From positions 32,001 through 96,000 of the IMG/VR virus record IMGVR_UViG_3300034155_000027: 64,000 bases of DNA; one strand, 5' to 3'. The notes below the pieces were generated by a model. It saw only the letters and a list, made by a program, of their open reading frames with translations, made no database searches and was not told the origin of the DNA. Numbering within the stretch: the stretch's first letter is position 1; each line of letters opens with the position of its first letter. Positions 1 to 64,000 of the stretch are shown piece after piece. The stretch comes from a virus (taxonomy: Duplodnaviria > Caudoviricetes). The translations under genes were made by a program, and so were the position numbers.

Positions 1-2
1 AA

Positions 3-416
3 AAATATAGAAAGAAGCATGAAAAAGTAAATAATTGTAGAAGAGATTATTTACATAGGATAAGTAAGGAAATAGTTTTAACATGCGAGACTATAGTAAT
101 AGAAGATTTAAATATACAAAAGATGATGAAAAGTGATAAGATATATTCAATAATAAAAAAATATATCTCTGATGCAAGTTGGGCAATGTTAGGATACATG
201 TTACAATATAAGAGTAATAAATATGGGAAAACATTAATAAAGGTTGCGCCAGAATATACATCACAAATATGTAATAATTGTGGAAATATAAAAAAGAAAG
301 AATTATCAGAAAGAGAACATAATTGTGAAAAATGTGGATATAAAACAGATAGAGATTTAAACGCAGCAATAAATATAAGAGAAAGATATAAGAGGTCTGG
401 AACAGACCTCCAGTAG
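3..416 (+). CDS. tnpB: TnpB-family RNA-guided endonuclease (IS200/IS605 OrfB), C-terminal part; 5' end outside window
   Basis: Frame open from base 3 (KYRKKHEKVNNCRRDYLHRISK..IVIEDL, RuvC-II), then YTSQICNNCG..CEKCG zinc ribbon and DRDLNAAINI (RuvC-III). Confidence 0.92.
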   Translation, partial: KYRKKHEKVNNCRRDYLHRISKEIVLTCETIVIEDLNIQKMMKSDKIYSIIKKYISDASWAMLGYMLQYKSNKYGKTLIKVAPEYTSQICNNCGNIKKKELSEREHNCEKCGYKTDRDLNAAINIRERYKRSGTDLQ

Positions 417-468
417 GAAACTACTGAGAATTCCCTTCCAAACTTTACTTGGTGGGGGTAGGTTCAAC
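360..468 (+). ncRNA. TnpB omegaRNA 3' scaffold / IS605 right end
   Basis: Imperfect hairpin cccttccaa-actttac-ttggtgggg (433-457) followed by GGTTCAAC, typical of IS605 right ends. 5' boundary approximate. Confidence 0.65.
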
Positions 469-475
469 TATACCA

Positions 476-1495
476 CTAAAATGGTAAAGATCCATATCCA
501 GCAGATCCTGGAGGCATTCCACCAATTCCACTACTAGAACCAGGAAATGCAAATCCATAATCTGTGGAATTATCTCTTAAACCTATATCTAATATATTGT
601 TTATGTCTTCAAATTCTTCTTCTTGTATATTTATTAATACATTAGGAGAAATTATAAAATATTGATTATATTTAAAAATACCAATATCAATATCATTTCT
701 AAATAATTTATTAATTAAATCTTTATTTGGAGATTTATTAATATTTTCTATCTTAGCATAAGATATAATAGAAGCAGAAAATAATTTACCATTATTATCT
801 GTAGGATATTGGGAGGCTTTTTCTTTTGAAGACCACCACCAATTATTTGATTTTAATAAATCAGAAGATTTACATTTACAATAAATTTTTTGATATGCTA
901 CTCTAGTAAGATTATCTTCTCTATCAGATATTGGCGAATTGAAACTTGGGACATTTTGAATAGATAAATTACTATTTCCACTTGGGTTGTTACCAAAAGA
1001 ATTGGTTTGTCTTGTTAAAGATACAGAATCTAAATTATTATTATCAAGTTCTTTTGAATATTGTTTTACTGCATTATAATAAGTTTGTCTTGTTTTTTTA
1101 GATAATCCAGAACCCATTCCAAAACGATATGCTTCTGTTAATGCTTTAATTAAAGACCAACCAGAAAATAATCTAAACATAGCAATTGCCATTCCTGTGC
1201 GATCTTTTCCATGAAAACAATGAATATATGTTGGTCCATCATCTAATAAAGTTGGAATTATATTCTTTTTCAAAAATGAAATTTTAGGATCTAAACCATC
1301 TCCTAAACCTAAAATAATATGTTTAATATTTAATGCCTTGCAAAACGGATCAATCTCTTTACCTGCACGATCATCTAATGAAATTATTTTAGTTATATTA
1401 TATGTGTTTTTTAAAGTATATAAATCGTGAAAAATAGGATAAGGCTTACCTCCTCTATATAATTTTTCAGTTACTTTAGAAAATCTGGTTGGCAT
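476..1495 (-). CDS. Cys-based tyrosine/dual-specificity phosphatase with C-terminal extension
   Basis: LYRGGKP, IISLD and HCFHGKDRTG (HCx5R P-loop). Confidence 0.88.
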   Translation of the reverse strand: MPTRFSKVTEKLYRGGKPYPIFHDLYTLKNTYNITKIISLDDRAGKEIDPFCKALNIKHIILGLGDGLDPKISFLKKNIIPTLLDDGPTYIHCFHGKDRTGMAIAMFRLFSGWSLIKALTEAYRFGMGSGLSKKTRQTYYNAVKQYSKELDNNNLDSVSLTRQTNSFGNNPSGNSNLSIQNVPSFNSPISDREDNLTRVAYQKIYCKCKSSDLLKSNNWWWSSKEKASQYPTDNNGKLFSASIISYAKIENINKSPNKDLINKLFRNDIDIGIFKYNQYFIISPNVLINIQEEEFEDINNILDIGLRDNSTDYGFAFPGSSSGIGGMPPGSAGYGSLPF

Positions 1496-1533
1496 ATTAA
1501 TATCTCTTTGTATTTGTATACAAAATTAATAGT

Positions 1534-3549
1534 TTAGATAGTTTTTGCAGCTCCTTCAGTTGATCTTAATACCAACCTTGCATTATTAGAACTATACATA
1601 TATATATTTTCAGCATCAAAATACATATTTCCATTTACTGATTTTAATCTTAATTCTCCCTCACTAACAATATCTAATCTCTGAGGTGTATGAATTTTAA
1701 TACCTTCACTATCTATTCTTATTGTATGAAAGCTTCCAGAATTCCACACCCTAATATCAACAACCCCATCTCTCATTTCATTATTATATTCTGAGAATCT
1801 TAAATCATTAGATATTGTAGATCCTCCAACCTGCATAAATAAATCACCATCTAATGTAGCTGCTATAGATTTATTAAATTTATCTCTACCAATTGCGGCC
1901 ACAATGCCACCAGCACAATCTAACCACATACTCTGTCTATCAACTGTATTTGCACCTATACTTAAAGATATAAATCCATCTAATGATAAAGTCCCGCTAC
2001 GACCACCTGCATTTGATCCTTCTCCAGATACTATAATTTCTTTAGATATTATATCTTCTACTGGTGGTACAAAATTTAATAAACTATTAGGATATCCACC
2101 AGTTCCTTTATATGGTTCTTTAAACTTATGAAGAAAAAGTACATTTGAAATATCATGAAATCCTGTACCTAATTTTATAGGATCTCCTGTTATTCTATCA
2201 GTAGCCGCTGAAAAACTCTTCAAAGATTCTTCATTGCTTTTTAACTCTACTATTCCTTGTCCATGTGGTTCTAATTGTATATCTGTATTATTTGTTACAT
2301 TCCTTATAAATGAACCACGATCTTCATCGTATTCAGCCCCTTTTAAATTAGAGAAATTTTCTTGTCTTACTAAAACGGGTATGTTTCCAGTTTCACTAGA
2401 GCTTGGTACATTAATTTTAAATTGACCTTCTTTATCAATATCTACAGAAAATCTACTTCGTGCTCTAATATAATTATCAAAATTTTCGTAATCAGGAAGC
2501 GTATCTTCTAAACCAGCTTTCCTGGCATTTAATTCAAAATGATAAGCTATACTTTTTCTTAGTTGTTCTCGCAGTTTTTGAAATACAATATTTTGATCTT
2601 CTTCAGATTTTCTAAAAGATAAAGAATCAATTAATCCGCTTGGTAAAGGATTCCTATTAATATCTAAAATATTTCCATAAATATCAACAACTGTACCAAT
2701 AACTGTTTCTAATAAAAAGTTTGGATGATCTAAGCTTAAACTTAAAATATCTGTTCTACTATCTTTTCTTTGATATGGTTTTGGTCCAGATAAATCTTCT
2801 CCAGCATATAATCTTGCCTCGTCTTTATCATTTGAAAATCTAAAATTACTAACAAATTCATAAAATATTGAATGAGCCTCTGTTAATGCCGGGTTTCTAT
2901 TTGCTGCAACGGATAAAGATGGTTCTGTTCTAGGATCTAATCCAATTGCTGTTAATCCATTATTATATGTATGGCTTGTTAACGAAGACCCAGAAACACC
3001 TCTATCATTATTAGATTCAATATCTCTTAATAATGGTCCTGTTATATTTCTATTAGCTTGCGTAAAATGTAATTCTTGATTAAATCTGGAACTATAAATT
3101 CCTTTAATTGGATCTAATTGAGAAAATTGTACAGAGTCTCCATCAATTATACCTTCTTTAGGATCAACGATATGAGAAATATCATTTTCAACTAATGTTA
3201 AATAACGTCCAGGTTTAAATTTATTAGAAAGATTAACTCTTCTTAATCCATCGTTATCATAAATTCCAGTTGTAGTATTGTTATCATAAGATAAAAATAC
3301 CCATTCATTACCCTGGGCCATTTCAACAAATATATTTGTTCCTCTTTCCGGAAAACCACCAGAAAACTGTCCTTTTGGACCTCGCCATGCAGCAGGAATT
3401 TTTACTGGAAATGTAGTATCTGATTGTCCTAATGGTAATGAAAAATATGCAATTCCAGAGTTTATATCAAAACTTCTTATAATTCCACGAACAGGAATTC
3501 CATGAACAGATCCTACATCACCTCCACCATGTGTTAAAAATTTACTCAC
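1534..3549 (-). CDS. Baseplate protein, probable gp5/VgrG-like central spike
   Basis: OB-fold-like N-terminus (GGFPERGTNIFV), beta-rich C-terminus, position after hub gene. Confidence 0.5.
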   Translation of the reverse strand: MSKFLTHGGGDVGSVHGIPVRGIIRSFDINSGIAYFSLPLGQSDTTFPVKIPAAWRGPKGQFSGGFPERGTNIFVEMAQGNEWVFLSYDNNTTTGIYDNDGLRRVNLSNKFKPGRYLTLVENDISHIVDPKEGIIDGDSVQFSQLDPIKGIYSSRFNQELHFTQANRNITGPLLRDIESNNDRGVSGSSLTSHTYNNGLTAIGLDPRTEPSLSVAANRNPALTEAHSIFYEFVSNFRFSNDKDEARLYAGEDLSGPKPYQRKDSRTDILSLSLDHPNFLLETVIGTVVDIYGNILDINRNPLPSGLIDSLSFRKSEEDQNIVFQKLREQLRKSIAYHFELNARKAGLEDTLPDYENFDNYIRARSRFSVDIDKEGQFKINVPSSSETGNIPVLVRQENFSNLKGAEYDEDRGSFIRNVTNNTDIQLEPHGQGIVELKSNEESLKSFSAATDRITGDPIKLGTGFHDISNVLFLHKFKEPYKGTGGYPNSLLNFVPPVEDIISKEIIVSGEGSNAGGRSGTLSLDGFISLSIGANTVDRQSMWLDCAGGIVAAIGRDKFNKSIAATLDGDLFMQVGGSTISNDLRFSEYNNEMRDGVVDIRVWNSGSFHTIRIDSEGIKIHTPQRLDIVSEGELRLKSVNGNMYFDAENIYMYSSNNARLVLRSTEGAAKTI

Positions 3550-3558
3550 AAAATTCTC

Positions 3559-6500
3559 CTATCTTTCAGTTAGCCCCTGTTTTGCCGCATTTATTTTTGT
3601 ATTATCTTCTTGATCTGCTTGACTATTTCCATTGGTTTGACTTGTTGTATTTTCTTTAACTATTTCATAATCTATAAATATATCTATAACATTATTTGCT
3701 AATAAATATTTAAATTGATCTGGGTTTGACTCTCCAGTGTCTATTAATCTTGTAACCGAAATTGCAGCTGTAGATGGTCCTTGTTTATTTTCAAATGTTC
3801 CTAAATCATTTTGAGGGTGTTCTCTTCTTCTTGTTTGTTTTTGAGGATCTGATAAATCTACTTCTTCTATTATTATATCATTAGAATTAATTCCAAATGA
3901 TTTTTGTTTTGAATTTCCACTATTATCAAATGAAATTGGTATTAATCCATCACCACTATTTTGTTCTGGGTTTAATAACCAATTAAATATATTATCTGCT
4001 AAATTATACATTTTATTAGAATCTGAAGTTATACTCTTGTAATATACTATTTTTATCTTAGCTTCTTGTCTACTAAATGTTACTTTATTTAAACTGCCAC
4101 TAATAGCAAATAACATATTGCTCATTATATTTAAGTTTCGTTCACCAAATTTTCCTTGTAGTAATAAATTCATTGGTTCTGTTTCTGAAGATGTCGGATC
4201 AACAACTAATGCACCAAGAGAACGCGCAGAACCAAGCATTTGGAATCTTTCACTTCTAAACTGACCAGTAAATCCTTTTGCATTATATAATATTTTACCA
4301 ACGACATCTAACATTGTAGGAATATATTCACCAGGATTATGGCCATAACATAATCCTAATGTTGTAGATAATTTATTATAGCTAAATGAATGTTTTACTG
4401 ATTTAACATAAAATAATAAACCCCTATCTTCAATATATATAACATCTCCTGGTTGATAAAATTCATTATAACCATTAATATCTGTAGATCCTTGTAATAT
4501 ATTTTCTCTAGATTCTAATAAAATAGCAACCGCGTAAGGAGAGCATTGACTATCAGGATCTGATAAATATGGAGCTTCAATTGGTTTTGATGTTTTAAAT
4601 CCATATTGATACCACATATCATAATCAACTGCATAAGCAGACGTGATCATGTTACCATCATTTGAGGTTTTGAAATTATTAGGAATATCTATAATTCCTT
4701 TATCAATAACTCCATTAACAGTAACCATAGTAAATGGTGGTGGGTTTTCTGAAATTGTTATACTACTAATTCTATCAGGAGTAAGAATAAAGCGCCTACC
4801 AGAACCAATTCCAAGATCATCATCTGATTCATATTCCATCATATGTTCTAGGAATTGTGGTATTTCTGTTTTTCTATTTAAAAATGGAGTAACAGCTGAT
4901 TTTGCAGATGTATTAACACTCGAATATGTAAAGATTCCATCACTTGTATCGTTTTGTACATCTGGAGCATTAATTGATACACCTTCTTGTAATGAATTAA
5001 TTGCATTTTTTACAGATTTTAATAATAATTGACGCTGAGAAATAAAATTACTTAATTGATGAAATATATTTACCCTATCAGTATTACTAACTGATTGGTT
5101 TGTTAATCTTCTGAATTTATTATTACCAAAGAGTTGTGTAATTGTTGCCGCTTCACGTCCTGTTTTAATTCTTAATCTATCTCTAATTGGTTCAATGATA
5201 TCAGTTTGAGTATCAGGGGAAATGTTTCTATTAAAATTATCAATTGCTGTTGCTTGTACAGAAGGTGTAAATAATTGATGTACTTGTAAATTTTTAGATA
5301 TCGCAGATGAATAACTTCCCAACTCTTCTAACGCTTGTGTTTGCCAACTTTCTGTAAATTCTGGAGTTGTTTGAAGTAATAAATTGTGTAAATTTTGTGT
5401 TCCAATTCTTCCATCACCATGAAAACTAGTTAAAAATCCAAAATCTTCTGATGCTCCAGAACCATTTCCACCAGTTGTAAGTAAACTTACAATATCATTA
5501 TCATTTTTTGATCCTAATGCTATTGCCCTTAAACGAATTTCGTCTTCAATAATTTCAATTTGATTAAATATTCCTCTAACCTGGTTAAAATATAAATTCT
5601 CAAGGAAATCAGGAAACACTTTAATTCCTGTAGCATCCCTGTCTTTAAACATTTTATAAAATACTGTACTTGGAATTTTATTATATGCTGGTGGTCTTAC
5701 TTCAATATGTCCCTGTGTATTTGCAAATACTTCTAATCCTAATAATTTTTTAACACCAATTATTTGGTCACTAATATTTGAATATTGACTATTAAATAAT
5801 TCAATTTTTCCACCAAGCTTTCTTTCAAAGGCTTGAATATCTAGATTTTTATCATATTGATCATCAACTATAAATAAATTTACATCTTCATTTGCTTTTG
5901 TTTGCCAATATTTTCTTGCTGTATTTTTCCTCAACATCATTCTCATTTGTAATTCATCCCGCTGTTTATCAGCTGGTGTTGAACTAACATCATTTGTAGA
6001 AGATAATGTTGAACTTACTTCATTTCCAATTAAAGATAAATTTGAAGATATTGAAGAGTTAAACTCTGACTGTAATTGTGCTATTTCATTACTAAGAGCA
6101 TTAATTTTAGTTTGATAACTATCTGAACCAGATGTATCAATTGAAGACTGATCACTTCTTACTGTTGGTTTTCCTTGTTGCCCAATAGAATAAGCAGATG
6201 ATACATCAAATGATCCACCTGTTCTAAGAATCATTTCATCTTCTAATTTGGCTCTTTCATTTAATTTCTGTGTTAATCTTTGATTTGTTGATACTAAATC
6301 TAATCTTGATTCTGCTACAAATTTACCAAGAGTAGAGTTCATTTGTATTGCTTTATAAGGGACAAAATTTCCCCAAATTGTATTATTTTTCTCAATTTCA
6401 GATAATAACCCCTGAATATAAGTTATAGCAGATGGTATATTTGATGCTTCATCTTTATGGCCAAGAGAGTTTCCATTAGCAATAGCTGATGTTAAAAATG

Positions 6501-8610
6501 TTTCATAATTATATGGTTGACCAGTAACTAATAATGATAATACATTCATTATATCTTGACCAGCAAAAGGTTGATTTGTTAATAAAACACTTTTTTCATG
6601 GTCTGTTGAAGATTCTGGATATGGTCTACCAGATTTTGTTAATGTTTGTATTCCTTGCTTCCAACGATAAACCATCCCATCAGCATCGTGTAATACTCTT
6701 TTAAATTGATCAAATGATAATTCATTTGTTACATCAGAATATGCTTTCAATGAAATTGGTGTGCCTTTATTAGGTCCGCTTTTAAAGGTTGATAATCCAC
6801 TTAATAATAATTTTTGATTTTCTGGTAAAAGCGGTGGAAAATCACCTGACCCAATATCAGTAAGCGGAACTCCTGTAGACGCATCAAAACTAACATCAAA
6901 AGGTGTTAAAGGATCATATATGCTAGAATTAAAAACATCTGCAGATGGTTTAAAGTTTACTTGTCCTTTATCAAAGAAACCAGTATTGTCTTCACAAGGA
7001 ACAGAAATGGTAAATTTACCATCACTCCAAGAACCAGTAACTCCTTGTTGTCCTTTTCCAACTATTCCTGTAAATATACATGGTCCTGCAGGTTGCCCTG
7101 TAATATCAGATTTAAATTGTCTCCATAACCATTTTGGCATTCCAGGACCAACTGTACTTAATCTTTCTACATCATCAAAATCAATTCCTTTATTGTTAAA
7201 AGAATTTAATGAATGAATTTCTGTATTTATATTTTTGATAATTGTATCAAATTTTTGTCTAACACCCATTCCTGATGCAGCTTGTTGTTTAGCAAACCCT
7301 CCAGGCATCTTTTCATCTTCACCTGTTCTTGAAGACATGAAAATTGAAACTATATCCATAGGTTGGATTATATATTTTCCTTGAAAAAATAATCTCATCC
7401 TATTTCTAGCATAGTTTACTTCAATATTATTTTTATTTATCTGTTTCTGGTTTGTAGCATTTTGATCTAATAATAAAAATATATTAGATATAATTGAAAC
7501 AAATTTCTCTTTTTCTGAAGGGTTTAATTGGTTATTTTCTCTAATCGAAATTATATTATTACCATGAATAAATTCAGGTTCTATTTGTACAGACCCAGAT
7601 GAAAATATATTTCCAATAGAAGTTACACAATCTGTTAAGTTTTCAGCCTTATCTAAACCTTCTGCTGCATTTTGAATACCAGTAGAATAATTAAATATAA
7701 TTTCTCTACCTTCATCATCCATTATAGCACGAACCTTTTTAGATATAATAGAACCATTGCTAATTTTAAATGTAATTTGGCTTGCTGCTCTATTGTATCT
7801 TTCTAAAGCTAAATCGGCTTTTAATTGATCAATTTGTTTTTGTAATTCTATTTGTGTAAATTTAGCAAATGATCCTATAGAACCAGACAATAAAGGATTT
7901 GTAACATCTGACAATGCTTGATCAATATCTTTCTCAGTAATCGTCATTAAGTTATAAGGGTCTTCAATAGTTAACTGAGCATTTCCTTCACCCCAAGAAG
8001 TTGTAACAGTTGTACTAAGCCCAGAAATATTTGTTAATTCAAACGTTCCTGTACCTACACCAGATCTGTCTGAAAATGCTGAATCTAAATCGTTTACAGT
8101 CCAATTTGTTAATTCACCTGGTTGAGCATAAGATAATACTTTTCTTAATTGCTCCATTGCAGATTTTTCTTTACCGTCTAATTCAAACAAACCACTATCT
8201 AAAACATTTAATAAAGATGGTCCTAAAAATGTATTAAATCTATCAGATTCATATGTTAATTTTTCTATTTTATTTATTTTTTCATATGCTGATATTAAGG
8301 TACATTTATTTTGAAACAATCTTTTTGAAGCAGCGATTAATATTCTTTCTTTATTTTCTAATAAATCTAATCTTGAGTTTTCGCTTAAAGAAGAAAACAT
8401 TCTTTTTTTAATAATTACATAAATATCAGGTTGTTGAAATAATATAGCTGTACTTCTAGGTCTTAAATTCCTAATAAAACCATCTTCTATATAAGATCGT
8501 TCTGCGCTTTTATCAGTGCTTTCAGCGATTTTACCAAGAGAATTAGGTTTATTTTCACCCATACCAAACTGAGTGTTTATTGTATCTGTTAGTTTAGATA
8601 AAAATCCCAT
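3559..8610 (-). CDS. Large baseplate hub-like protein (1683 aa)
   Basis: Follows tape measure and tube initiator; hub-like end motif YQPGDVIYIEDRGLLFYVKSVKHSFS. Confidence 0.55.
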   Translation of the reverse strand: MGFLSKLTDTINTQFGMGENKPNSLGKIAESTDKSAERSYIEDGFIRNLRPRSTAILFQQPDIYVIIKKRMFSSLSENSRLDLLENKERILIAASKRLFQNKCTLISAYEKINKIEKLTYESDRFNTFLGPSLLNVLDSGLFELDGKEKSAMEQLRKVLSYAQPGELTNWTVNDLDSAFSDRSGVGTGTFELTNISGLSTTVTTSWGEGNAQLTIEDPYNLMTITEKDIDQALSDVTNPLLSGSIGSFAKFTQIELQKQIDQLKADLALERYNRAASQITFKISNGSIISKKVRAIMDDEGREIIFNYSTGIQNAAEGLDKAENLTDCVTSIGNIFSSGSVQIEPEFIHGNNIISIRENNQLNPSEKEKFVSIISNIFLLLDQNATNQKQINKNNIEVNYARNRMRLFFQGKYIIQPMDIVSIFMSSRTGEDEKMPGGFAKQQAASGMGVRQKFDTIIKNINTEIHSLNSFNNKGIDFDDVERLSTVGPGMPKWLWRQFKSDITGQPAGPCIFTGIVGKGQQGVTGSWSDGKFTISVPCEDNTGFFDKGQVNFKPSADVFNSSIYDPLTPFDVSFDASTGVPLTDIGSGDFPPLLPENQKLLLSGLSTFKSGPNKGTPISLKAYSDVTNELSFDQFKRVLHDADGMVYRWKQGIQTLTKSGRPYPESSTDHEKSVLLTNQPFAGQDIMNVLSLLVTGQPYNYETFLTSAIANGNSLGHKDEASNIPSAITYIQGLLSEIEKNNTIWGNFVPYKAIQMNSTLGKFVAESRLDLVSTNQRLTQKLNERAKLEDEMILRTGGSFDVSSAYSIGQQGKPTVRSDQSSIDTSGSDSYQTKINALSNEIAQLQSEFNSSISSNLSLIGNEVSSTLSSTNDVSSTPADKQRDELQMRMMLRKNTARKYWQTKANEDVNLFIVDDQYDKNLDIQAFERKLGGKIELFNSQYSNISDQIIGVKKLLGLEVFANTQGHIEVRPPAYNKIPSTVFYKMFKDRDATGIKVFPDFLENLYFNQVRGIFNQIEIIEDEIRLRAIALGSKNDNDIVSLLTTGGNGSGASEDFGFLTSFHGDGRIGTQNLHNLLLQTTPEFTESWQTQALEELGSYSSAISKNLQVHQLFTPSVQATAIDNFNRNISPDTQTDIIEPIRDRLRIKTGREAATITQLFGNNKFRRLTNQSVSNTDRVNIFHQLSNFISQRQLLLKSVKNAINSLQEGVSINAPDVQNDTSDGIFTYSSVNTSAKSAVTPFLNRKTEIPQFLEHMMEYESDDDLGIGSGRRFILTPDRISSITISENPPPFTMVTVNGVIDKGIIDIPNNFKTSNDGNMITSAYAVDYDMWYQYGFKTSKPIEAPYLSDPDSQCSPYAVAILLESRENILQGSTDINGYNEFYQPGDVIYIEDRGLLFYVKSVKHSFSYNKLSTTLGLCYGHNPGEYIPTMLDVVGKILYNAKGFTGQFRSERFQMLGSARSLGALVVDPTSSETEPMNLLLQGKFGERNLNIMSNMLFAISGSLNKVTFSRQEAKIKIVYYKSITSDSNKMYNLADNIFNWLLNPEQNSGDGLIPISFDNSGNSKQKSFGINSNDIIIEEVDLSDPQKQTRRREHPQNDLGTFENKQGPSTAAISVTRLIDTGESNPDQFKYLLANNVIDIFIDYEIVKENTTSQTNGNSQADQEDNTKINAAKQGLTER

Positions 8611-8613
8611 AAT

Positions 8614-9555
8614 TTAAAGTGGCCTATAACTTTGTAATAATTTGTCAATATTTTTAATTTGTGATATTGTATTTGTTACTGGTGATACACTTGGAGATTT
8701 TGTTCTTAATGTACCAAAAGAATAAGGTGTACCAAATGCAGGGTCCGAATTAGAAGGACCATTAACCGCACTTCTATGCCAAGGCATGAAATTAAGCCTC
8801 ATTCCTCGTTTTTGAGTTACTGTAAAACTAATTTCATAATCAAATAATCCCAATTTATCCGCACTTTCATCTACTGACATTTGTGTAAAAAATCCTCTAA
8901 ATACCCATCCTGACCAATACATCTCTGTTTGAAATGCTAAAGATGCTAATGTCATTCTTTGAGCTGTAGGATTGGTTGAACCAGCTTCTAAAATATTTAA
9001 AACACTATCTGATACACCAACACCAATTGCAGATCCTATAGATCCTAAAACAGATTCACCACCAATAATATTTTCTAATAAACCACCAGTAGATGTATTT
9101 TCTTCTCTAGCAGCTTCAGCTGCCTGTGCTAATACATCAAATACTATTTGTTCATTTCTATAAATATCATAAAGTACATTAATACCCTCGACACCTGAAG
9201 AACCAGTAGTTCCTCTAATAGATAAATTTCCTAATTCTTCTCCCCAATATTGAATATTATATCCACCACGAGTCCTGGTTGGTGTAGGTATATGTTTTTT
9301 ATCTGTATATTTAATGCTTTGAGGATTAATATACATTTCAATAATACCTGTTTCTGGTAAAAACCATCTAACTAAATTTCTTTTTGCTATACCTGTTCTC
9401 TCATTTGGTATTTGTGCTTGTCTAACATTCATTCCACTGGCCTGTGGGATAGTTGCTAAATCACTAAAACCAGAGGAGTTTCCTGCACTTGTTCTACCAA
9501 CATTAGTTATTGGATCAATGTATTGGTCTTCAATTTGTGAAAAAATATTACCCAT
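8614..9555 (-). CDS. Tail-tube initiator / baseplate tube-fold protein
   Basis: MYINPQSI..TRGGYNIQYWGEEL..FRGFFTQMSVDES..FDYEISFTV pattern, directly after tape measure. Confidence 0.6.
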   Translation of the reverse strand: MGNIFSQIEDQYIDPITNVGRTSAGNSSGFSDLATIPQASGMNVRQAQIPNERTGIAKRNLVRWFLPETGIIEMYINPQSIKYTDKKHIPTPTRTRGGYNIQYWGEELGNLSIRGTTGSSGVEGINVLYDIYRNEQIVFDVLAQAAEAAREENTSTGGLLENIIGGESVLGSIGSAIGVGVSDSVLNILEAGSTNPTAQRMTLASLAFQTEMYWSGWVFRGFFTQMSVDESADKLGLFDYEISFTVTQKRGMRLNFMPWHRSAVNGPSNSDPAFGTPYSFGTLRTKSPSVSPVTNTISQIKNIDKLLQSYRPL

Positions 9556-9558
9556 AAA

Positions 9559-11712
9559 TTAACCTCCAGTTCCATCACCAGTTACAGCTTGTTGTATTTC
9601 TTGTCCACGTCTTTTTGTATATACTAAATTTGCAGCGTTTGATACTTTTTGATCGAAATCTTTTAATACTATATCTATTTTTAAAGGATCTGCTCGTACA
9701 TCCATTTGAATTGGTGGAAAAGTCCCTTCATTCCACGCATTAACTGGAGTAATTTCATTTGTAATATTTCCTGCATTTTTATTTATTGGAGCTAATTCTG
9801 GTTGGATTCCTCCAATAGGAGCTATTCCAGCGCCTGTACCTGGAGGCAATCTAGCTCCAACAGATTCTTTTAAAACATCTAATGAGTTATCATTGTTTTT
9901 ACCAAAGACTTGATTTATTGAATTTTTTATTGTTTCATTTCCTTTATTTATGAAATTCATAAAATTTTCATTTTGTTTTTGTAAAATATCTTCTCTTGAT
10001 TGTGATACAAAATCTGTTGATTTTTCAGTTGGTAAAACTCCTGTAGTTCCAGATCTCCCCGCTGCATTTGTCATTGCTGTTTTAGAATCAATAGTATGTC
10101 CAATTTTTAAAGCTTGTTCTATTGCTGGTAAAGTATCTTTAATAATATCATTTGTTATTAATTGTTCTTTTTCTAACCATTGATGTAATCTCATTACTGC
10201 AGATGTAGTTCTAGATTGTTCTTCCCCACCTCTGGTTACTGCTGTTTCTAGTGTTTTAGCATCTCCTTGAGTTCCCATTGTTTGAGATAAATTACCCAAT
10301 GCACCAGATTGCATTGCCTCAAGAATTCTATAAGCCTCACGATCAGTACTAGCAACACCAGCTATTTGTGTTAAATATTGTACTTGTTTATAAAACTCAC
10401 CAGACATATCTGGGTTTTGTGCGGCTTCTTTTAATGTAATTATTTGTCCACCAAACTGTTGCTGCATAGCTTGCATTGTTTTGGATAATACTTCATCCAT
10501 ATGACCAGTTTGCATTGCATATTCCATTTGATATGCTCCAGCTAATCCTCCTGGTCCACCAGTTTGCCCTGATACAAATGACATTTTTGCTAAATCTAAT
10601 TTTTGAACTCCGGCAGTCATTCCTGTAATTACTTCTTGCATAGCCGCTGGACTAATATTACTATTTTTAAATGCTTTATCAAAAGCCTCTACAACATTTG
10701 TTGCTGCATTGGTGTTATCACCTAACATTTTAAAGCTTTTAGCAATATCAGTTACTGTAGTAGTAAATGATTCAAAACGTAATTTAGAATCACCTGCTTT
10801 ATCATATATTTTTGCTATAGCTTCATAAGCACCGGTTCCACTAGTACCTAAATTTGTATACATGTCAGATAATAGTTTTCCAACTTCTGCTTGATTTCTA
10901 ATAAACCCAGTAGCCAATTGAGAAGTTGCAACTAATTGACTAATTCCAGCTGTACCAACCTGTACATTTTCATTCAAAGCACCAGGAATTGATCCAATTG
11001 TTTTTGATAAATCCATTACTGAGCTTACTGTTTGACCAGTAGCTGAAGCAGCAGTATATGTCATATTTACCATATTCATATACTCCTGGTCCATGTTTTT
11101 AAAAGAACCATTAGATTCATTAATAACAGTATTAAAATTACCCTGAGCTGCTGCTAAATGTAAAATCTCTCTTTGTAACCCATATGCTGATGTAGCTGCT
11201 TCTGAAAAATTAGTCATCATTTCAGCAATTGGTTTAGTTACTGCTTTTGATAATAATGGTTCTACATCTTTAAATGCTTTAGATATTTGAGAACCAGCAT
11301 CATAACCTGCTGTTCCTAAAGACCCCATCCCCGTAATAGCAGAAGGAATAATATCAAACATTTTTGCACCAACCAGTGCAACTTCCGTTCCTAAAACGCC
11401 CCAACCGTGAGACATTAAATCTTGGTTATTAAGATATTTAGTTACATTATCTTCTACTGTTTGAAAAAACTGAATAGATTTCATATCTAATTTTTCAATT
11501 TTATCAAGCCAAGATCCAAAGGTTGTAGTCCCTTCTGCCATTTTTGAAATAACAGCAGTTTGTGTTTCTCCTAATTTTTTAGTAAGATCAGAAACAAGAG
11601 CTACTTTTTCACCTGCTTTAGACATTCCTTCAATATAATTACTAAGATCTGCGTCTTTTGTAATTTCTACAATTTGTTTAAGTTGGTCTAGAGTAAATGT
11701 TGTTTCAGCCAT
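9559..11712 (-). CDS. Tape measure protein
   Basis: A/G/T/M/Q-rich helical protein downstream of sheath, tube and chaperones. Confidence 0.7.
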   Translation of the reverse strand: MAETTFTLDQLKQIVEITKDADLSNYIEGMSKAGEKVALVSDLTKKLGETQTAVISKMAEGTTTFGSWLDKIEKLDMKSIQFFQTVEDNVTKYLNNQDLMSHGWGVLGTEVALVGAKMFDIIPSAITGMGSLGTAGYDAGSQISKAFKDVEPLLSKAVTKPIAEMMTNFSEAATSAYGLQREILHLAAAQGNFNTVINESNGSFKNMDQEYMNMVNMTYTAASATGQTVSSVMDLSKTIGSIPGALNENVQVGTAGISQLVATSQLATGFIRNQAEVGKLLSDMYTNLGTSGTGAYEAIAKIYDKAGDSKLRFESFTTTVTDIAKSFKMLGDNTNAATNVVEAFDKAFKNSNISPAAMQEVITGMTAGVQKLDLAKMSFVSGQTGGPGGLAGAYQMEYAMQTGHMDEVLSKTMQAMQQQFGGQIITLKEAAQNPDMSGEFYKQVQYLTQIAGVASTDREAYRILEAMQSGALGNLSQTMGTQGDAKTLETAVTRGGEEQSRTTSAVMRLHQWLEKEQLITNDIIKDTLPAIEQALKIGHTIDSKTAMTNAAGRSGTTGVLPTEKSTDFVSQSREDILQKQNENFMNFINKGNETIKNSINQVFGKNNDNSLDVLKESVGARLPPGTGAGIAPIGGIQPELAPINKNAGNITNEITPVNAWNEGTFPPIQMDVRADPLKIDIVLKDFDQKVSNAANLVYTKRRGQEIQQAVTGDGTGG

Positions 11713-12070
11713 TATTTAAAAGAACCTTGCGTTTTTTGCGTTTTTTAGTGTTTGGTTGTGATTTTTCTAAAAGTTCTTCATGAATTAAATTTGTTGTAGT
11801 ATCAAAATCACTAGAGGAATAATCAGGGTTTTCGTTTTTAATCATTTTTTTAGCCATTTCTGGATTAAAAAAAGATCCTATTAAAATAGCTTGGTTTCTT
11901 AATTTTTCTAATTCTATTTCTTGATTATATTCCCATGACTTATACAACCATATCTTTAAATATGGGTTAATATTCTCATAAAAAGGATCATCTGGAAGTT
12001 TACCGAAGGTTTCGACTAAATATCTAATAAATTGACTTTCAGGAAGTTTAACTACTTTTGGTAATGGTAT
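11705..12070 (-). CDS. Tail assembly chaperone GT-type extension (no good start; likely reached by frameshift)
   Basis: Frame open 12070 to 11705 (..KVVKLPESQFIRYLVETFGKLPDDPFYENINPYLKIWLYKSW..), overlapping the end of the upstream chaperone. Confidence 0.6.
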   Translation of the reverse strand: MPLPKVVKLPESQFIRYLVETFGKLPDDPFYENINPYLKIWLYKSWEYNQEIELEKLRNQAILIGSFFNPEMAKKMIKNENPDYSSSDFDTTTNLIHEELLEKSQPNTKKRKKRKVLLNNG

Positions 12071-12695
12071 TCACCACCTCTTTTACTTCTTCAGTATTTG
12101 TTGGAGTATAACCATCTATAGTTTCGGTACTTAAAATTTGATATTGTTGAAACAAATGAGTTATTAAACTATTATCCATTTCTTGAATTAATTCTTTACG
12201 ATATTCAACCTTATCTGAATATTCTTCATTAATACAACCTAATACTAAATCTATAGATTGTCCATCGATCATAAATAAAGAATGTGCTAATACTTCTACT
12301 TTAAGCCTAAATAAACTAGTAGGCGCAAAAGTAACATTACCATCTGCAGTAGTTATTCTTTCTGATGTTTCAATAACTTGGGAAACACAATTTTGTTCAA
12401 GTGTTTTTAATGTTCTTAATGTAAAAATAATTTTACCATTAATATCATCATTAATTTCAACATTTCTGGTTTTCCTTCCAATTCCAGTTAGTATTTCAAT
12501 TCTTTTTTTACCTTCTTGTAATTGTGTATTTTCTTGTTGTTGTAATTTTTCTTGAGCTTGTTGTCTTAAAAGATTTAAATCATCTTGAGTTATTTCTCTA
12601 CCAATTACTTTATTAGATTGGTTACTATCTCCAACCGTCCATTTTTTTCCAGAGTTACCTGTATTACTTTCTCCAATTGAACTATGTATTTTCAT
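12048..12695 (-). CDS. Tail assembly chaperone (gpG-like)
   Basis: Lies between tube and tape measure; FTLRTL motif, acidic helical C-terminus. Confidence 0.6.
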   Translation of the reverse strand: MKIHSSIGESNTGNSGKKWTVGDSNQSNKVIGREITQDDLNLLRQQAQEKLQQQENTQLQEGKKRIEILTGIGRKTRNVEINDDINGKIIFTLRTLKTLEQNCVSQVIETSERITTADGNVTFAPTSLFRLKVEVLAHSLFMIDGQSIDLVLGCINEEYSDKVEYRKELIQEMDNSLITHLFQQYQILSTETIDGYTPTNTEEVKEVVNTITKSS

Positions 12696-12715
12696 AAATT
12701 TTTCCTTAGAAACAG

Positions 12716-12744
12716 ATCAATCCTTCGGATAAGGAAGGATTGAT
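12716..12744 (-). terminator. Stem-loop after tail tube gene
   Basis: atcaatccttc-ggataag-gaaggattgat, perfect 11-bp stem. Confidence 0.6.
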
Positions 12745-12783
12745 TATACTACAACTAATTATATATCAAGGTGAAAAATTAAA

Positions 12784-13428
12784 CTAAGCTGAATCTACAA
12801 CTTTAATTAAACCAGCGGCATCCAAACCACCACGACGTCTACCAATATCTGCTTGTTTTTCAAAATAATCATTATCAATAACTTGTAATTGACGAGCAAG
12901 AGGAGCATTGGCTGCGGAATTTCCTTGTCCAATATATGAATATATATGTTCAGCTTTCCAGCTCATATCTTCAACAAGGACAAAGTTATCTGCTTGGAAT
13001 TTTTTAGCTAATTTACTTATCCAAATATTTTTAATAACTGTTGTAACAACATTATCAGCATTACCAAACCCATCAGCATCATCTTCGTCAGCTGCAAAAA
13101 TATCTAAAATTACAATATCAAATGGAATTCTCTGGGAATGTGCATGAACAAAACCACGAGAAAAGGCCGCTGCAATTCCAAGATTATCAAATCTTACACG
13201 GTTACAATTGCCAGTAATATTCGTTGATTTATCAGGAACAGAATCAATATGACCATCTGTTCCTACCTCATCAATTTCTCGAATACTTCTATCTTCATCA
13301 ATTGATAAACTTTGAATTCCTCCAATTGTGTTTCCATCAACTTGGATGATTATATTGGTACTAACCCCTGTTCTGGTAGTGTTTCTACCAGAATCTGTTA
13401 AAATTGAACCTGTGTGTGGATATACCAT
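12784..13428 (-). CDS. Tail tube protein
   Basis: Follows sheath; IIIQVDGNTIGGIQSLSI..EVGTDG..PFDIVI..VEDMSWKAE. Confidence 0.75.
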   Translation of the reverse strand: MVYPHTGSILTDSGRNTTRTGVSTNIIIQVDGNTIGGIQSLSIDEDRSIREIDEVGTDGHIDSVPDKSTNITGNCNRVRFDNLGIAAAFSRGFVHAHSQRIPFDIVILDIFAADEDDADGFGNADNVVTTVIKNIWISKLAKKFQADNFVLVEDMSWKAEHIYSYIGQGNSAANAPLARQLQVIDNDYFEKQADIGRRRGGLDAAGLIKVVDSA

Positions 13429-13484
13429 TCGAGATCACCTTTAAAATTATACAACTATATTAGTTGTTTTATTGTTTTGTTTAA

Positions 13485-15959
13485 TTAGTCTAACCGCCCA
13501 ACACTTATAACAATGTAAATCCAGTTTACACCATATGTTGGTTGTACTTTAACAGTTATATTCCACTGTCTTGGTTCTACAGCATCTTTTATAATTGTTA
13601 AACCAGCGTAATTTGTGATTAGTTTTTGCTGAATAAAAGATTCCATTGCAGAATGACCAACATTAAACAATGTAGATTTTGTAGTATTTGTTTCAGCTCT
13701 ACCAACATAAGGAGCATAAGTCCTTCGTAAGTTTTTTGAGATTCTATCTCTAATAAACACAATACTAATTTCTTCTTCTGTTGCCTCTAAACTATCTGTA
13801 GTTGTTTTACCCCAAATAACCCTTCCACCTCCAGCAACTGGAGTTAATAATGTAATTCCAGAATTTACAATATTTTCAGTTACTGTAGGACTATATAGTT
13901 TAGATCTTGATAATGTAAACCCAGTTAATATTTTATTGGTAATTGGTTCTTGAATTTGTGTGTTTCCAGAAAAATATCCAGCCATTGCAGCCGCAATAAA
14001 CAAACCGTTTACAGTAAGGCTATTACTTCCAGCTTTTACAACAATATCATCAGGATAATTATAAACCGTTCTATAAGTATCTCCAAATGCATTTTGTACA
14101 CCATAATTAGCTAAATCTTCTGTATTGCCAGATAGAATTTCACTAACATCATCTCCTTGAATACCTTCAAGAACTCCAATATCTTCAACAGCCGCATCTC
14201 TTGTACCAATTACATTTTGTGGTGTTAAACCACTAATTCCACCAGTAAGTAAAACTCTTTCTTTTCTATTTCTAATATTGCTCATGGTCTCAACATGAAC
14301 TTTACCAACTTGAAGAATAGAACTTATTGTTTGTGTTGGTAGTGGTACAACCATATCAACTTCAATTCTTTCTAAAGCCTCATATGCTTCGGTCCAGTTA
14401 GCATCAAAAAAATCTGCATCTTTTGTATCTACTATAGTTGCTCTTAAAGACTCTCCTAGATTTAATGCAAGATCATCTGTAAATATAATTCTTGCACTTG
14501 AAGAAATTGAATCTAATACAAAAAATTCTACACTTGTTTCATTTCCACCAACCCCATCAGCTTTATACAACACTAATTTATTATTTGAAATTCCAGTAAT
14601 TGTATAAATACCATCATTACCAACTGTAGAGTTTTGAATCTCTAATGTTCTAGTAGCTGCTAAATCTTCAAGAGAAAAATCTACAGCGTTACTAGCAAGA
14701 GTTGCTGTATTTGCTCCGGTTGTCACAAAAACACCATCCAAAGCTTCTTTTTGAACTGAGCTATCTAAAATTACAGTATAAGAATAATCATAATCAGTTC
14801 CAGTAATGAAACCATCTGGATTAGCCGTAATAGTAGCGTTGTAAAAGGCAACCTTATTGGGAATGATTTGAGTTTCTTCATGTGTTGTTGGGTTTGTGAT
14901 AAAGAAATTAATATTTGAATCAACATCAGGAATAATATTTAATGGCAACTCAAACGTTACATCTTCAGGATCACTTTGACCATTTGCCGAAGACACTAAT
15001 GAATAAGAAACTCTACGTGGAATTGCTGGTTTTGTTTGAATAGCATATACGCCAGGGGTTCCGTTTGCCCATGCTAATTGAGCTCCTAAAGATAAAGTAT
15101 TAGTAGCTGATGGTTGTCCGTGTTTTGCAGCTACTGCATTTAAATCATCAAACCATTGTGGATCATTTAAATCAATTTGAGAAATATATCTAGCAGATAA
15201 ACTATCACCTTCAACTAAAGAACCACCACTAACCTGAATAACAAAATTATCTCCTTCTTGGAAATAAGTTAAACCTTCAGAAATTGAGAATCTAAGAACA
15301 GTATTATCAACAACCGAACCATTAGACTGCCAAGAAACCTGATTACCATAACCATCTAAAAGAATTCCGCTTTCTGAACCACGAGCAATAAATCTAGCAT
15401 ACCCATCAATAGGGTTTCCATTTCCATCTCTACGAACACTTGAACAACGAATAGTCCAAGTTTCTGGTGGAGCATTAACATCGATTAAAGAAAGATTACT
15501 AATTAAACCATTACCAACGTTAGAACCTGCTGGTAAATAAAATTCTCCACCTTGATCTACTAATGATGCAGCTTGTAATTCTATTTGTCCGGTAACAGAA
15601 TCTAATCTAGCATCATATTTAGAATCAAAAGCATTAGAATCAATTGTATCTTCTAATACACTTAATTCAACACCATTTTTAAATAATCTAGAACGATTTT
15701 CAATTACTGGAGCCACAACAGTACGGCCACCTCCTAAAAGAAAGTGTCTACCATCAGCACCTGTAGTAGATGTATAAGATGAGTTTAAACCATCATTACC
15801 ATTCCCCTGGGCAGATCCAATTAGGATTTCTTCTTTAAGACCTTCTCCCATAAGCACAGCAATACGATTACCTGCTGGAACAGCAACGCCACTCTGAATT
15901 GTTTGAGCTTCAGAATATGCACCCGGAACTACATTCATTGCACCTGAAATATTGGCCAT
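13485..15959 (-). CDS. Contractile tail sheath protein with insertion domains
   Basis: N-terminal PGAYS; C-terminal AAAMAG..EPITNK..WGKTT..EISIVFIRDRI..VQPTYGVNWIYI. Confidence 0.9.
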   Translation of the reverse strand: MANISGAMNVVPGAYSEAQTIQSGVAVPAGNRIAVLMGEGLKEEILIGSAQGNGNDGLNSSYTSTTGADGRHFLLGGGRTVVAPVIENRSRLFKNGVELSVLEDTIDSNAFDSKYDARLDSVTGQIELQAASLVDQGGEFYLPAGSNVGNGLISNLSLIDVNAPPETWTIRCSSVRRDGNGNPIDGYARFIARGSESGILLDGYGNQVSWQSNGSVVDNTVLRFSISEGLTYFQEGDNFVIQVSGGSLVEGDSLSARYISQIDLNDPQWFDDLNAVAAKHGQPSATNTLSLGAQLAWANGTPGVYAIQTKPAIPRRVSYSLVSSANGQSDPEDVTFELPLNIIPDVDSNINFFITNPTTHEETQIIPNKVAFYNATITANPDGFITGTDYDYSYTVILDSSVQKEALDGVFVTTGANTATLASNAVDFSLEDLAATRTLEIQNSTVGNDGIYTITGISNNKLVLYKADGVGGNETSVEFFVLDSISSSARIIFTDDLALNLGESLRATIVDTKDADFFDANWTEAYEALERIEVDMVVPLPTQTISSILQVGKVHVETMSNIRNRKERVLLTGGISGLTPQNVIGTRDAAVEDIGVLEGIQGDDVSEILSGNTEDLANYGVQNAFGDTYRTVYNYPDDIVVKAGSNSLTVNGLFIAAAMAGYFSGNTQIQEPITNKILTGFTLSRSKLYSPTVTENIVNSGITLLTPVAGGGRVIWGKTTTDSLEATEEEISIVFIRDRISKNLRRTYAPYVGRAETNTTKSTLFNVGHSAMESFIQQKLITNYAGLTIIKDAVEPRQWNITVKVQPTYGVNWIYIVISVGRLD

Positions 15960-16072
15960 TTAAAATCCTCTAAAACTTATAAGTATCAATTGTTATGTTG
16001 TACTATTGATATTTTAGCTCTTTCTAAACTATACTTTAATATGCTATTATTCCTAAATTTGTTACCAAAGAA

Positions 16073-16879
16073 TTAAATATTTTCTATTTGATCTAATATA
16101 GAAATTGTTTGGTTTATCATTAAATTTGGATCTGTAATATCCATTGACCCAATAACCCCAAAATCTACACAAATATTAATTCTTTCAATTACCCCATCTA
16201 TAGGAATTAATCGTCTCCATTCTGTTCTAATATCTACAGATACAGTAGCTTTATATAATTTATCTTGTTGACGATCTTCGCTTTCTGATATTCCACCCAT
16301 ACTTGGTTGACCAGACTTTACTAAAATTCCTGCTTTCCTTAAACTTTCAAACCTAATATCAGCAAATAAAAGCATTATTATACTAACCAAATTATCACGA
16401 TCAAAAATATCTCTAGAAATTATATCGATAGATATTGTACCTTCCCACGCACCTGCTAAATCAATATATTTTGGTATAAAATATTCTTTTTCGTTTCCAT
16501 ATCCATCAATTACTAATTGCTTTTCATATTCTACAACTTCTTTATTTCTATTAAACCCAATTGGTACAGATTTAGCAGATGTCATTTTTACTAATACTGC
16601 AGGATAATATATTGCATCAAATCTAAAAGCCTCACCAATAAATATACGTGTTGTTGAATCATCATTATACCCAGCACCTAAAGGAAGATCTGTATGATCT
16701 GGAACCTTTGGATATCCCCATTCATCACATGTATATTTATAATATGAATCTTTACTAAATTCTTCTCTTAACATCCCAATGATTAATTCTTTAGGATAGG
16801 ACATCAGAGTGTTTTGTACCACATTATAAATTTGATACAAATCTGTTCTGACAATATTTCCTGTTGCAGGAGTAGTCAT
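16073..16879 (-). CDS. Tail terminator / neck completion protein
   Basis: Immediately upstream of sheath; YPAVLV..GTISIDIISR..RDNL pattern. Confidence 0.55.
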   Translation of the reverse strand: MTTPATGNIVRTDLYQIYNVVQNTLMSYPKELIIGMLREEFSKDSYYKYTCDEWGYPKVPDHTDLPLGAGYNDDSTTRIFIGEAFRFDAIYYPAVLVKMTSAKSVPIGFNRNKEVVEYEKQLVIDGYGNEKEYFIPKYIDLAGAWEGTISIDIISRDIFDRDNLVSIIMLLFADIRFESLRKAGILVKSGQPSMGGISESEDRQQDKLYKATVSVDIRTEWRRLIPIDGVIERINICVDFGVIGSMDITDPNLMINQTISILDQIENI

Positions 16880-16896
16880 AGAAAAATACTAGAAAA

Positions 16897-19800
16897 TTAG
16901 TATAAATATTTTAAAGTTGGTTTTAACATAGTTAATGAACCCGCTCCAGTTGGACCAATATAACAACCTGGTTTCAAAATATCTTCAGTTGTTCCTTGTT
17001 TTATCCTAATTGTTGCAGTATTATTTAATGGTTCATTTGGTCTTTCACCAGTATATAAAGCTCCGTTTCTATAGGTTAATCTAAAGTTACCATCAGTAGA
17101 AATATTATATCCTAATACTTTTCTATTATTAATTTCTAAAACCAGTTCAGGATATGCATTATTGGCTATTTGTCCTTCTAGTGTAGAACCTGTAACTACC
17201 CAATCTCCTACAACGGTTACAGTTATATCAAAAGACAATAAACTAGTGTGTTTTGGAATTAAAGAATAAACAGGAATAACAATTCCAACCGTACCATCAT
17301 TGGTTGCTCCAGAACCATCCCATGTCCAAATTATAGAGTCTGTATTTTCAATTCTGGCCAAACCTGTATTTGGTGTTCTGCAATATAATGAAATTCTTTC
17401 ATTGCCCACTGCTGAAATATTAGGATCAGAAGCGGGTGTAGGTGTTTCGTTAAACAATAATGATGATACTGGGAAAACTGTCGCCGAACATTCTGAAACT
17501 TGATTTATATTATGTGCAAAAGAAGAGTTTAAAGGATTCCAAATGCTACTTCTAATAACATTTAAATTAGTAAAATAACTACTTCCATAAGCATATCCAT
17601 CATATCCGTCATAACCATCATAAAGTTCATTTGACAATATAAAATGACTCATATTATTGCCATATACAGACGCATCAGTATTAGCAAAAATAAAATAAGA
17701 TATATTAGTTTCATCACGTTTGTGTAATGTATTACCAATAATTGTACTTGGCTGATCAGGATGGAATCCAAAGTTAAATATTCCATATCCATTTGTACTA
17801 ATATTATTTATTATATTTCCAGATATTGTTACACCACCCTCAGTATAAATATTGTATAAATATCCATTTACTAAACCGTCAATAATATTATCAGAACATA
17901 TTACGTTTGAAACATCAAACGAATTACTCACTGTTGTAATAGCTCTTTTATTGTTTATATCATCATATAATGGAATAAATTTATCAATTAAAATATCACT
18001 TCTTCTAGTAATAATATTTTTAGAAATAATTGTTTTTAATTGATCTACACCAGCTGTCGTTTCTGCTTTTAGATAAGAACAAGTATTTCCTTGAATTATA
18101 TGTTCTGTAGAATATCCATGTGTATCTGTAATGCTTAATCCATAAGTAAGATTTTCAGTATGCATTGTAGCTGTAATACCATCTAAAATTACTTCAGATA
18201 TATTGTTTTCAATTAATAATTTTCCACCATCAGTAAGATAACAAATATAACCAAATTTATTATTTGTAATTTTAATATTATCTATATTTACTTTATTAAC
18301 AGATAACCATTCTCCAGCCGTACCGTTTTCTTGAACCGAAGAAGCACTAATTAATAATCCTTGATTATTAATTGCAATATTTTCTGAAATTATTATGTTA
18401 GAAAATGTTGGAGATGTTAATGATGTGGGGTCTGTATTTGCAAAAGCAATTGCTAAACAATATGTACTGGTGCCTTCATCTATAAATGTGTTACCAAAGA
18501 ATTTTCCATTTTTAAATGTTGCATTTGGACTGTAAATTCCAATAAATGGAGGCCGTTGTATTCCAGAATAATAAAATGTAGTATTTTCTATTCCGAAATT
18601 TTCCATGCTTATAACAGAAGAAATTGCTATTGCTGCCCTTGATAATTCAACATTAAAAATATTTGAAATATGAGTATACCAAGGATCTTCTAGTGTATAA
18701 AACACTTTAGCATTTTTAATTTTCCAATTACCAGAAGCAAATATCAAACCTTCAACAATTTGAACATCATAAGTACCACCAATTAAATTTACTTCTTTGG
18801 TAAAAGACAAAGTGGTAGGTGAATCAATTTTAACATATTGTACTTGTACTTCATTAACACCATATTCATTTACCCAGTTCATTAATGAATCTGGTGTTTT
18901 AAATGAAGAATTATACCCATCTTCACTTTCAGCCATAGAAAAACTAAACGTGCTAATATCTTGATTATATACAAACCTACGAGCATCAGTTACTTCTAAT
19001 AAATTATATGTTATAGTTCCAAGTGAGTTTGCAACTTGAGCTTTAACTCTTGCAATAATTGTTAAATCTTTTCGTTTATCAACAATTTCTGCAAATGTTA
19101 ATGTTTCTACAAAATATTCATAATCAGCAGTAAAGAATTGTGATCCGTTATCTTTAATTATTGCTTTTAATTGTCCAGTCTCAGTAACACAAATAAAGAA
19201 CTCTAACACTGATGTTAAAGTTGTATATATTTCAGGAAGTTTAACATCAAAAGAATCCATAGCAACAAACGAACCATTTACTAATGCCATACCACCAGTA
19301 AATTCTAATACAGATTGTGTAATTCCAGTTTGTTCATACTCAAAACCACGCACAATTCCGTTTGTGTGTAAATACCTTTCTCCAGACTCAATAAATTGTA
19401 TTGCAGAATCAGTGAAATTTTCTTCTGATAAAGTACCAAACTCTCTTAAATCTGTAATTGATTGATATGTCATACTATCATGACTTACACCAGCTACAGT
19501 TAAATATTCATTATGATTTCGTAAACTTGGGAAAATTTCAATATCTACATATCTTGAAATACTATCTATTGGCAATAATATTGAACCAGGAGAATTTGCA
19601 TTTTCTCTAAATTCAATATCAATAAAGTTTACATATGTATTATCATAAAACCTAACAGGAAAATCTTTTCTTCCTCTAGTTAAAGGACCATTATTAATGG
19701 TTCCATTTCCAACAGGATCTCCAAGATATCCATCAAATTCTCCTGTAATTTGATTATAATCAGTTACAACAAATCTTGTAAAATATCTAAAATCATTTCC

Positions 19801-22140
19801 AGTACTTGCTCGTTCACCAACAAATTTAGAAGATACTTGTCTAATTCTCCAGCTATCTCCCATGGTGTCTAAATTAAAACCGCTTAATGATTGTTTAATC
19901 ATTCTGGCTCTTTCAACCGAGAAAGATTCTCCAATTTCATTAACAAATATTTCATGATATCTGTGGTAATCATTCATTGACCCAGCAAGATTTGTCATAT
20001 TAAACGGTACAGAATCATCTGAAAAATATACTTTTACTTCAGTTCCAATTCCAGATATTGCACCAACAGGATCTCCTAATCCGTGAACTCCATTTATTAC
20101 TGAAATAATTGTTTTACAGCTTCCACCACAAGGTGTTTCATAAGCTACACCACTAATAATAAATCTTCCGTAATCAGGAATAGTATTATTTAAATTATCA
20201 GTTGGTTGAACCACTATTGTTTTCCCAACCATTAATTCTTCAGCTGTTAAATCTAATAAAATAGTATATTCAACAGATGTAGTATTATAAACCACGTCAG
20301 TAACAACATTTGTTATAGTAGCATTCCAATATCCATCACCCTGTGTTAGATTTGGTTTAGCTAATAAATCTCTTCTACTACCATTAATTATAGAATTTCT
20401 ATCCCTAATAGGTGGAATTACTAATGTAGGATAATTTCCAGCAGCCATCGCTGTATCATAAGAACCTACAGGTGATGCAAATCCAGCTCTTGTTCCACCA
20501 AGTCCTAAAGCATCATATCCATCAGTAGAATCAGCAATTACATTATATTCATAAGACCCGGCAGTAAGAACCGCACCAGATCTTTGACCACTAATAATTG
20601 TAAACGCTGCACCATTATAATGATCTGCAAGCATTAATCCAAATTCACCATTTTGAGCAAATGCAATAAATCGATAATTATATCCAGCTCTTCTAAATTG
20701 TTTATTTGTTTCTTCTACTATTCTATCAAGATTATATTTACCAGGAGTTGACCCAAAGTTTCCAGTAATATCAATTGGTGGTAAATCATAATAAGAATGC
20801 TCAGGATCTCCATTAACATATAATCTTAACCATAAATTATAATGGTTTAAATCTATTTTGTTTGGATCAAATCCTAAACCTACTACTGCAGCACCTCTTG
20901 GATTTCCAAGAATTACACTTTGTGTAAAATACATTCCATCCGGAATTATATCTGGTAAAACACCAGCAGCAGCATATACACCCCATGTTTGATGATCAAA
21001 TCTAGCCCTATCAATTCTAGCATATCCATCACCAATTTGACTAACTAAATTATATGTATCAATTCTAACTGTCCAATCAGCCCCTGGAATAAATCTAATA
21101 GATTTAATTGGAAATATAGATTCAAGCCCATTTCCATAATTAATTCTAACAATATCTCCAATTTTAACATGAGCAAATTTAGCATCAAAAGAAAAATCAG
21201 AATTATCTTCTGGTAAGAATTTAATTATATCATCACCTATAGTTATATTATCCCTAGGTGCTAATTGACTAGGTTCAGCTAAATAAGCTTCAATTCTAGT
21301 TGGCGGAATTAAATTTATATTATATCCATCTAGATTTAAATCTTGTGCTCTAGCTGTTCTTGGAATTCCATTAGAATTTAAAATAGCACGATCAATTCCT
21401 GTAGAAATTGTTTCTCTAGTATCTATACAATCTAAGGCTTCTTGTACATTTTCTAAATCAGATGGTAAAGATAAGAAATTAGTAGCGTCTACAGTAATTG
21501 CAGTAGCTGGATGTGCATATGTAATTAAGTTTTGATGATCTACTAATTCATTATTTATTGCCAATAATGCATCTGCTAACTGAGTAGCAGAACGAATATT
21601 TCCATCTTTATCAAGTAAACCAGTCCAAGTATAAGTATCTCTAATGTCTGTTGGAATATTGTTTAAATCTATTTGACTTACAACATGTCTGGCAAGAGTT
21701 GTATTATCAGTTAATGTTTCACCACCAGATATATGTATCAATAAATCAGATTTTGTTTCAATTGCTAAATCTGTAATTATTTCTACTTGTCCATCTAAAT
21801 CTGTAAGTGATGTATTTAAATCTGCTGTTGAATAATCCAGGTCAAGTTTAAATTCTTTAATTCCAGCATTATTAGCAATTTGAGCATCATAAATTGGTAA
21901 AGTAACCAATCCAACAGAAGATAAGGCTTCAGAATTTATTGTACCATCTGCATTGATAGATACAGCAATTCTAGATCCTAAACTTGTTTTAGAACCTTGT
22001 GGATTTAATCCTATAGTTTTTTCAATTGCAAATACAGCTTCTCTGAGCTGATTAATTGACATGGTTCCGAATTCAGATAAATTATCATCAATTCTAACTA
22101 TAGTTTTATCATTGTCAACTTGGCCTGGATATACAGTCAT
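16897..22140 (-). CDS. Large virion fibre/appendage protein with C-terminal beta-helix
   Basis: HxAxxI..VQEAL fibre motif, many I-x-x-N rungs near the C-terminus, 8 DGY motifs. Start taken at MTVYP. Confidence 0.6.
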   Translation of the reverse strand: MTVYPGQVDNDKTIVRIDDNLSEFGTMSINQLREAVFAIEKTIGLNPQGSKTSLGSRIAVSINADGTINSEALSSVGLVTLPIYDAQIANNAGIKEFKLDLDYSTADLNTSLTDLDGQVEIITDLAIETKSDLLIHISGGETLTDNTTLARHVVSQIDLNNIPTDIRDTYTWTGLLDKDGNIRSATQLADALLAINNELVDHQNLITYAHPATAITVDATNFLSLPSDLENVQEALDCIDTRETISTGIDRAILNSNGIPRTARAQDLNLDGYNINLIPPTRIEAYLAEPSQLAPRDNITIGDDIIKFLPEDNSDFSFDAKFAHVKIGDIVRINYGNGLESIFPIKSIRFIPGADWTVRIDTYNLVSQIGDGYARIDRARFDHQTWGVYAAAGVLPDIIPDGMYFTQSVILGNPRGAAVVGLGFDPNKIDLNHYNLWLRLYVNGDPEHSYYDLPPIDITGNFGSTPGKYNLDRIVEETNKQFRRAGYNYRFIAFAQNGEFGLMLADHYNGAAFTIISGQRSGAVLTAGSYEYNVIADSTDGYDALGLGGTRAGFASPVGSYDTAMAAGNYPTLVIPPIRDRNSIINGSRRDLLAKPNLTQGDGYWNATITNVVTDVVYNTTSVEYTILLDLTAEELMVGKTIVVQPTDNLNNTIPDYGRFIISGVAYETPCGGSCKTIISVINGVHGLGDPVGAISGIGTEVKVYFSDDSVPFNMTNLAGSMNDYHRYHEIFVNEIGESFSVERARMIKQSLSGFNLDTMGDSWRIRQVSSKFVGERASTGNDFRYFTRFVVTDYNQITGEFDGYLGDPVGNGTINNGPLTRGRKDFPVRFYDNTYVNFIDIEFRENANSPGSILLPIDSISRYVDIEIFPSLRNHNEYLTVAGVSHDSMTYQSITDLREFGTLSEENFTDSAIQFIESGERYLHTNGIVRGFEYEQTGITQSVLEFTGGMALVNGSFVAMDSFDVKLPEIYTTLTSVLEFFICVTETGQLKAIIKDNGSQFFTADYEYFVETLTFAEIVDKRKDLTIIARVKAQVANSLGTITYNLLEVTDARRFVYNQDISTFSFSMAESEDGYNSSFKTPDSLMNWVNEYGVNEVQVQYVKIDSPTTLSFTKEVNLIGGTYDVQIVEGLIFASGNWKIKNAKVFYTLEDPWYTHISNIFNVELSRAAIAISSVISMENFGIENTTFYYSGIQRPPFIGIYSPNATFKNGKFFGNTFIDEGTSTYCLAIAFANTDPTSLTSPTFSNIIISENIAINNQGLLISASSVQENGTAGEWLSVNKVNIDNIKITNNKFGYICYLTDGGKLLIENNISEVILDGITATMHTENLTYGLSITDTHGYSTEHIIQGNTCSYLKAETTAGVDQLKTIISKNIITRRSDILIDKFIPLYDDINNKRAITTVSNSFDVSNVICSDNIIDGLVNGYLYNIYTEGGVTISGNIINNISTNGYGIFNFGFHPDQPSTIIGNTLHKRDETNISYFIFANTDASVYGNNMSHFILSNELYDGYDGYDGYAYGSSYFTNLNVIRSSIWNPLNSSFAHNINQVSECSATVFPVSSLLFNETPTPASDPNISAVGNERISLYCRTPNTGLARIENTDSIIWTWDGSGATNDGTVGIVIPVYSLIPKHTSLLSFDITVTVVGDWVVTGSTLEGQIANNAYPELVLEINNRKVLGYNISTDGNFRLTYRNGALYTGERPNEPLNNTATIRIKQGTTEDILKPGCYIGPTGAGSLTMLKPTLKYLY

Positions 22141-22175
22141 TATTATTCCCAATATAAAAGGATTATTACTACTTA

Positions 22176-22610
22176 TTATACCTGGTTATTATCAGGTTCA
22201 GCGTCTGTGTTTTCTGTAGGTTCAATTGGTAATTTATTAAATTTTTCCTTAATATTTTCAGGAATATATTTACGAGCATAAAATTTAGTAAAACAATATA
22301 CTTTACTACTAAACAAACCAGAAATTATTCCGAAAAACACTTTTCCAGAAACACTAGTTGCAAACGGATCTGGAAAAGGATACTGAGAAACAAAATAAGC
22401 TAAAACACCACCTACAAAAATAGGAAGCCCTCGTAATATCCATTCGTTCCAAAAATCAATTAATACTTCTTCTATCTTCTCAGGTAATATTGATTTTAGT
22501 TTTTTTAAAAAAGTTTCCATAACACTTCTAATCATAAGAATAGAAATGGCTACAACAAGAGAAAATGCAAAAAACGAAACAGAAAATAAACCCAAAAGTG
22601 CTTGTTCCAT
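22176..22610 (-). CDS. Membrane protein with about 3 TM helices, holin-like
   Basis: Three hydrophobic segments and a charged C-terminus. Confidence 0.5.
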   Translation of the reverse strand: MEQALLGLFSVSFFAFSLVVAISILMIRSVMETFLKKLKSILPEKIEEVLIDFWNEWILRGLPIFVGGVLAYFVSQYPFPDPFATSVSGKVFFGIISGLFSSKVYCFTKFYARKYIPENIKEKFNKLPIEPTENTDAEPDNNQV

Positions 22611-22694
22611 AAATTTAAAGCAAAGAAACCTATTTTTTAGGAAAGGAATTGCTCTTTCTCCTTTATTGAAGCCTTTTTAAATTGTCAATTTTCG

Positions 22695-25600
22695 TTACGG
22701 AGTAATGTCAAATAATCCATAGTTTTCAGCTGATACAGTCCAATCAGTTATATCTCCATTAATAATATTACCTAAAGAAGATATATCAAACCAATTTCCA
22801 AAAATTGCTCCAGGACCATGTAACCCTATAATATTAATAGGAGTTAATACGCTTGGTACTGTATTTGAATGAAATCCATTTCCAGTAATTAATGTTCCAT
22901 ATTTTAATGGTTCTAAAACTAAGAAAGATCTTGATAATGCCCCTTTATAAAGCCAGTTTGTTAAAATATTATTTCCACTAATATTAGCTACAGATGTTTT
23001 TATATCTAATACTGCCATATTTTCTGTAACAAAATCAACTGATTCGCCAACAATTGCACTTCCAGTGGTACTATGAGTTATAGTATTGTTGTGTATGTGT
23101 AAATTTGCATATGTAAAATCAGCACTTGAATTATCTATTTGTACAGCTGCTTGAATTCCAATATTTACTGGTAATCCAGAGTCATCAGTTATATAAATTA
23201 AATCATTATTATCAAATTTTACACTCCAACCAGGAGCATTAAGTTGGAACAATCCAATCTTTGTTAAAGATGTAATCCATGTTGTTCTAGCTGGTCTTGC
23301 TACTTTATTATAATATCCAATAATTCTATTATTAGCAATATTTAAAGTAGAAAATGGCGCATATCCTTCATATCCATCCTCTGAATTATATTCAGAACCA
23401 GTTGCTTGATCTATTCTAATTCCTCCTGCTGGTGGTAAATCTATAACAAATGCTGTTGCTACTGGAATTGGAGAATTTAAATAATGATGAATATCATTTC
23501 CAATTACTTGAAACATTGTTCCTAAAGAATTAGATGAATTTCCAAGAGTTTCTGTAATGTGTAATGGTAATGCTCCTATAAATGTATTATTTATAATAGA
23601 TAAAGATCCTTCAGCAATTAATGTACAAGCAGCTATTGGGTTTGTTAATCTGTATAATTGATCTGGGCCTGATATTTTGCTATTTTTTACAATTAACAAA
23701 TCATCAGATTTAATTTCTACATATCTAAATACATTACTATATAAAGAACTATCAATTGCAGTATACCCATCAACTCCACAATTTACAACTATATTATCAA
23801 CTAATACTTTACTGGTTAAATTACCAATATTAATATATTTATAACCATTATTGTATAATGATTGGTAATTTAATATTCTAGAACCAGTTCCAATTGTATT
23901 TTTATATGGATCAAATAAACAATTGGTTAATTGTATTTCTCCTTCAAATGCACTTTGCATTAGTGCATATCCATATCCTGTAAATTCACAACAATTTATT
24001 ATTGATGTTTCATCATTTTGAACAACCAAACTAACTAAGTTTGGAAATGTTCCATCTTGATGGAAATAACAATCTTCTATAATTGATTTATTATCATGTT
24101 CAACATATACTGTACAATTTATAAAAATAACATTTTTAAATGTTGTATATTCTTGAACTCCTGTTATTTTTGAAGAAATTCTTTGAGGATTATTAGTAGA
24201 TTGGAACTCAACGTTTGTAGCTATACCAACATAGTTTTCATATACACCACTACTATTAATTGGTATATTTGAGTTTAATAATATCCTAATCGATCTTCCA
24301 GAAGCAATTTCTCTAGCTGTAGTATTTCCTAATAATTTTGGAATATTTAACTGAGTGTTTACAGTATATTCACCAGGATTAATAACAATTACTTGTTCTG
24401 TTCTACTGTTAGAGTAATTGGTTGTTCTATCAATTAATGTATTTACAATTTCTAAAGCAGATGTTCCTGTAAAATCTCCAGTAGAACTAACCCCATCACC
24501 AATTGTTATTTGCCAAGGAGTGCTATTTACAACACCCCACTGATTACCAGAATCAATTAATCGATATGCCCATTTTGTTGTTCTTGTATCATATATCCAT
24601 CTTTCTCTAGCTGCAGCATATTGAGCTTCAGAACTAGAAATTATATTTGGCCCACCTTTATTTCCTATTAAACTTACAAATGCACCTTCTGTTTCTACTG
24701 TTGTGCTTAAATTTAAAAAGTTTCCTGGATATAAAGAGTTTGGTGAAACAGCAATATGATAATTATTGTTTATAAATAATTTTCCAAGAGTTGCTTTAAT
24801 AAAACCTTGATTAGCCTCTATACTATAAGTTCTAACCTTACAATTTTCGATTTTTAATTCTGCATAATCAGGTCTTAAAGAATATAAAAAGCTTACACCA
24901 ATACCAACAGCATCTATAAAACATTGTTTCATTTGTAACATAGTATGAGCTGTATTTGGTGTATCGCCAGTCCAAGTAGCAGTAGCTACTGCATATGGTG
25001 TTACAGCAGTCCCAGTATATTTGCCAACTAAAGTAACATTTTCTAATAATACTTCAGAACCTGGTTGTAATAATATAATAGGAGAAATTGGAGATGGTGT
25101 AGTTCCTCCAAAATTATCAAAAACTGTTAAATTCCACATACGACTCATTTTTGTGGAAAAATTAGTTTCGGTAACTCCATCTCCAATTAATTCACGATCT
25201 TCAGCTCTACTAAAATTAAAAGCAGGACAAATTCTTGTATCAATTCTTGTTCCACCAGCTTCTCCCCAAATAGTAAATCCTTTTGGTATAATTACTGTAT
25301 GTTGTAATATATAATCACCAGATTTTACAACAATAATTCCGCCTTTATCTTTTAATCTGGGATGATTAAAAGCCCACAAAAAAGCTTCATATAAATCTCT
25401 TTGAGGTGAAGAGTCTTCTGCTCTATATCCATCGCCAATAGTAACAAAACCTTGACCCATTCCAAAAGCCATTAACTCTAATGTTTGTTGCACATCAGGG
25501 GCTGGATATAGAACTAATGGAAGATCCATATCAATATGTCTAGCGGTATGTCGATGCATAGTACCATCAACATGACCAAGAAAATGAGTAGTAATTTGTT

Positions 25601-25784
25601 CTAATACTGTTTGTACTTCTGTTCCGGTAAATGGAGCAGATAAAAGTGGAGACATATCAATATGATTTGCTACATGTCTCCAATCACCACCAGTAACGTG
25701 AGCAATAAAATCTTGTTTATGAGTGGCTGAATACCCACCTTCTCTAATACGTCCTGATCCTATATATCTAGTTCTTGTGACCAT
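22695..25784 (-). CDS. Tailspike-like protein with tandem pectin-lyase-type beta-helices
   Basis: Two TIGDG..(K/P)G(D/E)Y entries (GGIIVVKSGDY; IVINPGEY); N-terminal RHxAxHIDM..VQxxLE repeats. Confidence 0.65.
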   Translation of the reverse strand: MVTRTRYIGSGRIREGGYSATHKQDFIAHVTGGDWRHVANHIDMSPLLSAPFTGTEVQTVLEQITTHFLGHVDGTMHRHTARHIDMDLPLVLYPAPDVQQTLELMAFGMGQGFVTIGDGYRAEDSSPQRDLYEAFLWAFNHPRLKDKGGIIVVKSGDYILQHTVIIPKGFTIWGEAGGTRIDTRICPAFNFSRAEDRELIGDGVTETNFSTKMSRMWNLTVFDNFGGTTPSPISPIILLQPGSEVLLENVTLVGKYTGTAVTPYAVATATWTGDTPNTAHTMLQMKQCFIDAVGIGVSFLYSLRPDYAELKIENCKVRTYSIEANQGFIKATLGKLFINNNYHIAVSPNSLYPGNFLNLSTTVETEGAFVSLIGNKGGPNIISSSEAQYAAARERWIYDTRTTKWAYRLIDSGNQWGVVNSTPWQITIGDGVSSTGDFTGTSALEIVNTLIDRTTNYSNSRTEQVIVINPGEYTVNTQLNIPKLLGNTTAREIASGRSIRILLNSNIPINSSGVYENYVGIATNVEFQSTNNPQRISSKITGVQEYTTFKNVIFINCTVYVEHDNKSIIEDCYFHQDGTFPNLVSLVVQNDETSIINCCEFTGYGYALMQSAFEGEIQLTNCLFDPYKNTIGTGSRILNYQSLYNNGYKYINIGNLTSKVLVDNIVVNCGVDGYTAIDSSLYSNVFRYVEIKSDDLLIVKNSKISGPDQLYRLTNPIAACTLIAEGSLSIINNTFIGALPLHITETLGNSSNSLGTMFQVIGNDIHHYLNSPIPVATAFVIDLPPAGGIRIDQATGSEYNSEDGYEGYAPFSTLNIANNRIIGYYNKVARPARTTWITSLTKIGLFQLNAPGWSVKFDNNDLIYITDDSGLPVNIGIQAAVQIDNSSADFTYANLHIHNNTITHSTTGSAIVGESVDFVTENMAVLDIKTSVANISGNNILTNWLYKGALSRSFLVLEPLKYGTLITGNGFHSNTVPSVLTPINIIGLHGPGAIFGNWFDISSLGNIINGDITDWTVSAENYGLFDITP

Positions 25785-25851
25785 ACCCAAATACAAGAAT
25801 AGTATTGGTATTATGATTGATTTATGTTTTTACCAAAGAATTTAATTTATT

Positions 25852-27996
25852 TTAAGGCAAAACAATAGTATGTGTATGACCTAATACGTTTGATATAACA
25901 CCATTAATTATAGGGTGGTTATGTCCTTGTTCTATACTGGTCATCTGATTTATTAAATTTAATGATGTAATTGATTCATTTACAACCAACCTATGTAGGT
26001 GTAACGGTATTTGTCCTTGTTCTATCGAGCCAGAAATTGATGTTAATAATTCACTAGGATACATAGAAGTATCTCTAAATGCTCTAACTTGATAAATAGG
26101 ATCTGTTTTTCTTACTCTAACCGCTGTAAATTTTTGAAGTCCAGATTCCATTAATAATGTATTATTCCTTTCTACATCAATAATTTCATATCTCCACTCT
26201 TCTGTTCCATCTATATTATATCGAATTAAGAAATCTCCATCTTGAATTACTGGAATTACTCCCAACCAACAATTTGGTACATATGAGTTTTCTATTCCTG
26301 ATTCTTCTCTCTTTAAATCTTCTTTTGTTGGTCCAAATCTTACCAATACTCTACCATCAGATCTTCGTGGGTTGAAAAACTGTTCATATCCAGTTACCAA
26401 AGAAGTTCCATATGTATCCAATCCTCTATATGCTGTATTTTCTCTTGCAGAATCTACATGTTGAGATTGTTTTCCTTTCCACATTCTCTTAAATAATGAA
26501 CATAATCTTCCAGTGTTTTCTAATAAATATTCCTCTCTCATATTTATATAGTCTTGTACACTTAAACCCCTAATAGATCCCGTTGATTCATATCCATCTG
26601 CACAACCATATTCTCCACCAAAATATGATCCTACACATTTTCCGGATAATAAATCTGGTAAATATGTTCTTCCCCATCCTCTATTATCCCATGGTAAAAA
26701 TCCTGCATTAGTATTATCTATTACATCTAAACTGGATGAACCAGTTAAAATATCAACACGATTTCTATAGCCATCTGTAATTGTTCTAGCATATTGCTCA
26801 GAGAATTTGTTTTCGCCCATTCCAACAGCAACGTTTTGATCTTCAAAACCACACCATAATCTTACGAATGGATTTTCATAATATCTAATACCATCATAAC
26901 CCTCTACAGTATGTGGTCGTGGTTGATATCCATATATTCCACGTTGATCTATATTTGATAATATTAAATTATTATTTGCAAAATCAACGGAAGAATAAGC
27001 AATAATTTCTGCTCCAATAATAATAACTCCACTTTCAGGAAACAATGAAGCATCATTTATAGGAATTATTAAGTCAGTAGATGAAATATCTTCTCTCAAT
27101 ATATCATTTGGATAAAAACGCAAATCACCAATTCTTGGTAATTGATCAAAATCAATTGTATCAGGTTCATGTGCAGCCGCTTTTACTGCAAAATAATACA
27201 TGTCACCAACTTTAAAATTTCCAGAAACAGTGGCTTGTGTTTGATTATTTGCAGCAATAAGTTTTACACCATCACTAAATACATCATGTTTGGTAGAAGA
27301 CCAATAAATATTGTAAACAAGTTTCCAATCAGAAGGTTTACAATATGTTTTATGCCATTCTAAAGTAACCTCTCTTCCATTTCCATGAAAAGCAACAGTA
27401 CGTAAACCATGTAAAGATCTATCAAATGTAAAAAGATTAACAGGAGCAGAACAAGGCGAAACAACCCCAGATATATTTGGAATTAATTCCCAAGGAGGAA
27501 CTGTAATCTCAGGACTAATTGATGTCCAACCAATAGCTCTTCGTAATTGTAATAATTGATCAGCTCTAAGTTGCCACTGTAAACGTATCCAATCCCAATC
27601 GATATCTGAATCATCAGAATGTGTTGGTGTTGTTGTAACTTCTATTGTTTCAGATAATAAAGATCTTTCTAGTAAAATATTAATCGTACGTCCAGGCCGT
27701 ATAGCAAAAATATCCGTTCTTGTTGGATTGTCAGTTTCTGCACGAAGATTACCCTCTATTAATAAAGTGTGATTAGAGTCAAAAGGAACAATTTGCCAAT
27801 CGTTAGCTATAAAGAAAGTTGCTCCAGTTAATTTTCCATTACCTGTATCTTCGTTTCCAGTAGGTCTTAATGCCCGTGTAAGATTTAAATGATCAGGAAC
27901 CCATGCTTTCCATGCTGTATATAAATCTCTAACCGAAAAACTATCGGTTGAGGTTAATATAATTTTTTTTAAAACAGGGTCGAAACTAAAACCCAT
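25852..27996 (-). CDS. Neck/head-closure-like protein with FN3 domain and His-x-His C-terminus
   Basis: FN3 signature (VTLEW..YNIYWS..YYFAVKA); IQDGDFLIRY..RYEI; HLH/HNH/HTH triplets. Confidence 0.5.
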   Translation of the reverse strand: MGFSFDPVLKKIILTSTDSFSVRDLYTAWKAWVPDHLNLTRALRPTGNEDTGNGKLTGATFFIANDWQIVPFDSNHTLLIEGNLRAETDNPTRTDIFAIRPGRTINILLERSLLSETIEVTTTPTHSDDSDIDWDWIRLQWQLRADQLLQLRRAIGWTSISPEITVPPWELIPNISGVVSPCSAPVNLFTFDRSLHGLRTVAFHGNGREVTLEWHKTYCKPSDWKLVYNIYWSSTKHDVFSDGVKLIAANNQTQATVSGNFKVGDMYYFAVKAAAHEPDTIDFDQLPRIGDLRFYPNDILREDISSTDLIIPINDASLFPESGVIIIGAEIIAYSSVDFANNNLILSNIDQRGIYGYQPRPHTVEGYDGIRYYENPFVRLWCGFEDQNVAVGMGENKFSEQYARTITDGYRNRVDILTGSSSLDVIDNTNAGFLPWDNRGWGRTYLPDLLSGKCVGSYFGGEYGCADGYESTGSIRGLSVQDYINMREEYLLENTGRLCSLFKRMWKGKQSQHVDSARENTAYRGLDTYGTSLVTGYEQFFNPRRSDGRVLVRFGPTKEDLKREESGIENSYVPNCWLGVIPVIQDGDFLIRYNIDGTEEWRYEIIDVERNNTLLMESGLQKFTAVRVRKTDPIYQVRAFRDTSMYPSELLTSISGSIEQGQIPLHLHRLVVNESITSLNLINQMTSIEQGHNHPIINGVISNVLGHTHTIVLP

Positions 27997-28014
27997 AAAA
28001 CCTTCTATATATAA

Positions 28015-29370
28015 TTAAATAACAATTTCTTCAGCGGCAGCAACCTGTACAGTAACCTCAGTAGATTGAGTGAATCTAAATAAACCTATTTCCCATTGAC
28101 TTGTTGCAAACCCACTGATAATTACAATTGCATCAAGATCTCCGTTTTCACTCCAATCCCATGTAACAGGAATTGATGCACGACCACTTACAGAACCAGC
28201 CATTGCTACACCACTAGCATCCAATAACGGATCAGATGCTGATGTTCCCCACAAAGCACGAGAATGAACTTCGTATTTTGCACTAACATCACTTTGTGCA
28301 TAAACGCTTGGTAAAATAGTAGCAACTGCTACATATTTAAACGTACGTAATACACCTAAATCATCTGTAAAAGAACAGGCGTTTTGATCAACAGGATCCA
28401 TGTCATAAATATATACGCCTTTTCCTGAAGCAAGTTGTCTTGTATAAAGTTTATCAACATAATATAATGCAGTTGGTGAACATTTACCATTTAATGTACC
28501 AGCACCAGAATCCACATCAGCATTTTTTCTATGTATCCACTCATCCCATTCATAAACCCGCTGAAGCCTTGCAGTATTCGCATCAATAACATATGAAAAA
28601 TCATATGATCCACCTTGCATAGCAAACGACTGAGGTGTAGTATAACCAGTTAATGTCATTGAATCATATGGACTAACATCAGCATAACCATCTGAGTTTG
28701 CATCAATACCTGTATCAGCAACTGATGCTTTTGCGTCTACTGTTGTTGATAATGCAATTCTATATAATTGTCCATTTAAAGCTACAGTGTTATAAACTGA
28801 GAAAATATTGTTTTCTGAAGGTGTTCTTTGTGGTGTTCGTGCTCTAATAATAATATTATTTCCAGTACGATCAAAGTTACCATGTGTTGAATCACCAAAT
28901 ATTTGTATTGGTTCTGCTGGTGCTCCAGTAAAAGTAAAATCAACAGGTATACCGGTTATCTGTTCGTAATAACATTGTTCAGTATCTCCAATATCAGAAG
29001 GATATCCTGCTAATACACTACACCATTCTTGTTTTGTATCAATATCAACATAATCAATAGTAGTTACTTCTTTCCATCCTCCAAGTGCATGTCTTTTACG
29101 AGTTGCATTATCATATGGCTCCCAACCATTTCTACAAATACCAATTTCAGATGTAATCATTTTCCAAGGAAATGGCCATCGTAATTGTCCATCAGTATTT
29201 AACCAATATGACTTATGACATTGGTAAATTGCTTTTAAACTAACCCTCGTAGTTGCACCTATATTGCCGGCTACCATTAGTTGATAAGTATGTGGTGTAG
29301 TTGTGGTATCCAATACCATTTCAGTACCAACACGAATATCATCTGCATCAGTTAAAATCGCGATTGTCAT
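28015..29370 (-). CDS. Virion structural/fibre-associated protein
   Basis: Long ORF; N-terminal motif shared with 25852-27996 and 30395-31948. Confidence 0.5.
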   Translation of the reverse strand: MTIAILTDADDIRVGTEMVLDTTTTPHTYQLMVAGNIGATTRVSLKAIYQCHKSYWLNTDGQLRWPFPWKMITSEIGICRNGWEPYDNATRKRHALGGWKEVTTIDYVDIDTKQEWCSVLAGYPSDIGDTEQCYYEQITGIPVDFTFTGAPAEPIQIFGDSTHGNFDRTGNNIIIRARTPQRTPSENNIFSVYNTVALNGQLYRIALSTTVDAKASVADTGIDANSDGYADVSPYDSMTLTGYTTPQSFAMQGGSYDFSYVIDANTARLQRVYEWDEWIHRKNADVDSGAGTLNGKCSPTALYYVDKLYTRQLASGKGVYIYDMDPVDQNACSFTDDLGVLRTFKYVAVATILPSVYAQSDVSAKYEVHSRALWGTSASDPLLDASGVAMAGSVSGRASIPVTWDWSENGDLDAIVIISGFATSQWEIGLFRFTQSTEVTVQVAAAEEIVI

Positions 29371-29849
29371 TACCAAGACCTCCTAGTATTTGAATCTAAT
29401 GCAATAATTCTACAGTCTTCAATTGTAAAATCTATATGACCACCTGTAGTAACTGTCCCAAGAGGATTTCCGTTTTCTCTTGTTCCTGATGCTCTTAATA
29501 ACTCTAAGCCTTCTGCTTTGGAAGCGTGTGGGAAAACAACAGGGCAATCACGAGAAATACCCCACAAATACCACTGGTAATCTGTAGCAGTCATAAATTC
29601 TTTAGCAGCCATCATTTCTTCTGGTTCATCAATTCCTAAATCCCACAATCCACCGTTTTGACGTAAGCCTTGATTAGCTAATTTAAGCCCAGCAGTTTTA
29701 ATCATTAAACGAAGAGGTTCTATTAGTTTTTTTAATTCTTCTGGCATATCAGAAGCATTTTCTGTTCCACGCCTCATTCTACCAAGAGTATATCTTAAAT
29801 CTGAACGAACAATTTTTTTAAGATCAATGGTTTCATTACTAGTTTGCAT
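29370..29849 (-). CDS. Hypothetical protein
   Basis: 159-aa ORF whose stop abuts the next start. Confidence 0.6.
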   Translation of the reverse strand: MQTSNETIDLKKIVRSDLRYTLGRMRRGTENASDMPEELKKLIEPLRLMIKTAGLKLANQGLRQNGGLWDLGIDEPEEMMAAKEFMTATDYQWYLWGISRDCPVVFPHASKAEGLELLRASGTRENGNPLGTVTTGGHIDFTIEDCRIIALDSNTRRSW

Positions 29850-29944
29850 AAAAACCTTTTTATAAAATGGAATAATTAATAATACTATTATATAACTATA
29901 TTATTATAATGCTATAATATTAGAATTATTTCGATGCTTTTTTA

Positions 29945-30329
29945 TTGGAAGAGATTTAATAGAAAGATTGCAAATTGGAGTTATTATCAATTGGAACAAT
30001 TGATAATATACAAAGCAGAAGCAATTGGGAAGAAAGTAGAATATGTAGATCCAAGATTTACAAGTCAGAGGTGCAATTCTTGCGGGCACATAGCGCGCAA
30101 GAATCGCAATGGTGATAAATTCCTATGTGAAAAATGTGGGCATGAAGATGGATCAGATATTAATGCGGCAAAGAATATAAGGGATTTATGGCTAGAAGCC
30201 AAAAATCCAGCTAATAAAATTAGCAATCCCGAAAGGGCAGGTACAAGTCAAAGTACCATATGTCTCCCGAGCTGGCGAAAGCCAGCGAGGGATTTGACAA
30301 GCCTAGGGGCTAGTCCCCTAGGTAATTGA
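29945..30329 (+). pseudogene. tnpB: 5'-truncated TnpB remnant
   Basis: NWSYYQLEQLIIYKA..VDPRFTSQRCNSCG..FLCEKCG..DINAAKNI; RuvC-I and II are missing and upstream DNA is AT-rich intergenic. Confidence 0.85.
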
Positions 30330-30330
30330 C
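30210..30330 (+). ncRNA. TnpB omegaRNA scaffold / IS605 right end
   Basis: GNRA-capped stems cccGAAAggg (30228-37) and gctggcGAAAgccagc (30271-86), terminal hairpin cctagggg-ctagt-cccctagg (30302-22), then TAATTGAC. Confidence 0.75.
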
Positions 30331-30394
30331 TGTTACTTAATTATTTATATATCATAAAATAAATTACCGTAATAATTGCATTATTAATTTTTGA

Positions 30395-31948
30395 TTATCT
30401 AATATTATCATCTCGTTGCATTGCGGCTGCTGGAACAACAAATCCAGCTTTGGTTAAATCAACAAAGTATTGGATTATTTCAGTGTAGGCAGATCCTATA
30501 ACGATTAAAGCTCTACGTGGGCGAATAATATTATAGTTAGCCACCCAACTGGTCCCTGTAGATGATTCTATTCCGTCGATTTCATCAGTGGAAATTCCAC
30601 CAACACGTATGAGTGTTAGTTTCGAATCGGAGTCCGTTGTCGGCTCGGAAAGCTCACCATTTATGTTATTAGTTACTGTAACCACAGTTCCGTCAACAAC
30701 AGCAGAAAACCCAGTGATTGTTTCGGCCACAGTCTGTAGCGAAGTGGCCACGTCCGACGTATTATCATCTACAGCAATCGTCACTTCATGGCCTGTTCCA
30801 CCAGGAGCAGGATCATTACCAGTATAGTCGTAGTTAAACCAAAAGTAATGGTTAGCTGGGTCTGGATTACCTTGAATATGGAACTCAATAATGGTTTCAT
30901 TTAACGCTGAAACTATCACGCCATCAAAATCAACCTTCCATACTTGCCCGTGTGGTTGCTCGTAAACGCGCACCTCACTACCAGCTGTGAGACCTTGGAA
31001 TTCTATTGTTGCAGTGATAGGCTCTTGTACTGTCCCATCAGAAGCAATTAGTGAATACTTCACGTTAATAGCTACATTAGTCGGGAACCACCCACGCTCA
31101 AAATACAACACCCCAGCAGTCAGGGTTACGATTGGTCTCTTAGGATTTTCTACATAAACACCATTGAGCGACCGAAAGCGCCAACCAGGAGTCGAGTCGA
31201 TAGAAGCAGTTGAATTTTCTGAGATGAGCCACATCGCCGCATCATATATTTCCTGAGCGTTCTTACCGTTGGTGTCAAATTCGGCATCGTAATTTTTGGC
31301 ACCATTACCATTACCCAAGTCATGGGAAACAGTTCCAACCGTGGTCCCCATCCCAGTTAATAACACGGCGGCTTGCGCTTCGGTTGCCGAAACCAGCGAG
31401 TCAATTTCTGTAGAGATGGCAACGAACTGTTCGGAACCGGGGGATAGGTTGGCATCACTGTGGCTACCTGTCTGGCCATACTTGCGCGAGAATATTGTGA
31501 CAATTCCTGAGTCGATAAATACACCTTCGGTCTTCACCTTGATCAACGTACGAACATGCCCACCACCCCACCAGGCGGATACCTTGCTACCGTTCTGTAC
31601 GATATACATAGGAGAAGCTGAAACAATTGGTCCGCTTGTGTGGATTCCAGTGTAGAGAGTGTCTCCGCCCTCCTGGGATATAGATCCAAAGTACAAATAG
31701 TGACTAGTAGTGTCGTCGATATTGTATTCAACACCACGAGGACCCGAGTTGAGAAGTATTACCATAGCGGGAACAAAAGGATCTCTAATACCCGCCAGCT
31801 TCGAGGGGACATCTTTGCGTTTTCCGTCTGCGTCATCAGAACGATCTGCTAACCACACATGCAAGTCTAGAACAGAATCCGAAGTACTTCCCGAGGCATA
31901 TCGGATCGCGCCTGTGGTAAAGTTGACGGTGTATGAGTTAGTTGTCAT
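30395..31948 (-). CDS. Virion structural/fibre-associated protein (elevated GC)
   Basis: 517-aa beta-rich ORF; GLTAGSEVRVYE Ig-like motif; coupled to upstream gene. Confidence 0.6.
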   Translation of the reverse strand: MTTNSYTVNFTTGAIRYASGSTSDSVLDLHVWLADRSDDADGKRKDVPSKLAGIRDPFVPAMVILLNSGPRGVEYNIDDTTSHYLYFGSISQEGGDTLYTGIHTSGPIVSASPMYIVQNGSKVSAWWGGGHVRTLIKVKTEGVFIDSGIVTIFSRKYGQTGSHSDANLSPGSEQFVAISTEIDSLVSATEAQAAVLLTGMGTTVGTVSHDLGNGNGAKNYDAEFDTNGKNAQEIYDAAMWLISENSTASIDSTPGWRFRSLNGVYVENPKRPIVTLTAGVLYFERGWFPTNVAINVKYSLIASDGTVQEPITATIEFQGLTAGSEVRVYEQPHGQVWKVDFDGVIVSALNETIIEFHIQGNPDPANHYFWFNYDYTGNDPAPGGTGHEVTIAVDDNTSDVATSLQTVAETITGFSAVVDGTVVTVTNNINGELSEPTTDSDSKLTLIRVGGISTDEIDGIESSTGTSWVANYNIIRPRRALIVIGSAYTEIIQYFVDLTKAGFVVPAAAMQRDDNIR

Positions 31949-34584
31949 CAGATTTGATCCTCTCGAGTCATTGCGACAACTATGATTTGACTCACGCCGG
32001 GAGCTATCGTCGCCTGTAGCACTCCCTGGGAATAGACTGGCGAAGCACTGGTCTTACGTGCCGTTCCCTCGATTTGCTGCGCAGCGTCGTGTTTGAGTAC
32101 CACGACACAATCTCCGTTAGCGTCAGACGTGCCGCCACCGACCTCGGTAAAGCGCGAGTACTCTCCGCCGGTTCCTGCTTCTACCCAAACCACCGCGCCT
32201 GCCACGGGGAGCAAGGTTACGGCGTCCACGCAATGAATGGTAACCGGCGTCTCATACATCTTGTACTGGTACGCCTGAGTCGTCGTGGTGCTCGTCGTAC
32301 CGAAATACAGCGACGTAATCGCGGAAGTGTTCGCGTTCGTCGTGGTGATTCTCACCTTGATCTTGAACCCACGAGCAGAATCAATAGAGGCATTGCGAGC
32401 CTCAAGATTGACAGCGCTGGCGGCCTCAAAGTCTCGCCAGCCAACACCGTCGTTCAGGTCAATCGCGTACTCGATGAGGTAGTTCGAAGAGGTTCCTCCG
32501 GCCATGACTGGGGCACCAGAGAATCCGGTGTGGCCAATTCGGTAAACGCGGTCTTCCCAGGTGCAGGTGTCATTTACGCTCTTCAGAAACAGCCCGTTTG
32601 AGCCGTTGAAGAATGCGGTCGCGCTCGGCGCGAACGTCACGTAAGGAGCTGACAATGCGCTAGCGGGATGCATTAGAAGGATGTAGCGACCTGCTGTTGT
32701 GGACGTGTGGGAGTCCCAGAAGTGAGTCCCTGGGATATTATCGACTGTTCCAAGGGTCCCTGCGCAGCACACGCCACGCCAATCAGAGTCACTGGACAAT
32801 GGTCTGCTAGCTAACGCGTACTGAACGCCGCTGCTCCAGGTGTTTTGTTTGTAGCTGTCGTTGAAAGAATTAGCCAAACTGTTTCTTACGTTTGACGCGT
32901 AGCACGCGAAAATTCTCACCTGTGACGTGGCCGACCCGCCTGGGCAAGTAACAAAATACTGTGCCGAGTTTGCGGATCCAAAATCTAATGGTGAAGCGTA
33001 CGACCCTATGTTGCACACTATGCAATCTGTAACACCAGTAGCACAGCTAACTATTCCGCCCAGTGGGTGCACATTGGTTAGACCGAGGAAGCTAAGCCCA
33101 TCAATCTTCACTCCAGACGATCCGGCTCCAATAGACACGGCTACGTTGCCGGTCGTTCCGGTTGTCCCGCTGATTTTGTCTACATACTGAGTGCCTACAG
33201 CTGTCACATCTGCAGCACCCGTAGCTATAGCCAGTGCCCCAGATGAGACGCAGTGACAGTAATTCAGTGATATTCGAAGGCTGCCACCTATCGAAAATGA
33301 GCTGTTATATGAGACCGTAAAGTTGCGAGCTGACGACGCTTTTACCCTGTTGAATACCAAGTCTCGGCACCCGATCAGGCGGATTACGGCAACACCTGAG
33401 GCGGCACTACTCCAGAACGCGCAGTCAGAGACTGTGGATGATGAAAATCCAGCCAGGTCAAAAGCTATCTGATTGAGATTTGCGCTCAACCCGACGCCAA
33501 CATGGTCAAGCGACAAATTGTTTCCAGATATAATCGACATAGAATCAAAGACGCCTGAGTACGACATCTCTGATCCTGGCTGAGCGTTGTACCAATACAG
33601 CCGCCACCCAACAGATGCCTTATTGATGCGGTATTTGACCGAGATGGACGTCCCGTATGACGTGCTACCAATCGCAAATCTAGTGGTTGTTGTCGCATTG
33701 GGAATCACATTCGCAGTTCGCGCTGCCGCCGTGCAGTGCGAAGTGATGATATTTCCCACGACAACGCGCAGGTTTGCGGATGGCGTGTAGCCAGCTGCTG
33801 TTGAACCGTTGTTGCCTAAGCGAGCTAGCCCAGTGTTTGGAACCCAGCAGACTTTGGCGCGGATGTCGGTTGCGATGTCCGTAGCGTCCGCAACGTTGGC
33901 GTAAAATTCAAAGTCGCCAACGCCCGAAGTTTTCTCGATGAAAATTCCTGGGATGTAACATAGTTGGCCGTTGGTGGGGATCTGAAATGTCTGATTGGAT
34001 TCGCCGCTGGTGGTTCCCAGCTCGAACCATTCTCCTAGCGCTTCGAATCCGTAATCGTGGCCAACTCCGGGGAGGTAAGCTCCGGTGTATTCGCACCCGG
34101 GAGCTGCGGTTGTCCCTTCCTCTGCCAGGACCTCAATCCACCCAACAATGTCAGCCCCCGAAATCGTGAATGTGAACCCGCCTTTCGTGAAGGTTCCACT
34201 CGTCGGGTACGCGACAGAGTTCCAGGCCTTGACCTTGATCCATCCGCTCGCACCGGTGAGAGCTGGAGCTGCTGTTTTCGAAGTGTAGATCGCAATGACT
34301 TTGCCGGTCGCATCTCCGCAGTCTACGGTAGCACCAGCTTCGATGGTACCTGAACCATCGGTGAATGGAATCAGGCGAACGTAGCGCGCTTCAATAAGAG
34401 TAGTCCCACCCGTTGACGCGGTGACAATACGTTCTATTGAGTTTGCTGTGGTGCCATTGAGACCGGCGCGAGAGTCCTGATCAATCGTGAGAACGGCTGC
34501 GTTGGAGATGTTGTAAACATGCCCACCCGTACCACCGGCGCACGCGTCAATGTTCGTGTTTGACGAGATCGTGAAGGTGGTCAT
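31948..34584 (-). CDS. Fibre/adhesin-like beta-helix protein, GC-rich import
   Basis: 878 aa rich in S/T/G/A with beta-helix rungs and a C-terminal prealbumin-like motif (PVAGAVVWV..GTSDANG); far more GC-rich than the flanks. Confidence 0.65.
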   Translation of the reverse strand: MTTFTISSNTNIDACAGGTGGHVYNISNAAVLTIDQDSRAGLNGTTANSIERIVTASTGGTTLIEARYVRLIPFTDGSGTIEAGATVDCGDATGKVIAIYTSKTAAPALTGASGWIKVKAWNSVAYPTSGTFTKGGFTFTISGADIVGWIEVLAEEGTTAAPGCEYTGAYLPGVGHDYGFEALGEWFELGTTSGESNQTFQIPTNGQLCYIPGIFIEKTSGVGDFEFYANVADATDIATDIRAKVCWVPNTGLARLGNNGSTAAGYTPSANLRVVVGNIITSHCTAAARTANVIPNATTTTRFAIGSTSYGTSISVKYRINKASVGWRLYWYNAQPGSEMSYSGVFDSMSIISGNNLSLDHVGVGLSANLNQIAFDLAGFSSSTVSDCAFWSSAASGVAVIRLIGCRDLVFNRVKASSARNFTVSYNSSFSIGGSLRISLNYCHCVSSGALAIATGAADVTAVGTQYVDKISGTTGTTGNVAVSIGAGSSGVKIDGLSFLGLTNVHPLGGIVSCATGVTDCIVCNIGSYASPLDFGSANSAQYFVTCPGGSATSQVRIFACYASNVRNSLANSFNDSYKQNTWSSGVQYALASRPLSSDSDWRGVCCAGTLGTVDNIPGTHFWDSHTSTTAGRYILLMHPASALSAPYVTFAPSATAFFNGSNGLFLKSVNDTCTWEDRVYRIGHTGFSGAPVMAGGTSSNYLIEYAIDLNDGVGWRDFEAASAVNLEARNASIDSARGFKIKVRITTTNANTSAITSLYFGTTSTTTTQAYQYKMYETPVTIHCVDAVTLLPVAGAVVWVEAGTGGEYSRFTEVGGGTSDANGDCVVVLKHDAAQQIEGTARKTSASPVYSQGVLQATIAPGVSQIIVVAMTREDQI

Positions 34585-34740
34585 GCTCCCCTAACATGGT
34601 TTGAGTCACGCCCATTCAGAAAAAAAAGCGCATGCTGTAAATTCTTAATAAATATTTTTAACATAATAGTTCTTTAAATACTAAAAATATACTAATTTAT
34701 TAGTTATAAATATTATTATTCAATAAAATAACTAGTTAAT

Positions 34741-35259
34741 TTATGTTAATAAAATATTAAAATGAAAAACCGAAGCCAATTCTAAAAGCTTATCTCTTTT
34801 TTTATCATCAGTATCTACATCATGATAATCCATCACCTGATCAATATATTCTTCAGCTACTTCATCACCCTGCGTATCTGAAATATATTTGGTTTGATTT
34901 CTAAAACCCTCCTGCTCTACCGGGTTATCTAAATAATCATCAGCATCAGACCCTTGTGTAGGCTTACTTCCCGTTGTCTGCTGCGCAAAATGCGTAACTT
35001 CATGAGCTAAATAATGATCATTATCAGATATATCTGATGCTAAATCGATATTTAAATATATAATACCATGATTTGTTCTGGCTGATACTGGAATTTTAGC
35101 AAAACATACCGGTATCAAATCAATCTCGTCTTTATTTAATTTATATTTTTTAAATATATCTTTAACTACGTCATGATTAAAAACTCGCTTCTTGAGTTTG
35201 TCAAGAATTGGCGCTAGTTTTTTATGGGGTATGCCCTTCGTATTTATTTCAGCTGGCAT
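34741..35259 (-). CDS. Zincin-like metallopeptidase
   Basis: YLAHEVTHFAQ (HExxH) followed by YLDNPVEQEGF. Confidence 0.7.
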   Translation of the reverse strand: MPAEINTKGIPHKKLAPILDKLKKRVFNHDVVKDIFKKYKLNKDEIDLIPVCFAKIPVSARTNHGIIYLNIDLASDISDNDHYLAHEVTHFAQQTTGSKPTQGSDADDYLDNPVEQEGFRNQTKYISDTQGDEVAEEYIDQVMDYHDVDTDDKKRDKLLELASVFHFNILLT

Positions 35260-35316
35260 ATGAAAATATTCCTTTGATATTATTATATTTTAATATGCCA
35301 GGAAACCATTTAATAA

Positions 35317-35718
35317 TTATTCCGTTACAAATTCCTTAACAAAAGATTCGTCATCTTTTATTCGATCAACTTTGTTTAACCAATTACTAAATTCTTGCTG
35401 CGTCATGCTTTCTAACATTGTTGATAAAGCATATCCAGAGTAAACTGGCTGATCACTGTTTTTAGATTTTTCATTTTCTTCTTTGGTTTTTTCTATTAGT
35501 GTCTGTCTAAACAATAAAATATAGCACGCATAACTAACTAAAATATCAGATAATTGATCAAGGTTTTCTGTATCTGTTATTTTTATATTTGTTACAGGTG
35601 CTTGTAAATTAAATGCTGAAAGAGATAATTCCAATGCTTGTGTAATTTGCTCATCAGTAATTATAAAATCATGAAAATTATAAATTCTAAAAGTGACTAG
35701 TTTGATTAATTTTTCCAT
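35317..35718 (-). CDS. Diverged paralogue of the C-terminal domain of 36419-37315
   Basis: TDEQI..LSAFN..DILV..QTLIE..NWLNKV matches TVDEL..LSMFN..DVLT..QSLIE..NWYDKC. Confidence 0.6.
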   Translation of the reverse strand: MEKLIKLVTFRIYNFHDFIITDEQITQALELSLSAFNLQAPVTNIKITDTENLDQLSDILVSYACYILLFRQTLIEKTKEENEKSKNSDQPVYSGYALSTMLESMTQQEFSNWLNKVDRIKDDESFVKEFVTE

Positions 35719-35740
35719 TTTTCTTTTCCTTTAATTAAAT

Positions 35741-35788
35741 TAATTCTTTGGTAAAAACAATTGATATTATATTGTTACCAAAGAATTA
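35741..35788. repeat. Inverted pair of the TTACCAAAGAA motif (14-bp arms)
   Basis: taattctttggtaa...ttaccaaagaatta. Confidence 0.85.
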
Positions 35789-35790
35789 TT

Positions 35791-36048
35791 TTATTTCCAT
35801 ATGTATTTTGTTGAATAACTTGTTAAATTTTTAAAAGGTATTGATGTTTGTGAAATTGTAGATGCACGAATACAGTTTTTAATTTCTTTTGGCTGAGCAA
35901 GTGCTGTTGCCGAATAACTTGGTACAATATCAAAATATTTCTCTTCAGATACTTGCCTAGTAGAATAAGTTTGAAAAATAGTCGATTTTATACTTTTACA
36001 GAAATCTTCTGAAGAAATAACTATCGGACATATTTTCGTTTCGTTCAT
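35791..36048 (-). CDS. Hypothetical protein, tandem paralogue A
   Basis: KICPIVISSEDFCK..EKYFDIVPSYS shared with neighbour. Confidence 0.6.
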   Translation of the reverse strand: MNETKICPIVISSEDFCKSIKSTIFQTYSTRQVSEEKYFDIVPSYSATALAQPKEIKNCIRASTISQTSIPFKNLTSYSTKYIWK

Positions 36049-36056
36049 AACAACAC

Positions 36057-36064
36057 ATATATCA
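36057..36064 (-). promoter_or_regulatory. TGATATAT promoter-like motif (representative copy)
   Basis: Same 8-mer lies upstream of starts at 12695, 36048, 36397, 37756, 43673, 46819 and 59338. Confidence 0.6.
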
Positions 36065-36397
36065 CTCTATTTTAACATTTGTTGGTATGTGTACTAAAAT
36101 TTTATCGTTATGAAACGGGCACCGTTGAATACAACATTCTACACCTTGAATTTTAAAAGGTATAAATATATTTACGCTTTGTAAAAACGCATAAGTATAA
36201 ATACCGCTTTTAATTTCTTGTGGAAATCCTGAATGTCCCAAGTTACTTTGAAAAGCTACTGAATAACTCGGAACAATATCAAAATATTTTTCTTTAGATA
36301 AATTTCCATAAGTATAATTTTGACAAATAGCCGATTTAACACCTTTACAAAAATCTTTTGAAGAAATTGTTATCGGACAAACTTTAGCTTCGTACAT
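36062..36397 (-). CDS. Hypothetical protein, tandem paralogue B
   Basis: KVCPITISSKDFCK..EKYFDIVPSYS. Confidence 0.6.
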   Translation of the reverse strand: MYEAKVCPITISSKDFCKGVKSAICQNYTYGNLSKEKYFDIVPSYSVAFQSNLGHSGFPQEIKSGIYTYAFLQSVNIFIPFKIQGVECCIQRCPFHNDKILVHIPTNVKIE

Positions 36398-36418
36398 TAA
36401 ATTAGATATATCACCGCT

Positions 36419-37315
36419 TTAAAAAATTTGTCTCTGCCTTAATGTACGTAATCTTCTAACCTGTGGAGATGTATTAGGAAATGATAAAGCTAACAATCCT
36501 AAAGGCGCACTTCTCATGTTATTTTTTATCAATTTGCATTTATCATACCAATTTGTCATCTCTGTCTGATATTTTGAATTTGCTAATTCTGAAATTGTCG
36601 GCGGTGTAAACCCTATCCCATTATCATTAATTTGAAACTCCCTTCCCCTCTCTATCAATGACTGTGCCCCAAGTGCCAAATATAATGCCCCCTGCGTCAA
36701 TACATCATGAAATTGCTCTATTATCGGCGTGTCTTCCCAAGAAAACATCGTGAAATGTGGTATCTCATTAAACATCGAAAGCGCACTGCATAAAAATGTT
36801 ACCAACTCATCTACAGTATAAATATCACAATCTTTATATATAATATTTCCATACTCATCTGTCGTCTTAGATTTTCCACTGCTCTTTAACCTTGCCTTTA
36901 ATGATTTTAATAATTGATTTATATTACATATTGCATTCTGTGAAAAATTAAAACCTACATCGTCTCCAAGATGATGCTGCCCATCAGAATTTATCGCAGG
37001 CATCTGTGTGGTATGTACTACAAATGAAAATCCCTGTAATACCTCATACCCACCCAGTATCCCCCTCCAAATATCTTGCCATACCGCTAATTGAGGAAAT
37101 AATCCAACACAATAATTAAATTGATATTGCCCTACTCCTATCCTTGTTACACCCACATTAGTTGGCCCTACCGCCACACCACCACTAGGTTGTACTATCG
37201 TAACCGTTGGTAATGTATCAAGATCTATTTCAGTTCCCTCAGGACCAGTAAATCTTGCCCTTAACATTACTGTATCACCTGGTTGTATTATTTGTGATCT
37301 GGTAAGAATTGACAT
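36419..37315 (-). CDS. Ig-like domain plus probable head-tail adaptor
   Basis: N-terminal PTVTIVQPSG..RIGVGQYQFNY..WQDIW; helical C-terminal domain with FQINDNGIGFT. Confidence 0.5.
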   Translation of the reverse strand: MSILTRSQIIQPGDTVMLRARFTGPEGTEIDLDTLPTVTIVQPSGGVAVGPTNVGVTRIGVGQYQFNYCVGLFPQLAVWQDIWRGILGGYEVLQGFSFVVHTTQMPAINSDGQHHLGDDVGFNFSQNAICNINQLLKSLKARLKSSGKSKTTDEYGNIIYKDCDIYTVDELVTFLCSALSMFNEIPHFTMFSWEDTPIIEQFHDVLTQGALYLALGAQSLIERGREFQINDNGIGFTPPTISELANSKYQTEMTNWYDKCKLIKNNMRSAPLGLLALSFPNTSPQVRRLRTLRQRQIF

Positions 37316-37374
37316 TTTAAAAACTCCTTTATATATACCAAAAAATAGAGATATTAAATATTTTTTATTAATTT

Positions 37375-37756
37375 ACATTTATCATACCAATTTGTAATCT
37401 CTGTCTGATATTCTGAATTTAATAATTCTGAAATTATAAAACTTGTTTCATTATTAATTCTAAATTCTTTCCCGTTTTTTATCAATGACTGTGCCCCCAA
37501 GTACTAAATATAATGCTCCCTGTGTCAATACATCATGAAATTGCTCTATAATTACTGTGTCTTCCCAAGAAAACATAGTAAAATGTGGTGTCTCATTAAA
37601 CATCGAAAGAATAATATTTAAAAATATTATTAATTCATCTATCGTATAAATATCACAATCATTGTTTTTGAGTTTTATTTTTAATGTTTTTAATAATTTA
37701 TTAATATTATATATAGCATCAGGTTGTATTGTTTTTTGATCTGAAAATTTTAACAT
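37375..37756 (-). pseudogene. Decayed partial copy of the 3' half of 36419-37315
   Basis: Clear DNA identity to about 36535-36835, with one extra C (cccccaag, about 37494-98) causing a frameshift, plus deletions. Confidence 0.8.
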
Positions 37757-37818
37757 TTAAAATATCCTTTATATATGCAAGAAAATGGATATATCAACAT
37801 ATATTTGGGAGCGCAAAA

Positions 37819-38604
37819 ATGGCAAATGAATTTAAAGTTGGCGGATGGATACAAGATCCAAAAAATAAATCATATAATCAATTTGAAAAATCTTCATTCT
37901 CTCTAACCGATGGAATGAGAGATGATATCGATCTTCGTCCCTTCTCTTCTCCAAGACATAATCAAGGATCTACAAGTACCTGTGTAGCCAATTCTGTTAT
38001 CAAAGCCTTGGAAATAAAAAGAATATTAAAATATGGACCAGAAAAACATGTTGATTTATCAAGATTAGATCTGTATTGGGGTGCCAGAGAACGTATGTCT
38101 CCCCCTATGACCGAATGGGATAATGGTACCTTTATCTATCTTGCCTGCGAAGTATTAAAAGATTTTGGCGTTTGTAGCGAGGCCATGTATCCATTTTCTA
38201 ACCAAAATGTATTTCAACGACCTCCAATTATGGCTAGCCGTGAAGCAAGATTAAATAGAATTAAATCCTGTTTCAAAATCTTAAGTAGTGGCCAAAAAAG
38301 ATTGGATGATATAATCTTTAATCTAAAAGCCGGAAACCCCGTTGTCTTTGGTACCGAAGTCGGTTACGATTGGCAAAATTATCAAGGTGGCCCCAATCCC
38401 ATAAAAATTGAAAGACAAGTTAAAGGTATGCACGCTATGTGCTGTTGCGGTTTCGCCAATGGTGTTTTTATTGTTGAAAATAGTTGGGGAGATTCTTGGG
38501 GAGAAAATGGATTTGCCTACGTTGCTCCAGAGGTTTTCCTTAGTCGAGCTACAAGCGATATTTGGGTTATACTTGACGGTTCTGAAAATTGGACGGAAAA
38601 ATAA
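37819..38604 (+). CDS. Papain-like (C1A) cysteine protease
   Basis: NQGSTSTCVAN (Q..C), GMHAM (H), ENSWGDSWGENGF (N). Start at MANEF. Confidence 0.9.
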   Translation: MANEFKVGGWIQDPKNKSYNQFEKSSFSLTDGMRDDIDLRPFSSPRHNQGSTSTCVANSVIKALEIKRILKYGPEKHVDLSRLDLYWGARERMSPPMTEWDNGTFIYLACEVLKDFGVCSEAMYPFSNQNVFQRPPIMASREARLNRIKSCFKILSSGQKRLDDIIFNLKAGNPVVFGTEVGYDWQNYQGGPNPIKIERQVKGMHAMCCCGFANGVFIVENSWGDSWGENGFAYVAPEVFLSRATSDIWVILDGSENWTEK

Positions 38605-38606
38605 TT

Positions 38607-38948
38607 ATGAAAAAAATAGCAATTATACTTAGTTTATTTCTTTTTAACTGTACTGATATTAATAAAAAAAATCATACCCCAATAGGTGTCAAAGATGATA
38701 TTACCCTATGTGGAGACTCTTGCTCACATATTAAATTACTTAATTGTCAAGAAGGAAATGATTTAATATATCCAGGTTCTTCCTGTACCTTAGATGCAGA
38801 ATGTCAAAATGGAATATGTAAAAATAATAAATGTACAGAAACCTGTGAAATGGTTTGTCAAGCATTAGCTATAGAAGGTAGATATCTCGGTTTGGAATGT
38901 TGGAAAACAATAACCAAATGTGAAGATATAGAAAAATTATGTCGCTAA
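38607..38948 (+). CDS. Cys-rich predicted lipoprotein
   Basis: MKKIAIILSLFLFNC signal with lipobox-like Cys; about 12 more Cys. Confidence 0.7.
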   Translation: MKKIAIILSLFLFNCTDINKKNHTPIGVKDDITLCGDSCSHIKLLNCQEGNDLIYPGSSCTLDAECQNGICKNNKCTETCEMVCQALAIEGRYLGLECWKTITKCEDIEKLCR

Positions 38949-38952
38949 ATCG

Positions 38953-39158
38953 GTCATAAACCCCACCAAGCTTCCGGCTTGGAAGGGGCTTGTTAAAGTC
39001 AATTATGCCAAAATTAAAACAACAAGTTAAATCAATGACTAGAGTATCCGATCTTCCTACTCGTAAGAGTAGGAAGATTAAGGAAACTGAATCATCTTCT
39101 CATGGCAGAGAAAAAAATATTTCCGATACTTCTCTAGTTGGAAATCTCTATACGGTCT
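38953..39158 (+). ncRNA. Orphan HEARO/IscB-type omegaRNA (no iscB ORF)
   Basis: GTCA..CCCCACCAAG..CTTGGAAGGGG-CTTG..CAAG..TGACTAG architecture, perfect hairpin atcttcctactc-GTAA-gagtaggaagat, then GAAACTGAA..GGCAG..GATACTTCTCTAGT..CTCT. Recognised by resemblance only. Confidence 0.65.
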
Positions 39159-39175
39159 TACCCAAAATACACTAG

Positions 39176-41452
39176 CTAAATCGGTGATACTGACGAAATA
39201 CCAAACGGTCTTGCTGCATTAATAACTATCGTTTGGTATTTTGGAAGATTATTCTCTACCCAAAATACACTAGCTATATATGCTCCTAATGCATCTGCTC
39301 CAGTAGGTAAAAGTATTCCATGCGCATATAAACCACGATCAATGTTTGTCATAGCTTGAGGATAACCAGATGCTAATGACATGTCAGGGAAAATTATACT
39401 TTCTACAACAGGCACATATCCATCAGACCTGTATCCATCTGCGTTTAATGTATCAATAACAAATCGAACAGTTTGTCCTGTGTTTGCAAATATATAATCT
39501 GTTCCCATAGTAATAACTCTGTTTTGTGTTGTTTTAGCATTACCATTTATAGATGCTGTTGCTCCACCAATATTTGCAGATATTGTTCCAGTTGTATGAA
39601 CAGCATCTCCAATTATAGAGGCTACTGAAGCGCCTGCATTTACAACAATTATGCCTGTAGGTGTTGTAGATAAATAACCATCTATTGATGATACTGGAGC
39701 TCCAATATTTGCAGATATTGTTCCAGTTGTATGAACAGCATCTCCAATAATTGATGCTATTGCTCCACCAATATTTGCAGATATTGTTCCAGTTGTATGA
39801 ACAGCATCTCCAATAATTAATGCTGTTGCTCCACCAATATTTGCAGTAACTATTCCTGTTACAATTGAAGGTTCTACTACTCCAACAAGTGAAGCTACTG
39901 GAGCACCTGCATTTGTAGTAATTGTTCCAGTTGTTACATAACTATTGCCTAATAATAATCTATTTACTTCTGAGTAATTAATTTCCGCAAGTACATGTAA
40001 ACCTAAAGCTGTAAAATGAGCACCATCAGATTGATACATTATAGGATCTAATGGGTTATAAAAGAAATCTCTTAATCCTACAAATCCATCAGCATAAGTT
40101 GTCCAATTTTCTACTAATCCAGCATTTACTATTAAACAAGTATCTTCGTGTGACTGACTATCAGCATCTGCTTTACTTATATCTTGAACAATAACTTTTA
40201 AATTATTATCATGACATTTAACACAAGTAGCCCACATTTCAGATAAAATAGTCGCAGCATCAACCCCAGAATGTGCAGAATTAAATCCTTCTTGAAAAAT
40301 TACAATAGTTGGATGATTAGTTCTAACAACTGGCAAAACTCGTTCTTCAAACTGATCTAATAAAGTAGCTGTTGTTTGCCCACTATATCCTAATTTAGTA
40401 ACTTGACCAATACGAGATCCAAGTAAAATAGCAAGTTGTTCTGGATAATGCAAAGAAGGATCTGAAATTCCATATCCTGCAGTAACACTGTTTCCATAAC
40501 AAATAATATCTGTAGATAACCAATCTATAATACCAGAAACATTTGCAATCGGAGCACCCGCAGCAGTAGTTATAATTCCAGTAGTATGGGTGGCATCTCC
40601 AGTTATAATTGCTATAGGAGCGCCTACATTTGCTGTAACAACGCCTGTAGATATTGCGGTTTCCGAAATTCCAACAATAGAAGCAATTGCCCCACCTGCA
40701 TTTGCTATAACATTTCCTGTTGTACGAGTGGTGGCATCTCCAATGATAGTTGTTATAGGAGCGCCAGCATTAGCAATAATTGTTCCTGAAATAGCAAAAT
40801 CAATACCAACATCTGATGTTGTGACAGTTCCAGTTGCTGTTACTGTTCTAGAATTTCCAGATTTATCAGTATAATCACCATTCTCACCAGAAATAAATAC
40901 CCAAGAAGAAGTTATTGGTGTTTTAGAAATGCTTTGTTCTGCTAATTGTTCTAATGATAATGCAGTTTCCCATAAACCTACATATTGAATAGTTCCAAGA
41001 AGATATCGATCCCATCCTTGTGCAGCTCCAATATCAAAAGAATCTGGACTTTCACCAATGTGACTTGTTACTACTCTAGAATCTACAGATGTTAAACTAG
41101 AACCTGGTGTATCACTCCAATATGTAGTGATGGTTATTGTTCCGCCGTTATTACTCCATACATATGCAAAATACCACCATTTACCATTAGTAAAATTTTT
41201 AGTAGATATAGTTTCAAAATACGGTGGATAGTCTATAACCATCAACACAGCATTATTGCTATCAGTACTTTGAAATTGCACACATTCAGATACATTATTT
41301 CCACTATAATGTATTGACCACATATTATGAAAACCACTATATGAACCTGCTGGTATAAACACCCATCCAGCAATAGTCATTCCACTATCACGACTTGGAG
41401 GATTAGCTACTGATAAATAACTTATATTAGCTAATTTTGTTCCAACAGTCAT
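39176..41452 (-). CDS. Fibre-like protein: LamG/ConA domain, 22-aa repeats, SGNH esterase, more repeats, Ig-like C-terminus
   Basis: TIAGWV..GKWWYFAYVW..WETALS (LamG); GNSVTAG / GYSG / GFN / DGAH (SGNH blocks). Confidence 0.75.
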   Translation of the reverse strand: MTVGTKLANISYLSVANPPSRDSGMTIAGWVFIPAGSYSGFHNMWSIHYSGNNVSECVQFQSTDSNNAVLMVIDYPPYFETISTKNFTNGKWWYFAYVWSNNGGTITITTYWSDTPGSSLTSVDSRVVTSHIGESPDSFDIGAAQGWDRYLLGTIQYVGLWETALSLEQLAEQSISKTPITSSWVFISGENGDYTDKSGNSRTVTATGTVTTSDVGIDFAISGTIIANAGAPITTIIGDATTRTTGNVIANAGGAIASIVGISETAISTGVVTANVGAPIAIITGDATHTTGIITTAAGAPIANVSGIIDWLSTDIICYGNSVTAGYGISDPSLHYPEQLAILLGSRIGQVTKLGYSGQTTATLLDQFEERVLPVVRTNHPTIVIFQEGFNSAHSGVDAATILSEMWATCVKCHDNNLKVIVQDISKADADSQSHEDTCLIVNAGLVENWTTYADGFVGLRDFFYNPLDPIMYQSDGAHFTALGLHVLAEINYSEVNRLLLGNSYVTTGTITTNAGAPVASLVGVVEPSIVTGIVTANIGGATALIIGDAVHTTGTISANIGGAIASIIGDAVHTTGTISANIGAPVSSIDGYLSTTPTGIIVVNAGASVASIIGDAVHTTGTISANIGGATASINGNAKTTQNRVITMGTDYIFANTGQTVRFVIDTLNADGYRSDGYVPVVESIIFPDMSLASGYPQAMTNIDRGLYAHGILLPTGADALGAYIASVFWVENNLPKYQTIVINAARPFGISSVSPI
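39553..39846 (-). repeat. Near-identical 66-bp coding repeats (TGTISANIGGAxAxIIGDAVHT)
   Basis: ccaatatttgcagatattgttccagttgtatgaacagcatctccaat occurs three times, plus a partial copy. Confidence 0.9.
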
Positions 41453-41667
41453 TTATATTCTCCTTTTGATATGTCCTGTATTATACTATAATAAAATAAT
41501 TCTGTATAATTTTTTTTAATAATGCTTGTCACGTTTTATGAGTTACAAATATAATACAACTAGATGGTAAAACAGTTGAGCCTAAATAATTTATTAATTT
41601 TTCTTCAAAAGAATATAAATGAAAAATTACATCATTTGTAAATATAAATTTAATCAATTTTTTTAAA

Positions 41668-42075
41668 TTAAGCACCGTCTGGTTGAGTAATAGTAAAAGC
41701 AGTAATTGAAATGGCTTTGCCAACCTCTGTTGTAAGTGATTCAAAAACAGCTTCTCCTCCACCACCAGTAAGCGTAGCTGTATGACAAGATAAAATAGTT
41801 CCACCAGAACTTTTACATACAATATGACCAATTGTTCCAGCAGAATCTGCGGAAGAATCTGCTGTAATAGCAGCGGCTGTCATCGTTCTATTTGCAGAAT
41901 CTCCAAAAGCATCAGCTGCAAATGTTAATGTTCCTAATAATGTACCAGCTGGTTCAGAAGCAATTGCTACCCTTGCTCCAGTTCTACATTCAATTGTTCC
42001 TGAGTTATATGCTGTTGCTCTAGCATCATTCGCTGCATTAGATTGTGCTACTGATTCAATCATGACTATCTCCAT
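41668..42075 (-). CDS. Small A/T/G-rich virion structural protein
   Basis: GTLLGTLTF..ITADSSADSAGT..ISITAFTITQP; sits upstream of the fibre gene. Confidence 0.6.
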   Translation of the reverse strand: MEIVMIESVAQSNAANDARATAYNSGTIECRTGARVAIASEPAGTLLGTLTFAADAFGDSANRTMTAAAITADSSADSAGTIGHIVCKSSGGTILSCHTATLTGGGGEAVFESLTTEVGKAISITAFTITQPDGA

Positions 42076-42285
42076 TTAAAAGGTTTGTTTCAACCGTTAT
42101 TGATATACTAAAGTATTATTGGTTTTTTTTTGTTTTTACAAAAAAATTAAACCAATTTTAAAAGCCTATCTCTTTTTTTTTATCATTAATATCTATATTA
42201 CAATCCGTTACTTGATTAATATATTATTAAAATTCGGCATTAAACATGACAAATTCAAAAGTTCTAAGAGTGTAAGTTTAAAGAA

Positions 42286-42738
42286 TTAGGTTATTTTATA
42301 TTTAGGATCAATTGATAATATTGGTTGACGATCAGAGAAATCCATTTCAGCATTCTCTATTGCAAATTCTTCGTCAGTCCCATCTTCAAAATCTAAATCT
42401 GGAAAATCTTGAACTTCTATCTTAGTAGGCTTTTTAGCTGCCCTAAACTGATTAAAATCTAATTCTTTTGCTATATCAATTCGTGTTGAGAAAACTACAG
42501 GCTTTACCATTCTTACCTTTATATTTTCTTGTTTTTGATATATAGACCCTTTTTCTATACTTTCATCAATTTGTTTTCTTGAAAAAGAATATTTACTTTG
42601 CCCATTTTGTTTTTTAGCTAATAAATTAATACTTTTTCCGCAACCTAATGAAATACGCAAATCTCCCAAACTAACCGCATGAGTCTGGGAGATGTTGGTA
42701 ATCCATAGCTCTTCTTGTATTCTATTTGGAATTTTCAA
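42286..42738 (-). CDS. Hypothetical protein
   Basis: 150-aa ORF with acidic tail, overlapping the cold-shock gene end. Confidence 0.65.
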   Translation of the reverse strand: MKIPNRIQEELWITNISQTHAVSLGDLRISLGCGKSINLLAKKQNGQSKYSFSRKQIDESIEKGSIYQKQENIKVRMVKPVVFSTRIDIAKELDFNQFRAAKKPTKIEVQDFPDLDFEDGTDEEFAIENAEMDFSDRQPILSIDPKYKIT

Positions 42739-42952
42739 TGACTACTACCTCTGTAGCTTTTGGTTGCTTTCTATTATTTAATCCAATAGAAAAGGCTACA
42801 GTTTGATCTTTTTCTAATGTCTTAAATCCATCACCCTCTATATCTGACCAATGTACAAATAAATCTTTTTCCCCTTCCCTGGATATAAACCCATATCCTA
42901 ATGGCCTTGCCTTAAACCAAACCACTTTCCCAATATATTTTTCTTCTTTCAT
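42722..42952 (-). CDS. Cold-shock domain protein (CspA family)
   Basis: GKVVWF..GYGFI (RNP1), DLFVHWS (RNP2), GFKTL. Confidence 0.92.
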   Translation of the reverse strand: MKEEKYIGKVVWFKARPLGYGFISREGEKDLFVHWSDIEGDGFKTLEKDQTVAFSIGLNNRKQPKATEVVVIENSK

Positions 42953-43048
42953 TTTTTCCTTTCCCCTCACACGCACTATAACAAATTATGAGTGTTATTA
43001 TCTGTTTAACATTGTTTTTGCACGATAACACTCACCATGTTAACAATA

Positions 43049-43342
43049 TTAGTCTAAGTTAACAACAGATTTACTTGCATCTATCTCTTCTTTATAAGAT
43101 AAATCAGGTGGTAATATTTGACATCCATCAACTACCAATTCCCCAACACACCCAATTGTTTTATGAATTTCTGCCAATCCCATAGCCGCTATATGCTTTC
43201 TCTCATATTCGTTTTTAGCTCCCTTTACCGCATCTTGGAATTTTATAATTAATCTCTTTACCTTATCCTCTACTCCCTGCTTGCGTGCTAATGCTAAAAT
43301 AGATTTTATTGTGTCTTGCTCAGATATCAATTTCTTTCCCAT
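43049..43342 (-). CDS. Hypothetical protein
   Basis: 97-aa ORF preceded by AGGA. Confidence 0.65.
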   Translation of the reverse strand: MGKKLISEQDTIKSILALARKQGVEDKVKRLIIKFQDAVKGAKNEYERKHIAAMGLAEIHKTIGCVGELVVDGCQILPPDLSYKEEIDASKSVVNLD

Positions 43343-43673
43343 ATTCTTCCTTTATGTTGTTACCAAAGAATTTCATTATATTAGGCTTGCTTTCTATATA
43401 AGGATTATCTATTCCTGGTATGTTTCTTATTCCATTTTTCTCATATACCAACGTTCTTCTATATGGTAATTTAGTAGATGGATATATTCCAATTATTTTT
43501 AAAAATCCAGCATGTGTTAAATTATGACAATTAGAACATAATACAACTAAATTATTCCAATCATCAGTTGACTTTACATCTACCCTCGGTATTATATGAT
43601 GCTTGTGCAATACCGACGTATTAGACTCCTTACATACTTCACATTCAATTGATTTGATCTTTTCTTTCTTCAC
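43320..43673 (-). CDS. HNH endonuclease
   Basis: CEVC..HHIIPR..NLVVLCSNCHNLTH. Confidence 0.88.
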   Translation of the reverse strand: MKKEKIKSIECEVCKESNTSVLHKHHIIPRVDVKSTDDWNNLVVLCSNCHNLTHAGFLKIIGIYPSTKLPYRRTLVYEKNGIRNIPGIDNPYIESKPNIMKFFGNNIKEEYGKEIDI

Positions 43674-43686
43674 ATATTATCATATA

Positions 43687-44763
43687 TCAATCTTTATTTG
43701 GTAAATATTTCTTAATAGCTTTAACTACCATCTTCGCCTCATTTTCCCCATAATCTCCCCATTGAGAAATTCTTATATAATCATGCGCATTCCCACCACT
43801 TCCCAATGATGTCATAACCGGACTCGTATTCGTACTGAATGAACCACATGCAGATCCTAATCCTATATATATTCCATCACTCTCTAATTGTGCCATCAAA
43901 TATGGCCCCAATTTATTTCCTATATGTACAAACGTAGTGTAAGGTGATCTTTTTGCTTTTTTCCCAATAATTTTTAATCCAAGATCTTCAATCCCACTTT
44001 CCAAAATATTATTCCACCTAAGTGCATTTTCATACCTTTTCGGTAATGTCTTTATCGCTTCCTCTAACGCTACCGCCGTTGCTACTATACTTCCTGCATC
44101 AGGTGTCCCAGGACGATCAAAATAATATCTGCTACCAGACCCATATTCCTTCCACCATTCACTGTCCTGTATATATAAAATACCTACCCCTATCGGTCCA
44201 CCAAATTTATGTGCCCCAAATGTTGCAAGTTTAAGATTATTTATCTTATTTACATTTATAGGGATTTTCCCCAATGATTGACTCATATCACTGAAAAATG
44301 ATACCGGTATCTTCTCTATTCCCTGTATTACCCCTATCTCATTTTGTATGTGTATGCAAATGTAAGCGGAGTTTTGTTCAGGAGTAAATGTACAAGCAAC
44401 TACCCCATCAGATGACACAAATAAATCATTATTACCAAATAATTCTTTTGCCTTTAATGCTACTGCCGGATGCTCTATCGTAGAACAATATACTTTAGAA
44501 AAATTCCTATATTTTAACAATGATAATCCCCATTCACATGCTTGCGTACATGATGATGTAAAGATTATTTGATTTGCTTCTGCCCCAATTAATTTTGCTA
44601 TCTTTTCTCTGGATTTTTCAATTTCACACGCAGCTGCCCTGCCAGGTCCAGATGATGCCATCGCATTCCCATATCCCGCATTTGTTTTATTAAATTGTAC
44701 AAATGCCTCCATAGCTTTATTGTTCATCGGCAAATGCGCATTAGCATCAAGATATAAATTCAT
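43687..44763 (-). CDS. PLP-dependent cysteine desulfurase (IscS/NifS-like)
   Basis: YLDANA, EHPAV, NEIGVIQ, DMSQSLGK, AHKFGGP (PLP Lys), RPGT, GSAC (catalytic Cys). Confidence 0.9.
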   Translation of the reverse strand: MNLYLDANAHLPMNNKAMEAFVQFNKTNAGYGNAMASSGPGRAAACEIEKSREKIAKLIGAEANQIIFTSSCTQACEWGLSLLKYRNFSKVYCSTIEHPAVALKAKELFGNNDLFVSSDGVVACTFTPEQNSAYICIHIQNEIGVIQGIEKIPVSFFSDMSQSLGKIPINVNKINNLKLATFGAHKFGGPIGVGILYIQDSEWWKEYGSGSRYYFDRPGTPDAGSIVATAVALEEAIKTLPKRYENALRWNNILESGIEDLGLKIIGKKAKRSPYTTFVHIGNKLGPYLMAQLESDGIYIGLGSACGSFSTNTSPVMTSLGSGGNAHDYIRISQWGDYGENEAKMVVKAIKKYLPNKD

Positions 44764-44785
44764 AAAAGTTTCTTTGGTAAAAATA

Positions 44786-45283
44786 TTATTGCGGATTATT
44801 AGGTTTAGTAAATGTAATAAAAAACTCAGTACATGTATTTACATTCCTTGATAATAATGTGGCTTGCGTTTCCTGATTCCTCATAGATACATATACATCC
44901 CCAGCATCAAATGCAAATGCCGCATTTACTTCAAAATTACACTTCATTTCTATATGTGGCATATTGTTTTCCCTGAATCCCTTATTGCTCAAAAGGAAAA
45001 ACTCAGCTGATAACGGTGGCCATTGTACCCCAGGATCAGCATACGCTCGGCCATGCGACCACGCCGGAACTTGTATTACTAATTTACCAGATGGTACCAA
45101 GGAATCCCATGCCCATTCTAATAAATCAATTCTCTTATCTGATTTTAATAAATGAAATACTCCATTTATCTTAATTGAATCTATAGGTTCTATCGCAGAA
45201 ACCCATGATACTGTTTCTGTCTTGCTTTCACTCTTAAGGGTTAATCCAAACTTTTTTGTTGTTGATCTTGATATTTCTAACAT
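44786..45283 (-). CDS. Degenerate class I methyltransferase-like protein
   Basis: LVPSGKLVIQVP..RAYADP..WPP C-terminal motifs present; no recognisable DxGxG SAM motif. Confidence 0.55.
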   Translation of the reverse strand: MLEISRSTTKKFGLTLKSESKTETVSWVSAIEPIDSIKINGVFHLLKSDKRIDLLEWAWDSLVPSGKLVIQVPAWSHGRAYADPGVQWPPLSAEFFLLSNKGFRENNMPHIEMKCNFEVNAAFAFDAGDVYVSMRNQETQATLLSRNVNTCTEFFITFTKPNNPQ

Positions 45284-45291
45284 TGTACTTC

Positions 45292-45459
45292 CTATCTCTT
45301 TATTCCACCTGGCGTATGTTCACCAAGCCAATTTGAAAAAACAAAATTAATTCTTCTGCATATATCAGAAGAATCTTCTAATCTCTTATATTGCTCTATA
45401 TCCATTAATTGATGATATAAATCATTAATTTCTAAATCTGTTAATATATATGCTTTCAT
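45292..45459 (-). CDS. Small hypothetical protein (55 aa, not in ORF track)
   Basis: MKAYILTDLEINDLYHQ..GGIKR*; ATGA overlap with the upstream HNH gene. Confidence 0.5.
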   Translation of the reverse strand: MKAYILTDLEINDLYHQLMDIEQYKRLEDSSDICRRINFVFSNWLGEHTPGGIKR

Positions 45460-46076
45460 ATTTTATTCTCGAGTGTTTGTTTATATTCTATTAATTCACA
45501 AATATATTCAAAGAAATCATACATATGAAAATCAGGGATGTATTCTATAGTTAGTTTATCACGTTTAGATGAATTGTCTTTCTTTGATAATAACATTAAA
45601 TTACGAGGATCATGCGCAATTTTCAATAATAATTGCTCATCTTGAATATATTTTTTAAGAAACGCTATTGGTAATATATGATCAATATGTAATATTTTAT
45701 TATTTATATCTCCAAATTTAGACAAATGAGCTTTTAGTGATTCTAAAGTATAGCCAAGTATTTTTTCATAATCGCCGCGTTTTCCTTTCCAATTATTAAT
45801 TAATCGTTTAAAATTATCTCTAATTGATTGTTTACATTTATTGTAATGTTGTCTATGGTGATATAATATTTTTTCCTTATTAATTTTATAATATTTGTTG
45901 TCGTTTTTCTTTTTTTGATCTTTATGGTCTTCTCGATATTTTTGTATTGTTTTTTTATTGATTTCGCGATATATTTTGTCATATTGTTTTTTATTTTCCT
46001 TATTTTTCTGTGCTTTAATTTGTTTTTTATCTTTGTTTTTTTTATAATATATTTTTTGATATTCTTTTCTATCCAT
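45456..46076 (-). CDS. HNH homing endonuclease with K/Y-rich N-terminal repeats
   Basis: LHIDHILPI..NLMLLSKKDNSSKRDK. Confidence 0.8.
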   Translation of the reverse strand: MDRKEYQKIYYKKNKDKKQIKAQKNKENKKQYDKIYREINKKTIQKYREDHKDQKKKNDNKYYKINKEKILYHHRQHYNKCKQSIRDNFKRLINNWKGKRGDYEKILGYTLESLKAHLSKFGDINNKILHIDHILPIAFLKKYIQDEQLLLKIAHDPRNLMLLSKKDNSSKRDKLTIEYIPDFHMYDFFEYICELIEYKQTLENKI

Positions 46077-46081
46077 ATATT

Positions 46082-46819
46082 TTACCACACAGTATATTTC
46101 TCGCCTTCTGAAAATTCCCCTGTCAGATCTATATGGCCACTTTTGATAGAACAGTCCACACCACAGCGGTACCCAAATTTTCTATAATCTGAGGCAAAAT
46201 ACAGATCCTGTGTGGAACAACCCTCTTCTACTGATGCTGTAGTTTTAAACCATGGCCTACGTAATCTTTCATCTTTAAACATATCAAGACGAAATAGGGC
46301 ACAGCCCATCCCGGTTCCGCATGACTCTACCAATTCTCCTTCTCTTGGTAATTGTGGACGATAGTTAGGAATAGGATCTGATGCATTGCCCCAGATCTGG
46401 GGTACGCCGCCAGGTCCTTTAGTAAAATATAACCCAGAAATTACAGAATATTCTGGATGTTCTTCTATGCGTGCAAGTAATTTAAGCAATGCATCTGAAG
46501 GTATGGTGTTATCATGTTCGATTGTCATTATAAACTTGAATTTAGATAATTCAGGATGTTCTAAAATACCTTCAATACATTGAGAAAATGCACAACCAAC
46601 CTCCATATTGAGCGGCCAAAGGCGCACAACTTTTCCATTGGGTGGTGTCATCATGTTAATCCATGATGCTACGGCTTTTGTAGGTATCATCCCAAAACCA
46701 GGAGTAATAATAATAGTTGATAAATCCTTATAAGATCCATCATGTTTTAATCGTTTAATACTGTTTTCATTTGAGTTATGAAAACCCCCAACATCCAATG
46801 ATAATATCTCTGGCTTCAT
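46082..46819 (-). CDS. GT-A (family-2-like) glycosyltransferase
   Basis: MTIEHDN (DxD-like), VISGLYFTK, GTGMGCALF, PWF, QDLYF, GH. Confidence 0.75.
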   Translation of the reverse strand: MKPEILSLDVGGFHNSNENSIKRLKHDGSYKDLSTIIITPGFGMIPTKAVASWINMMTPPNGKVVRLWPLNMEVGCAFSQCIEGILEHPELSKFKFIMTIEHDNTIPSDALLKLLARIEEHPEYSVISGLYFTKGPGGVPQIWGNASDPIPNYRPQLPREGELVESCGTGMGCALFRLDMFKDERLRRPWFKTTASVEEGCSTQDLYFASDYRKFGYRCGVDCSIKSGHIDLTGEFSEGEKYTVW

Positions 46820-46971
46820 TAAGAAAACTCCTTCATTAATCCTATATATCACTTAAAATTAGTAGATAACACCAAAAGGAACAGAATCGATATTTGCAGG
46901 CTGATATGGTAAGAATCCTTATTCTTTGGTAACAACATATTATTTTAGATAAAAAGCAGTAACATTTACAT

Positions 46972-47610
46972 TTAAGCTAAAATAAAATAAGGTACTAAAC
47001 TATATGAAATAGAATTAACTGGTTGAAAAACATTAGGCATTACACTTTGTGATGCATAAGAATATCCAATACCACCACCATTTGGTACAAACATATTCAT
47101 TAAATTTGTATTTGACTGTATTTGTATAGCAGGTATAATTAGGTTACCAATACTAGTATGACTAGAACTAGTACACTGAATATGTCCACCAGTTAAAAAT
47201 AAATATTTTCCAGGATTTAATGTGTTAGAAAATGCAATTGGTAAAACAGTTTCAATATTGAAATCACTGTTACTAGTTGTTGAATATGTTCCAAATGTAT
47301 CCAATATTAGAGATATTGTAGTGCCATTTGTTGTGACACATTGATATGCATATGACCATGATGTAGTAGCTACCATAGTGTAATTAGTACCACTGTTCGA
47401 ATATACACCACAAGAATACGTAATATTTCGTGTTTGATTTAACAACACCCTCCTCCGAAATAAACAAATTTAATTGGTAAATATAAATTATTCACTGTAC
47501 ACAATGAAGGAATATCAAATGGTGTGGCTTTCATTTGTAAATACCCATTTGTAACAGCTCCTCCAGTTATTCCTAACGAAGTAAATGCAGTGGCATATGC
47601 TGGAGCTATA
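46972..47610 (-). pseudogene. Probable decapitated, frameshifted S/T-rich fibre-type gene
   Basis: Two compositionally matching frames (..KATPFDIP..LYLPI / NQTRNITYSCGVYS..) join at about 47445; the upstream part has no start and ends at a 21-bp direct repeat. Confidence 0.5.
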
Positions 47611-49192
47611 TAATATGAGGAATTATTGATCGATTTTTTTACTAATAAAAATACCATAACCCAGAGCTGGAATATACCAATCAACAATATCTCCAGAAGT
47701 ACCTAAAATCCTAAACCCTGTAGATGTCCTAAGAGAAAGTGGTGCTGATGCTATAGATCCTAAGCCATTATTAGTGTACGTTGATAAAAACAAACGCTGA
47801 AAAGCAGGTTTCCATATAGTTGAAAGAAAAACATCAACAAATCCTTCAGTACCAATTACAACTACTCCTGATTGTCCACCATCTCTCCATTCTTTAATGG
47901 AATTCCACGCAATCATTGGATCGCCATCTAATGATATATTAAAATCTGTATAAACCAAAAGTATCACATCTAATGTTGTTTGTAAGTTAAAAATTAACCC
48001 ATCACTATATTGAATATGTGAATTACCCCCTCTTCTTACTCTTAAACCAGCGGTATTTCTTTTACCAGAAATACCATTACTTAATAACAAACTAGATCCA
48101 TTAGAAAGCGAAATCGCTTCATTATCGGCTTCTTCAAAAAATTGGCAATTATTTATAATTACAGCATCTGCATTTGAATTTATTGTTAATCGTGTACGTA
48201 TAAAAGTACATGATAACATATAACCACTTCTTATTTTAAACCCAATATTTACAAATTCTGGGTATGTTGTAATTCCTGGATAAATACCACAATTTGCAGC
48301 ATAACCATTAAAATCATTAGGATATTCCAAAAATGTAAACAATACTCCAATCCAATAAGTCAGAATATTAATAATAGTTGTTATTTTTCCAGATATTCTA
48401 CAACCATTAATGTAATATGAATTATGATTTATAAAAATTTGTTTGGTTATATGAAGATCGTTTAAACTAACCAAAATATTAGAGTTAGATTCTTTAGCAG
48501 TATTTTTAATTGAAACAGATTCTATTTGTGGAAGAAATTCAATAACTAAAGAATCTCCAGGATCCCAAGATTTTCCACCACTATTCGGTGGCAATGTTGG
48601 TTTAGTTATTTGACAAACAGATGTTCCCAAATCATCTGGATTAGCTATTAAAATCCATGAAATTGACGAATCAGATAATCTACGTAATCTATATCCAACA
48701 AATTCAGAAAAATCTATATCTGGTACAGATAATAAACATCCCGTTGCTGTTGAATGAGAATATACAGTATATGTTCCAACAATTAACGAATCAACAATTG
48801 TAGGCTGACCATAAGTATAAAATTGTGCAGTTCCATATTGATTTAATTGAATATATAGCTTTTTATATATACCTTGAGCAACATGAACCGTAATTGTATG
48901 ATTAATTGGAATTGAAACAGCTAAACGAATTGATAATTCTTCTAATGAAGCAAGTGGAGTATTTTCAGAAATTCCATCATTATTATCATCTCCTATATAA
49001 CCATCAATATACCAATCTGTAAAACTCCAATTTGTTTCATAATATATACGAGAAATTGATGATAGTTCTTGAGTAGAGATTCCACCAACAATATCTCCAT
49101 CTCTACGCAATATATAGCCATCGCCTATGTCTGTGGTTAATTTAAAGAAATTATCACTAACTCTTGTCATAATAATATGAGGAATTATTGAT
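47610..49192. repeat. 21-bp direct repeats flanking the 515-aa gene
   Basis: ataatatgaggaattattgat at 47610-47630 and 49172-49192. Confidence 0.9.
47623..49170 (-). CDS. Tailspike/fibre-like beta-helix protein
   Basis: WYIDGYIGDDNNDG..PLASL..TVHVAQGIY tailspike entry motif; C-terminal TSTGFRI..DWY. Confidence 0.65.
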   Translation of the reverse strand: MTRVSDNFFKLTTDIGDGYILRRDGDIVGGISTQELSSISRIYYETNWSFTDWYIDGYIGDDNNDGISENTPLASLEELSIRLAVSIPINHTITVHVAQGIYKKLYIQLNQYGTAQFYTYGQPTIVDSLIVGTYTVYSHSTATGCLLSVPDIDFSEFVGYRLRRLSDSSISWILIANPDDLGTSVCQITKPTLPPNSGGKSWDPGDSLVIEFLPQIESVSIKNTAKESNSNILVSLNDLHITKQIFINHNSYYINGCRISGKITTIINILTYWIGVLFTFLEYPNDFNGYAANCGIYPGITTYPEFVNIGFKIRSGYMLSCTFIRTRLTINSNADAVIINNCQFFEEADNEAISLSNGSSLLLSNGISGKRNTAGLRVRRGGNSHIQYSDGLIFNLQTTLDVILLVYTDFNISLDGDPMIAWNSIKEWRDGGQSGVVVIGTEGFVDVFLSTIWKPAFQRLFLSTYTNNGLGSIASAPLSLRTSTGFRILGTSGDIVDWYIPALGYGIFISKKIDQ

Positions 49193-49234
49193 ATTTTGTA
49201 TTTTTATCAAAGAATTGGATTTGTAAAAAAAAAA

Positions 49235-50188
49235 TTATTGGTGTTTTCTAACATATTTATCTTTAAAATATTCTTTTACAATTTGATATTTTTCAAATTT
49301 TCTATTAAGATAAATTGTAGAGTTTTTATACAACCAATCAAGAAATATTAAACAATCTTCATGTCGTAAAATACTTAAATCTGAAACATTTTTAAGTTTT
49401 TTTGTTTGGGCTAATATTGGTGTAATATTAAGTGTTGTTTGTAAATAACACTTAATTTCTTCAAGAAATCTAGAATAACCAGTTAATATAACTCTTAATT
49501 TATTTCCTTTAAAATTAATACATCCATCTCCGTCATATAAACCTCTGAAAAAATGTGACATTAAATGTTCTGGAATTGAAACGGGCATTGATATTTTAAA
49601 AGTTTTTGCTGGAACACATCCATATTCAATAAGTTTCTTTTTCAATTTAGAGCTCCATATTAAAAAAGTAACATATTTTCCTTCTTTTTCATATATTAAA
49701 TGCTTAAATCCATAAAATATATTAGAAAACAATTCTAATATATGTATATCTTTATTATGAAGACAAATTTTAATTTCAGCGCTTTTTGAATGTACATTTC
49801 CGTCAGCAAACATAAACCCAAGAAAATATGCTTTTTCTTGAGTGTCAATAATATCTAAAAATGATTCATTTATACTGTATTTTCTATTAAATTTTTCAGC
49901 ACCTTTTAAATCTATATTGTTTCTTTTTAGTATTCTACAAATAGTTGTAGGACAAATGTTTAATTTTTCTGCAATTTTTTCAGATGATAAATTGTTTTTA
50001 ATATATAAGTCGATAATTTCTTTTTCAACTATTTCTTTTGTTTTAATTGAATGTGATTCTATTCCTGATTTTTTAAGAATTCTTCTAACTTGTGTTGCTG
50101 ATATTCCTACTATGTCACCAACTGTTTTGGAAGATTTTCCTAAATTATATAATCTAATTATTTCTTTAGTTTTTTCGTCTTTTATCAT
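49235..50188 (-). CDS. Free-standing LAGLIDADG homing endonuclease with N-terminal HTH repeats
   Basis: AYFLGFMFADG and FFRGLYDGDG motifs; two HTH-like repeats. Start uncertain (50188-50251). Confidence 0.9.
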   Translation of the reverse strand: MIKDEKTKEIIRLYNLGKSSKTVGDIVGISATQVRRILKKSGIESHSIKTKEIVEKEIIDLYIKNNLSSEKIAEKLNICPTTICRILKRNNIDLKGAEKFNRKYSINESFLDIIDTQEKAYFLGFMFADGNVHSKSAEIKICLHNKDIHILELFSNIFYGFKHLIYEKEGKYVTFLIWSSKLKKKLIEYGCVPAKTFKISMPVSIPEHLMSHFFRGLYDGDGCINFKGNKLRVILTGYSRFLEEIKCYLQTTLNITPILAQTKKLKNVSDLSILRHEDCLIFLDWLYKNSTIYLNRKFEKYQIVKEYFKDKYVRKHQ

Positions 50189-50253
50189 AGTAATTTGGTT
50201 TCTATAACTGTTTGCAAAAACAACCATATCACATATGGAAAAAACTGTCAATA

Positions 50254-50286
50254 AAAAAAGGAACCAAGCTTTCTTGGTTCCTTTTT
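50254..50286 (-). terminator. Rho-independent terminator after major capsid gene
   Basis: aaaaaggaaccaag-cttt-cttggttccttttt, with a U-tract on either strand. Confidence 0.8.
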
Positions 50287-50324
50287 ACTATTTAGCTAAA
50301 ATATCTGTTTTTAGCTTTTTTATA

Positions 50325-51335
50325 TTATCCTACGAGAGTACTCTTTCGAGAAGCAGCAACACCACGTGGGTTAACAATACCAATACCAATTTCTTCGCTT
50401 ACAACCCAGCCTAATTTTAGTTGCTTAGGCTCGTCGGCCGGAATAACCTCAATATCACATTTAATTGGCATAACGCCAACGAACTCAGGATCTGCAGCAC
50501 CGTAAACTGTTCCCGGAGGAACAATCTTAGAAACCATGATATCCGCGCCCCAAATGTGACCGTATAAACCAGTTTGAAGAATTTCTCTTTGTGTAACCGG
50601 ATCAATCTCACCACCACCGGGTCCTTGTCCACCACCAGAAGCCCAGTTTAGAATATCGTTGAATTCATTGATATTCATTAAGAATTTAGTTGTAACTAGG
50701 TCCCAACGATCAATTTGAACCTTAATTTCACTAAGGTCTCGTTTAAGTAAACCACCATCAGAAATATCTTGGATAGTATTTTCAACGCTAGATGCTGCGT
50801 CGATAGCTGCAAACACGTTAGCATCTTCCTGAGCCATTAGTTCTTGACGAGCTTTCTGAACAGCACGGTCAATAACATTGAATCTTCGACGACGAACTTC
50901 TGAAATCCTTACAGTCGGATTGGAGTACAATTCGAAAGTAGGAATAACAACTCTATCACCGAATACACGACTTTCTCCACCGGTTCCATTACTGGAAATA
51001 ACGGTAGCAGCAACATCAATATCACGCTCATACTTAGGATCAACACCTTGTGCTAAGGCATCAATTACAAGTAGACGTCTACAAATTCCCTGATAATCCA
51101 AGTTACGACGAATTGGGTTGGCCATAGCCTGGGCTAAGGCTAATTTCCCTTCTTGGGTCATAATAGCGCGCGCGATAAGTTCGTCGCGTTTGTCATCATT
51201 TAAGGACGGTTGACCAGCAAGAGCACTATTTGAAGGCTGTCCTTCTTCAAGAATAGCGGCATATTTAACTAAAGTATTAAGCGCATCTTTTACAGATGTG
51301 GCGTTCATTTCGCCTGTTGAACTGAAAAAACTCAT
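50325..51335 (-). CDS. Major capsid protein (HK97 fold)
   Basis: LAQAMANPIRRNLDY..FELYSNP..EDANVF..GHIWGADI..EEIGIGIVNPRGV; AAGGAG RBS before MSFFS; strongly biased codon use. Confidence 0.85.
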   Translation of the reverse strand: MSFFSSTGEMNATSVKDALNTLVKYAAILEEGQPSNSALAGQPSLNDDKRDELIARAIMTQEGKLALAQAMANPIRRNLDYQGICRRLLVIDALAQGVDPKYERDIDVAATVISSNGTGGESRVFGDRVVIPTFELYSNPTVRISEVRRRRFNVIDRAVQKARQELMAQEDANVFAAIDAASSVENTIQDISDGGLLKRDLSEIKVQIDRWDLVTTKFLMNINEFNDILNWASGGGQGPGGGEIDPVTQREILQTGLYGHIWGADIMVSKIVPPGTVYGAADPEFVGVMPIKCDIEVIPADEPKQLKLGWVVSEEIGIGIVNPRGVAASRKSTLVG

Positions 51336-51380
51336 TCGTATCTCCTTTTTAGTATCAAAACCACCGAAATACATCAGCGT

Positions 51381-51420
51381 TTTTGGAGGAAGGAAAGAAC
51401 ATTTAATTCTTTCCTTCCAA
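51381..51420 (-). terminator. Stem-loop between decoration and capsid genes
   Basis: ggaaggaaagaa-catttaa-ttctttccttcc. Confidence 0.55.
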
Positions 51421-51440
51421 TTACTAATTCACATCACGAT

Positions 51441-52103
51441 TTACTGAGACGGCGGATTGAAATGAATCAAAGCGCGTTGCATTGCATTCGCTTGGGTTGG
51501 TGATACCAAACCAATCGGAGTTGTAACTAAACTTCCACCTTTGTAAGGTTCGAAATTAAGGAAGTAACCAACCTTAATACCAGACTCGAAAGCCTTAGTT
51601 GAAGCAGGAGTTAATAAACCAGCTGTAGTAGCATAAAGCGCGGCACCAATAGCTAAAGTAGCATTTGTGGGCACTAAACCATTAATAACATTTGTATCAA
51701 CTGCATCAAGAGTAACAGCATAGGTTCCGGGTTTATCCCAAAGAGTTAATTTACCGGAAGCAGCAGCAGTGTGAGGTCCAAGTAACTGACCGTTATACTG
51801 CCCAATACCATCAACAATTTGTCCACATAATCCACCAATAACTGAACCAAATAAAGTTCCGTAGCCACGAATACCATCATCTATAAGGAATAAAGGACGA
51901 GATCCACCACCAAGAGTTGTAGTAACAACTGGACGAGTAGTTCCAACATATCCATCATCTACATCAGCCGCACCGGAATCACCCGTAATAGCTACACCAA
52001 CAATTGTTCCAACTTCTCCACCTTTTACAGTGAGATAAATATCATCATGTCCGTCAAATTGACCAAGCGGTTGTGTGCCTGGTTGTACAAGTTCTAAAGC
52101 CAT
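51441..52103 (-). CDS. Head decoration/cement protein
   Basis: Upstream of MCP; ASGKLTLW..GAALYATTAGLLT pattern. Confidence 0.65.
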   Translation of the reverse strand: MALELVQPGTQPLGQFDGHDDIYLTVKGGEVGTIVGVAITGDSGAADVDDGYVGTTRPVVTTTLGGGSRPLFLIDDGIRGYGTLFGSVIGGLCGQIVDGIGQYNGQLLGPHTAAASGKLTLWDKPGTYAVTLDAVDTNVINGLVPTNATLAIGAALYATTAGLLTPASTKAFESGIKVGYFLNFEPYKGGSLVTTPIGLVSPTQANAMQRALIHFNPPSQ

Positions 52104-52198
52104 TTTTATTTCCTGTTAAGCACCTAAAGATTGGCGCGCCATTTTGTCTTACATCAAGTCTTTCAAAAACTATGCATTAATATTCCTAGAAATTATTT

Positions 52199-52477
52199 TT
52201 ATTTTAACTTTTTTATTTCATCAGTTAAAATATTCATTTTTTCAGCTATATTTTCAATTTTTTTAGATGATTTTGATTTGTTATTTTTATCAGAATCATT
52301 AGGTAATTTATAATATTCTTGTCCTAATGCCTGACTATTTTGAGGAGAGAAACTATCTTGTTTAGAATCTTCTTGAGATATAAACATTTCATTGATATAA
52401 GATCCTCTATTATTATCATAATCAGTAGGATCTCCTAAAGCATCTAAATCAGCAATTGAAAATTTATTATATGACAT
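52199..52477 (-). CDS. Hypothetical head-region protein
   Basis: 92-aa ORF in the operon. Confidence 0.5.
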   Translation of the reverse strand: MSYNKFSIADLDALGDPTDYDNNRGSYINEMFISQEDSKQDSFSPQNSQALGQEYYKLPNDSDKNNKSKSSKKIENIAEKMNILTDEIKKLK

Positions 52478-52518
52478 ATGTTATTTTTCTTTAGTTGTTA
52501 CCAAAGAATCTTTTTATT

Positions 52519-53739
52519 TTACCATTCTGGGAAAATAGAATCTACAGAAGGTGGAGTAATATTATTTGGTTTATTTTCAGGAGAAGCAACATAAGCTTCT
52601 GGTTTATTTTTTTCTATTGGTTTAGAAGTAATACTTGTTTCAATAGCTGGTTTTATAGTTGAACTTTCTTGAATAGTTGGTTCGGATTGTTTTGCCAAAT
52701 CAATAGATTCATTCATAGTTTTGATATCTTCTTTAATTGCGGCATAGAGACCACCAAATCTACCAACCATATAATCTTTACCATAAAGATGATCTATTAA
52801 AGTTTCTTCAGGGGCATTATGAACATAATCAAACATATCAGTAATTTTAGCCCACCAATCACTTTTAACATCAGTTGATGTAGATTTGGCTATTTTAATT
52901 TTATTAACCCAAGTAGGAATTGCATCATAAATTTTATTTAATTGTTCAATATATTGACCAATTTTAGTATTGATCATTTGTAATCTTTCAGATTCTGCTT
53001 TTTGTTGTTCTAAAGAAAGAGTTTCGTCAACTGATCTTGTTTTGGTTAATTCGTTTTTTAAAGAATATATTTGTCTAGCAGCATTCATAAGATTATTAAC
53101 ATCTTTACGAATACCTGAAGCATAAGGTTTTGAAGAAAGAACTTCTAAATCTTCAAGAACCAATTTTGAGTTTGCAAAAACATTTTGAACGGAGGTTGCT
53201 CCAAAATAAGACCATGCCCAAGTTCCTGCTACAGCAACGGCTGCAACAAGAGCAGCAATAGCTACTGGGCCCATGGCTTCTTTATGAATTGTGGGGTTTA
53301 TTTTATCTAATCTTTCAGCACAAGAATCTGCTAAAATCATTAATTCTGTTTCATTTTTATTATCTAATGCAAAAGCTGATTTTACTAAAGAATTCATTAA
53401 TTCATTTTTAGCAACAACATATCTTCTTTGTGATATATTTCCATTTGGTGTTTTAGTAGCAATATATGTCATAATATCATGACGTTGATTTATATTTTCT
53501 AAAATACCATTCATAGCATCATAAGCCGGTACAATAACAACAGTATCTGGATGAGCCGTATCAATAATATCTTTTTTGGTAAAAATATTATCAGGTTCAA
53601 TTCCATATAAATATCTTATCGCATCTTCTGATAAACCACTGCGACTTGGTTTTTTATCTTTTTTTTCATCTTCTTCAGATAAAGAAATAAGACCTTGTTC
53701 AACCGCTATCTTTTCAAAATTATCCCAAATATCCTGCAT
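52519..53739 (-). CDS. Putative internal head/ejection protein with a TM segment
   Basis: Propeptide-like N-terminus, then KEA-MGPVAIAALVAAVAVAGTWAW hydrophobic helix. Confidence 0.5.
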   Translation of the reverse strand: MQDIWDNFEKIAVEQGLISLSEEDEKKDKKPSRSGLSEDAIRYLYGIEPDNIFTKKDIIDTAHPDTVVIVPAYDAMNGILENINQRHDIMTYIATKTPNGNISQRRYVVAKNELMNSLVKSAFALDNKNETELMILADSCAERLDKINPTIHKEAMGPVAIAALVAAVAVAGTWAWSYFGATSVQNVFANSKLVLEDLEVLSSKPYASGIRKDVNNLMNAARQIYSLKNELTKTRSVDETLSLEQQKAESERLQMINTKIGQYIEQLNKIYDAIPTWVNKIKIAKSTSTDVKSDWWAKITDMFDYVHNAPEETLIDHLYGKDYMVGRFGGLYAAIKEDIKTMNESIDLAKQSEPTIQESSTIKPAIETSITSKPIEKNKPEAYVASPENKPNNITPPSVDSIFPEW

Positions 53740-53740
53740 G

Positions 53741-54808
53741 TTAGGTACCTTTGCTTTGGTTAATGGTCTTATATACATCGCCAATAAAAAGCGCTAATAT
53801 TTCGTCTCTAGATTTAAATGGATCTGGAATTGACCATTGCACTTGTCCAGGATTCCAATTTTGTGTAATTCTTTTTATCGCATCCCAAAAAGTTGGTGTT
53901 CTAAGAATTATGTCTTTATATTCGTACAAATCAGGATATGAAGCATAAATCCATTTTAAAACCCTCTCATGTGGTTTCTCATTTTCTAAATTTTCTATCC
54001 ATAAATCACCAGGATTGTTTTTAAATATATGAGACCCTGCTCCAGTAGGTTTTGGCCCAAATAATATTACTGGCTTTATAGATTGTTGTTCTGGTGTATT
54101 TGTTTTATCTTTTGATCCAAGCCCTAAAGCGCCTGCAGCCACACCACCAACAGCTAATAAACCAGCTGAAAGTAATACTGTTTTAAGAAACCATACTAAA
54201 ATTCCTACAATTAAACTAGATCCTCTTCTTTTACCAAAGAAACTAAACATTCTTATTAAAGGATTAGAGTTTTGAGGTATAAACGGTTGTGCTTTCCATG
54301 ACCTAGAAATTTCTCCATCTGCTTCTTTTAACATTCCTTTAGAATATAATTCTCTTAATGGAGATAATAAATCTTCAGATGATGTTGCTTCTATTGGTTC
54401 ATCAGATAAATTAGGAACAGCAGCTTTAGCTATATTATTAATTTGATTTGCACTGACTGGTTGACCGGCCTGAATTGAAGGTAAAATTGCACTAACAATA
54501 GTTTGATAAATTGAATAAATATCAAAACCAAATAATTGAGCGGCTGTAACTAAAATACCTAAAATTGGATGTAATCTAAAAAATATTGCAGGTACTAAAA
54601 AATCAACAACAGTTCTTGCAGCGCCACCATCTTCTGAACTATGTATTTGACCACCAACAAATTGTTTAATCGAATCTCCAATTCCTCCTAAAATAGATCC
54701 TAAATCAAATGCTTGTTTTGTTAAACCTATATCATTTGATTCTGAAAGAATTTTAAATGTTCTTTCAATTAAAAAAGAATCTGCAACATATTGAATATCT
54801 CCTTGCAT
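53741..54808 (-). CDS. Putative internal head/ejection membrane protein
   Basis: KQA and KEA motifs; two long hydrophobic G/A-rich segments. Confidence 0.5.
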   Translation of the reverse strand: MQGDIQYVADSFLIERTFKILSESNDIGLTKQAFDLGSILGGIGDSIKQFVGGQIHSSEDGGAARTVVDFLVPAIFFRLHPILGILVTAAQLFGFDIYSIYQTIVSAILPSIQAGQPVSANQINNIAKAAVPNLSDEPIEATSSEDLLSPLRELYSKGMLKEADGEISRSWKAQPFIPQNSNPLIRMFSFFGKRRGSSLIVGILVWFLKTVLLSAGLLAVGGVAAGALGLGSKDKTNTPEQQSIKPVILFGPKPTGAGSHIFKNNPGDLWIENLENEKPHERVLKWIYASYPDLYEYKDIILRTPTFWDAIKRITQNWNPGQVQWSIPDPFKSRDEILALFIGDVYKTINQSKGT

Positions 54809-54831
54809 ATTATTTCCTGGTGATAGGGATA

Positions 54832-56460
54832 TTATGTGCCCTGTAGTTTATCTAAAGCTCTTCCAAGAGACGCCCCAGATCTTGATATAATTGAACGAAT
54901 ATTATCTTGCCATTCAACAGACATACGTTGTTGTTGTCTAACTACATCTGCACTTGTTTTTGTTCTATATTGATATGCCCAATTTCTATACATAGAAGAT
55001 AATACATCACCAATTAAACTTGCATATGCTCTAAAAGACTTAAGCGCAGTTGATTTATCTCCACTAATATTATTTAAAGCAATACTTATCCATTTTCCGT
55101 TTTGGAAATCTTCCATATCTATGTTTGGTAAAGTTCCATTTTGTGACATTGATCTTAATTGATTTAAGGAATCATCACCACTTTCGTCTATTGGGAACTT
55201 CACAATATCAGATTCAAGTCTCATAAATGGTTTAAGAGGTCCATTTAATATATTTGAATAATCTTTATTACTAGATATTGTTTCAGCATTTGAACTTGTA
55301 TCAACAGGTCCTGAACGCCTTCTAGCAGCACCAGGACCAGAAGCAGCATCATTCATTGCTTTATATAAAACATGAGATGTAACGACTGGGGTTTTTTCTT
55401 GCCCAGCATTTCTTAAAATTTGCTCAACCTTATCTCTGATATTATTCCAAAGATCTGAAATATTTCTAACTCCAGCCATATACTCTTCAGCATTTTTTAT
55501 ATCCTGATCAGGATTTTTATTTTCTTCTAATTGTGCATGTAAAGCATTGGCTCTTTCTGCAAACCATTGAATTATATCATCAATTTCATTTATACAATGT
55601 CCTTTAGGTCTTTTTGTTATTGTTGGTTGTTGTGCTAATTTAAAAATAGATTCTGATAAAATAATATCTGCAAGTTTTTGTAAAATATCAGAATTTAATT
55701 CCGCTGTAGTAAGACTAGGAAGAGGTTCACAAACAGAACCCTCAAGAGTCATTGGATTAATTAATCTGAAAAAATTAACCAAATCTTTTAAATGGCCACC
55801 AGTAACTGCAATTTTACCTGGTTTCGTCATAGGGTTTTCTAATTGATCATATGTTAATTCTGGACCAACATGATCATATATAGTTCCAGAATTTGTTCTT
55901 TTAATATTCTTTACATTAGTTTCTAAACCTAAAACATTAAATATTTTAACTATATTATCAATATTTTCATTTGCAATAGTAATAATATCAGGATCTTTCA
56001 TTTCTTTATAAGGGCTTTCTCCCTCTCCTTCTTTTATTATTGAAGGAATTTTAAATTTTTCAGTAAATGATTTTAGATTTACCAAAGAAGCTTTTGTATT
56101 TTTACCCCAAATACCATCTTCTCTTTCTTTTTGTGGGCCTCCAGAAGTATTGCTGAATTTTGGAGCTAAATTACGTATTTCGTTTTCTGGCACTTGAAGT
56201 TTTATAGCTATTCTTTTAGCATTTATAGTTATTTTACTAGTAAGATCATTTAATAATTGCTGCATTGTCATAACAATGCCTTTTTGATCTTCTGGTAAAT
56301 CACCACCAATTTCTTTTGATCCTGGTTTATTGGATACTGTTTTACCAGATGGTTTTGCAACAGGAGATGTAGAAGACTTTCCTGAAGGTGTTCCAGATTT
56401 AGGATTTATTAAAGCAGGTCCACCTGCTGCTGTTTTAGTAATTTGTCCAAAATATTTCAT
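54832..56460 (-). CDS. Putative internal head protein with a peptidoglycan-binding-like motif
   Basis: MQQLL..EDGIWGKNTKASL (PG_binding_1-like). Confidence 0.45.
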   Translation of the reverse strand: MKYFGQITKTAAGGPALINPKSGTPSGKSSTSPVAKPSGKTVSNKPGSKEIGGDLPEDQKGIVMTMQQLLNDLTSKITINAKRIAIKLQVPENEIRNLAPKFSNTSGGPQKEREDGIWGKNTKASLVNLKSFTEKFKIPSIIKEGEGESPYKEMKDPDIITIANENIDNIVKIFNVLGLETNVKNIKRTNSGTIYDHVGPELTYDQLENPMTKPGKIAVTGGHLKDLVNFFRLINPMTLEGSVCEPLPSLTTAELNSDILQKLADIILSESIFKLAQQPTITKRPKGHCINEIDDIIQWFAERANALHAQLEENKNPDQDIKNAEEYMAGVRNISDLWNNIRDKVEQILRNAGQEKTPVVTSHVLYKAMNDAASGPGAARRRSGPVDTSSNAETISSNKDYSNILNGPLKPFMRLESDIVKFPIDESGDDSLNQLRSMSQNGTLPNIDMEDFQNGKWISIALNNISGDKSTALKSFRAYASLIGDVLSSMYRNWAYQYRTKTSADVVRQQQRMSVEWQDNIRSIISRSGASLGRALDKLQGT

Positions 56461-56461
56461 A

Positions 56462-58198
56462 TTATAAACCTTTAGGAAATTGTTCATTAGCCATATTTAT
56501 TGCAGAATTTGAAAAACTAATTACATCATCAATATTACTGAAATTATTTGCATTTAACCATGTATCAAATAAAGATTTTGGTTTCCCAACCATTCCTTTA
56601 ATTCCAATTCCATTTAATGATTTTATTAATTTATCAATATTATTTTTATTTTCACGAGACGAATTTACTTTATCACCATCTCTTAAATCTTGATAGTTTT
56701 TTATAGTATCTTCCCAAGATTTAGAGGCTTGTTTTAGTGCTTTTAATATTGATTCAGTATTAACCATTGGAACTTTAACTTTATCAGCTATTATTTGTTG
56801 TACTTGATTCAATGTTGAATAAAATTCATTTTGCCAATTTTTTAATTCAGAATATGTTTCAGGAGCACCAAGCCCAATTCCTATTGATAATAATGATTTG
56901 TTTTGCAATGTTATTGTATCATATGTATTTTTTATTTTTTGTATTACCCCAAACATAATATCTTTATTGATTTTTCCATTGTCATCTACTGCATCATCTG
57001 GAATTTTAATAACAAATTTACTAATACCTGATATTGTAATTAAACCTGTAGTTATTAAATTATTAATAGCTACCATACCACCAATTACACTTTGCATTAT
57101 ATACCAAAAAGCGGTTCTATATTTTTGTGCAAGCAAAATATCATATGATTGACCACTCTTAGGTGGCCATGTAAAACTAACATCACCATTATTTGATACA
57201 TTTGCAATTAAAAATGAATTAGGATTTATTATAATTTTTTGATTTGTTCTTACACTTTGAACTTCATTTGTTTTATCTACACCATTAACCAAAACTTTAT
57301 AAACACCAGTTACTTGGTTTTTATCTACTCCAAGCAAATCTGATAATTTGTAAATATTTGGTAAATTAGCAAATTTTCCATTTGTAATATATTGATGAAA
57401 AGACTGTCCTGTTTGATCATTAATATCTATTCCCAAACTTGTAATTTGCTCAAATAAATTAAGCGCTTTACTAGGATCTGCTCCACCAAGTGATATCCAT
57501 AACTCAACCCATTTCTTACTTTGTGGACCAACTAATTTTGCAAATGAAATTTGGGCTTTGTCAGCCACTGTGGATAAATCAGGAAATTTTGCTAAGTGTT
57601 CTTTTACAGGTTGGAAATCAATAATAAGATCGTTTTTTATCTGAGCAGGATAAGTATTTTCAGTTTCTTCATCGGAAATTTGACCCATTTTTATCCAGGA
57701 AGCAAATTCCGATATTGATGCTTCCTTAGGTAATTTTCCCGTTGGTTGTTTCCTTACTACTGCTAAAATTTTATCAGCCGCATCTTGTATAGTTTCAATT
57801 TCCCCCAAGTCTCCCATTCCATCAACCGGATTTTGTTCTAATCCTTTATGTGCAAAATCAAAAAAATCTTTATTTGTTTCCACTGTTACATTGTATAATT
57901 CACACTCTGCTGTTTTATACATCATAAGGTTTTTTTCAAGATCATCTGCTAATGTAACAAATCCTTTTCTTCGTATAGCATATGCTAATTTTGATACGTC
58001 TTGCACAAAATCATTTGTTGATACTGTATCAATTTCATCATTTATTGTTTTGTTTTGAGAAATTTGTTGTGCAGCAAGTTTAATTGTTTCTGATTCAGTT
58101 GGTTTAAAGAACCCTTTCTTTACAGCTCTTCGCTCCAGCTCACGATAAACTTCAGATGCATATAAATTATTTGTTGGTTTTGTAATTGGAGTTGTCAT
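56462..58198 (-). CDS. Putative internal head protein
   Basis: N-terminus paralogous to 52519-53739 (SEVYRELERRAVKKG; KLAYAIRRKGFVTLADDLE; DFAH). Confidence 0.5.
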   Translation of the reverse strand: MTTPITKPTNNLYASEVYRELERRAVKKGFFKPTESETIKLAAQQISQNKTINDEIDTVSTNDFVQDVSKLAYAIRRKGFVTLADDLEKNLMMYKTAECELYNVTVETNKDFFDFAHKGLEQNPVDGMGDLGEIETIQDAADKILAVVRKQPTGKLPKEASISEFASWIKMGQISDEETENTYPAQIKNDLIIDFQPVKEHLAKFPDLSTVADKAQISFAKLVGPQSKKWVELWISLGGADPSKALNLFEQITSLGIDINDQTGQSFHQYITNGKFANLPNIYKLSDLLGVDKNQVTGVYKVLVNGVDKTNEVQSVRTNQKIIINPNSFLIANVSNNGDVSFTWPPKSGQSYDILLAQKYRTAFWYIMQSVIGGMVAINNLITTGLITISGISKFVIKIPDDAVDDNGKINKDIMFGVIQKIKNTYDTITLQNKSLLSIGIGLGAPETYSELKNWQNEFYSTLNQVQQIIADKVKVPMVNTESILKALKQASKSWEDTIKNYQDLRDGDKVNSSRENKNNIDKLIKSLNGIGIKGMVGKPKSLFDTWLNANNFSNIDDVISFSNSAINMANEQFPKGL

Positions 58199-58201
58199 AA
58201 T

Positions 58202-58525
58202 TTATTCCTCAAAATCTATCAAAGAAAGTCCTTTCACAAAATTAGGATCTGTTTTAGCTTTCAGTTCAGGTTGTTGCTCCAATAATTCAGCTACTTTTTT
58301 TAATTTAGCTTTTAATATAGGATCGTTAGCTACCTTTAAACGAAATTGCTCAACAGATTCCATAATGTTATTTTCTTTATCAATTATAGATTCCGCTGCT
58401 CTTTTTTCGCGCAACATATCTCGTTCAATCTCTGCACGAGAATAATTTCTCCAAACTTCAGAGTTGTTAAACGCCCTTTCAGTCTGTTGATCTTTAAAAA
58501 AATCCTTCCAAACTTCGTCAACCAT
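58202..58525 (-). CDS. Hypothetical head-region protein
   Basis: SEVWRNY motif similar to neighbours. Confidence 0.6.
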   Translation of the reverse strand: MVDEVWKDFFKDQQTERAFNNSEVWRNYSRAEIERDMLREKRAAESIIDKENNIMESVEQFRLKVANDPILKAKLKKVAELLEQQPELKAKTDPNFVKGLSLIDFEE

Positions 58526-58648
58526 TGGAATTTCCCTTAAATTTAGTTATTAACAAAAACCTATTATTATACTGTCTTATGCAGTTAATTAAATTAACTT
58601 CTTTGGTAAAAACATTACCAAAAATTTGCTAAACCCCTAACGCGCTTT

Positions 58649-59338
58649 TTATAGCCATAAAAACTCTAAACTACTAAAAGCAGAACTTGGTGGACCAGTT
58701 ACCATTGCTACAGCTGGATATTCTTCATTCGGTTGTGATGTTGTTAATTTACCATTTTCAGATACAAATAAAATTCCGTTTATTGGATATCTTTGATTAG
58801 ATTCATACATGTCTGTTTGAAATATACCCTTTTGAAACCATAAAGTAAGTTTACCAGATCCTGCAGTAGAATCATCTCCAGATACATTTGGAATTTGATA
58901 TGTATAACTTACTACAGTTCTAATAGAATCAAATATACCATCTCCATCTAAATCAAAATTTAAAGGAGTCCCAGCAGGAAATATTACAACTCCATTCCTA
59001 GGCACTAATACAACATCTACCGGCGCTGTAATAAAACTAGACGGTATAATATTAGGATTTTTTAATTCTTGTCTTATATCTATTGGAGTAACTAATCTTC
59101 CATTTTGTTCAACTGCTGGAGATGCTGCAATTACTATTTCATCAATTGATGGTGCTGTAAATGCTCTTGTTTTATAATCATCAATAATTCCAAAAGGGGC
59201 TTTACCATCACTTACACCTGCTACTAAATTATTTCCACGTAAATATAATTGGCCTATAATTCCAGGTTCAAATTCTGCAGTAGGATCTACTGGATATGAT
59301 ATTGGTAATGAATTACCTACTTGTACTAATTTTAACAT
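58649..59338 (-). CDS. Second decoration/cement-like protein
   Basis: PFGIIDD..GSGKLTLW..LFVSENGKLTT resembles 51441-52103. Confidence 0.6.
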   Translation of the reverse strand: MLKLVQVGNSLPISYPVDPTAEFEPGIIGQLYLRGNNLVAGVSDGKAPFGIIDDYKTRAFTAPSIDEIVIAASPAVEQNGRLVTPIDIRQELKNPNIIPSSFITAPVDVVLVPRNGVVIFPAGTPLNFDLDGDGIFDSIRTVVSYTYQIPNVSGDDSTAGSGKLTLWFQKGIFQTDMYESNQRYPINGILFVSENGKLTTSQPNEEYPAVAMVTGPPSSAFSSLEFLWL

Positions 59339-59371
59339 TTATGTCCTCTTTAATGTATATATCACACATAC

Positions 59372-59406
59372 AAAAAAGCCCTGATAGTTAAACCAAGGCT
59401 TTTTTT
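59372..59406 (-). terminator. Probable terminator
   Basis: aaaaaagcc..ggctttttt. Confidence 0.55.
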
Positions 59407-59421
59407 ATTATTTAAAATATT

Positions 59422-59898
59422 TTACAAAGTATTTAAATAAGTGCGTAATCCATCTTGATAATCACTTGACACATCAGAAATTAATGCATCAACAATAGCT
59501 GGCCAACTTTCTGCACCTGCCCAGCTTTCTCCTTTCCCACCACTTTTAACATATTTAGCAAAATTCTTTACATCAGCAGGAACCTGTGGATTTGTTTGAT
59601 ATGCATCACTTTGAATGTATCTATTAAAATCAGGACATATTTGTTGAAGTGCATTACCAATATTATGTTCTCCAGCTCCAACCGGATTTATATTTTTAGG
59701 ATCTGCAAATTGAGCAACTTTAATAACGGAATTATATGCTGCCGCCGCTGCTGTTTTTGCAATGTCTTTAATAGAAGGAGGTGCACTTCTATATTTTGTA
59801 CCGGCTACTTTTGTAACCTTAGCACTCATAATAGCTTTATAAGTTGAAACCGCTGCAATTTTTGCAGCTTCTTTTGCAATTTGTTGTCTTGTTGCCAT
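59422..59898 (-). CDS. Ala/Lys-rich putative internal head protein
   Basis: Duplicated IAK(E/T)AA..AA..Y..K(V)A unit. Confidence 0.6.
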   Translation of the reverse strand: MATRQQIAKEAAKIAAVSTYKAIMSAKVTKVAGTKYRSAPPSIKDIAKTAAAAAYNSVIKVAQFADPKNINPVGAGEHNIGNALQQICPDFNRYIQSDAYQTNPQVPADVKNFAKYVKSGGKGESWAGAESWPAIVDALISDVSSDYQDGLRTYLNTL

Positions 59899-59910
59899 TT
59901 TTAAATTCTC

Positions 59911-60138
59911 CTAATTTATCTTTCCGCCTGCTACGGAAATCATTACTCTTGTCACGTCTTTTGCCCTAGCAATTAAACCAGCTTTTTCAAATTTCTTTGC
60001 AGCTTCATTTAATTCTTCCATTGCCGCTAAAATAAGCTTTTCTTGCTGAGTGCTTTCTTGTATTTCTGCTGTATCAGTTGCTTTTTGCATTCCTTCAAAC
60101 AAATCTTTTTCGCATGAACCCTGTTTAAATAAACTCAT
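59911..60138 (-). CDS. Small head-region protein
   Basis: LNEAAKKFEKAGL..A motif. Confidence 0.6.
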   Translation of the reverse strand: MSLFKQGSCEKDLFEGMQKATDTAEIQESTQQEKLILAAMEELNEAAKKFEKAGLIARAKDVTRVMISVAGGKIN

Positions 60139-60644
60139 AAATTCTCCAAAATTTCGTTAGCCATATTTGATAAATCTAATGAATTTATAGATTTTTGAAG
60201 GATTTCTTCTCTTTCTCTAAAAGATCCAATTGAAAGAAGTTCTGGTCCAATTCCTATTCCAATATTTCTTTTAATAGAGCTTTCTAATATTTTTGGATCT
60301 AAACTGGCTTGTAAAAGAACAGAACCATCACCCTCTCCATAAATAGCACTCGAATATTGATAATTAATATCTATAGAGCCCGTATTTTTATCTACAATTG
60401 GTTTACTTAACGAAATATCAATTAATTCATCACCAGACGTAGCTCTTTTAATAATATTATTTACTTTACATGCTTCAGCTACTAAATCTATTTCACAAAA
60501 ATCAGATAATAAACTTGCGTTTTCTAAAAGATTTTTAGCTTTTTTTAGATGCAATACAGCTTCGTTTGTTACCAAAGAAGGTTTTAATTTATTTCCAAGT
60601 AGAAAAGCCATATTGTTTTCTAGTTGTGTTGCGAATTTATCCAT
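60135..60644 (-). CDS. Head-region protein
   Basis: LKKAKNLLENASL..IIKRA; ATGA coupling to the next gene. Confidence 0.6.
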   Translation of the reverse strand: MDKFATQLENNMAFLLGNKLKPSLVTNEAVLHLKKAKNLLENASLLSDFCEIDLVAEACKVNNIIKRATSGDELIDISLSKPIVDKNTGSIDINYQYSSAIYGEGDGSVLLQASLDPKILESSIKRNIGIGIGPELLSIGSFREREEILQKSINSLDLSNMANEILENL

Positions 60645-60825
60645 AAAACACCCTACTTGAATGATCTTTTTCTCGGCGAATAACTTCTGAGCTAATTTCT
60701 TGAAGAGCTACAAGATATTTAAAATCTGTTTTATTATTCTTGTATTTTTCAATTAATAAATCAATTAATTTATCCAATTGATCTTCAGATAATTGCTCTA
60801 ATTGTGTTGCTGATATTTTTCTCAT
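60637..60825 (-). CDS. Small helical protein (62 aa)
   Basis: Paralogous to the unannotated frame at 60822-61109. Confidence 0.6.
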   Translation of the reverse strand: MRKISATQLEQLSEDQLDKLIDLLIEKYKNNKTDFKYLVALQEISSEVIRREKDHSSRVFYG

Positions 60826-61109
60826 TTTAATTTAAACTCTCGTCTTCTAATTTCTAGAATAATATCATGTAAAGATTCGGCATACATTGGATTTGCTTTA
60901 TCGTCTTTATATCTTTCAACCAATAAATCAATAAATTTATGCAAATTATCCATCGATAATTCTTCTAATGGTATTGGATTGTTATACTCATCGAAAAAAG
61001 GATCTGGTTCAATATCTGGTGATATTTCTTCTGCTTGTTCATTATTAAAAATATCACCAGACTCTACGTCTTCACCAAATATATCAAATGGGTCATTTAC
61101 ACTAAAAAA
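60822..61109 (-). CDS. Unannotated extension (about 94 codons) of the 61097-62269 protein in the -1 frame
   Basis: FSVNDPFDIFGEDVE..LEELSMDNLHKFIDLLVERYK..EIRRREFKLK*; entered at T TTT TTA; its stop overlaps the next ATG. Confidence 0.65.
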   Translation of the reverse strand, partial: FFSVNDPFDIFGEDVESGDIFNNEQAEEISPDIEPDPFFDEYNNPIPLEELSMDNLHKFIDLLVERYKDDKANPMYAESLHDIILEIRRREFKLK

Positions 61110-62269
61110 CTTGCTTTTTTAGTTTTTTTATCTTCTCCAACTTCAATACTTGGATATTCTTTTTTAACAGCCTTTGTTACTGCGCTTTGAAGTTCTTTCA
61201 AACTACCAGAATACCACGGAGGTGCTTTATCGTATTTCTTAACCTGCGCTAATGTTTTCTTAGCCTTTTCAATTGTATCAATCGGAAAATGATCCTTATC
61301 ATCATTTACTTTCGGGTTTTTATTATCAAAAATTGCTTTTGATTTATTGCTAACTTTGGCTTTAGTATTTTTTTCAGCCGCTAAGATAATGCTTAGTTTT
61401 TGTGATAGTTTTTGAAGAGAACTTACTTGTTTATTAGCCGCTTTATTTTTTACAGATGGTTTTTCATCATCAGAACGAATTAAAGATGTAAAAGTAAATT
61501 CTTTAGGATTTTCTTCACGTTCAAAATCCCTAGGGCTTAATTCTTCCAATTCTTCTTCTAAATGTTCAGAATCAATTTCTTCTAATTCATCCATTATATC
61601 GCGAAGATCTTCATCAAAATCATCTGCTGCCCCTGTATCAGGGGCACTAGCTTTTGGGTTTTGATTATTTCCCATTAAATTAGAAAAATCAAAAGGCCCA
61701 TTGGCTGGTTTGTTTGTTACTGTTAACGGAGGCATAACTACAGTATTATCATTTCCAGAAATGGTTTCTGCTGGCATTTCTACATCATCAGCTTCACATT
61801 CATCATCTGTTTTTGGTTTATCATCAGCTTCACCACAATCTTCACACTCTTCTTCTGCAGCTGCTTTTATTAAAGAATCTAAAGACATAATTGCTAATGC
61901 AGAAGCCTTGCTAAACCCATGACTATCTAATACTTCAGAAATCTTGGATAAACCCATTACACAAGCATAATAATTAGCTTTAGCTTTCTTGTCTTTTTCA
62001 GCTTTGGCTTTTGCTTTATTGGCTTTTAGTTTTGCTTTTTCTTTAGCCGCTTGTTCTTTTTCTTTGGTCTTTAAAAGAGCTTGTTTTTCTTTTTCGGCTT
62101 TAAGTTTAGCCTTTTCTTTTTCAGCCGCTTCTTTTGCTTTGGCTTTCTCTTTATCAGCTTGTGCTTTTTCTTTATCAGTTTTAGCTGCAGCTGTTTTGAA
62201 AAATACCGATTGGTATTTTGGATCAGACATAATATTGTTCATCGAACCTGCGATATCGTACTTAGACAT
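61097..62269 (-). CDS. Internal head protein: K/A/E-rich region, acidic region, C-terminal HFPI..W domain
   Basis: Low-complexity KEKAK tract, LSKISEVLDSHGF motif, DHFPIDT..AVKKEYPSIEV. Confidence 0.65.
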   Translation of the reverse strand: MSKYDIAGSMNNIMSDPKYQSVFFKTAAAKTDKEKAQADKEKAKAKEAAEKEKAKLKAEKEKQALLKTKEKEQAAKEKAKLKANKAKAKAEKDKKAKANYYACVMGLSKISEVLDSHGFSKASALAIMSLDSLIKAAAEEECEDCGEADDKPKTDDECEADDVEMPAETISGNDNTVVMPPLTVTNKPANGPFDFSNLMGNNQNPKASAPDTGAADDFDEDLRDIMDELEEIDSEHLEEELEELSPRDFEREENPKEFTFTSLIRSDDEKPSVKNKAANKQVSSLQKLSQKLSIILAAEKNTKAKVSNKSKAIFDNKNPKVNDDKDHFPIDTIEKAKKTLAQVKKYDKAPPWYSGSLKELQSAVTKAVKKEYPSIEVGEDKKTKKASFLV

Positions 62270-62315
62270 TTGTTTCCTCAAATTTATAGATTTTGTTAAA
62301 AGATTGTTGAGAGGA

Positions 62316-62353
62316 CAAATGTCCTACCAGGTCTAAAACCCAGTAGGACATTT
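62316..62353 (-). terminator. Stem-loop after scaffold gene
   Basis: aaatgtcctac..gtaggacattt. Confidence 0.55.
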
Positions 62354-62365
62354 ATCTACTTGTTG

Positions 62366-64000
62366 TTAGAGTTTTTTACCCTGGAAATAACTGTCAAAAC
62401 ATCCTTGTAAATCCATCTCAGTACTCTGAGTTGGAGGTGCCATAGGAAGATATACTTGTCCAGCATCCATTAATCCAACAACAGGAACAGATGCTTGCTT
62501 TTTCATTGCTTGTTTTGATAAAAGACTCTTGACGCTATTAAATCCAGCATCATTATATTTCAAAATCTCATCAACCTGATAATCAACCTGGCTTTGTGCA
62601 ATCATGCCACATGTTACCATTTGATTAGCCATTTCATATGCTCTCTTAACTTTACCCTTATACGCACTGTCTTCTTCAGCTTTCTTGGCCGAAGCGTGTT
62701 CTTGGGTTAGTTTATTAGCATAATCTTTGGCTTCTGAGTCTTTTGACGCACCCCAAAGAGCTTTCCAATATTTAACAGCTTCAGCATCAACACCATGAGA
62801 AACTAATTGATCAACATCTGCTCCAGCTAATTTACCTTCCGCAACCAAAGTCTGAATCTGTTCAGCTTGTTTACGAACTTTAGGAGGCATATTAGCTAAG
62901 TCTAACATGGCTTTTTCTAAATCTTTCTGCACATGGAACGCAGCACCAGGAACAGTTGGTTTAATATCTAAATTACCAGCATCAACAGCACTTGCACTTC
63001 CCTTAGGGTGCGCTTGCTGTGAAAGATCATTAAATCCAAGAAGTCCCTTTTGAGCTAGTTTAATTCTTGCTTCTGCACGATTTTGTTTAGAAGCCAAACT
63101 AATTGATCCGCCTTCTAATTCAACCGGGATAGGATCTCCACCCTTAGCAGGTGTATATTTTGCATCCATAGCGTCTCCTGTATCTTTTAGTAATTCTTCA
63201 AGATCTAATCCCATATCATCAACCTCTTCATTTGAAATTTCACCATCTTCATTTTCTTTATTAAAGTCTAATTCTTTACTAACCGTAATGGTTTTTTCAT
63301 CTTCGTTAACATTGATAATTTCTTTATCGGTCATAGGATTATATTCTTCTCCACTTTCTGTTTTAATATCCCAACCATCATCTAATGCTTCAGATGTAAG
63401 TTCAATTGGACCACCAATAGAATCTTCGGTAATAATACCAAGTTCTAATGCCGTTTGTAATGGAGAACTTCCAAATTCATCATTTCCAAGACCTAAACCT
63501 TCAACATCATAAGCAGGAGCAATTTCTTGCGCTCTCTTTTGAAGTTCGGCTGTTCCCTGTGCATATTTAACAACAGCTTCCATTAGTTTACTAGTATCAC
63601 CTAACATAGCTTTTGCGTCTTTAACAGCTTCAACAGTAAGATTGTTTAAATAATTACGTTGTTTACCATTCATAGAAGCATAACTTTCTTTGTAAACTTT
63701 ACGTGCCGTTTTAATTTCACGAATATGATTTGCAAGAGAAGTAATTGTTTCTGAAATTCCTTCCTGTAACATCCCGTTTACTCTCTTTCTCATAGACTGT
63801 AATTGAGAAGCTGTTTTAGGAGCAGCGGTTGGAGCGAATGCATCATCACCAGCTGTAGGAACTGCATCTAATCCTTCTGCATCTTCAGCAACAGGGCCAC
63901 TGACTGAATCTTTTAATTCAGTAAGTTTAGCACCCATTTCGTTCTCTAAATCTTGAAGATCTTCAACAATGGCTTCTGGATCCCCACCCTCATCTCCAAC
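62366..64000 (-). CDS. Prohead scaffold/core-like protein, 5' end outside window
   Basis: Frame stays open to base 64000 (VGDEGGDPEAIVEDLQDLENEMG..); alternating acidic and helical blocks, many KxA motifs. Confidence 0.6.
   Translation of the reverse strand, partial: VGDEGGDPEAIVEDLQDLENEMGAKLTELKDSVSGPVAEDAEGLDAVPTAGDDAFAPTAAPKTASQLQSMRKRVNGMLQEGISETITSLANHIREIKTARKVYKESYASMNGKQRNYLNNLTVEAVKDAKAMLGDTSKLMEAVVKYAQGTAELQKRAQEIAPAYDVEGLGLGNDEFGSSPLQTALELGIITEDSIGGPIELTSEALDDGWDIKTESGEEYNPMTDKEIINVNEDEKTITVSKELDFNKENEDGEISNEEVDDMGLDLEELLKDTGDAMDAKYTPAKGGDPIPVELEGGSISLASKQNRAEARIKLAQKGLLGFNDLSQQAHPKGSASAVDAGNLDIKPTVPGAAFHVQKDLEKAMLDLANMPPKVRKQAEQIQTLVAEGKLAGADVDQLVSHGVDAEAVKYWKALWGASKDSEAKDYANKLTQEHASAKKAEEDSAYKGKVKRAYEMANQMVTCGMIAQSQVDYQVDEILKYNDAGFNSVKSLLSKQAMKKQASVPVVGLMDAGQVYLPMAPPTQSTEMDLQGCFDSYFQGKKL

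What the first reader, a model, noticed from the sequence alone, without database searches (positions are those of the whole stretch)
12048..52103. D-G-Y tripeptide marks predicted surface virion proteins: possible modification sequon or docking motif
Seen: 24 DGY by hand count. 16897-22140 has 8 (including DGYDGY), 22695 has 3, 39176 has 3 (DGYRSDGY), sheath 2, 25852 2, 47623 2, and terminator, 28015, decoration 51441 and chaperone 12048 one each. About 4 would be expected in the whole window. None were seen in the MCP, tape measure, hub, spike, the 12 kb of head-region genes beyond 52.2 kb, the enzymes, or the two GC-rich imported fibre genes. The flanking residues differ, so this is not a repeat domain. 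Inference: a convergently selected linear motif such as a Tyr O-glycosylation or phosphorylation site, an isoAsp/cross-link site, or a dock for a decorating protein. A GT-A glycosyltransferase and a Tyr phosphatase are encoded in the same region.
Basis: partly seen in the sequence, partly recalled or inferred. Interest (0 to 1): 0.78.

Follow-up and report, generated by a model that had tools for sequence, protein, structure and literature searches.

The report
DGY tag on huge-phage outer proteins
The outward-facing tail, baseplate, sheath and decoration proteins of this uncultured huge phage and its relatives carry the exact tripeptide Asp-Gly-Tyr 7 to 20 times more often than chance; it behaves like an undescribed surface tag that something reads, most plausibly the phage's own sugar-adding enzymes, but no modification has been shown.

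Summary
The window has 25 in-frame DGY against 3.3-3.4 expected, and DGY is by far the most enriched of all 8000 tripeptides. The signal is in the protein, not the DNA: Gly codons vary and a 53% GC relative uses GAC/TAC. It is not a repeat domain and not a Ca-loop (6 of 274 sites). It is clade-wide: 5 large relatives, 118 orthologues of one baseplate protein and 50 further loci show it, always in the same outer virion proteins and never in tape measure, tube, hub or the conserved capsid protein. Sites are both conserved (Tyr 0.91 vs 0.55 for other Tyr) and gained independently. New here: a fully syntenic relative (G011) has almost no DGY, so the folds do not need it. A distant lineage has no DGY and no nearby GT4. 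Imported GC-rich fibre genes lack it. The glycan-cluster enzymes next door are slightly depleted. A GT4 glycosyltransferase follows the tail genes in all 58 loci found through it, so this is not a discriminating test. Sulfotransferase and CotH are absent and Pkinase is not universal; a Tyr-phosphatase-family gene is core. Best reading: a Tyr O-glycosylation sequon, unproven. This scan has already found the same tag in at least 25 related genomes.

The parts
16897..22152 (-). 1751-aa virion protein upstream of the sheath gene; 9 DGY (aa 275, 375, 544, 606, 807, 1078, 1512, 1515, 1518; the last three form DGYDGYDGY)
   Evidence: 9 observed, 0.47 expected. Orthologues in relatives carry 11, 3, 4 and 6 DGY; G003 has 1 and G011 has 2.
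13485..15959 (-). Contractile tail sheath; 2 DGY (aa 185, 202) inside a poorly modelled insertion at aa 131-245
   Evidence: Foldseek matches phi812, T4 and phiCD508 sheaths at prob 1.0. AF2 gives pLDDT <50 for aa 131-245. DGY columns differ between subclades.
22695..25796 (-). 1033-aa virion protein; 3 DGY (aa 122, 676, 807)
   Evidence: 3 observed, 0.20 expected. No Pfam or PHROG hit.
25852..27996 (-). 714-aa virion protein; 2 DGY (aa 408, 467)
   Evidence: Orthologues in G005, G002 and G004 carry 4, 4 and 5; the G003 orthologue has 0.
28015..29376 (-). 453-aa protein; 1 DGY (aa 229)
16073..16879 (-).
   Evidence: Orthologues in G002, G001 and G004 have 1 each; G005, G003 and G011 have 0.
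12048..12695 (-).
39176..41452 (-). 758-aa protein with a GDSL/SGNH esterase domain (aa 318-484) and a C-terminal module carrying 3 DGY (aa 591, 672, 677)
   Evidence: The C-terminal ~110 aa is a stand-alone DGY-bearing small protein in G005 and G002.
47623..49170 (-). 515-aa protein; 2 DGY (aa 17, 56)
   Evidence: No Pfam hit.
51441..52103 (-).
   Evidence: Orthologues have 2, 1 and 2 DGY in G002, G001 and G004, and 0 in G003.
50325..51374 (-).
1534..11712 (-). Inner tail and hub block: 671-aa, 1683-aa and 313-aa proteins plus the tape measure; 0 DGY here and in all orthologues
   Evidence: Pooled over the five DGY-rich genomes (G000, G001, G002, G004, G005) the whole zero class, which also counts the tube (12784-13428), 50325-51374 and the 1534-aa ORF beginning at 62366, has 0 observed against 3.6 expected. 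Weak TMP_3 hit.
30395..34584 (-). Two GC-rich (44-53% GC) imported genes with 0 DGY; an internal negative control
   Evidence: The only phage homologue is a 39.6-kb Caudoviricetes sp. from a spring (35% identity). None in clade relatives. A TnpB TNB-domain fragment lies next door at 29934-30329.
476..1495 (-). Y_phosphatase2 (PFA-DSP-like Cys phosphatase) gene lodged in the tail module beside an IS200/IS605 element
   Evidence: E 1e-13. The family is present in 5 of 5 near-complete relatives and in G001, G002 and G004. Any link to DGY is untested.

Best explanation
DGY is a lineage-specific tag on the outward-facing virion proteins (neck-side proteins, sheath insertion, baseplate periphery, fibre-like proteins, capsid decoration). 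It is selected as an exact tripeptide and read by a trans-acting factor.

The most likely reader is a phage-encoded cytoplasmic glycosyltransferase. The best candidate is the GT4 enzyme that follows the last tail gene. It would put a first sugar on the Tyr hydroxyl, with Asp at -2 and Gly at -1 forming the recognition turn. The variable neighbouring GTs, fed by phage Gmd and aminotransferase genes, would then extend the glycan, giving the virion a glycan coat.

Shown: the enrichment, its protein-level nature, its restriction to one class of proteins, its conservation and repeated gain, its loop location in one confident model, and its dispensability for the fold. Inferred: that it is read in trans.
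For: Enrichment and specificity:
- The window has 25 DGY against 3.3-3.4 expected, and DGY is the top tripeptide.
- Five genomes at 31-54% GC each have DGY as top tripeptide, 7-10x, p 1e-21 to 1e-54. Pooled, 274 observed against 36.4 expected (totals; one search confirms 274 sites), while every single-residue neighbour (DGF, DGW, NGY, EGY, DAY, DSY) is about 1x.
- Codons differ between genomes, so selection acts on the protein.

Protein class and selection:
- The same orthologous proteins are always rich (12-22x) and others are always empty.
- 118 orthologues of the baseplate protein average 7.8 DGY against 0.23 expected, with columns kept in 90-116 of 118 sequences.
- DGY Tyr are more conserved than other Tyr (0.91 vs 0.55) although all five lie in coil.
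- When Tyr is absent it is replaced by V, I, T, S or E far more often than by F. It is therefore not an aromatic packing site.
- Sheath sites were gained at different columns in different subclades.
- Tandem DGYDGY(DGY) occurs in three unrelated proteins.

Natural controls:
- G011 keeps the whole tail architecture with only 5 DGY against 2.1 expected. It has DEY, DQY, DGT and FGL at ancestral DGY columns.
- The imported GC-rich genes have none.

Glycosylation machinery:
- A co-oriented cluster starts 45 bp after the last tail gene: Gmd, a DegT aminotransferase and 9 Pfam-recognised GTs, 8 over the curated cut-off.
- The GT4 is syntenic in 58 loci.
- Across 50 unique loci the 10 kb of tail genes has 578 DGY against 39.4 expected. 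The adjacent 10 kb of glycan genes has 14 against 23.6.
- A distant DGY-free lineage has no GT4 and no GT cluster next to the homologous gene.
- Sulfotransferase and CotH are absent, and Pkinase is not universal, in five near-complete genomes.
Against: - No modification has been observed, and no tool here can show one.
- The GT4-DGY co-occurrence is not discriminating. The 58 loci were found through GT4. The DGY-low G003 subclade also has the GT4. GT4 status of the DGY-poor G011 is unknown because its contig ends 300 bp after the tail gene, and that gap is uninformative.
- The GT4 is a generic GT-B enzyme with no demonstrable protein-acceptor signature.
- The GT cluster could serve DNA or host-envelope modification instead.
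- Non-structural proteins do not clearly avoid DGY (26 observed against 14.7 expected). Only the glycan-cluster genes show mild depletion (P 0.024, not phylogenetically independent).
- No Tyr-linked sequon of this form is known. I found no literature on it.
- A Tyr-phosphatase-family gene is core to the clade, which keeps a phospho-type chemistry open.
Confidence: 0.4

Rival explanations
1. DGY is a docking or binding motif, not a modification site. It would be a short exposed turn bound by a non-enzymatic partner: a decoration or cement protein, an assembly chaperone, a host surface glycan, or a metal ion held by the Asp carboxylate and Tyr phenolate.
For: The same facts that require a trans reader apply: strict tripeptide, outer-protein restriction, conservation plus convergent gain, tandem copies, and dispensability for the fold. 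A dockerin domain in the terminal baseplate protein shows that this virion uses modular docking.
Against: No candidate binder was identified. A three-residue epitope with no flank preference is unusually small for protein-protein docking. One partner would have to bind sites on at least 10 unrelated folds. Flank-independence is more typical of enzyme sequons.
Confidence: 0.2
2. DGY marks another covalent chemistry on Tyr or Asp. Options are phosphorylation or nucleotidylation (with the conserved Y_phosphatase2 as eraser or regulator), sulfation, oxidative Tyr cross-linking or DOPA formation, or deliberate Asp-Gly isomerisation.
For: A Y_phosphatase2 gene sits in this window's tail module and is present in 5 of 5 near-complete relatives, while it is rare in control bacteria. 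Asp-Gly is the dipeptide most prone to succinimide formation (established chemistry). Strict need for Tyr rather than Phe fits chemistry on the hydroxyl.
Against: No universal writer was found. Sulfotransfer_3 is in 0 of 5 and CotH in 0 of 5. Pkinase is over cut-off in only 2 of 5. In other genomes the phosphatase is not syntenic with virion genes. Its family is best known for inositol pyrophosphate substrates (my knowledge, not tested). IsoAsp formation would not explain the need for Tyr.
Confidence: 0.15
3. DGY is an intrinsic structural element, such as a type-I' Asp-Gly beta-turn with a following Tyr or part of Ca-binding loops. It would simply have become the preferred way to build loops in this lineage, with no reader.
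For: DGT (2x) and DGS (1.5x) are also mildly enriched, including in DGY-low G003. Gly at these columns is often kept when D or Y change. Two sites in the baseplate protein lie in genuine dockerin Ca-loops. Residue -1 is often beta-branched or aromatic.
Against: Only 6 of 274 sites fit [DN]x[DN]xDG, no more than DG followed by other residues. DGF, NGY and DGW, which would be structurally equivalent, are at chance. G011 builds the same proteins with DEY, DQY or DGT at those columns, and the G003 subclade is DGY-low. Distant homologues have zero DGY. A purely structural preference would not skip the inner tail proteins in six genomes.
Confidence: 0.1
4. The enrichment is an artefact of composition, of a DNA-level motif, or of hidden repeats.
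For: None beyond the a priori possibility. One G004 fibre protein does carry DGY inside a ~55-aa repeat.
Against: Shuffles, Markov expectation and a ranking against all tripeptides exclude composition. In this window 25 of 28 coding-strand (- strand) GAYGGNTAY matches are in frame, with 3 more on the + strand, and codons vary within and between genomes. Flanks are unrelated. Twenty unrelated viral loci (L131, L134-L151 and L130; L130 alone, probably a clade member, has 8 vs 1.6) show none: the other 19 total 13 observed against about 19 expected.
Confidence: 0.01

Closest known systems
Virion glycosylation of mycobacteriophages by phage-encoded glycosyltransferases (Freeman et al. 2023; cited in PMC12619734)
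   Same: Phage-encoded GTs next to structural genes are thought to coat virion proteins with glycans made in the cytoplasm.
   Different: There the glycans sit at the C-termini of capsid and tail-tube subunits (as quoted), and I know of no exact sequon reported for them (my knowledge, not checked). Here the tag is an exact Asp-Gly-Tyr tripeptide in internal loops of outer tail, baseplate, sheath and decoration proteins. The tube and capsid protein are tag-free, and no glycan has been observed.
Sequon-directed bacterial protein glycosylation: PglB D/E-X-N-X-S/T, Bacteroidota D-(S/T)-(A/I/L/V/M/T), cytoplasmic NGT/HMW1C N-X-S/T (my knowledge)
   Same: A 3-5-residue linear motif, often with an acidic residue two positions before the acceptor, marks many unrelated surface proteins. 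NGT acts in the cytoplasm on a three-residue motif.
   Different: The presumed acceptor would be Tyr. No oligosaccharyltransferase, flippase or GT41 enzyme was identified. The motif itself has not been described.
GtfA/GtfB (GT4) glycosylation of serine-rich repeat adhesins, followed by stepwise extension by clustered GTs (my knowledge)
   Same: A cytoplasmic GT4 initiator plus a variable set of extender GTs is encoded beside the substrate genes. Acceptor sites are dense and sometimes tandem.
   Different: Those acceptors are Ser/Thr in low-complexity repeats. The phage GT4 shows only generic GT-B/GT4 similarity. No GtfB-like partner was sought.
Tyrosine O-glycosylation of S-layer proteins (Paenibacillus alvei, Thermoanaerobacter; reviewed in PMC2943079, seen)
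   Same: A glycan is linked to the Tyr hydroxyl of a surface-array protein.
   Different: Those glycans are built on a lipid carrier and transferred outside the cytoplasm by a membrane OTase. There are few sites per protein and no DGY sequon (my knowledge).
DxDxDG / EF-hand / dockerin calcium-binding loops
   Same: These contain Asp-Gly followed by a variable residue. Two DGY sites in the terminal baseplate protein lie in a real dockerin.
   Different: Only 6 of 274 DGY sites fit the motif, no more than DG followed by other residues. Canonical loops have no Tyr requirement.

Membership tests
Sequon-directed protein glycosylation system | A short linear acceptor motif over-represented on a defined set of surface proteins and independent of fold | tested here: met
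   7-22x enrichment, exact tripeptide, unrelated flanks, same protein class in six genomes, 118 orthologues and 50 loci.
Sequon-directed protein glycosylation system | A glycosyltransferase or OTase whose presence tracks the motif across lineages | tested here: inconclusive
   GT4 is syntenic in all 58 loci, but these were found through GT4. The DGY-low G003 subclade has it. The DGY-free group Y lacks it locally. G011 status is unknown. The CgeB-like GT lead was refuted, present in 1 of 5.
Sequon-directed protein glycosylation system | A glycan covalently attached to the acceptor residue | not testable with these tools
   Needs mass spectrometry or structure determination of virions or co-expressed proteins.
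Sequon-directed protein glycosylation system | Acceptor sites lie in exposed loops or turns | tested here: inconclusive
   All five DGY Tyr of the baseplate protein model are in coil (pLDDT from <50 to 93). Both sheath sites are in an unmodelled insertion. No coordinates were available for solvent exposure.
DxDxDG / EF-hand-type Ca-binding loop | Asp/Asn at positions -2 and -4 relative to the DG Asp | tested here: not met
   6 of 274 DGY sites against 37 of 1132 DG[^Y] sites.
Repeat domain or shared fold carrying the motif | Detectable similarity of the sequence around the copies | tested here: not met
   All-vs-all BLASTP of +-40-aa contexts gave no hit better than E 0.012, and those are anchored on DGY itself. 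No flank preference against a same-protein background.
DNA-level motif (restriction, methylation or recombination site) | Fixed nucleotide word, independent of frame and strand | tested here: not met
   Four Gly codons are used roughly in proportion to genome usage. In the window 25 of 28 coding-strand (- strand) matches are in frame, and the + strand has 3. GAT/TAT is used at 31% GC and GAC/TAC at 53.5% GC.
Tyrosine phosphorylation system (kinase plus phosphatase) | A protein kinase conserved together with the phosphatase | tested here: not met
   Y_phosphatase2 is in 5 of 5. Pkinase is over cut-off in 2 of 5 and CotH in 0 of 5. BY-kinases were not searched.
Tyrosine sulfation | A sulfotransferase encoded by the phage | tested here: not met
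   Sulfotransfer_3 is in 0 of 5 near-complete genomes. Other sulfotransferase families and host enzymes were not tested.

The most novel reading that the evidence does not exclude
Asp-Gly-Tyr is a new O-glycosylation sequon. A phage GT4 would recognise this three-residue turn on folded virion proteins in the cytoplasm and start a Tyr-linked glycan. Fast-evolving extender GTs would diversify the glycan, giving ~450-kb phages a programmable glycan coat whose density is tuned by gain and loss of DGY sites. G011 would be a lineage that has shed the system.
Probability: 0.35. Interest if true: 0.85.

Novelty: new variant of a known kind. Interest (0 to 1): 0.72.

Why it matters
If DGY is a sequon, it would be the first exact acceptor motif for phage virion glycosylation that I know of. 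It would also be a rare case of sequon-directed Tyr modification.

It would be readable directly from sequence, so the modified surface of uncultured huge phages could be mapped from metagenomes. It would also give a compact three-residue tag with a matching enzyme for protein engineering.

Even if the chemistry differs, a tripeptide selected this strictly points to an unknown reader. It recurs across hundreds of proteins and a wide GC range, and one syntenic lineage appears to have lost it.

The question is directly testable by co-expression and mass spectrometry.

Tried and rejected
- PHROGs gave no hit for any of the ten DGY proteins. Pfam gave only a weak sheath hit and a GDSL domain.
- I first treated G003 as a DGY-negative outgroup. 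The larger sample showed its subclade is DGY-low, not negative, so it cannot serve as a negative control for the GT4.
- A CgeB-like GT (Glyco_trans_1_2) seemed to track DGY in four genomes. It is present in only 1 of 5 near-complete genomes and was rejected.
- The 117-aa gene shared by all DGY-rich contigs is an HNH endonuclease. The ORFs between the tail gene and the GT4 are also mobile HNH genes.
- AF2 of the sheath left the DGY-bearing insertion unmodelled.
- The PDB profile search with the GT4 alignment was dominated by the extra GT domain of G001 and showed only generic GT4 relatives.
- Closer relatives of G011 or group Y were not obtained. The viral-contig scans returned only the contig itself or distant members. 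The single metagenome scan gave two loci.
- The genome-contig scan returned almost only clostridial dockerins, plus one 3-kb fragment binned with a Thioploca MAG.
- Literature searches for a DGY motif found nothing relevant.
- The 'moraphage' paper (PMC12619734) describes a different or only possibly related lineage and does not mention the motif.

Full report
**The count.** With a non-overlapping ORF set of 55 ORFs and 20,080 aa, the window holds 25 in-frame DGY.
- Composition predicts 3.4, a first-order Markov model 5.4, and within-protein shuffling 3.3. None of 5000 shuffles reaches 25.
- DGY is the most enriched of all tripeptides (Poisson p 6e-14; the runner-up is 2e-5).
- Its single-residue neighbours are at chance: DGF 6 observed/3.9 expected, NGY 6/3.7, EGY 2/3.0, DSY 4/3.6.

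**Level of selection.** The signal is in the protein, not the DNA.
- The Gly codon is GGA, GGT, GGG or GGC roughly in proportion to genome usage.
- Of 28 GAYGGNTAY matches on the coding strand, 25 are in frame. Only 3 occur on the other strand.
- A relative at 53.5% GC writes the motif mostly as GAC-GGN-TAC. This 31% GC genome writes GAT-GGN-TAT.

**Not a repeat and not a Ca-loop.**
- All-against-all BLASTP of the +-40-aa contexts of all 43 sites in the 131-kb contig gives nothing beyond alignments anchored on DGY itself.
- Against the composition of the same proteins, the flanks carry no information. The exceptions are echoes of tandem DGY copies and a lack of Pro at +1.
- Only 6 of 274 pooled sites sit in a [DN]x[DN]xDG loop, no more than DG followed by other residues (37 of 1132).

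**Scope.** The window is part of a 131,454-bp virus record with 43 DGY against 6.5 expected.
- The extra sites lie in four large tail and baseplate proteins just upstream of the window.
- Sheath relatives from IMG/VR include contigs of 130-320 kb that CheckV rates 25-49% complete. Later searches reached 432-452-kb records rated 97-100%. This is therefore a ~450-kb huge-phage clade.
- In four further large contigs at 37-54% GC, DGY is again the top tripeptide, 42-86 observed against 5.6-9.5 expected.
- Pooled over the five genomes, DGY is 274 observed against 36.4 expected. Every D-x-Y, x-G-Y and D-G-x neighbour is near 1x, except DGT (2x) and DGS (1.5x), which are also raised in the DGY-low relative.
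- The same orthologous proteins are rich in every genome (12-22x): the terminal 1000-aa and 2223-aa baseplate proteins, the 1751-aa protein, two 714-aa proteins, the sheath and the decoration protein.
- The tape measure, tube, the 671-aa and 1683-aa proteins and the conserved capsid-region protein are empty in all six genomes.
- The 1000-aa protein has 566 database relatives. The 120 closest (118 of them near full length and aligned) average 7.8 DGY against 0.23 expected.
- Fifty unique loci recovered through the neighbouring GT4 gene carry 578 DGY against 39.4 expected in the 10 kb of tail genes.
- Control loci recovered by the same GT4 search but without the tail homologues show no enrichment: 19 of them total 13 observed against about 19 expected; a twentieth, L130, probably belongs to the clade (8 vs 1.6).

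**Selection.** Sites are both conserved and repeatedly created.
- In the 1000-aa family several columns are DGY in 90-116 of 118 sequences.
- The Tyr of DGY is kept in 0.79-0.99 of sequences (mean 0.91) against 0.55 for the other 31 Tyr.
- Where Tyr is absent it is replaced mostly by V, I, T, S or E and seldom by F. This is not what an aromatic packing position would show.
- In the sheath, DGY occupies different columns in different subclades. One example is LLDGYGNQ against DEYGQ/DDYGQ against DSSGSP. Another is GDGYLS against GNGTIS.

**Structure.**
- The sheath model is a bona fide contractile sheath. Its two DGY lie in a 115-residue insertion that AF2 could not model. By analogy with other sheaths this insertion would face outward; that is inference.
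- The 1000-aa protein modelled well (pLDDT 81.8). It resembles phi812 baseplate chains weakly and contains a true dockerin.
- All five of its DGY Tyr are in coil, against 13 of the 31 other Tyr.
- Solvent exposure could not be computed.

- The two GC-rich genes at 30395-34584 have no DGY. Their only phage homologue is in an unrelated 39.6-kb phage, and a TnpB fragment lies next door.
- G011 is a 42-kb IMG/VR contig with the complete syntenic tail module at 30-46% identity to this genome. It has only 5 DGY against 2.1 expected, where this genome's orthologues have 27.
- At columns that are DGY throughout its sister group, G011 has DEY, DQY, DGT or FGL.
- The sheath tree places G011 with subclade A at 100/100 support, on a long branch. 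The folds and the assembly therefore do not need DGY, and even the Gly is replaceable.
- Whether G011 lost the tag or never intensified it depends on the root. The D-x-Y relics and the DGY-rich state of both other subclades favour loss.
- Distant homologues of the 1000-aa protein (P0166, P0171, P0172, P0178; 6775 aa) have no DGY at all. In the two contigs recovered they sit among replication genes. They have a single sugar epimerase and no GT4 nearby.

**Candidate readers.**
- Immediately downstream of the last tail gene and co-oriented lie a GT4, four GT2, GT10-, GT11- and GT1-like genes, a weak sialyltransferase-like hit, Gmd and a DegT aminotransferase.
- The cluster is syntenic but variable in G005, G001 and G003.
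- Only the GT4 is shared by all of them. It follows the tail genes in 58 loci, at gaps of -41 to 4540 bp that are often filled by HNH genes.
- This co-occurrence is by construction, and the DGY-low G003 subclade also has the GT4. I rate the link as suggestive only.
- The glycan-cluster genes themselves are mildly DGY-depleted (14 observed against 23.6 expected, P 0.024). Other non-structural genes are not (26 against 14.7).
- In five near-complete genomes Sulfotransfer_3 and CotH are absent and Pkinase is over cut-off in two. The CgeB-like GT is present in one. Y_phosphatase2, the family of window ORF 476-1495, is present in all five.

**Literature and earlier notes.**
- Full-text searches found no description of a DGY motif in phage or glycosylation contexts.
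- Virion glycosylation is documented for mycobacteriophages (cited in PMC12619734).
- This scan's own notes show the same tag was reported in at least 25 related genomes, with the same tentative reading. I treated these as leads.
- The glycan-cluster lead was verified. The claim that the tag travels with the GT genes could be only partly tested.

**Verdict.** The best-supported inference is a tag read in trans on outer virion proteins, which I put at roughly 0.7-0.75 over all such readings. Tyr O-glycosylation by phage GTs is the leading but unproven mechanism (0.4). Docking, another Tyr/Asp chemistry and a purely structural preference remain as rivals.

Noticed in passing
IMGVR_UViG_3300025867_000038 (handle G011; loci L160-L162, whole 42,338 bp): A fully syntenic tail module of this clade that is almost free of DGY (5 against 2.1 expected), with DEY, DQY and DGT at otherwise conserved DGY columns. 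It sits on a long branch and has deviant composition.
   Followed up: partly
window 476-1495 (-), and G006-G010: A Y_phosphatase2 (PFA-DSP-like) gene is present in 5 of 5 near-complete genomes of the clade, although the family is rare in control bacteria. In this genome it sits inside the tail module next to an IS element; elsewhere it is not syntenic with virion genes.
   Followed up: partly
genome 30760-32416 (window -1240 to 416); L067:15760-17413: An IS200/IS605 element (Y1 transposase plus full-length TnpB/OrfB with TNB domain) is inserted between tail genes. A second, truncated TnpB TNB-domain ORF lies at window 29934-30329 (+) beside the GC-rich genes.
   Followed up: partly
window 30395-34584 (-): Two genes at 44-53% GC sit in a 31% GC genome. 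The 878-aa one has its only phage homologue (35% identity) in a 39.6-kb Caudoviricetes sp. from Manatee Spring (MW202577), and none in clade relatives. This looks like a recent horizontal import of fibre-like genes.
   Followed up: partly
L067:412-3414 (-) = genome 15412-18414: The terminal 1000-aa baseplate protein carries a genuine type-I dockerin domain (Pfam E 3e-10; Foldseek prob 1.0 to cellulosomal dockerins). This implies a cohesin-like partner on the virion or the host.
   Followed up: no
window 37729-38604 (+), 43687-44763 (-), 42722-42976 (-), 34741-35259 (-): Non-structural genes are embedded among virion genes: a papain-family C1 peptidase, a class-V aminotransferase or cysteine-desulfurase-like enzyme, a cold-shock protein and an eCIS-core (DUF4157-like) domain protein.
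   Followed up: no
window 43320-43673, 45456-46088, 49235-50251 (all -): Three homing-endonuclease-type genes (HNH, HNH_4-like, LAGLIDADG with HTH) are scattered through the structural module. HNH genes also fill the gap between the last tail gene and the GT4 in relatives.
   Followed up: no
L164 (JAAUSR010000192.1, 3.1 kb): The only true relative of the baseplate protein in the GTDB species genomes is a 3-kb contig binned with a Thioploca sp. MAG. This is a very weak host or co-occurrence hint.
   Followed up: no
G004 21213-23432 (L048): A 739-aa fibre-like protein has 15 DGY, several placed at the same point of a ~55-aa repeat (…FYMDNYG.V.QIT.DGY…). Here the tag has been multiplied by domain repetition.
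   Followed up: no

Follow-up and report, generated by a model that had tools for sequence, protein, structure and literature searches.

Copies of the word in the window

The window, by which we mean the whole stretch of 64,000 nt that was analysed, carries a major capsid gene, a class-V aminotransferase ORF (43687-44763, minus strand) and a LAGLIDADG/HTH ORF (49235-50251, minus strand), among other genes. Dispersed among and within its genes are 15 exact copies of the 11-base word TTACCAAAGAA, against 0.11 expected, and 100 dinucleotide shuffles of the window never gave more than one copy. An earlier sequence-only reading had listed these sites; its 15 coordinates and strands are all exact, and its division into eight intergenic and seven in-ORF copies holds.

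Intergenic copies lie close to gene ends. The copy at 16062-16072 (plus strand, antisense to the genes) abuts the stop codon of the ORF at 16073-16879 (minus) and is 102 nt before the start of the ORF at 13485-15959 (minus); its junction measures 113 nt here versus 31 nt in G004, a relative that lacks the word. Similarly, the copy at 25830-25840 (plus), 11 nt past the stop codon of ORF 25852-27996 (minus) and 33 nt before the start of ORF 22695-25796 (minus), occupies a junction of 55 nt that measures 8 nt in G004. Two copies form a divergent inverted pair with arms separated by 20 nt: the first, at 35744-35754 (minus, sense), is 25 nt before the ATG of ORF 35317-35718 (minus), and the second, at 35775-35785 (plus), is 5 nt past the stop codon of ORF 35791-36048 (minus). 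As RNA, this pair folds at -11.7 kcal/mol. The sense copy at 44770-44780 (minus) lies in a 22-nt gap, 6 nt before the ATG of the aminotransferase ORF, and is therefore too close to be a promoter for that gene. Another sense copy, at 46922-46932 (minus), is found where ORFs 46972-47448 and 46082-46852 (both minus) are separated by 119 nt. Upstream of the major capsid gene, at a distance of roughly 1.1 kb, the copy at 52498-52508 (plus) lies in a 41-nt gap, with a stop codon 10 nt before it and the next ATG 20 nt after it; the orthologous gap in the related sequence L037 has a one-letter variant, TTAACAAAGA, in the same orientation. Finally, the sense copy at 58599-58609 (minus), in a 123-nt gap, has an imperfect inverted partner 5 nt away at 58615-58625 (plus; TTACCAAAAAT, two mismatches). 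The orthologous gap in L037 also holds a copy of the variant, and the imperfect partner aligns with the L037 site at 1509. Both inverted arrangements had been described before and are present.

Inside genes, the word encodes different peptides. The 1751-aa ORF at 16897-22152 (minus) has two copies: at 18491-18501 (plus) its sense strand reads TTC TTT GGT AAC (FFGN), and at 18793-18803 (minus, sense) it reads TTT ACC AAA GAA (FTKE). At the first site, orthologs read FTNN (G002) and FYG- (G004), so FFGN is lineage-specific; at the second they read FNNF and NLSA. The copy at 26394-26404 (plus), in ORF 25852-27996 (minus), reads T TCT TTG GTA A (SLV) and is the sole in-gene copy retained at the orthologous place in G002 (G002:325186), where G004 has EFV. 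At a gene junction, the copy at 43360-43370 (plus) falls in the 3' end of ORF 43320-43673 (minus), 17 nt before the start of ORF 43049-43342 (minus). TTC TTT GGT AAA (FFGK) is found at 54231-54241 (plus) in ORF 53741-54808 (minus), with LFSA and FMGK in orthologs. The copies at 56079-56089 (plus; ORF 54832-56487, minus) and 60569-60579 (plus; ORF 60135-60644, minus, 65 nt from its start) both read SLV, and orthologs of the former have ALV and ALK. The peptides reported earlier (FFGN, SLV(T), FTKE and FFGK), and their difference from one in-gene copy to another, are thus confirmed.

Near-matches reported at 990, 49204 and 58615 are also present. The one at 49204-49214 (plus; TTATCAAAGAA, one mismatch) lies in the gap directly after the LAGLIDADG/HTH ORF; that at 990-1000 (plus; TTACCAAAAGA, two mismatches), inside ORF 476-1495 (minus), is within chance range. 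A further one-mismatch copy, TTACCAAATAA, lies within the aminotransferase ORF at 44432-44442 (plus), where G002 has an exact 10-mer (CTC TTT GGT AAC) versus TTA TTT GGT AAT here. No copy occurs between 26404 and 35744, an interval that includes the GC-rich block from which the word had been said to be absent.

Sharpness of the word and its distribution among relatives

The 131-kb contig (G000), which corresponds to approximately one-quarter (~25%) of a phage-G-like megaphage genome, contains 36 copies of TTACCAAAGAA. Its 33 single-mismatch variants, when pooled, total only 18, which implies near-invariance at every one of the 11 positions. The word, which is asymmetric, non-palindromic and without self-complementarity, is the rigid core of an element of ~25 bp that consists of a T-rich stretch, the word itself and then N2-3 TTTATT. 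The flanks of intergenic copies, which are A/T-rich with T-tracts, are conserved.

A 10-mer form is enriched in G001, G002 and G007-G009, which span 29-45% GC (for example, G009 has 17 copies versus 0-1 for the control), and the word is absent from G003-G006 and from phage G. G000 shares 80 proteins with word-less G004 and 83 with word-bearing G002. The word thus marks a subclade of phage-G-like megaphages that has equally close relatives without it. L037, whose capsid protein is 90% identical, uses the one-letter dialect TTAACAAAGA, which occurs five times in 11.4 kb versus 0.10 expected; two of these copies are in gaps orthologous to word-carrying gaps of G000.

The word could belong to the host, as the site of a protein that the phage exploits, such as a Chi-like signal for AddAB or RecBCD or a site for a host regulator, and the dialects would then mirror different hosts. 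Its statistics resemble those of Chi and uptake sequences in that it is sharp, asymmetric, dispersed and subject to high turnover, and phages are known to carry sites of host proteins, as phi29 does for Spo0J and Spo0A. However, the word is unchanged across phages of 29% to 45% GC that probably infect different hosts, and relatives of similar GC lack it. It is also 11 nt and A/T-rich, unlike known Chi sequences (5-8 nt, G-rich). Moreover, in 185,579 bacterial species genomes, the extended 22-base form gave only two single, chance-level matches, neither of them enriched. We consider a host factor very unlikely.

Selection on the DNA

We compared in-ORF copies with a synonymous-codon shuffle that keeps each protein and the codon usage of each gene. 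G000 has 17 in-ORF copies versus 0.72 in the shuffle, G001 has 11 versus 0.90, and G002 has 31 versus 2.8, an excess of ~10- to 24-fold. The enrichment, whose survival under such a shuffle the sequence-only reading had made decisive, therefore persists in all three genomes. The same reading had named as its other test the conservation of in-gene copies at synonymous sites in relatives. At one site, word-less G004 encodes the same peptide with non-word codons, ACA AAA GAA instead of the ACC AAA GAA of G000. Positional conservation of in-gene copies is low, with one of 10 aligned sites kept between G000 and G002. Ten in-gene copies encode SLV; nine of these could be matched in alignments with one or more orthologs, most of which have other residues there. 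One in-gene site is a 12-nt in-frame insertion (GCT TCT TTG GTA), and most in-gene copies originated by substitution at aligned codons. Orthologous proteins have changed to carry the word, and its sites turn over fast. These comparisons show that the word is kept by selection at the DNA level for copy number, and not for the location of individual sites.

Between genes, copies are far denser. In G000, 17 of the 36 copies are inside ORFs and 19 touch short intergenic gaps, and the density is 0.135 copies per kb inside genes versus 3.54 per kb between them (26-fold); in G002, 30 of 41 copies are inside genes. Intergenic copies hug gene ends, at distances of 0-11 nt from a preceding stop codon or 6-12 nt from a following ATG. 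The junctions that carry the word are expanded: the mean length of seven junctions with the word is 78.9 nt in G000 versus 12.6 nt in G004, and that of 43 junctions without it is 18.4 versus 13.2 nt.

Such expansions could suggest a selfish mini-element, that is, a cassette that copies itself into junctions, or a recombination scar left by module exchange. Indeed, the word junctions are insertions relative to both G004 and G002, one in-gene copy is the 12-nt insertion noted above, and IS200/IS605-type nuclease genes (IscB, TnpB) are present in these phages. On the other hand, copies share only ~25 bp and have no terminal repeats, hairpin or target duplication, and the predominance of substitution among in-gene copies does not fit a mobile cassette. 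Between G000 and G002, the word is as frequent at synteny breakpoints (12 of 41) as at conserved junctions (5 of 16), IscB copies are not adjacent to it, and the core has stayed exact between genomes with just 50-70% protein identity. This explanation is highly improbable. We also rejected REP- or MITE-like repeats, given that similarity among copies fades beyond ~25 bp, that self-complementarity is lacking and that nearly half of the G000 copies are in ORFs.

Orientation and the possibility of a promoter

Both orientations are found in three genomes, with strand ratios of 26:10 in G000 and 13:7 in G001. Relative to genes, antisense and sense copies number 26:10 in G000, 7:13 in G001 and, for in-ORF copies, 13:18 in G002, so that the majority orientation is not constant between genomes. 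Along G000 the strand switches 16 times in 35 steps, with no strand switch point, and the spacing of copies is random rather than even (CV 1.02 vs 0.96). Some copies are clustered, and inverted pairs have variable spacings of 5, 20 and 36 nt. The bias in G000 may reflect coding cost, because the reverse complement has a TAA stop codon in one frame; we offer this as a supposition.

The reverse complement, TTCTTTGGTAA, followed by AAA resembles a single-element extended -10 promoter (TG-n-TAAAAA), which could be used by host RNA polymerase with a phage sigma factor in the style of T4 late transcription, with opposite copies giving antisense RNA. In G000, this reverse complement runs in the same direction as the structural genes for 26 of 36 copies, and each of the 12 such copies that are wholly intergenic leaves at least 17 nt to the next ATG. 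The word-carrying gaps, expanded relative to G004, have the layout of a conserved element, a variable spacer, a ribosome site and an ATG. ORFs of the sigma-70 family exist in phage G and in the two near-complete relatives searched (G002 and G003), and near-exactness is typical of single-element promoters such as that of T4, TATAAATA.

The earlier argument against a promoter was that both orientations occur, and it is reinforced by the many copies that lie 2-12 nt from a start codon, where there is no room for a transcription start and a ribosome site. Forward copies are found 6-12 nt from an ATG. In G002, reverse copies come within 2-4 nt of one, as do the co-directional copies at 11906, 68005 and 270217, and two G000 copies leave just 17-20 nt, ribosome site included. 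Thirteen of the 20 copies in G001 would fire antisense, and G002 has more sense than antisense copies. In addition, the hexamer lacks a T at -7, consensus promoter scans near copies perform at chance level, and sigma factors occur in word-less genomes too. T4 late promoters (TATAAATA, gp55) are similarly short, near-exact elements with dozens of copies, mainly before structural genes, and their phage likewise combines host RNA polymerase with a sigma factor that it encodes itself. However, the word differs from them in its mixed orientation, in the many copies too near a start codon and in that no sigma factor tracks it. A phage RNA polymerase could have explained a T7-like exactness, but no gene for one was found: the PF00623 (beta') profile had no match in G000-G003 or phage G and did match control genomes. 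The PF00940 profile had no match in the phages, and the controls were equally without one. A promoter is thus a quite unlikely interpretation.

The possibility of operators

A more serious rival is that the copies are genome-wide operators, at which a monomeric phage regulator positioned at gene boundaries blocks or licenses host RNA polymerase and would thereby time structural-gene expression, much as the stoperators of mycobacteriophage L5 do. Stoperators (L5 gp71; PMC9283540) comprise more than 20 asymmetric sites of ~13 bp, many in short gaps between stop and start codons, with subcluster-specific variants. Correspondingly, contigs of this group have ~20-40 asymmetric, sharp sites (36 copies in the 131 kb of G000, over half of them touching short gaps), clusters and inverted pairs occur at the spacings given above, and the dialect found in a close relative is reminiscent of immunity specificities among Cluster A phages. 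Also, two gaps upstream of head genes hold a site in both G000 and L037.

However, L5 stoperators depend on orientation, functioning in just one direction with respect to transcription (PMC9283540), and they are known from temperate phages with an identified repressor. Strict orientation fails for the word, of which both orientations are common, with a majority that differs between genomes (26:10 in G000, 7:13 in G001, 13:18 in ORFs of G002). Most copies in G002 (30 of 41) are in genes, site positions are poorly conserved between word-carrying genomes, and no repressor candidate was found in G000, which is ~25% of the genome. We therefore regard operators as an unlikely explanation, albeit one to be taken seriously.

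Comparison with known DNA words

Of the known families to which the word had been likened, parS and matS do not apply, because they are palindromes and the word is asymmetric; for palindromes of the parS, matS or Noc type, the variable spacing of the inverted pairs (5, 20 and 36 nt) is a second mismatch. Uptake sequences (USS of Pasteurellaceae and DUS of Neisseriaceae) are closer. They too have a sharp, asymmetric core (9-12 bp) flanked by A/T-rich sequence, occur in both orientations, favor a few in-gene frames and include some intergenic inverted pairs; all of these features are found for the word. Like the word, they also have lineage dialects and experience selection or drive on copy number, not position. 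However, membership would require a competent carrier genome, and in the bacterial genomes searched the 22-mer is absent apart from the two chance matches. The word is carried by a lytic-type megaphage instead of a competent bacterium, uptake machinery plays no part, and the intergenic bias in G000 is far stronger.

Chi sites (RecBCD/AddAB) are likewise asymmetric and dispersed every few kb, with every position counting, and their likeness would extend to an effect that scales with copy number and to DNA marked as self. Known Chi sequences are recognized on single strands, with a polarity relative to DNA ends. The word, at 11 nt, is A/T-rich with T-tract flanks.

A putative self-tag and its reader

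The word looks like a recognition tag, and not like a promoter or a jumping element. Our preferred reading, held tentatively and at somewhat less than even confidence, is that it serves as a tag on duplex DNA that is private to the clade, with selection acting on the number of copies and a phage factor as its reader. A trans-acting factor encoded by the subclade would read the word on duplex DNA in either orientation, and would co-evolve with it, which would yield the dialect. On this reading, copies pile up between genes, where placing them costs least. The earlier suggestion that a factor of the phage lineage reads the word on DNA is consistent with how sharp the word is, with selection on its in-gene copies, with the dialect and with the fast turnover of sites; we still only infer the phage protein that was proposed to bind it, for which no candidate was found, and the accompanying comparisons with parS/matS and uptake sequences did not gain support.

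The likeliest role of such a tag would be in self-recognition, with sites at which a protein that works along the entire phage chromosome is nucleated or halted. One example would be a nuclease or translocase that is attenuated at the word, as at Chi. Another would be the seeding of a phage-specific protein that coats or compacts DNA, similar in role to TF1 of SPO1 or p6 of phi29. It is possible, though doubtful, that a chromosome of 0.4-0.5 Mb is tagged with a private word, with dialects between close relatives, by which a phage-encoded nuclease, translocase or coating protein tells phage DNA from that of the host or a rival phage. If true, this would amount to a counterpart of Chi or uptake sequences that the phage itself owns, and the pressure for copies would be strong enough to rewrite proteins and to separate coupled genes.

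Several observations argue against a self-tag. The 26-fold intergenic density is the pattern expected of a regulatory site, and this bias is stronger than that of either uptake sequences or Chi. The conserved intergenic flanks, the hugging of gene ends and the 26:10 orientation bias of G000 are further points against it.

A search for the reader, which found no such protein, also counts against it. HU-like genes, LAGLIDADG/HTH genes and sigma factors did not track the word; for example, a search for HU-like genes (PF00216) found them in G005, which lacks the word, and detected none in G002, which carries it. One small protein co-occurs with the word and has no recognizable DNA-binding fold. 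With respect to the IHF consensus, WATCAANNNNTTR, the sequence TACCAAAGAATTA fits eight of the nine specified positions.

An exact and asymmetric 11-mer

All 15 copies of the 11-mer TTACCAAAGAA (hereafter, the word) that the sequence-only reading placed in the window are exact at their positions and strands, where 0.11 are expected under a dinucleotide-preserving shuffle. Its division of these copies into eight that are intergenic and seven within open reading frames (ORFs), the peptides it named for the latter, and the lack of copies in the GC-rich block were also borne out. One-mismatch copies number only nine in the window. The source contig, G000, carries 36 exact copies, versus 18 for all 33 single-mismatch variants summed, which implies that every one of the 11 positions matters.

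The 36 copies lie on both strands: 26 are antisense to genes, being on the plus strand, and the minus strand has the other 10. Conservation of the flanks follows the orientation of the word, not that of the gene. On the 5' side of the core is a T-rich run, usually TGTTT or TTG, and on the 3' side two or three variable nucleotides are followed by TTTATT, often as TTAGATTTATT. Copies deep within genes have the same flanks in a weaker form. Three inverted pairs were found, with spacers of 5, 20 and 36 nt. Even spacing and strand alternation were considered and rejected, because the distances between copies along the contig are random (CV of 1.02, compared with 0.96 for random placement) and the strands do not alternate regularly. 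The sequence-only reading had also likened the word to parS or matS sites; a palindrome is expected of such sites, and the core is asymmetric.

A REP- or MITE-like element was rejected, because the copies share only about 25 bp, lack terminal repeats, and in many cases arose through substitution within genes. We likewise regard a selfish mini-element as a very improbable account of the word.

Source genome

Contig G000 is a viral sequence of 131,454 bp with 31% GC, of which the window represents bases 32001-96000. ORF calling gave 119 ORFs, 107 of them on the minus strand, with a coding share of 96%. With the major head protein of Bacillus phage G, ORF 50325-51374(-) shares 51% identity. IMG/VR contigs that carry its relatives are as long as 392-406 kb, and CheckV estimates the completeness of G000 at 25%. 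Contig G000 is therefore the quarter of a phage-G-like megaphage that carries structural genes. Positions 273-392 kb of the related genome G002 are collinear with it, at a protein identity of about 50-70%. No tRNA genes or Rfam families were detected in the window, the phage collection contained no nucleotide match to it, and a PHROGs search with six large ORFs gave no matches. Pfam matches were obtained for a minority of the ORFs tried.

Selection on DNA inside genes

In-gene copies were evaluated against a shuffle that preserves every protein sequence and the codon usage of each gene. The enrichment claimed by the sequence-only reading persists under this null: 17 in-ORF copies were observed in G000 (0.72 expected), 11 in the word-bearing relative G001 (0.90 expected), and, for a shortened 10-mer form, 31 in G002 (2.8 expected). 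Selection on the word acts at the level of DNA.

Comparison of codons with those of orthologs illustrates this selection in two ways. Where a peptide is shared and the word is absent at the site, other codons are used: TTT ACC AAA GAA in G000 corresponds to TTT ACA AAA GAA in the word-less relative G004, and TCT TTG GTA in G000 corresponds to TCT CTT GTA in G002. More common are sites at which the peptide itself is lineage specific. For example, 10 in-gene copies in G000 encode SLV, and nine of these 10 can be aligned to at least one ortholog, which mostly has ILT, TLI, ALV, IIV or a similar peptide. At G000:C1:125109 (93109 in window numbering, beyond the window), the copy is a 12-nt in-frame insertion, GCT TCT TTG GTA, encoding ASLV, that is missing from both G002 and G004, and one G002 copy was made through insertion of an ACC codon. 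Short insertions may be one route by which new copies arise.

In-gene copies are seldom kept at the same position in relatives: only one of 10 aligned sites is common to G000 and G002 (26394 in the window, G002:325186). Individual sites turn over rapidly while the total count stays high.

Gene junctions and transcriptional explanations

Gene junctions are opened to hold the word. The comparison covered only junctions at which both neighboring genes have orthologs that are also neighbors in G004. Mean lengths of word-bearing junctions (n = 7) are 78.9 nt in G000 but 12.6 nt in G004, and those of word-free junctions (n = 43) are 18.4 and 13.2 nt, respectively; junctions lacking the word in G002 are short too. 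A role at synteny breakpoints or recombination junctions was rejected, because the word is no more frequent at breakpoints (12 of 41) than at conserved junctions (five of 16).

The 5.4 kb of intergenic DNA in G000 is touched by 19 copies (3.54 per kb), and the 17 wholly in-ORF copies amount to 0.135 per kb. Antisense intergenic copies mostly start 0-11 nt past the upstream stop codon, for which the flank often supplies the TAA, and sense copies lie 6-119 nt ahead of the next ATG. This strong intergenic bias, together with copies that hug the ends of genes, keeps a transcriptional reading alive. One such reading is that the word is an operator distributed genome-wide, in the manner of the stoperators of phage L5. 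However, an orientation rule defines those sites (PMC9283540), and the word failed it; we consider an operator conceivable but rather doubtful.

Promoter explanations fared less well. A promoter for the adjacent genes was rejected, given the mixed orientations and the short distances to start codons: the forward word in G001 and G002 often ends 8-12 nt ahead of an ATG, its reverse complement in G002 lies 2-4 nt ahead, and some G000 copies leave merely 17-20 nt, ribosome site included. A scan for Sigma-70-type promoters near copies was at chance level (96 found, 100 expected). A promoter with T7-like exactness was set aside, because no phage polymerase was found to explain that exactness: a beta' gene was not found in G000-G003 or phage G, although control genomes did match, and a separate search for a T7-like polymerase, in which the controls were also silent, gave no match. 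ORFs of the Sigma-70 family were found in G002, G003 and phage G, and we judge it unlikely that the word is a compact sigma-dependent promoter read in the reverse-complement orientation. A hairpin terminator was rejected, because single copies form no hairpin and only the 35744/35775 pair folds.

Distribution among relatives

The word is enriched in some relatives of G000. G001 (67.8 kb, 29% GC) has 20 exact copies, 13 sense and seven antisense to genes, and a control word is absent. An unrelated phage sharing the word was dropped as an explanation for G001, because its replication genes (topoisomerase, SbcCD-like) are common to the word-less relative G005; it more probably represents a non-overlapping portion of the genome of a related megaphage. 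In G002 (392 kb, 43% GC), the exact 11-mer is found 18 times and the 10-mer TTACCAAAGA 41 times (3.4 expected), with 30 of these 10-mers in genes. The 10-mer occurs 19, 17 and seven times in the related contigs G008, G009 and G007, respectively, where controls occur 0-1 times. Enrichment was not detected in G003, G004, G005, G006 or phage G, and no substitute word emerged when the k-mers of G004 and G005 were searched de novo. G004 shares 80 proteins with G000 despite lacking the word, and G002 shares 83.

In an 11.4-kb locus of a close relative (L037), whose capsid protein is 90% identical to that of the window, a one-letter dialect, TTAACAAAGA, occurs five times (0.10 expected), and the standard word does not occur. 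Two of these sites lie in gaps orthologous to word-carrying gaps of the window; in alignment, the copy at 52498 is the counterpart of one, and the imperfect partner at 58615 that of the other. The presence or absence of the word among similar, equally close genomes, and the concerted one-letter switch between close relatives, point to an accessory system of word plus reader, in which a trans-acting reader belongs to a subclade and co-evolves with its sites.

Other candidate dialects were less convincing. A second one, TTACCAGA (L071, L031 and other loci), is doubtful, because the site that its carriers share, located about 1 kb upstream of the capsid gene, codes for protein (SSGKK). We rejected AATTCTTAAAAA in G004 as coding bias, and the repeats at loci L067 and L076 as tandem protein repeats.

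Scans of metagenomes and bacterial genomes with extended forms gave only single matches, mostly coding or due to chance. A 22-mer form had two single matches among 185,579 bacterial species genomes, neither with enrichment, and in this form the word is not found as a bacterial-genome word. That the word is a site for a host factor seems to us quite improbable.

Proposed function and candidate reader

We tentatively favor, at somewhat less than even confidence, the explanation that the word acts in duplex DNA as a self-tag and that the subclade encodes the factor reading it. This preference reflects the combination of sharpness, indifference to orientation, costly selection, turnover and clade-private dialects. 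The 11-bp core is all-or-none and has bend-prone T-tracts on both sides, and its orientation makes no difference. Selection has been powerful enough to exchange amino acids, add codons and move coupled genes apart, individual sites turn over quickly although their total remains high, and the distribution is private to a clade and forms dialects. Enrichment, selection, turnover and distribution are demonstrated, whereas a phage-encoded reader and its action are inferred. The effect of the word would depend on the number of copies that a molecule carries, as for Chi and uptake sequences, and unlike regulatory sites, which are tied to particular genes. The putative reader might attenuate a nuclease, or might nucleate a coat or compaction protein.

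Genes for HU-like proteins, sigma factors and LAGLIDADG/HTH proteins do not track the word, and the last family is present in word-less genomes too. A family of about 120 amino acids (MSRLPKKKSR...; members of 114-129 aa; N-terminus MSRLPKKKSRPI..DGRKFRW) occurs in G001 (L022:1989-2351), G002 (L101:13268-13657) and G007 (L146), is absent from five word-less genomes, and so far has been found only in word-bearing contigs. Its neighborhood is conserved (NAD kinase, a YpsA/DprA-like gene and a glycosyltransferase). In every case the preceding gene uses the word itself to encode LPKK, and the word in the first codons of the family's own gene is not always kept. A structural model (pLDDT 84) matched no PDB fold (Foldseek E above 0.4, best VIA Z 4.4). 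As the only co-occurring reader candidate found, and in few genomes, this family is a weak lead.

The literature yielded no description of the word, or of any similar signal among phage-G-like phages; searches with the 11-mer returned only unrelated primers and sequences, and those for phage G promoters or motifs returned nothing relevant. Giant phages are known almost solely from metagenomes, and little is understood of the ways in which they handle and safeguard chromosomes of half a megabase. The word is short, exact and experimentally tractable, and selection has multiplied it at the expense of protein sequence and genome compactness. Its reader, once found, would offer a testable way into either the self-recognition of phage DNA or a new global regulator. 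In practice, the word can also serve as a marker with which scattered megaphage contigs are assigned to one lineage.

Additional features

Several mobile-element genes were observed. An IscB remnant (RRXRR, OMEGA-type nuclease) at 38949-39175(+) retains 61 codons and about 40 nt of upstream sequence, and is related to three full-length IscB genes of G001 (about 420 aa), whose 5' ends it matches at 84-88% DNA identity. Movement of IS200/IS605-type elements from one of these megaphages to another is evident from this identity. A C-terminal fragment of TnpB (Cas12f1-like TNB domain) at 29934-30329(+) lies beside a block of 44-53% GC at 30395-34584(-), which lacks the word and contains ORFs of 517 and 878 aa without Pfam matches. 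These two ORFs and their neighbors at 28015-29849 have no ortholog in G002. Directly past the capsid-gene terminator, at 49235-50251(-), is a LAGLIDADG_3 ORF with two N-terminal helix-turn-helix domains. Relatives carry between one and three copies elsewhere, which is the pattern that a homing endonuclease should show.

Within the structural module are a papain-family cysteine protease on the opposite strand (37729-38604(+)), a 758-aa ORF with a GDSL lipase/acylhydrolase domain (39176-41452(-)) and a class-V aminotransferase (43687-44763(-)). The 9-mer GATGGATAT, encoding Asp-Gly-Tyr, occurs 21 times in G000 (about 3.6 expected), and ATGGTTATGG is similarly enriched in G004.

G002 carries a CRISPR array (G002:C1:91790-92620, locus L095) in which 12 repeats of 36-37 nt, all terminating in GTTGAAAC, alternate with 11 spacers. 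Ten of the spacers are GC-rich, and no match was found among G000, G001, G002, G004 and G005. The spacer at the degenerate-repeat end is A/T-rich and ends in TGTTACCAAAGAAA; it corresponds to a protospacer of the type present at intergenic word copies in low-GC relatives, and may target a rival phage.
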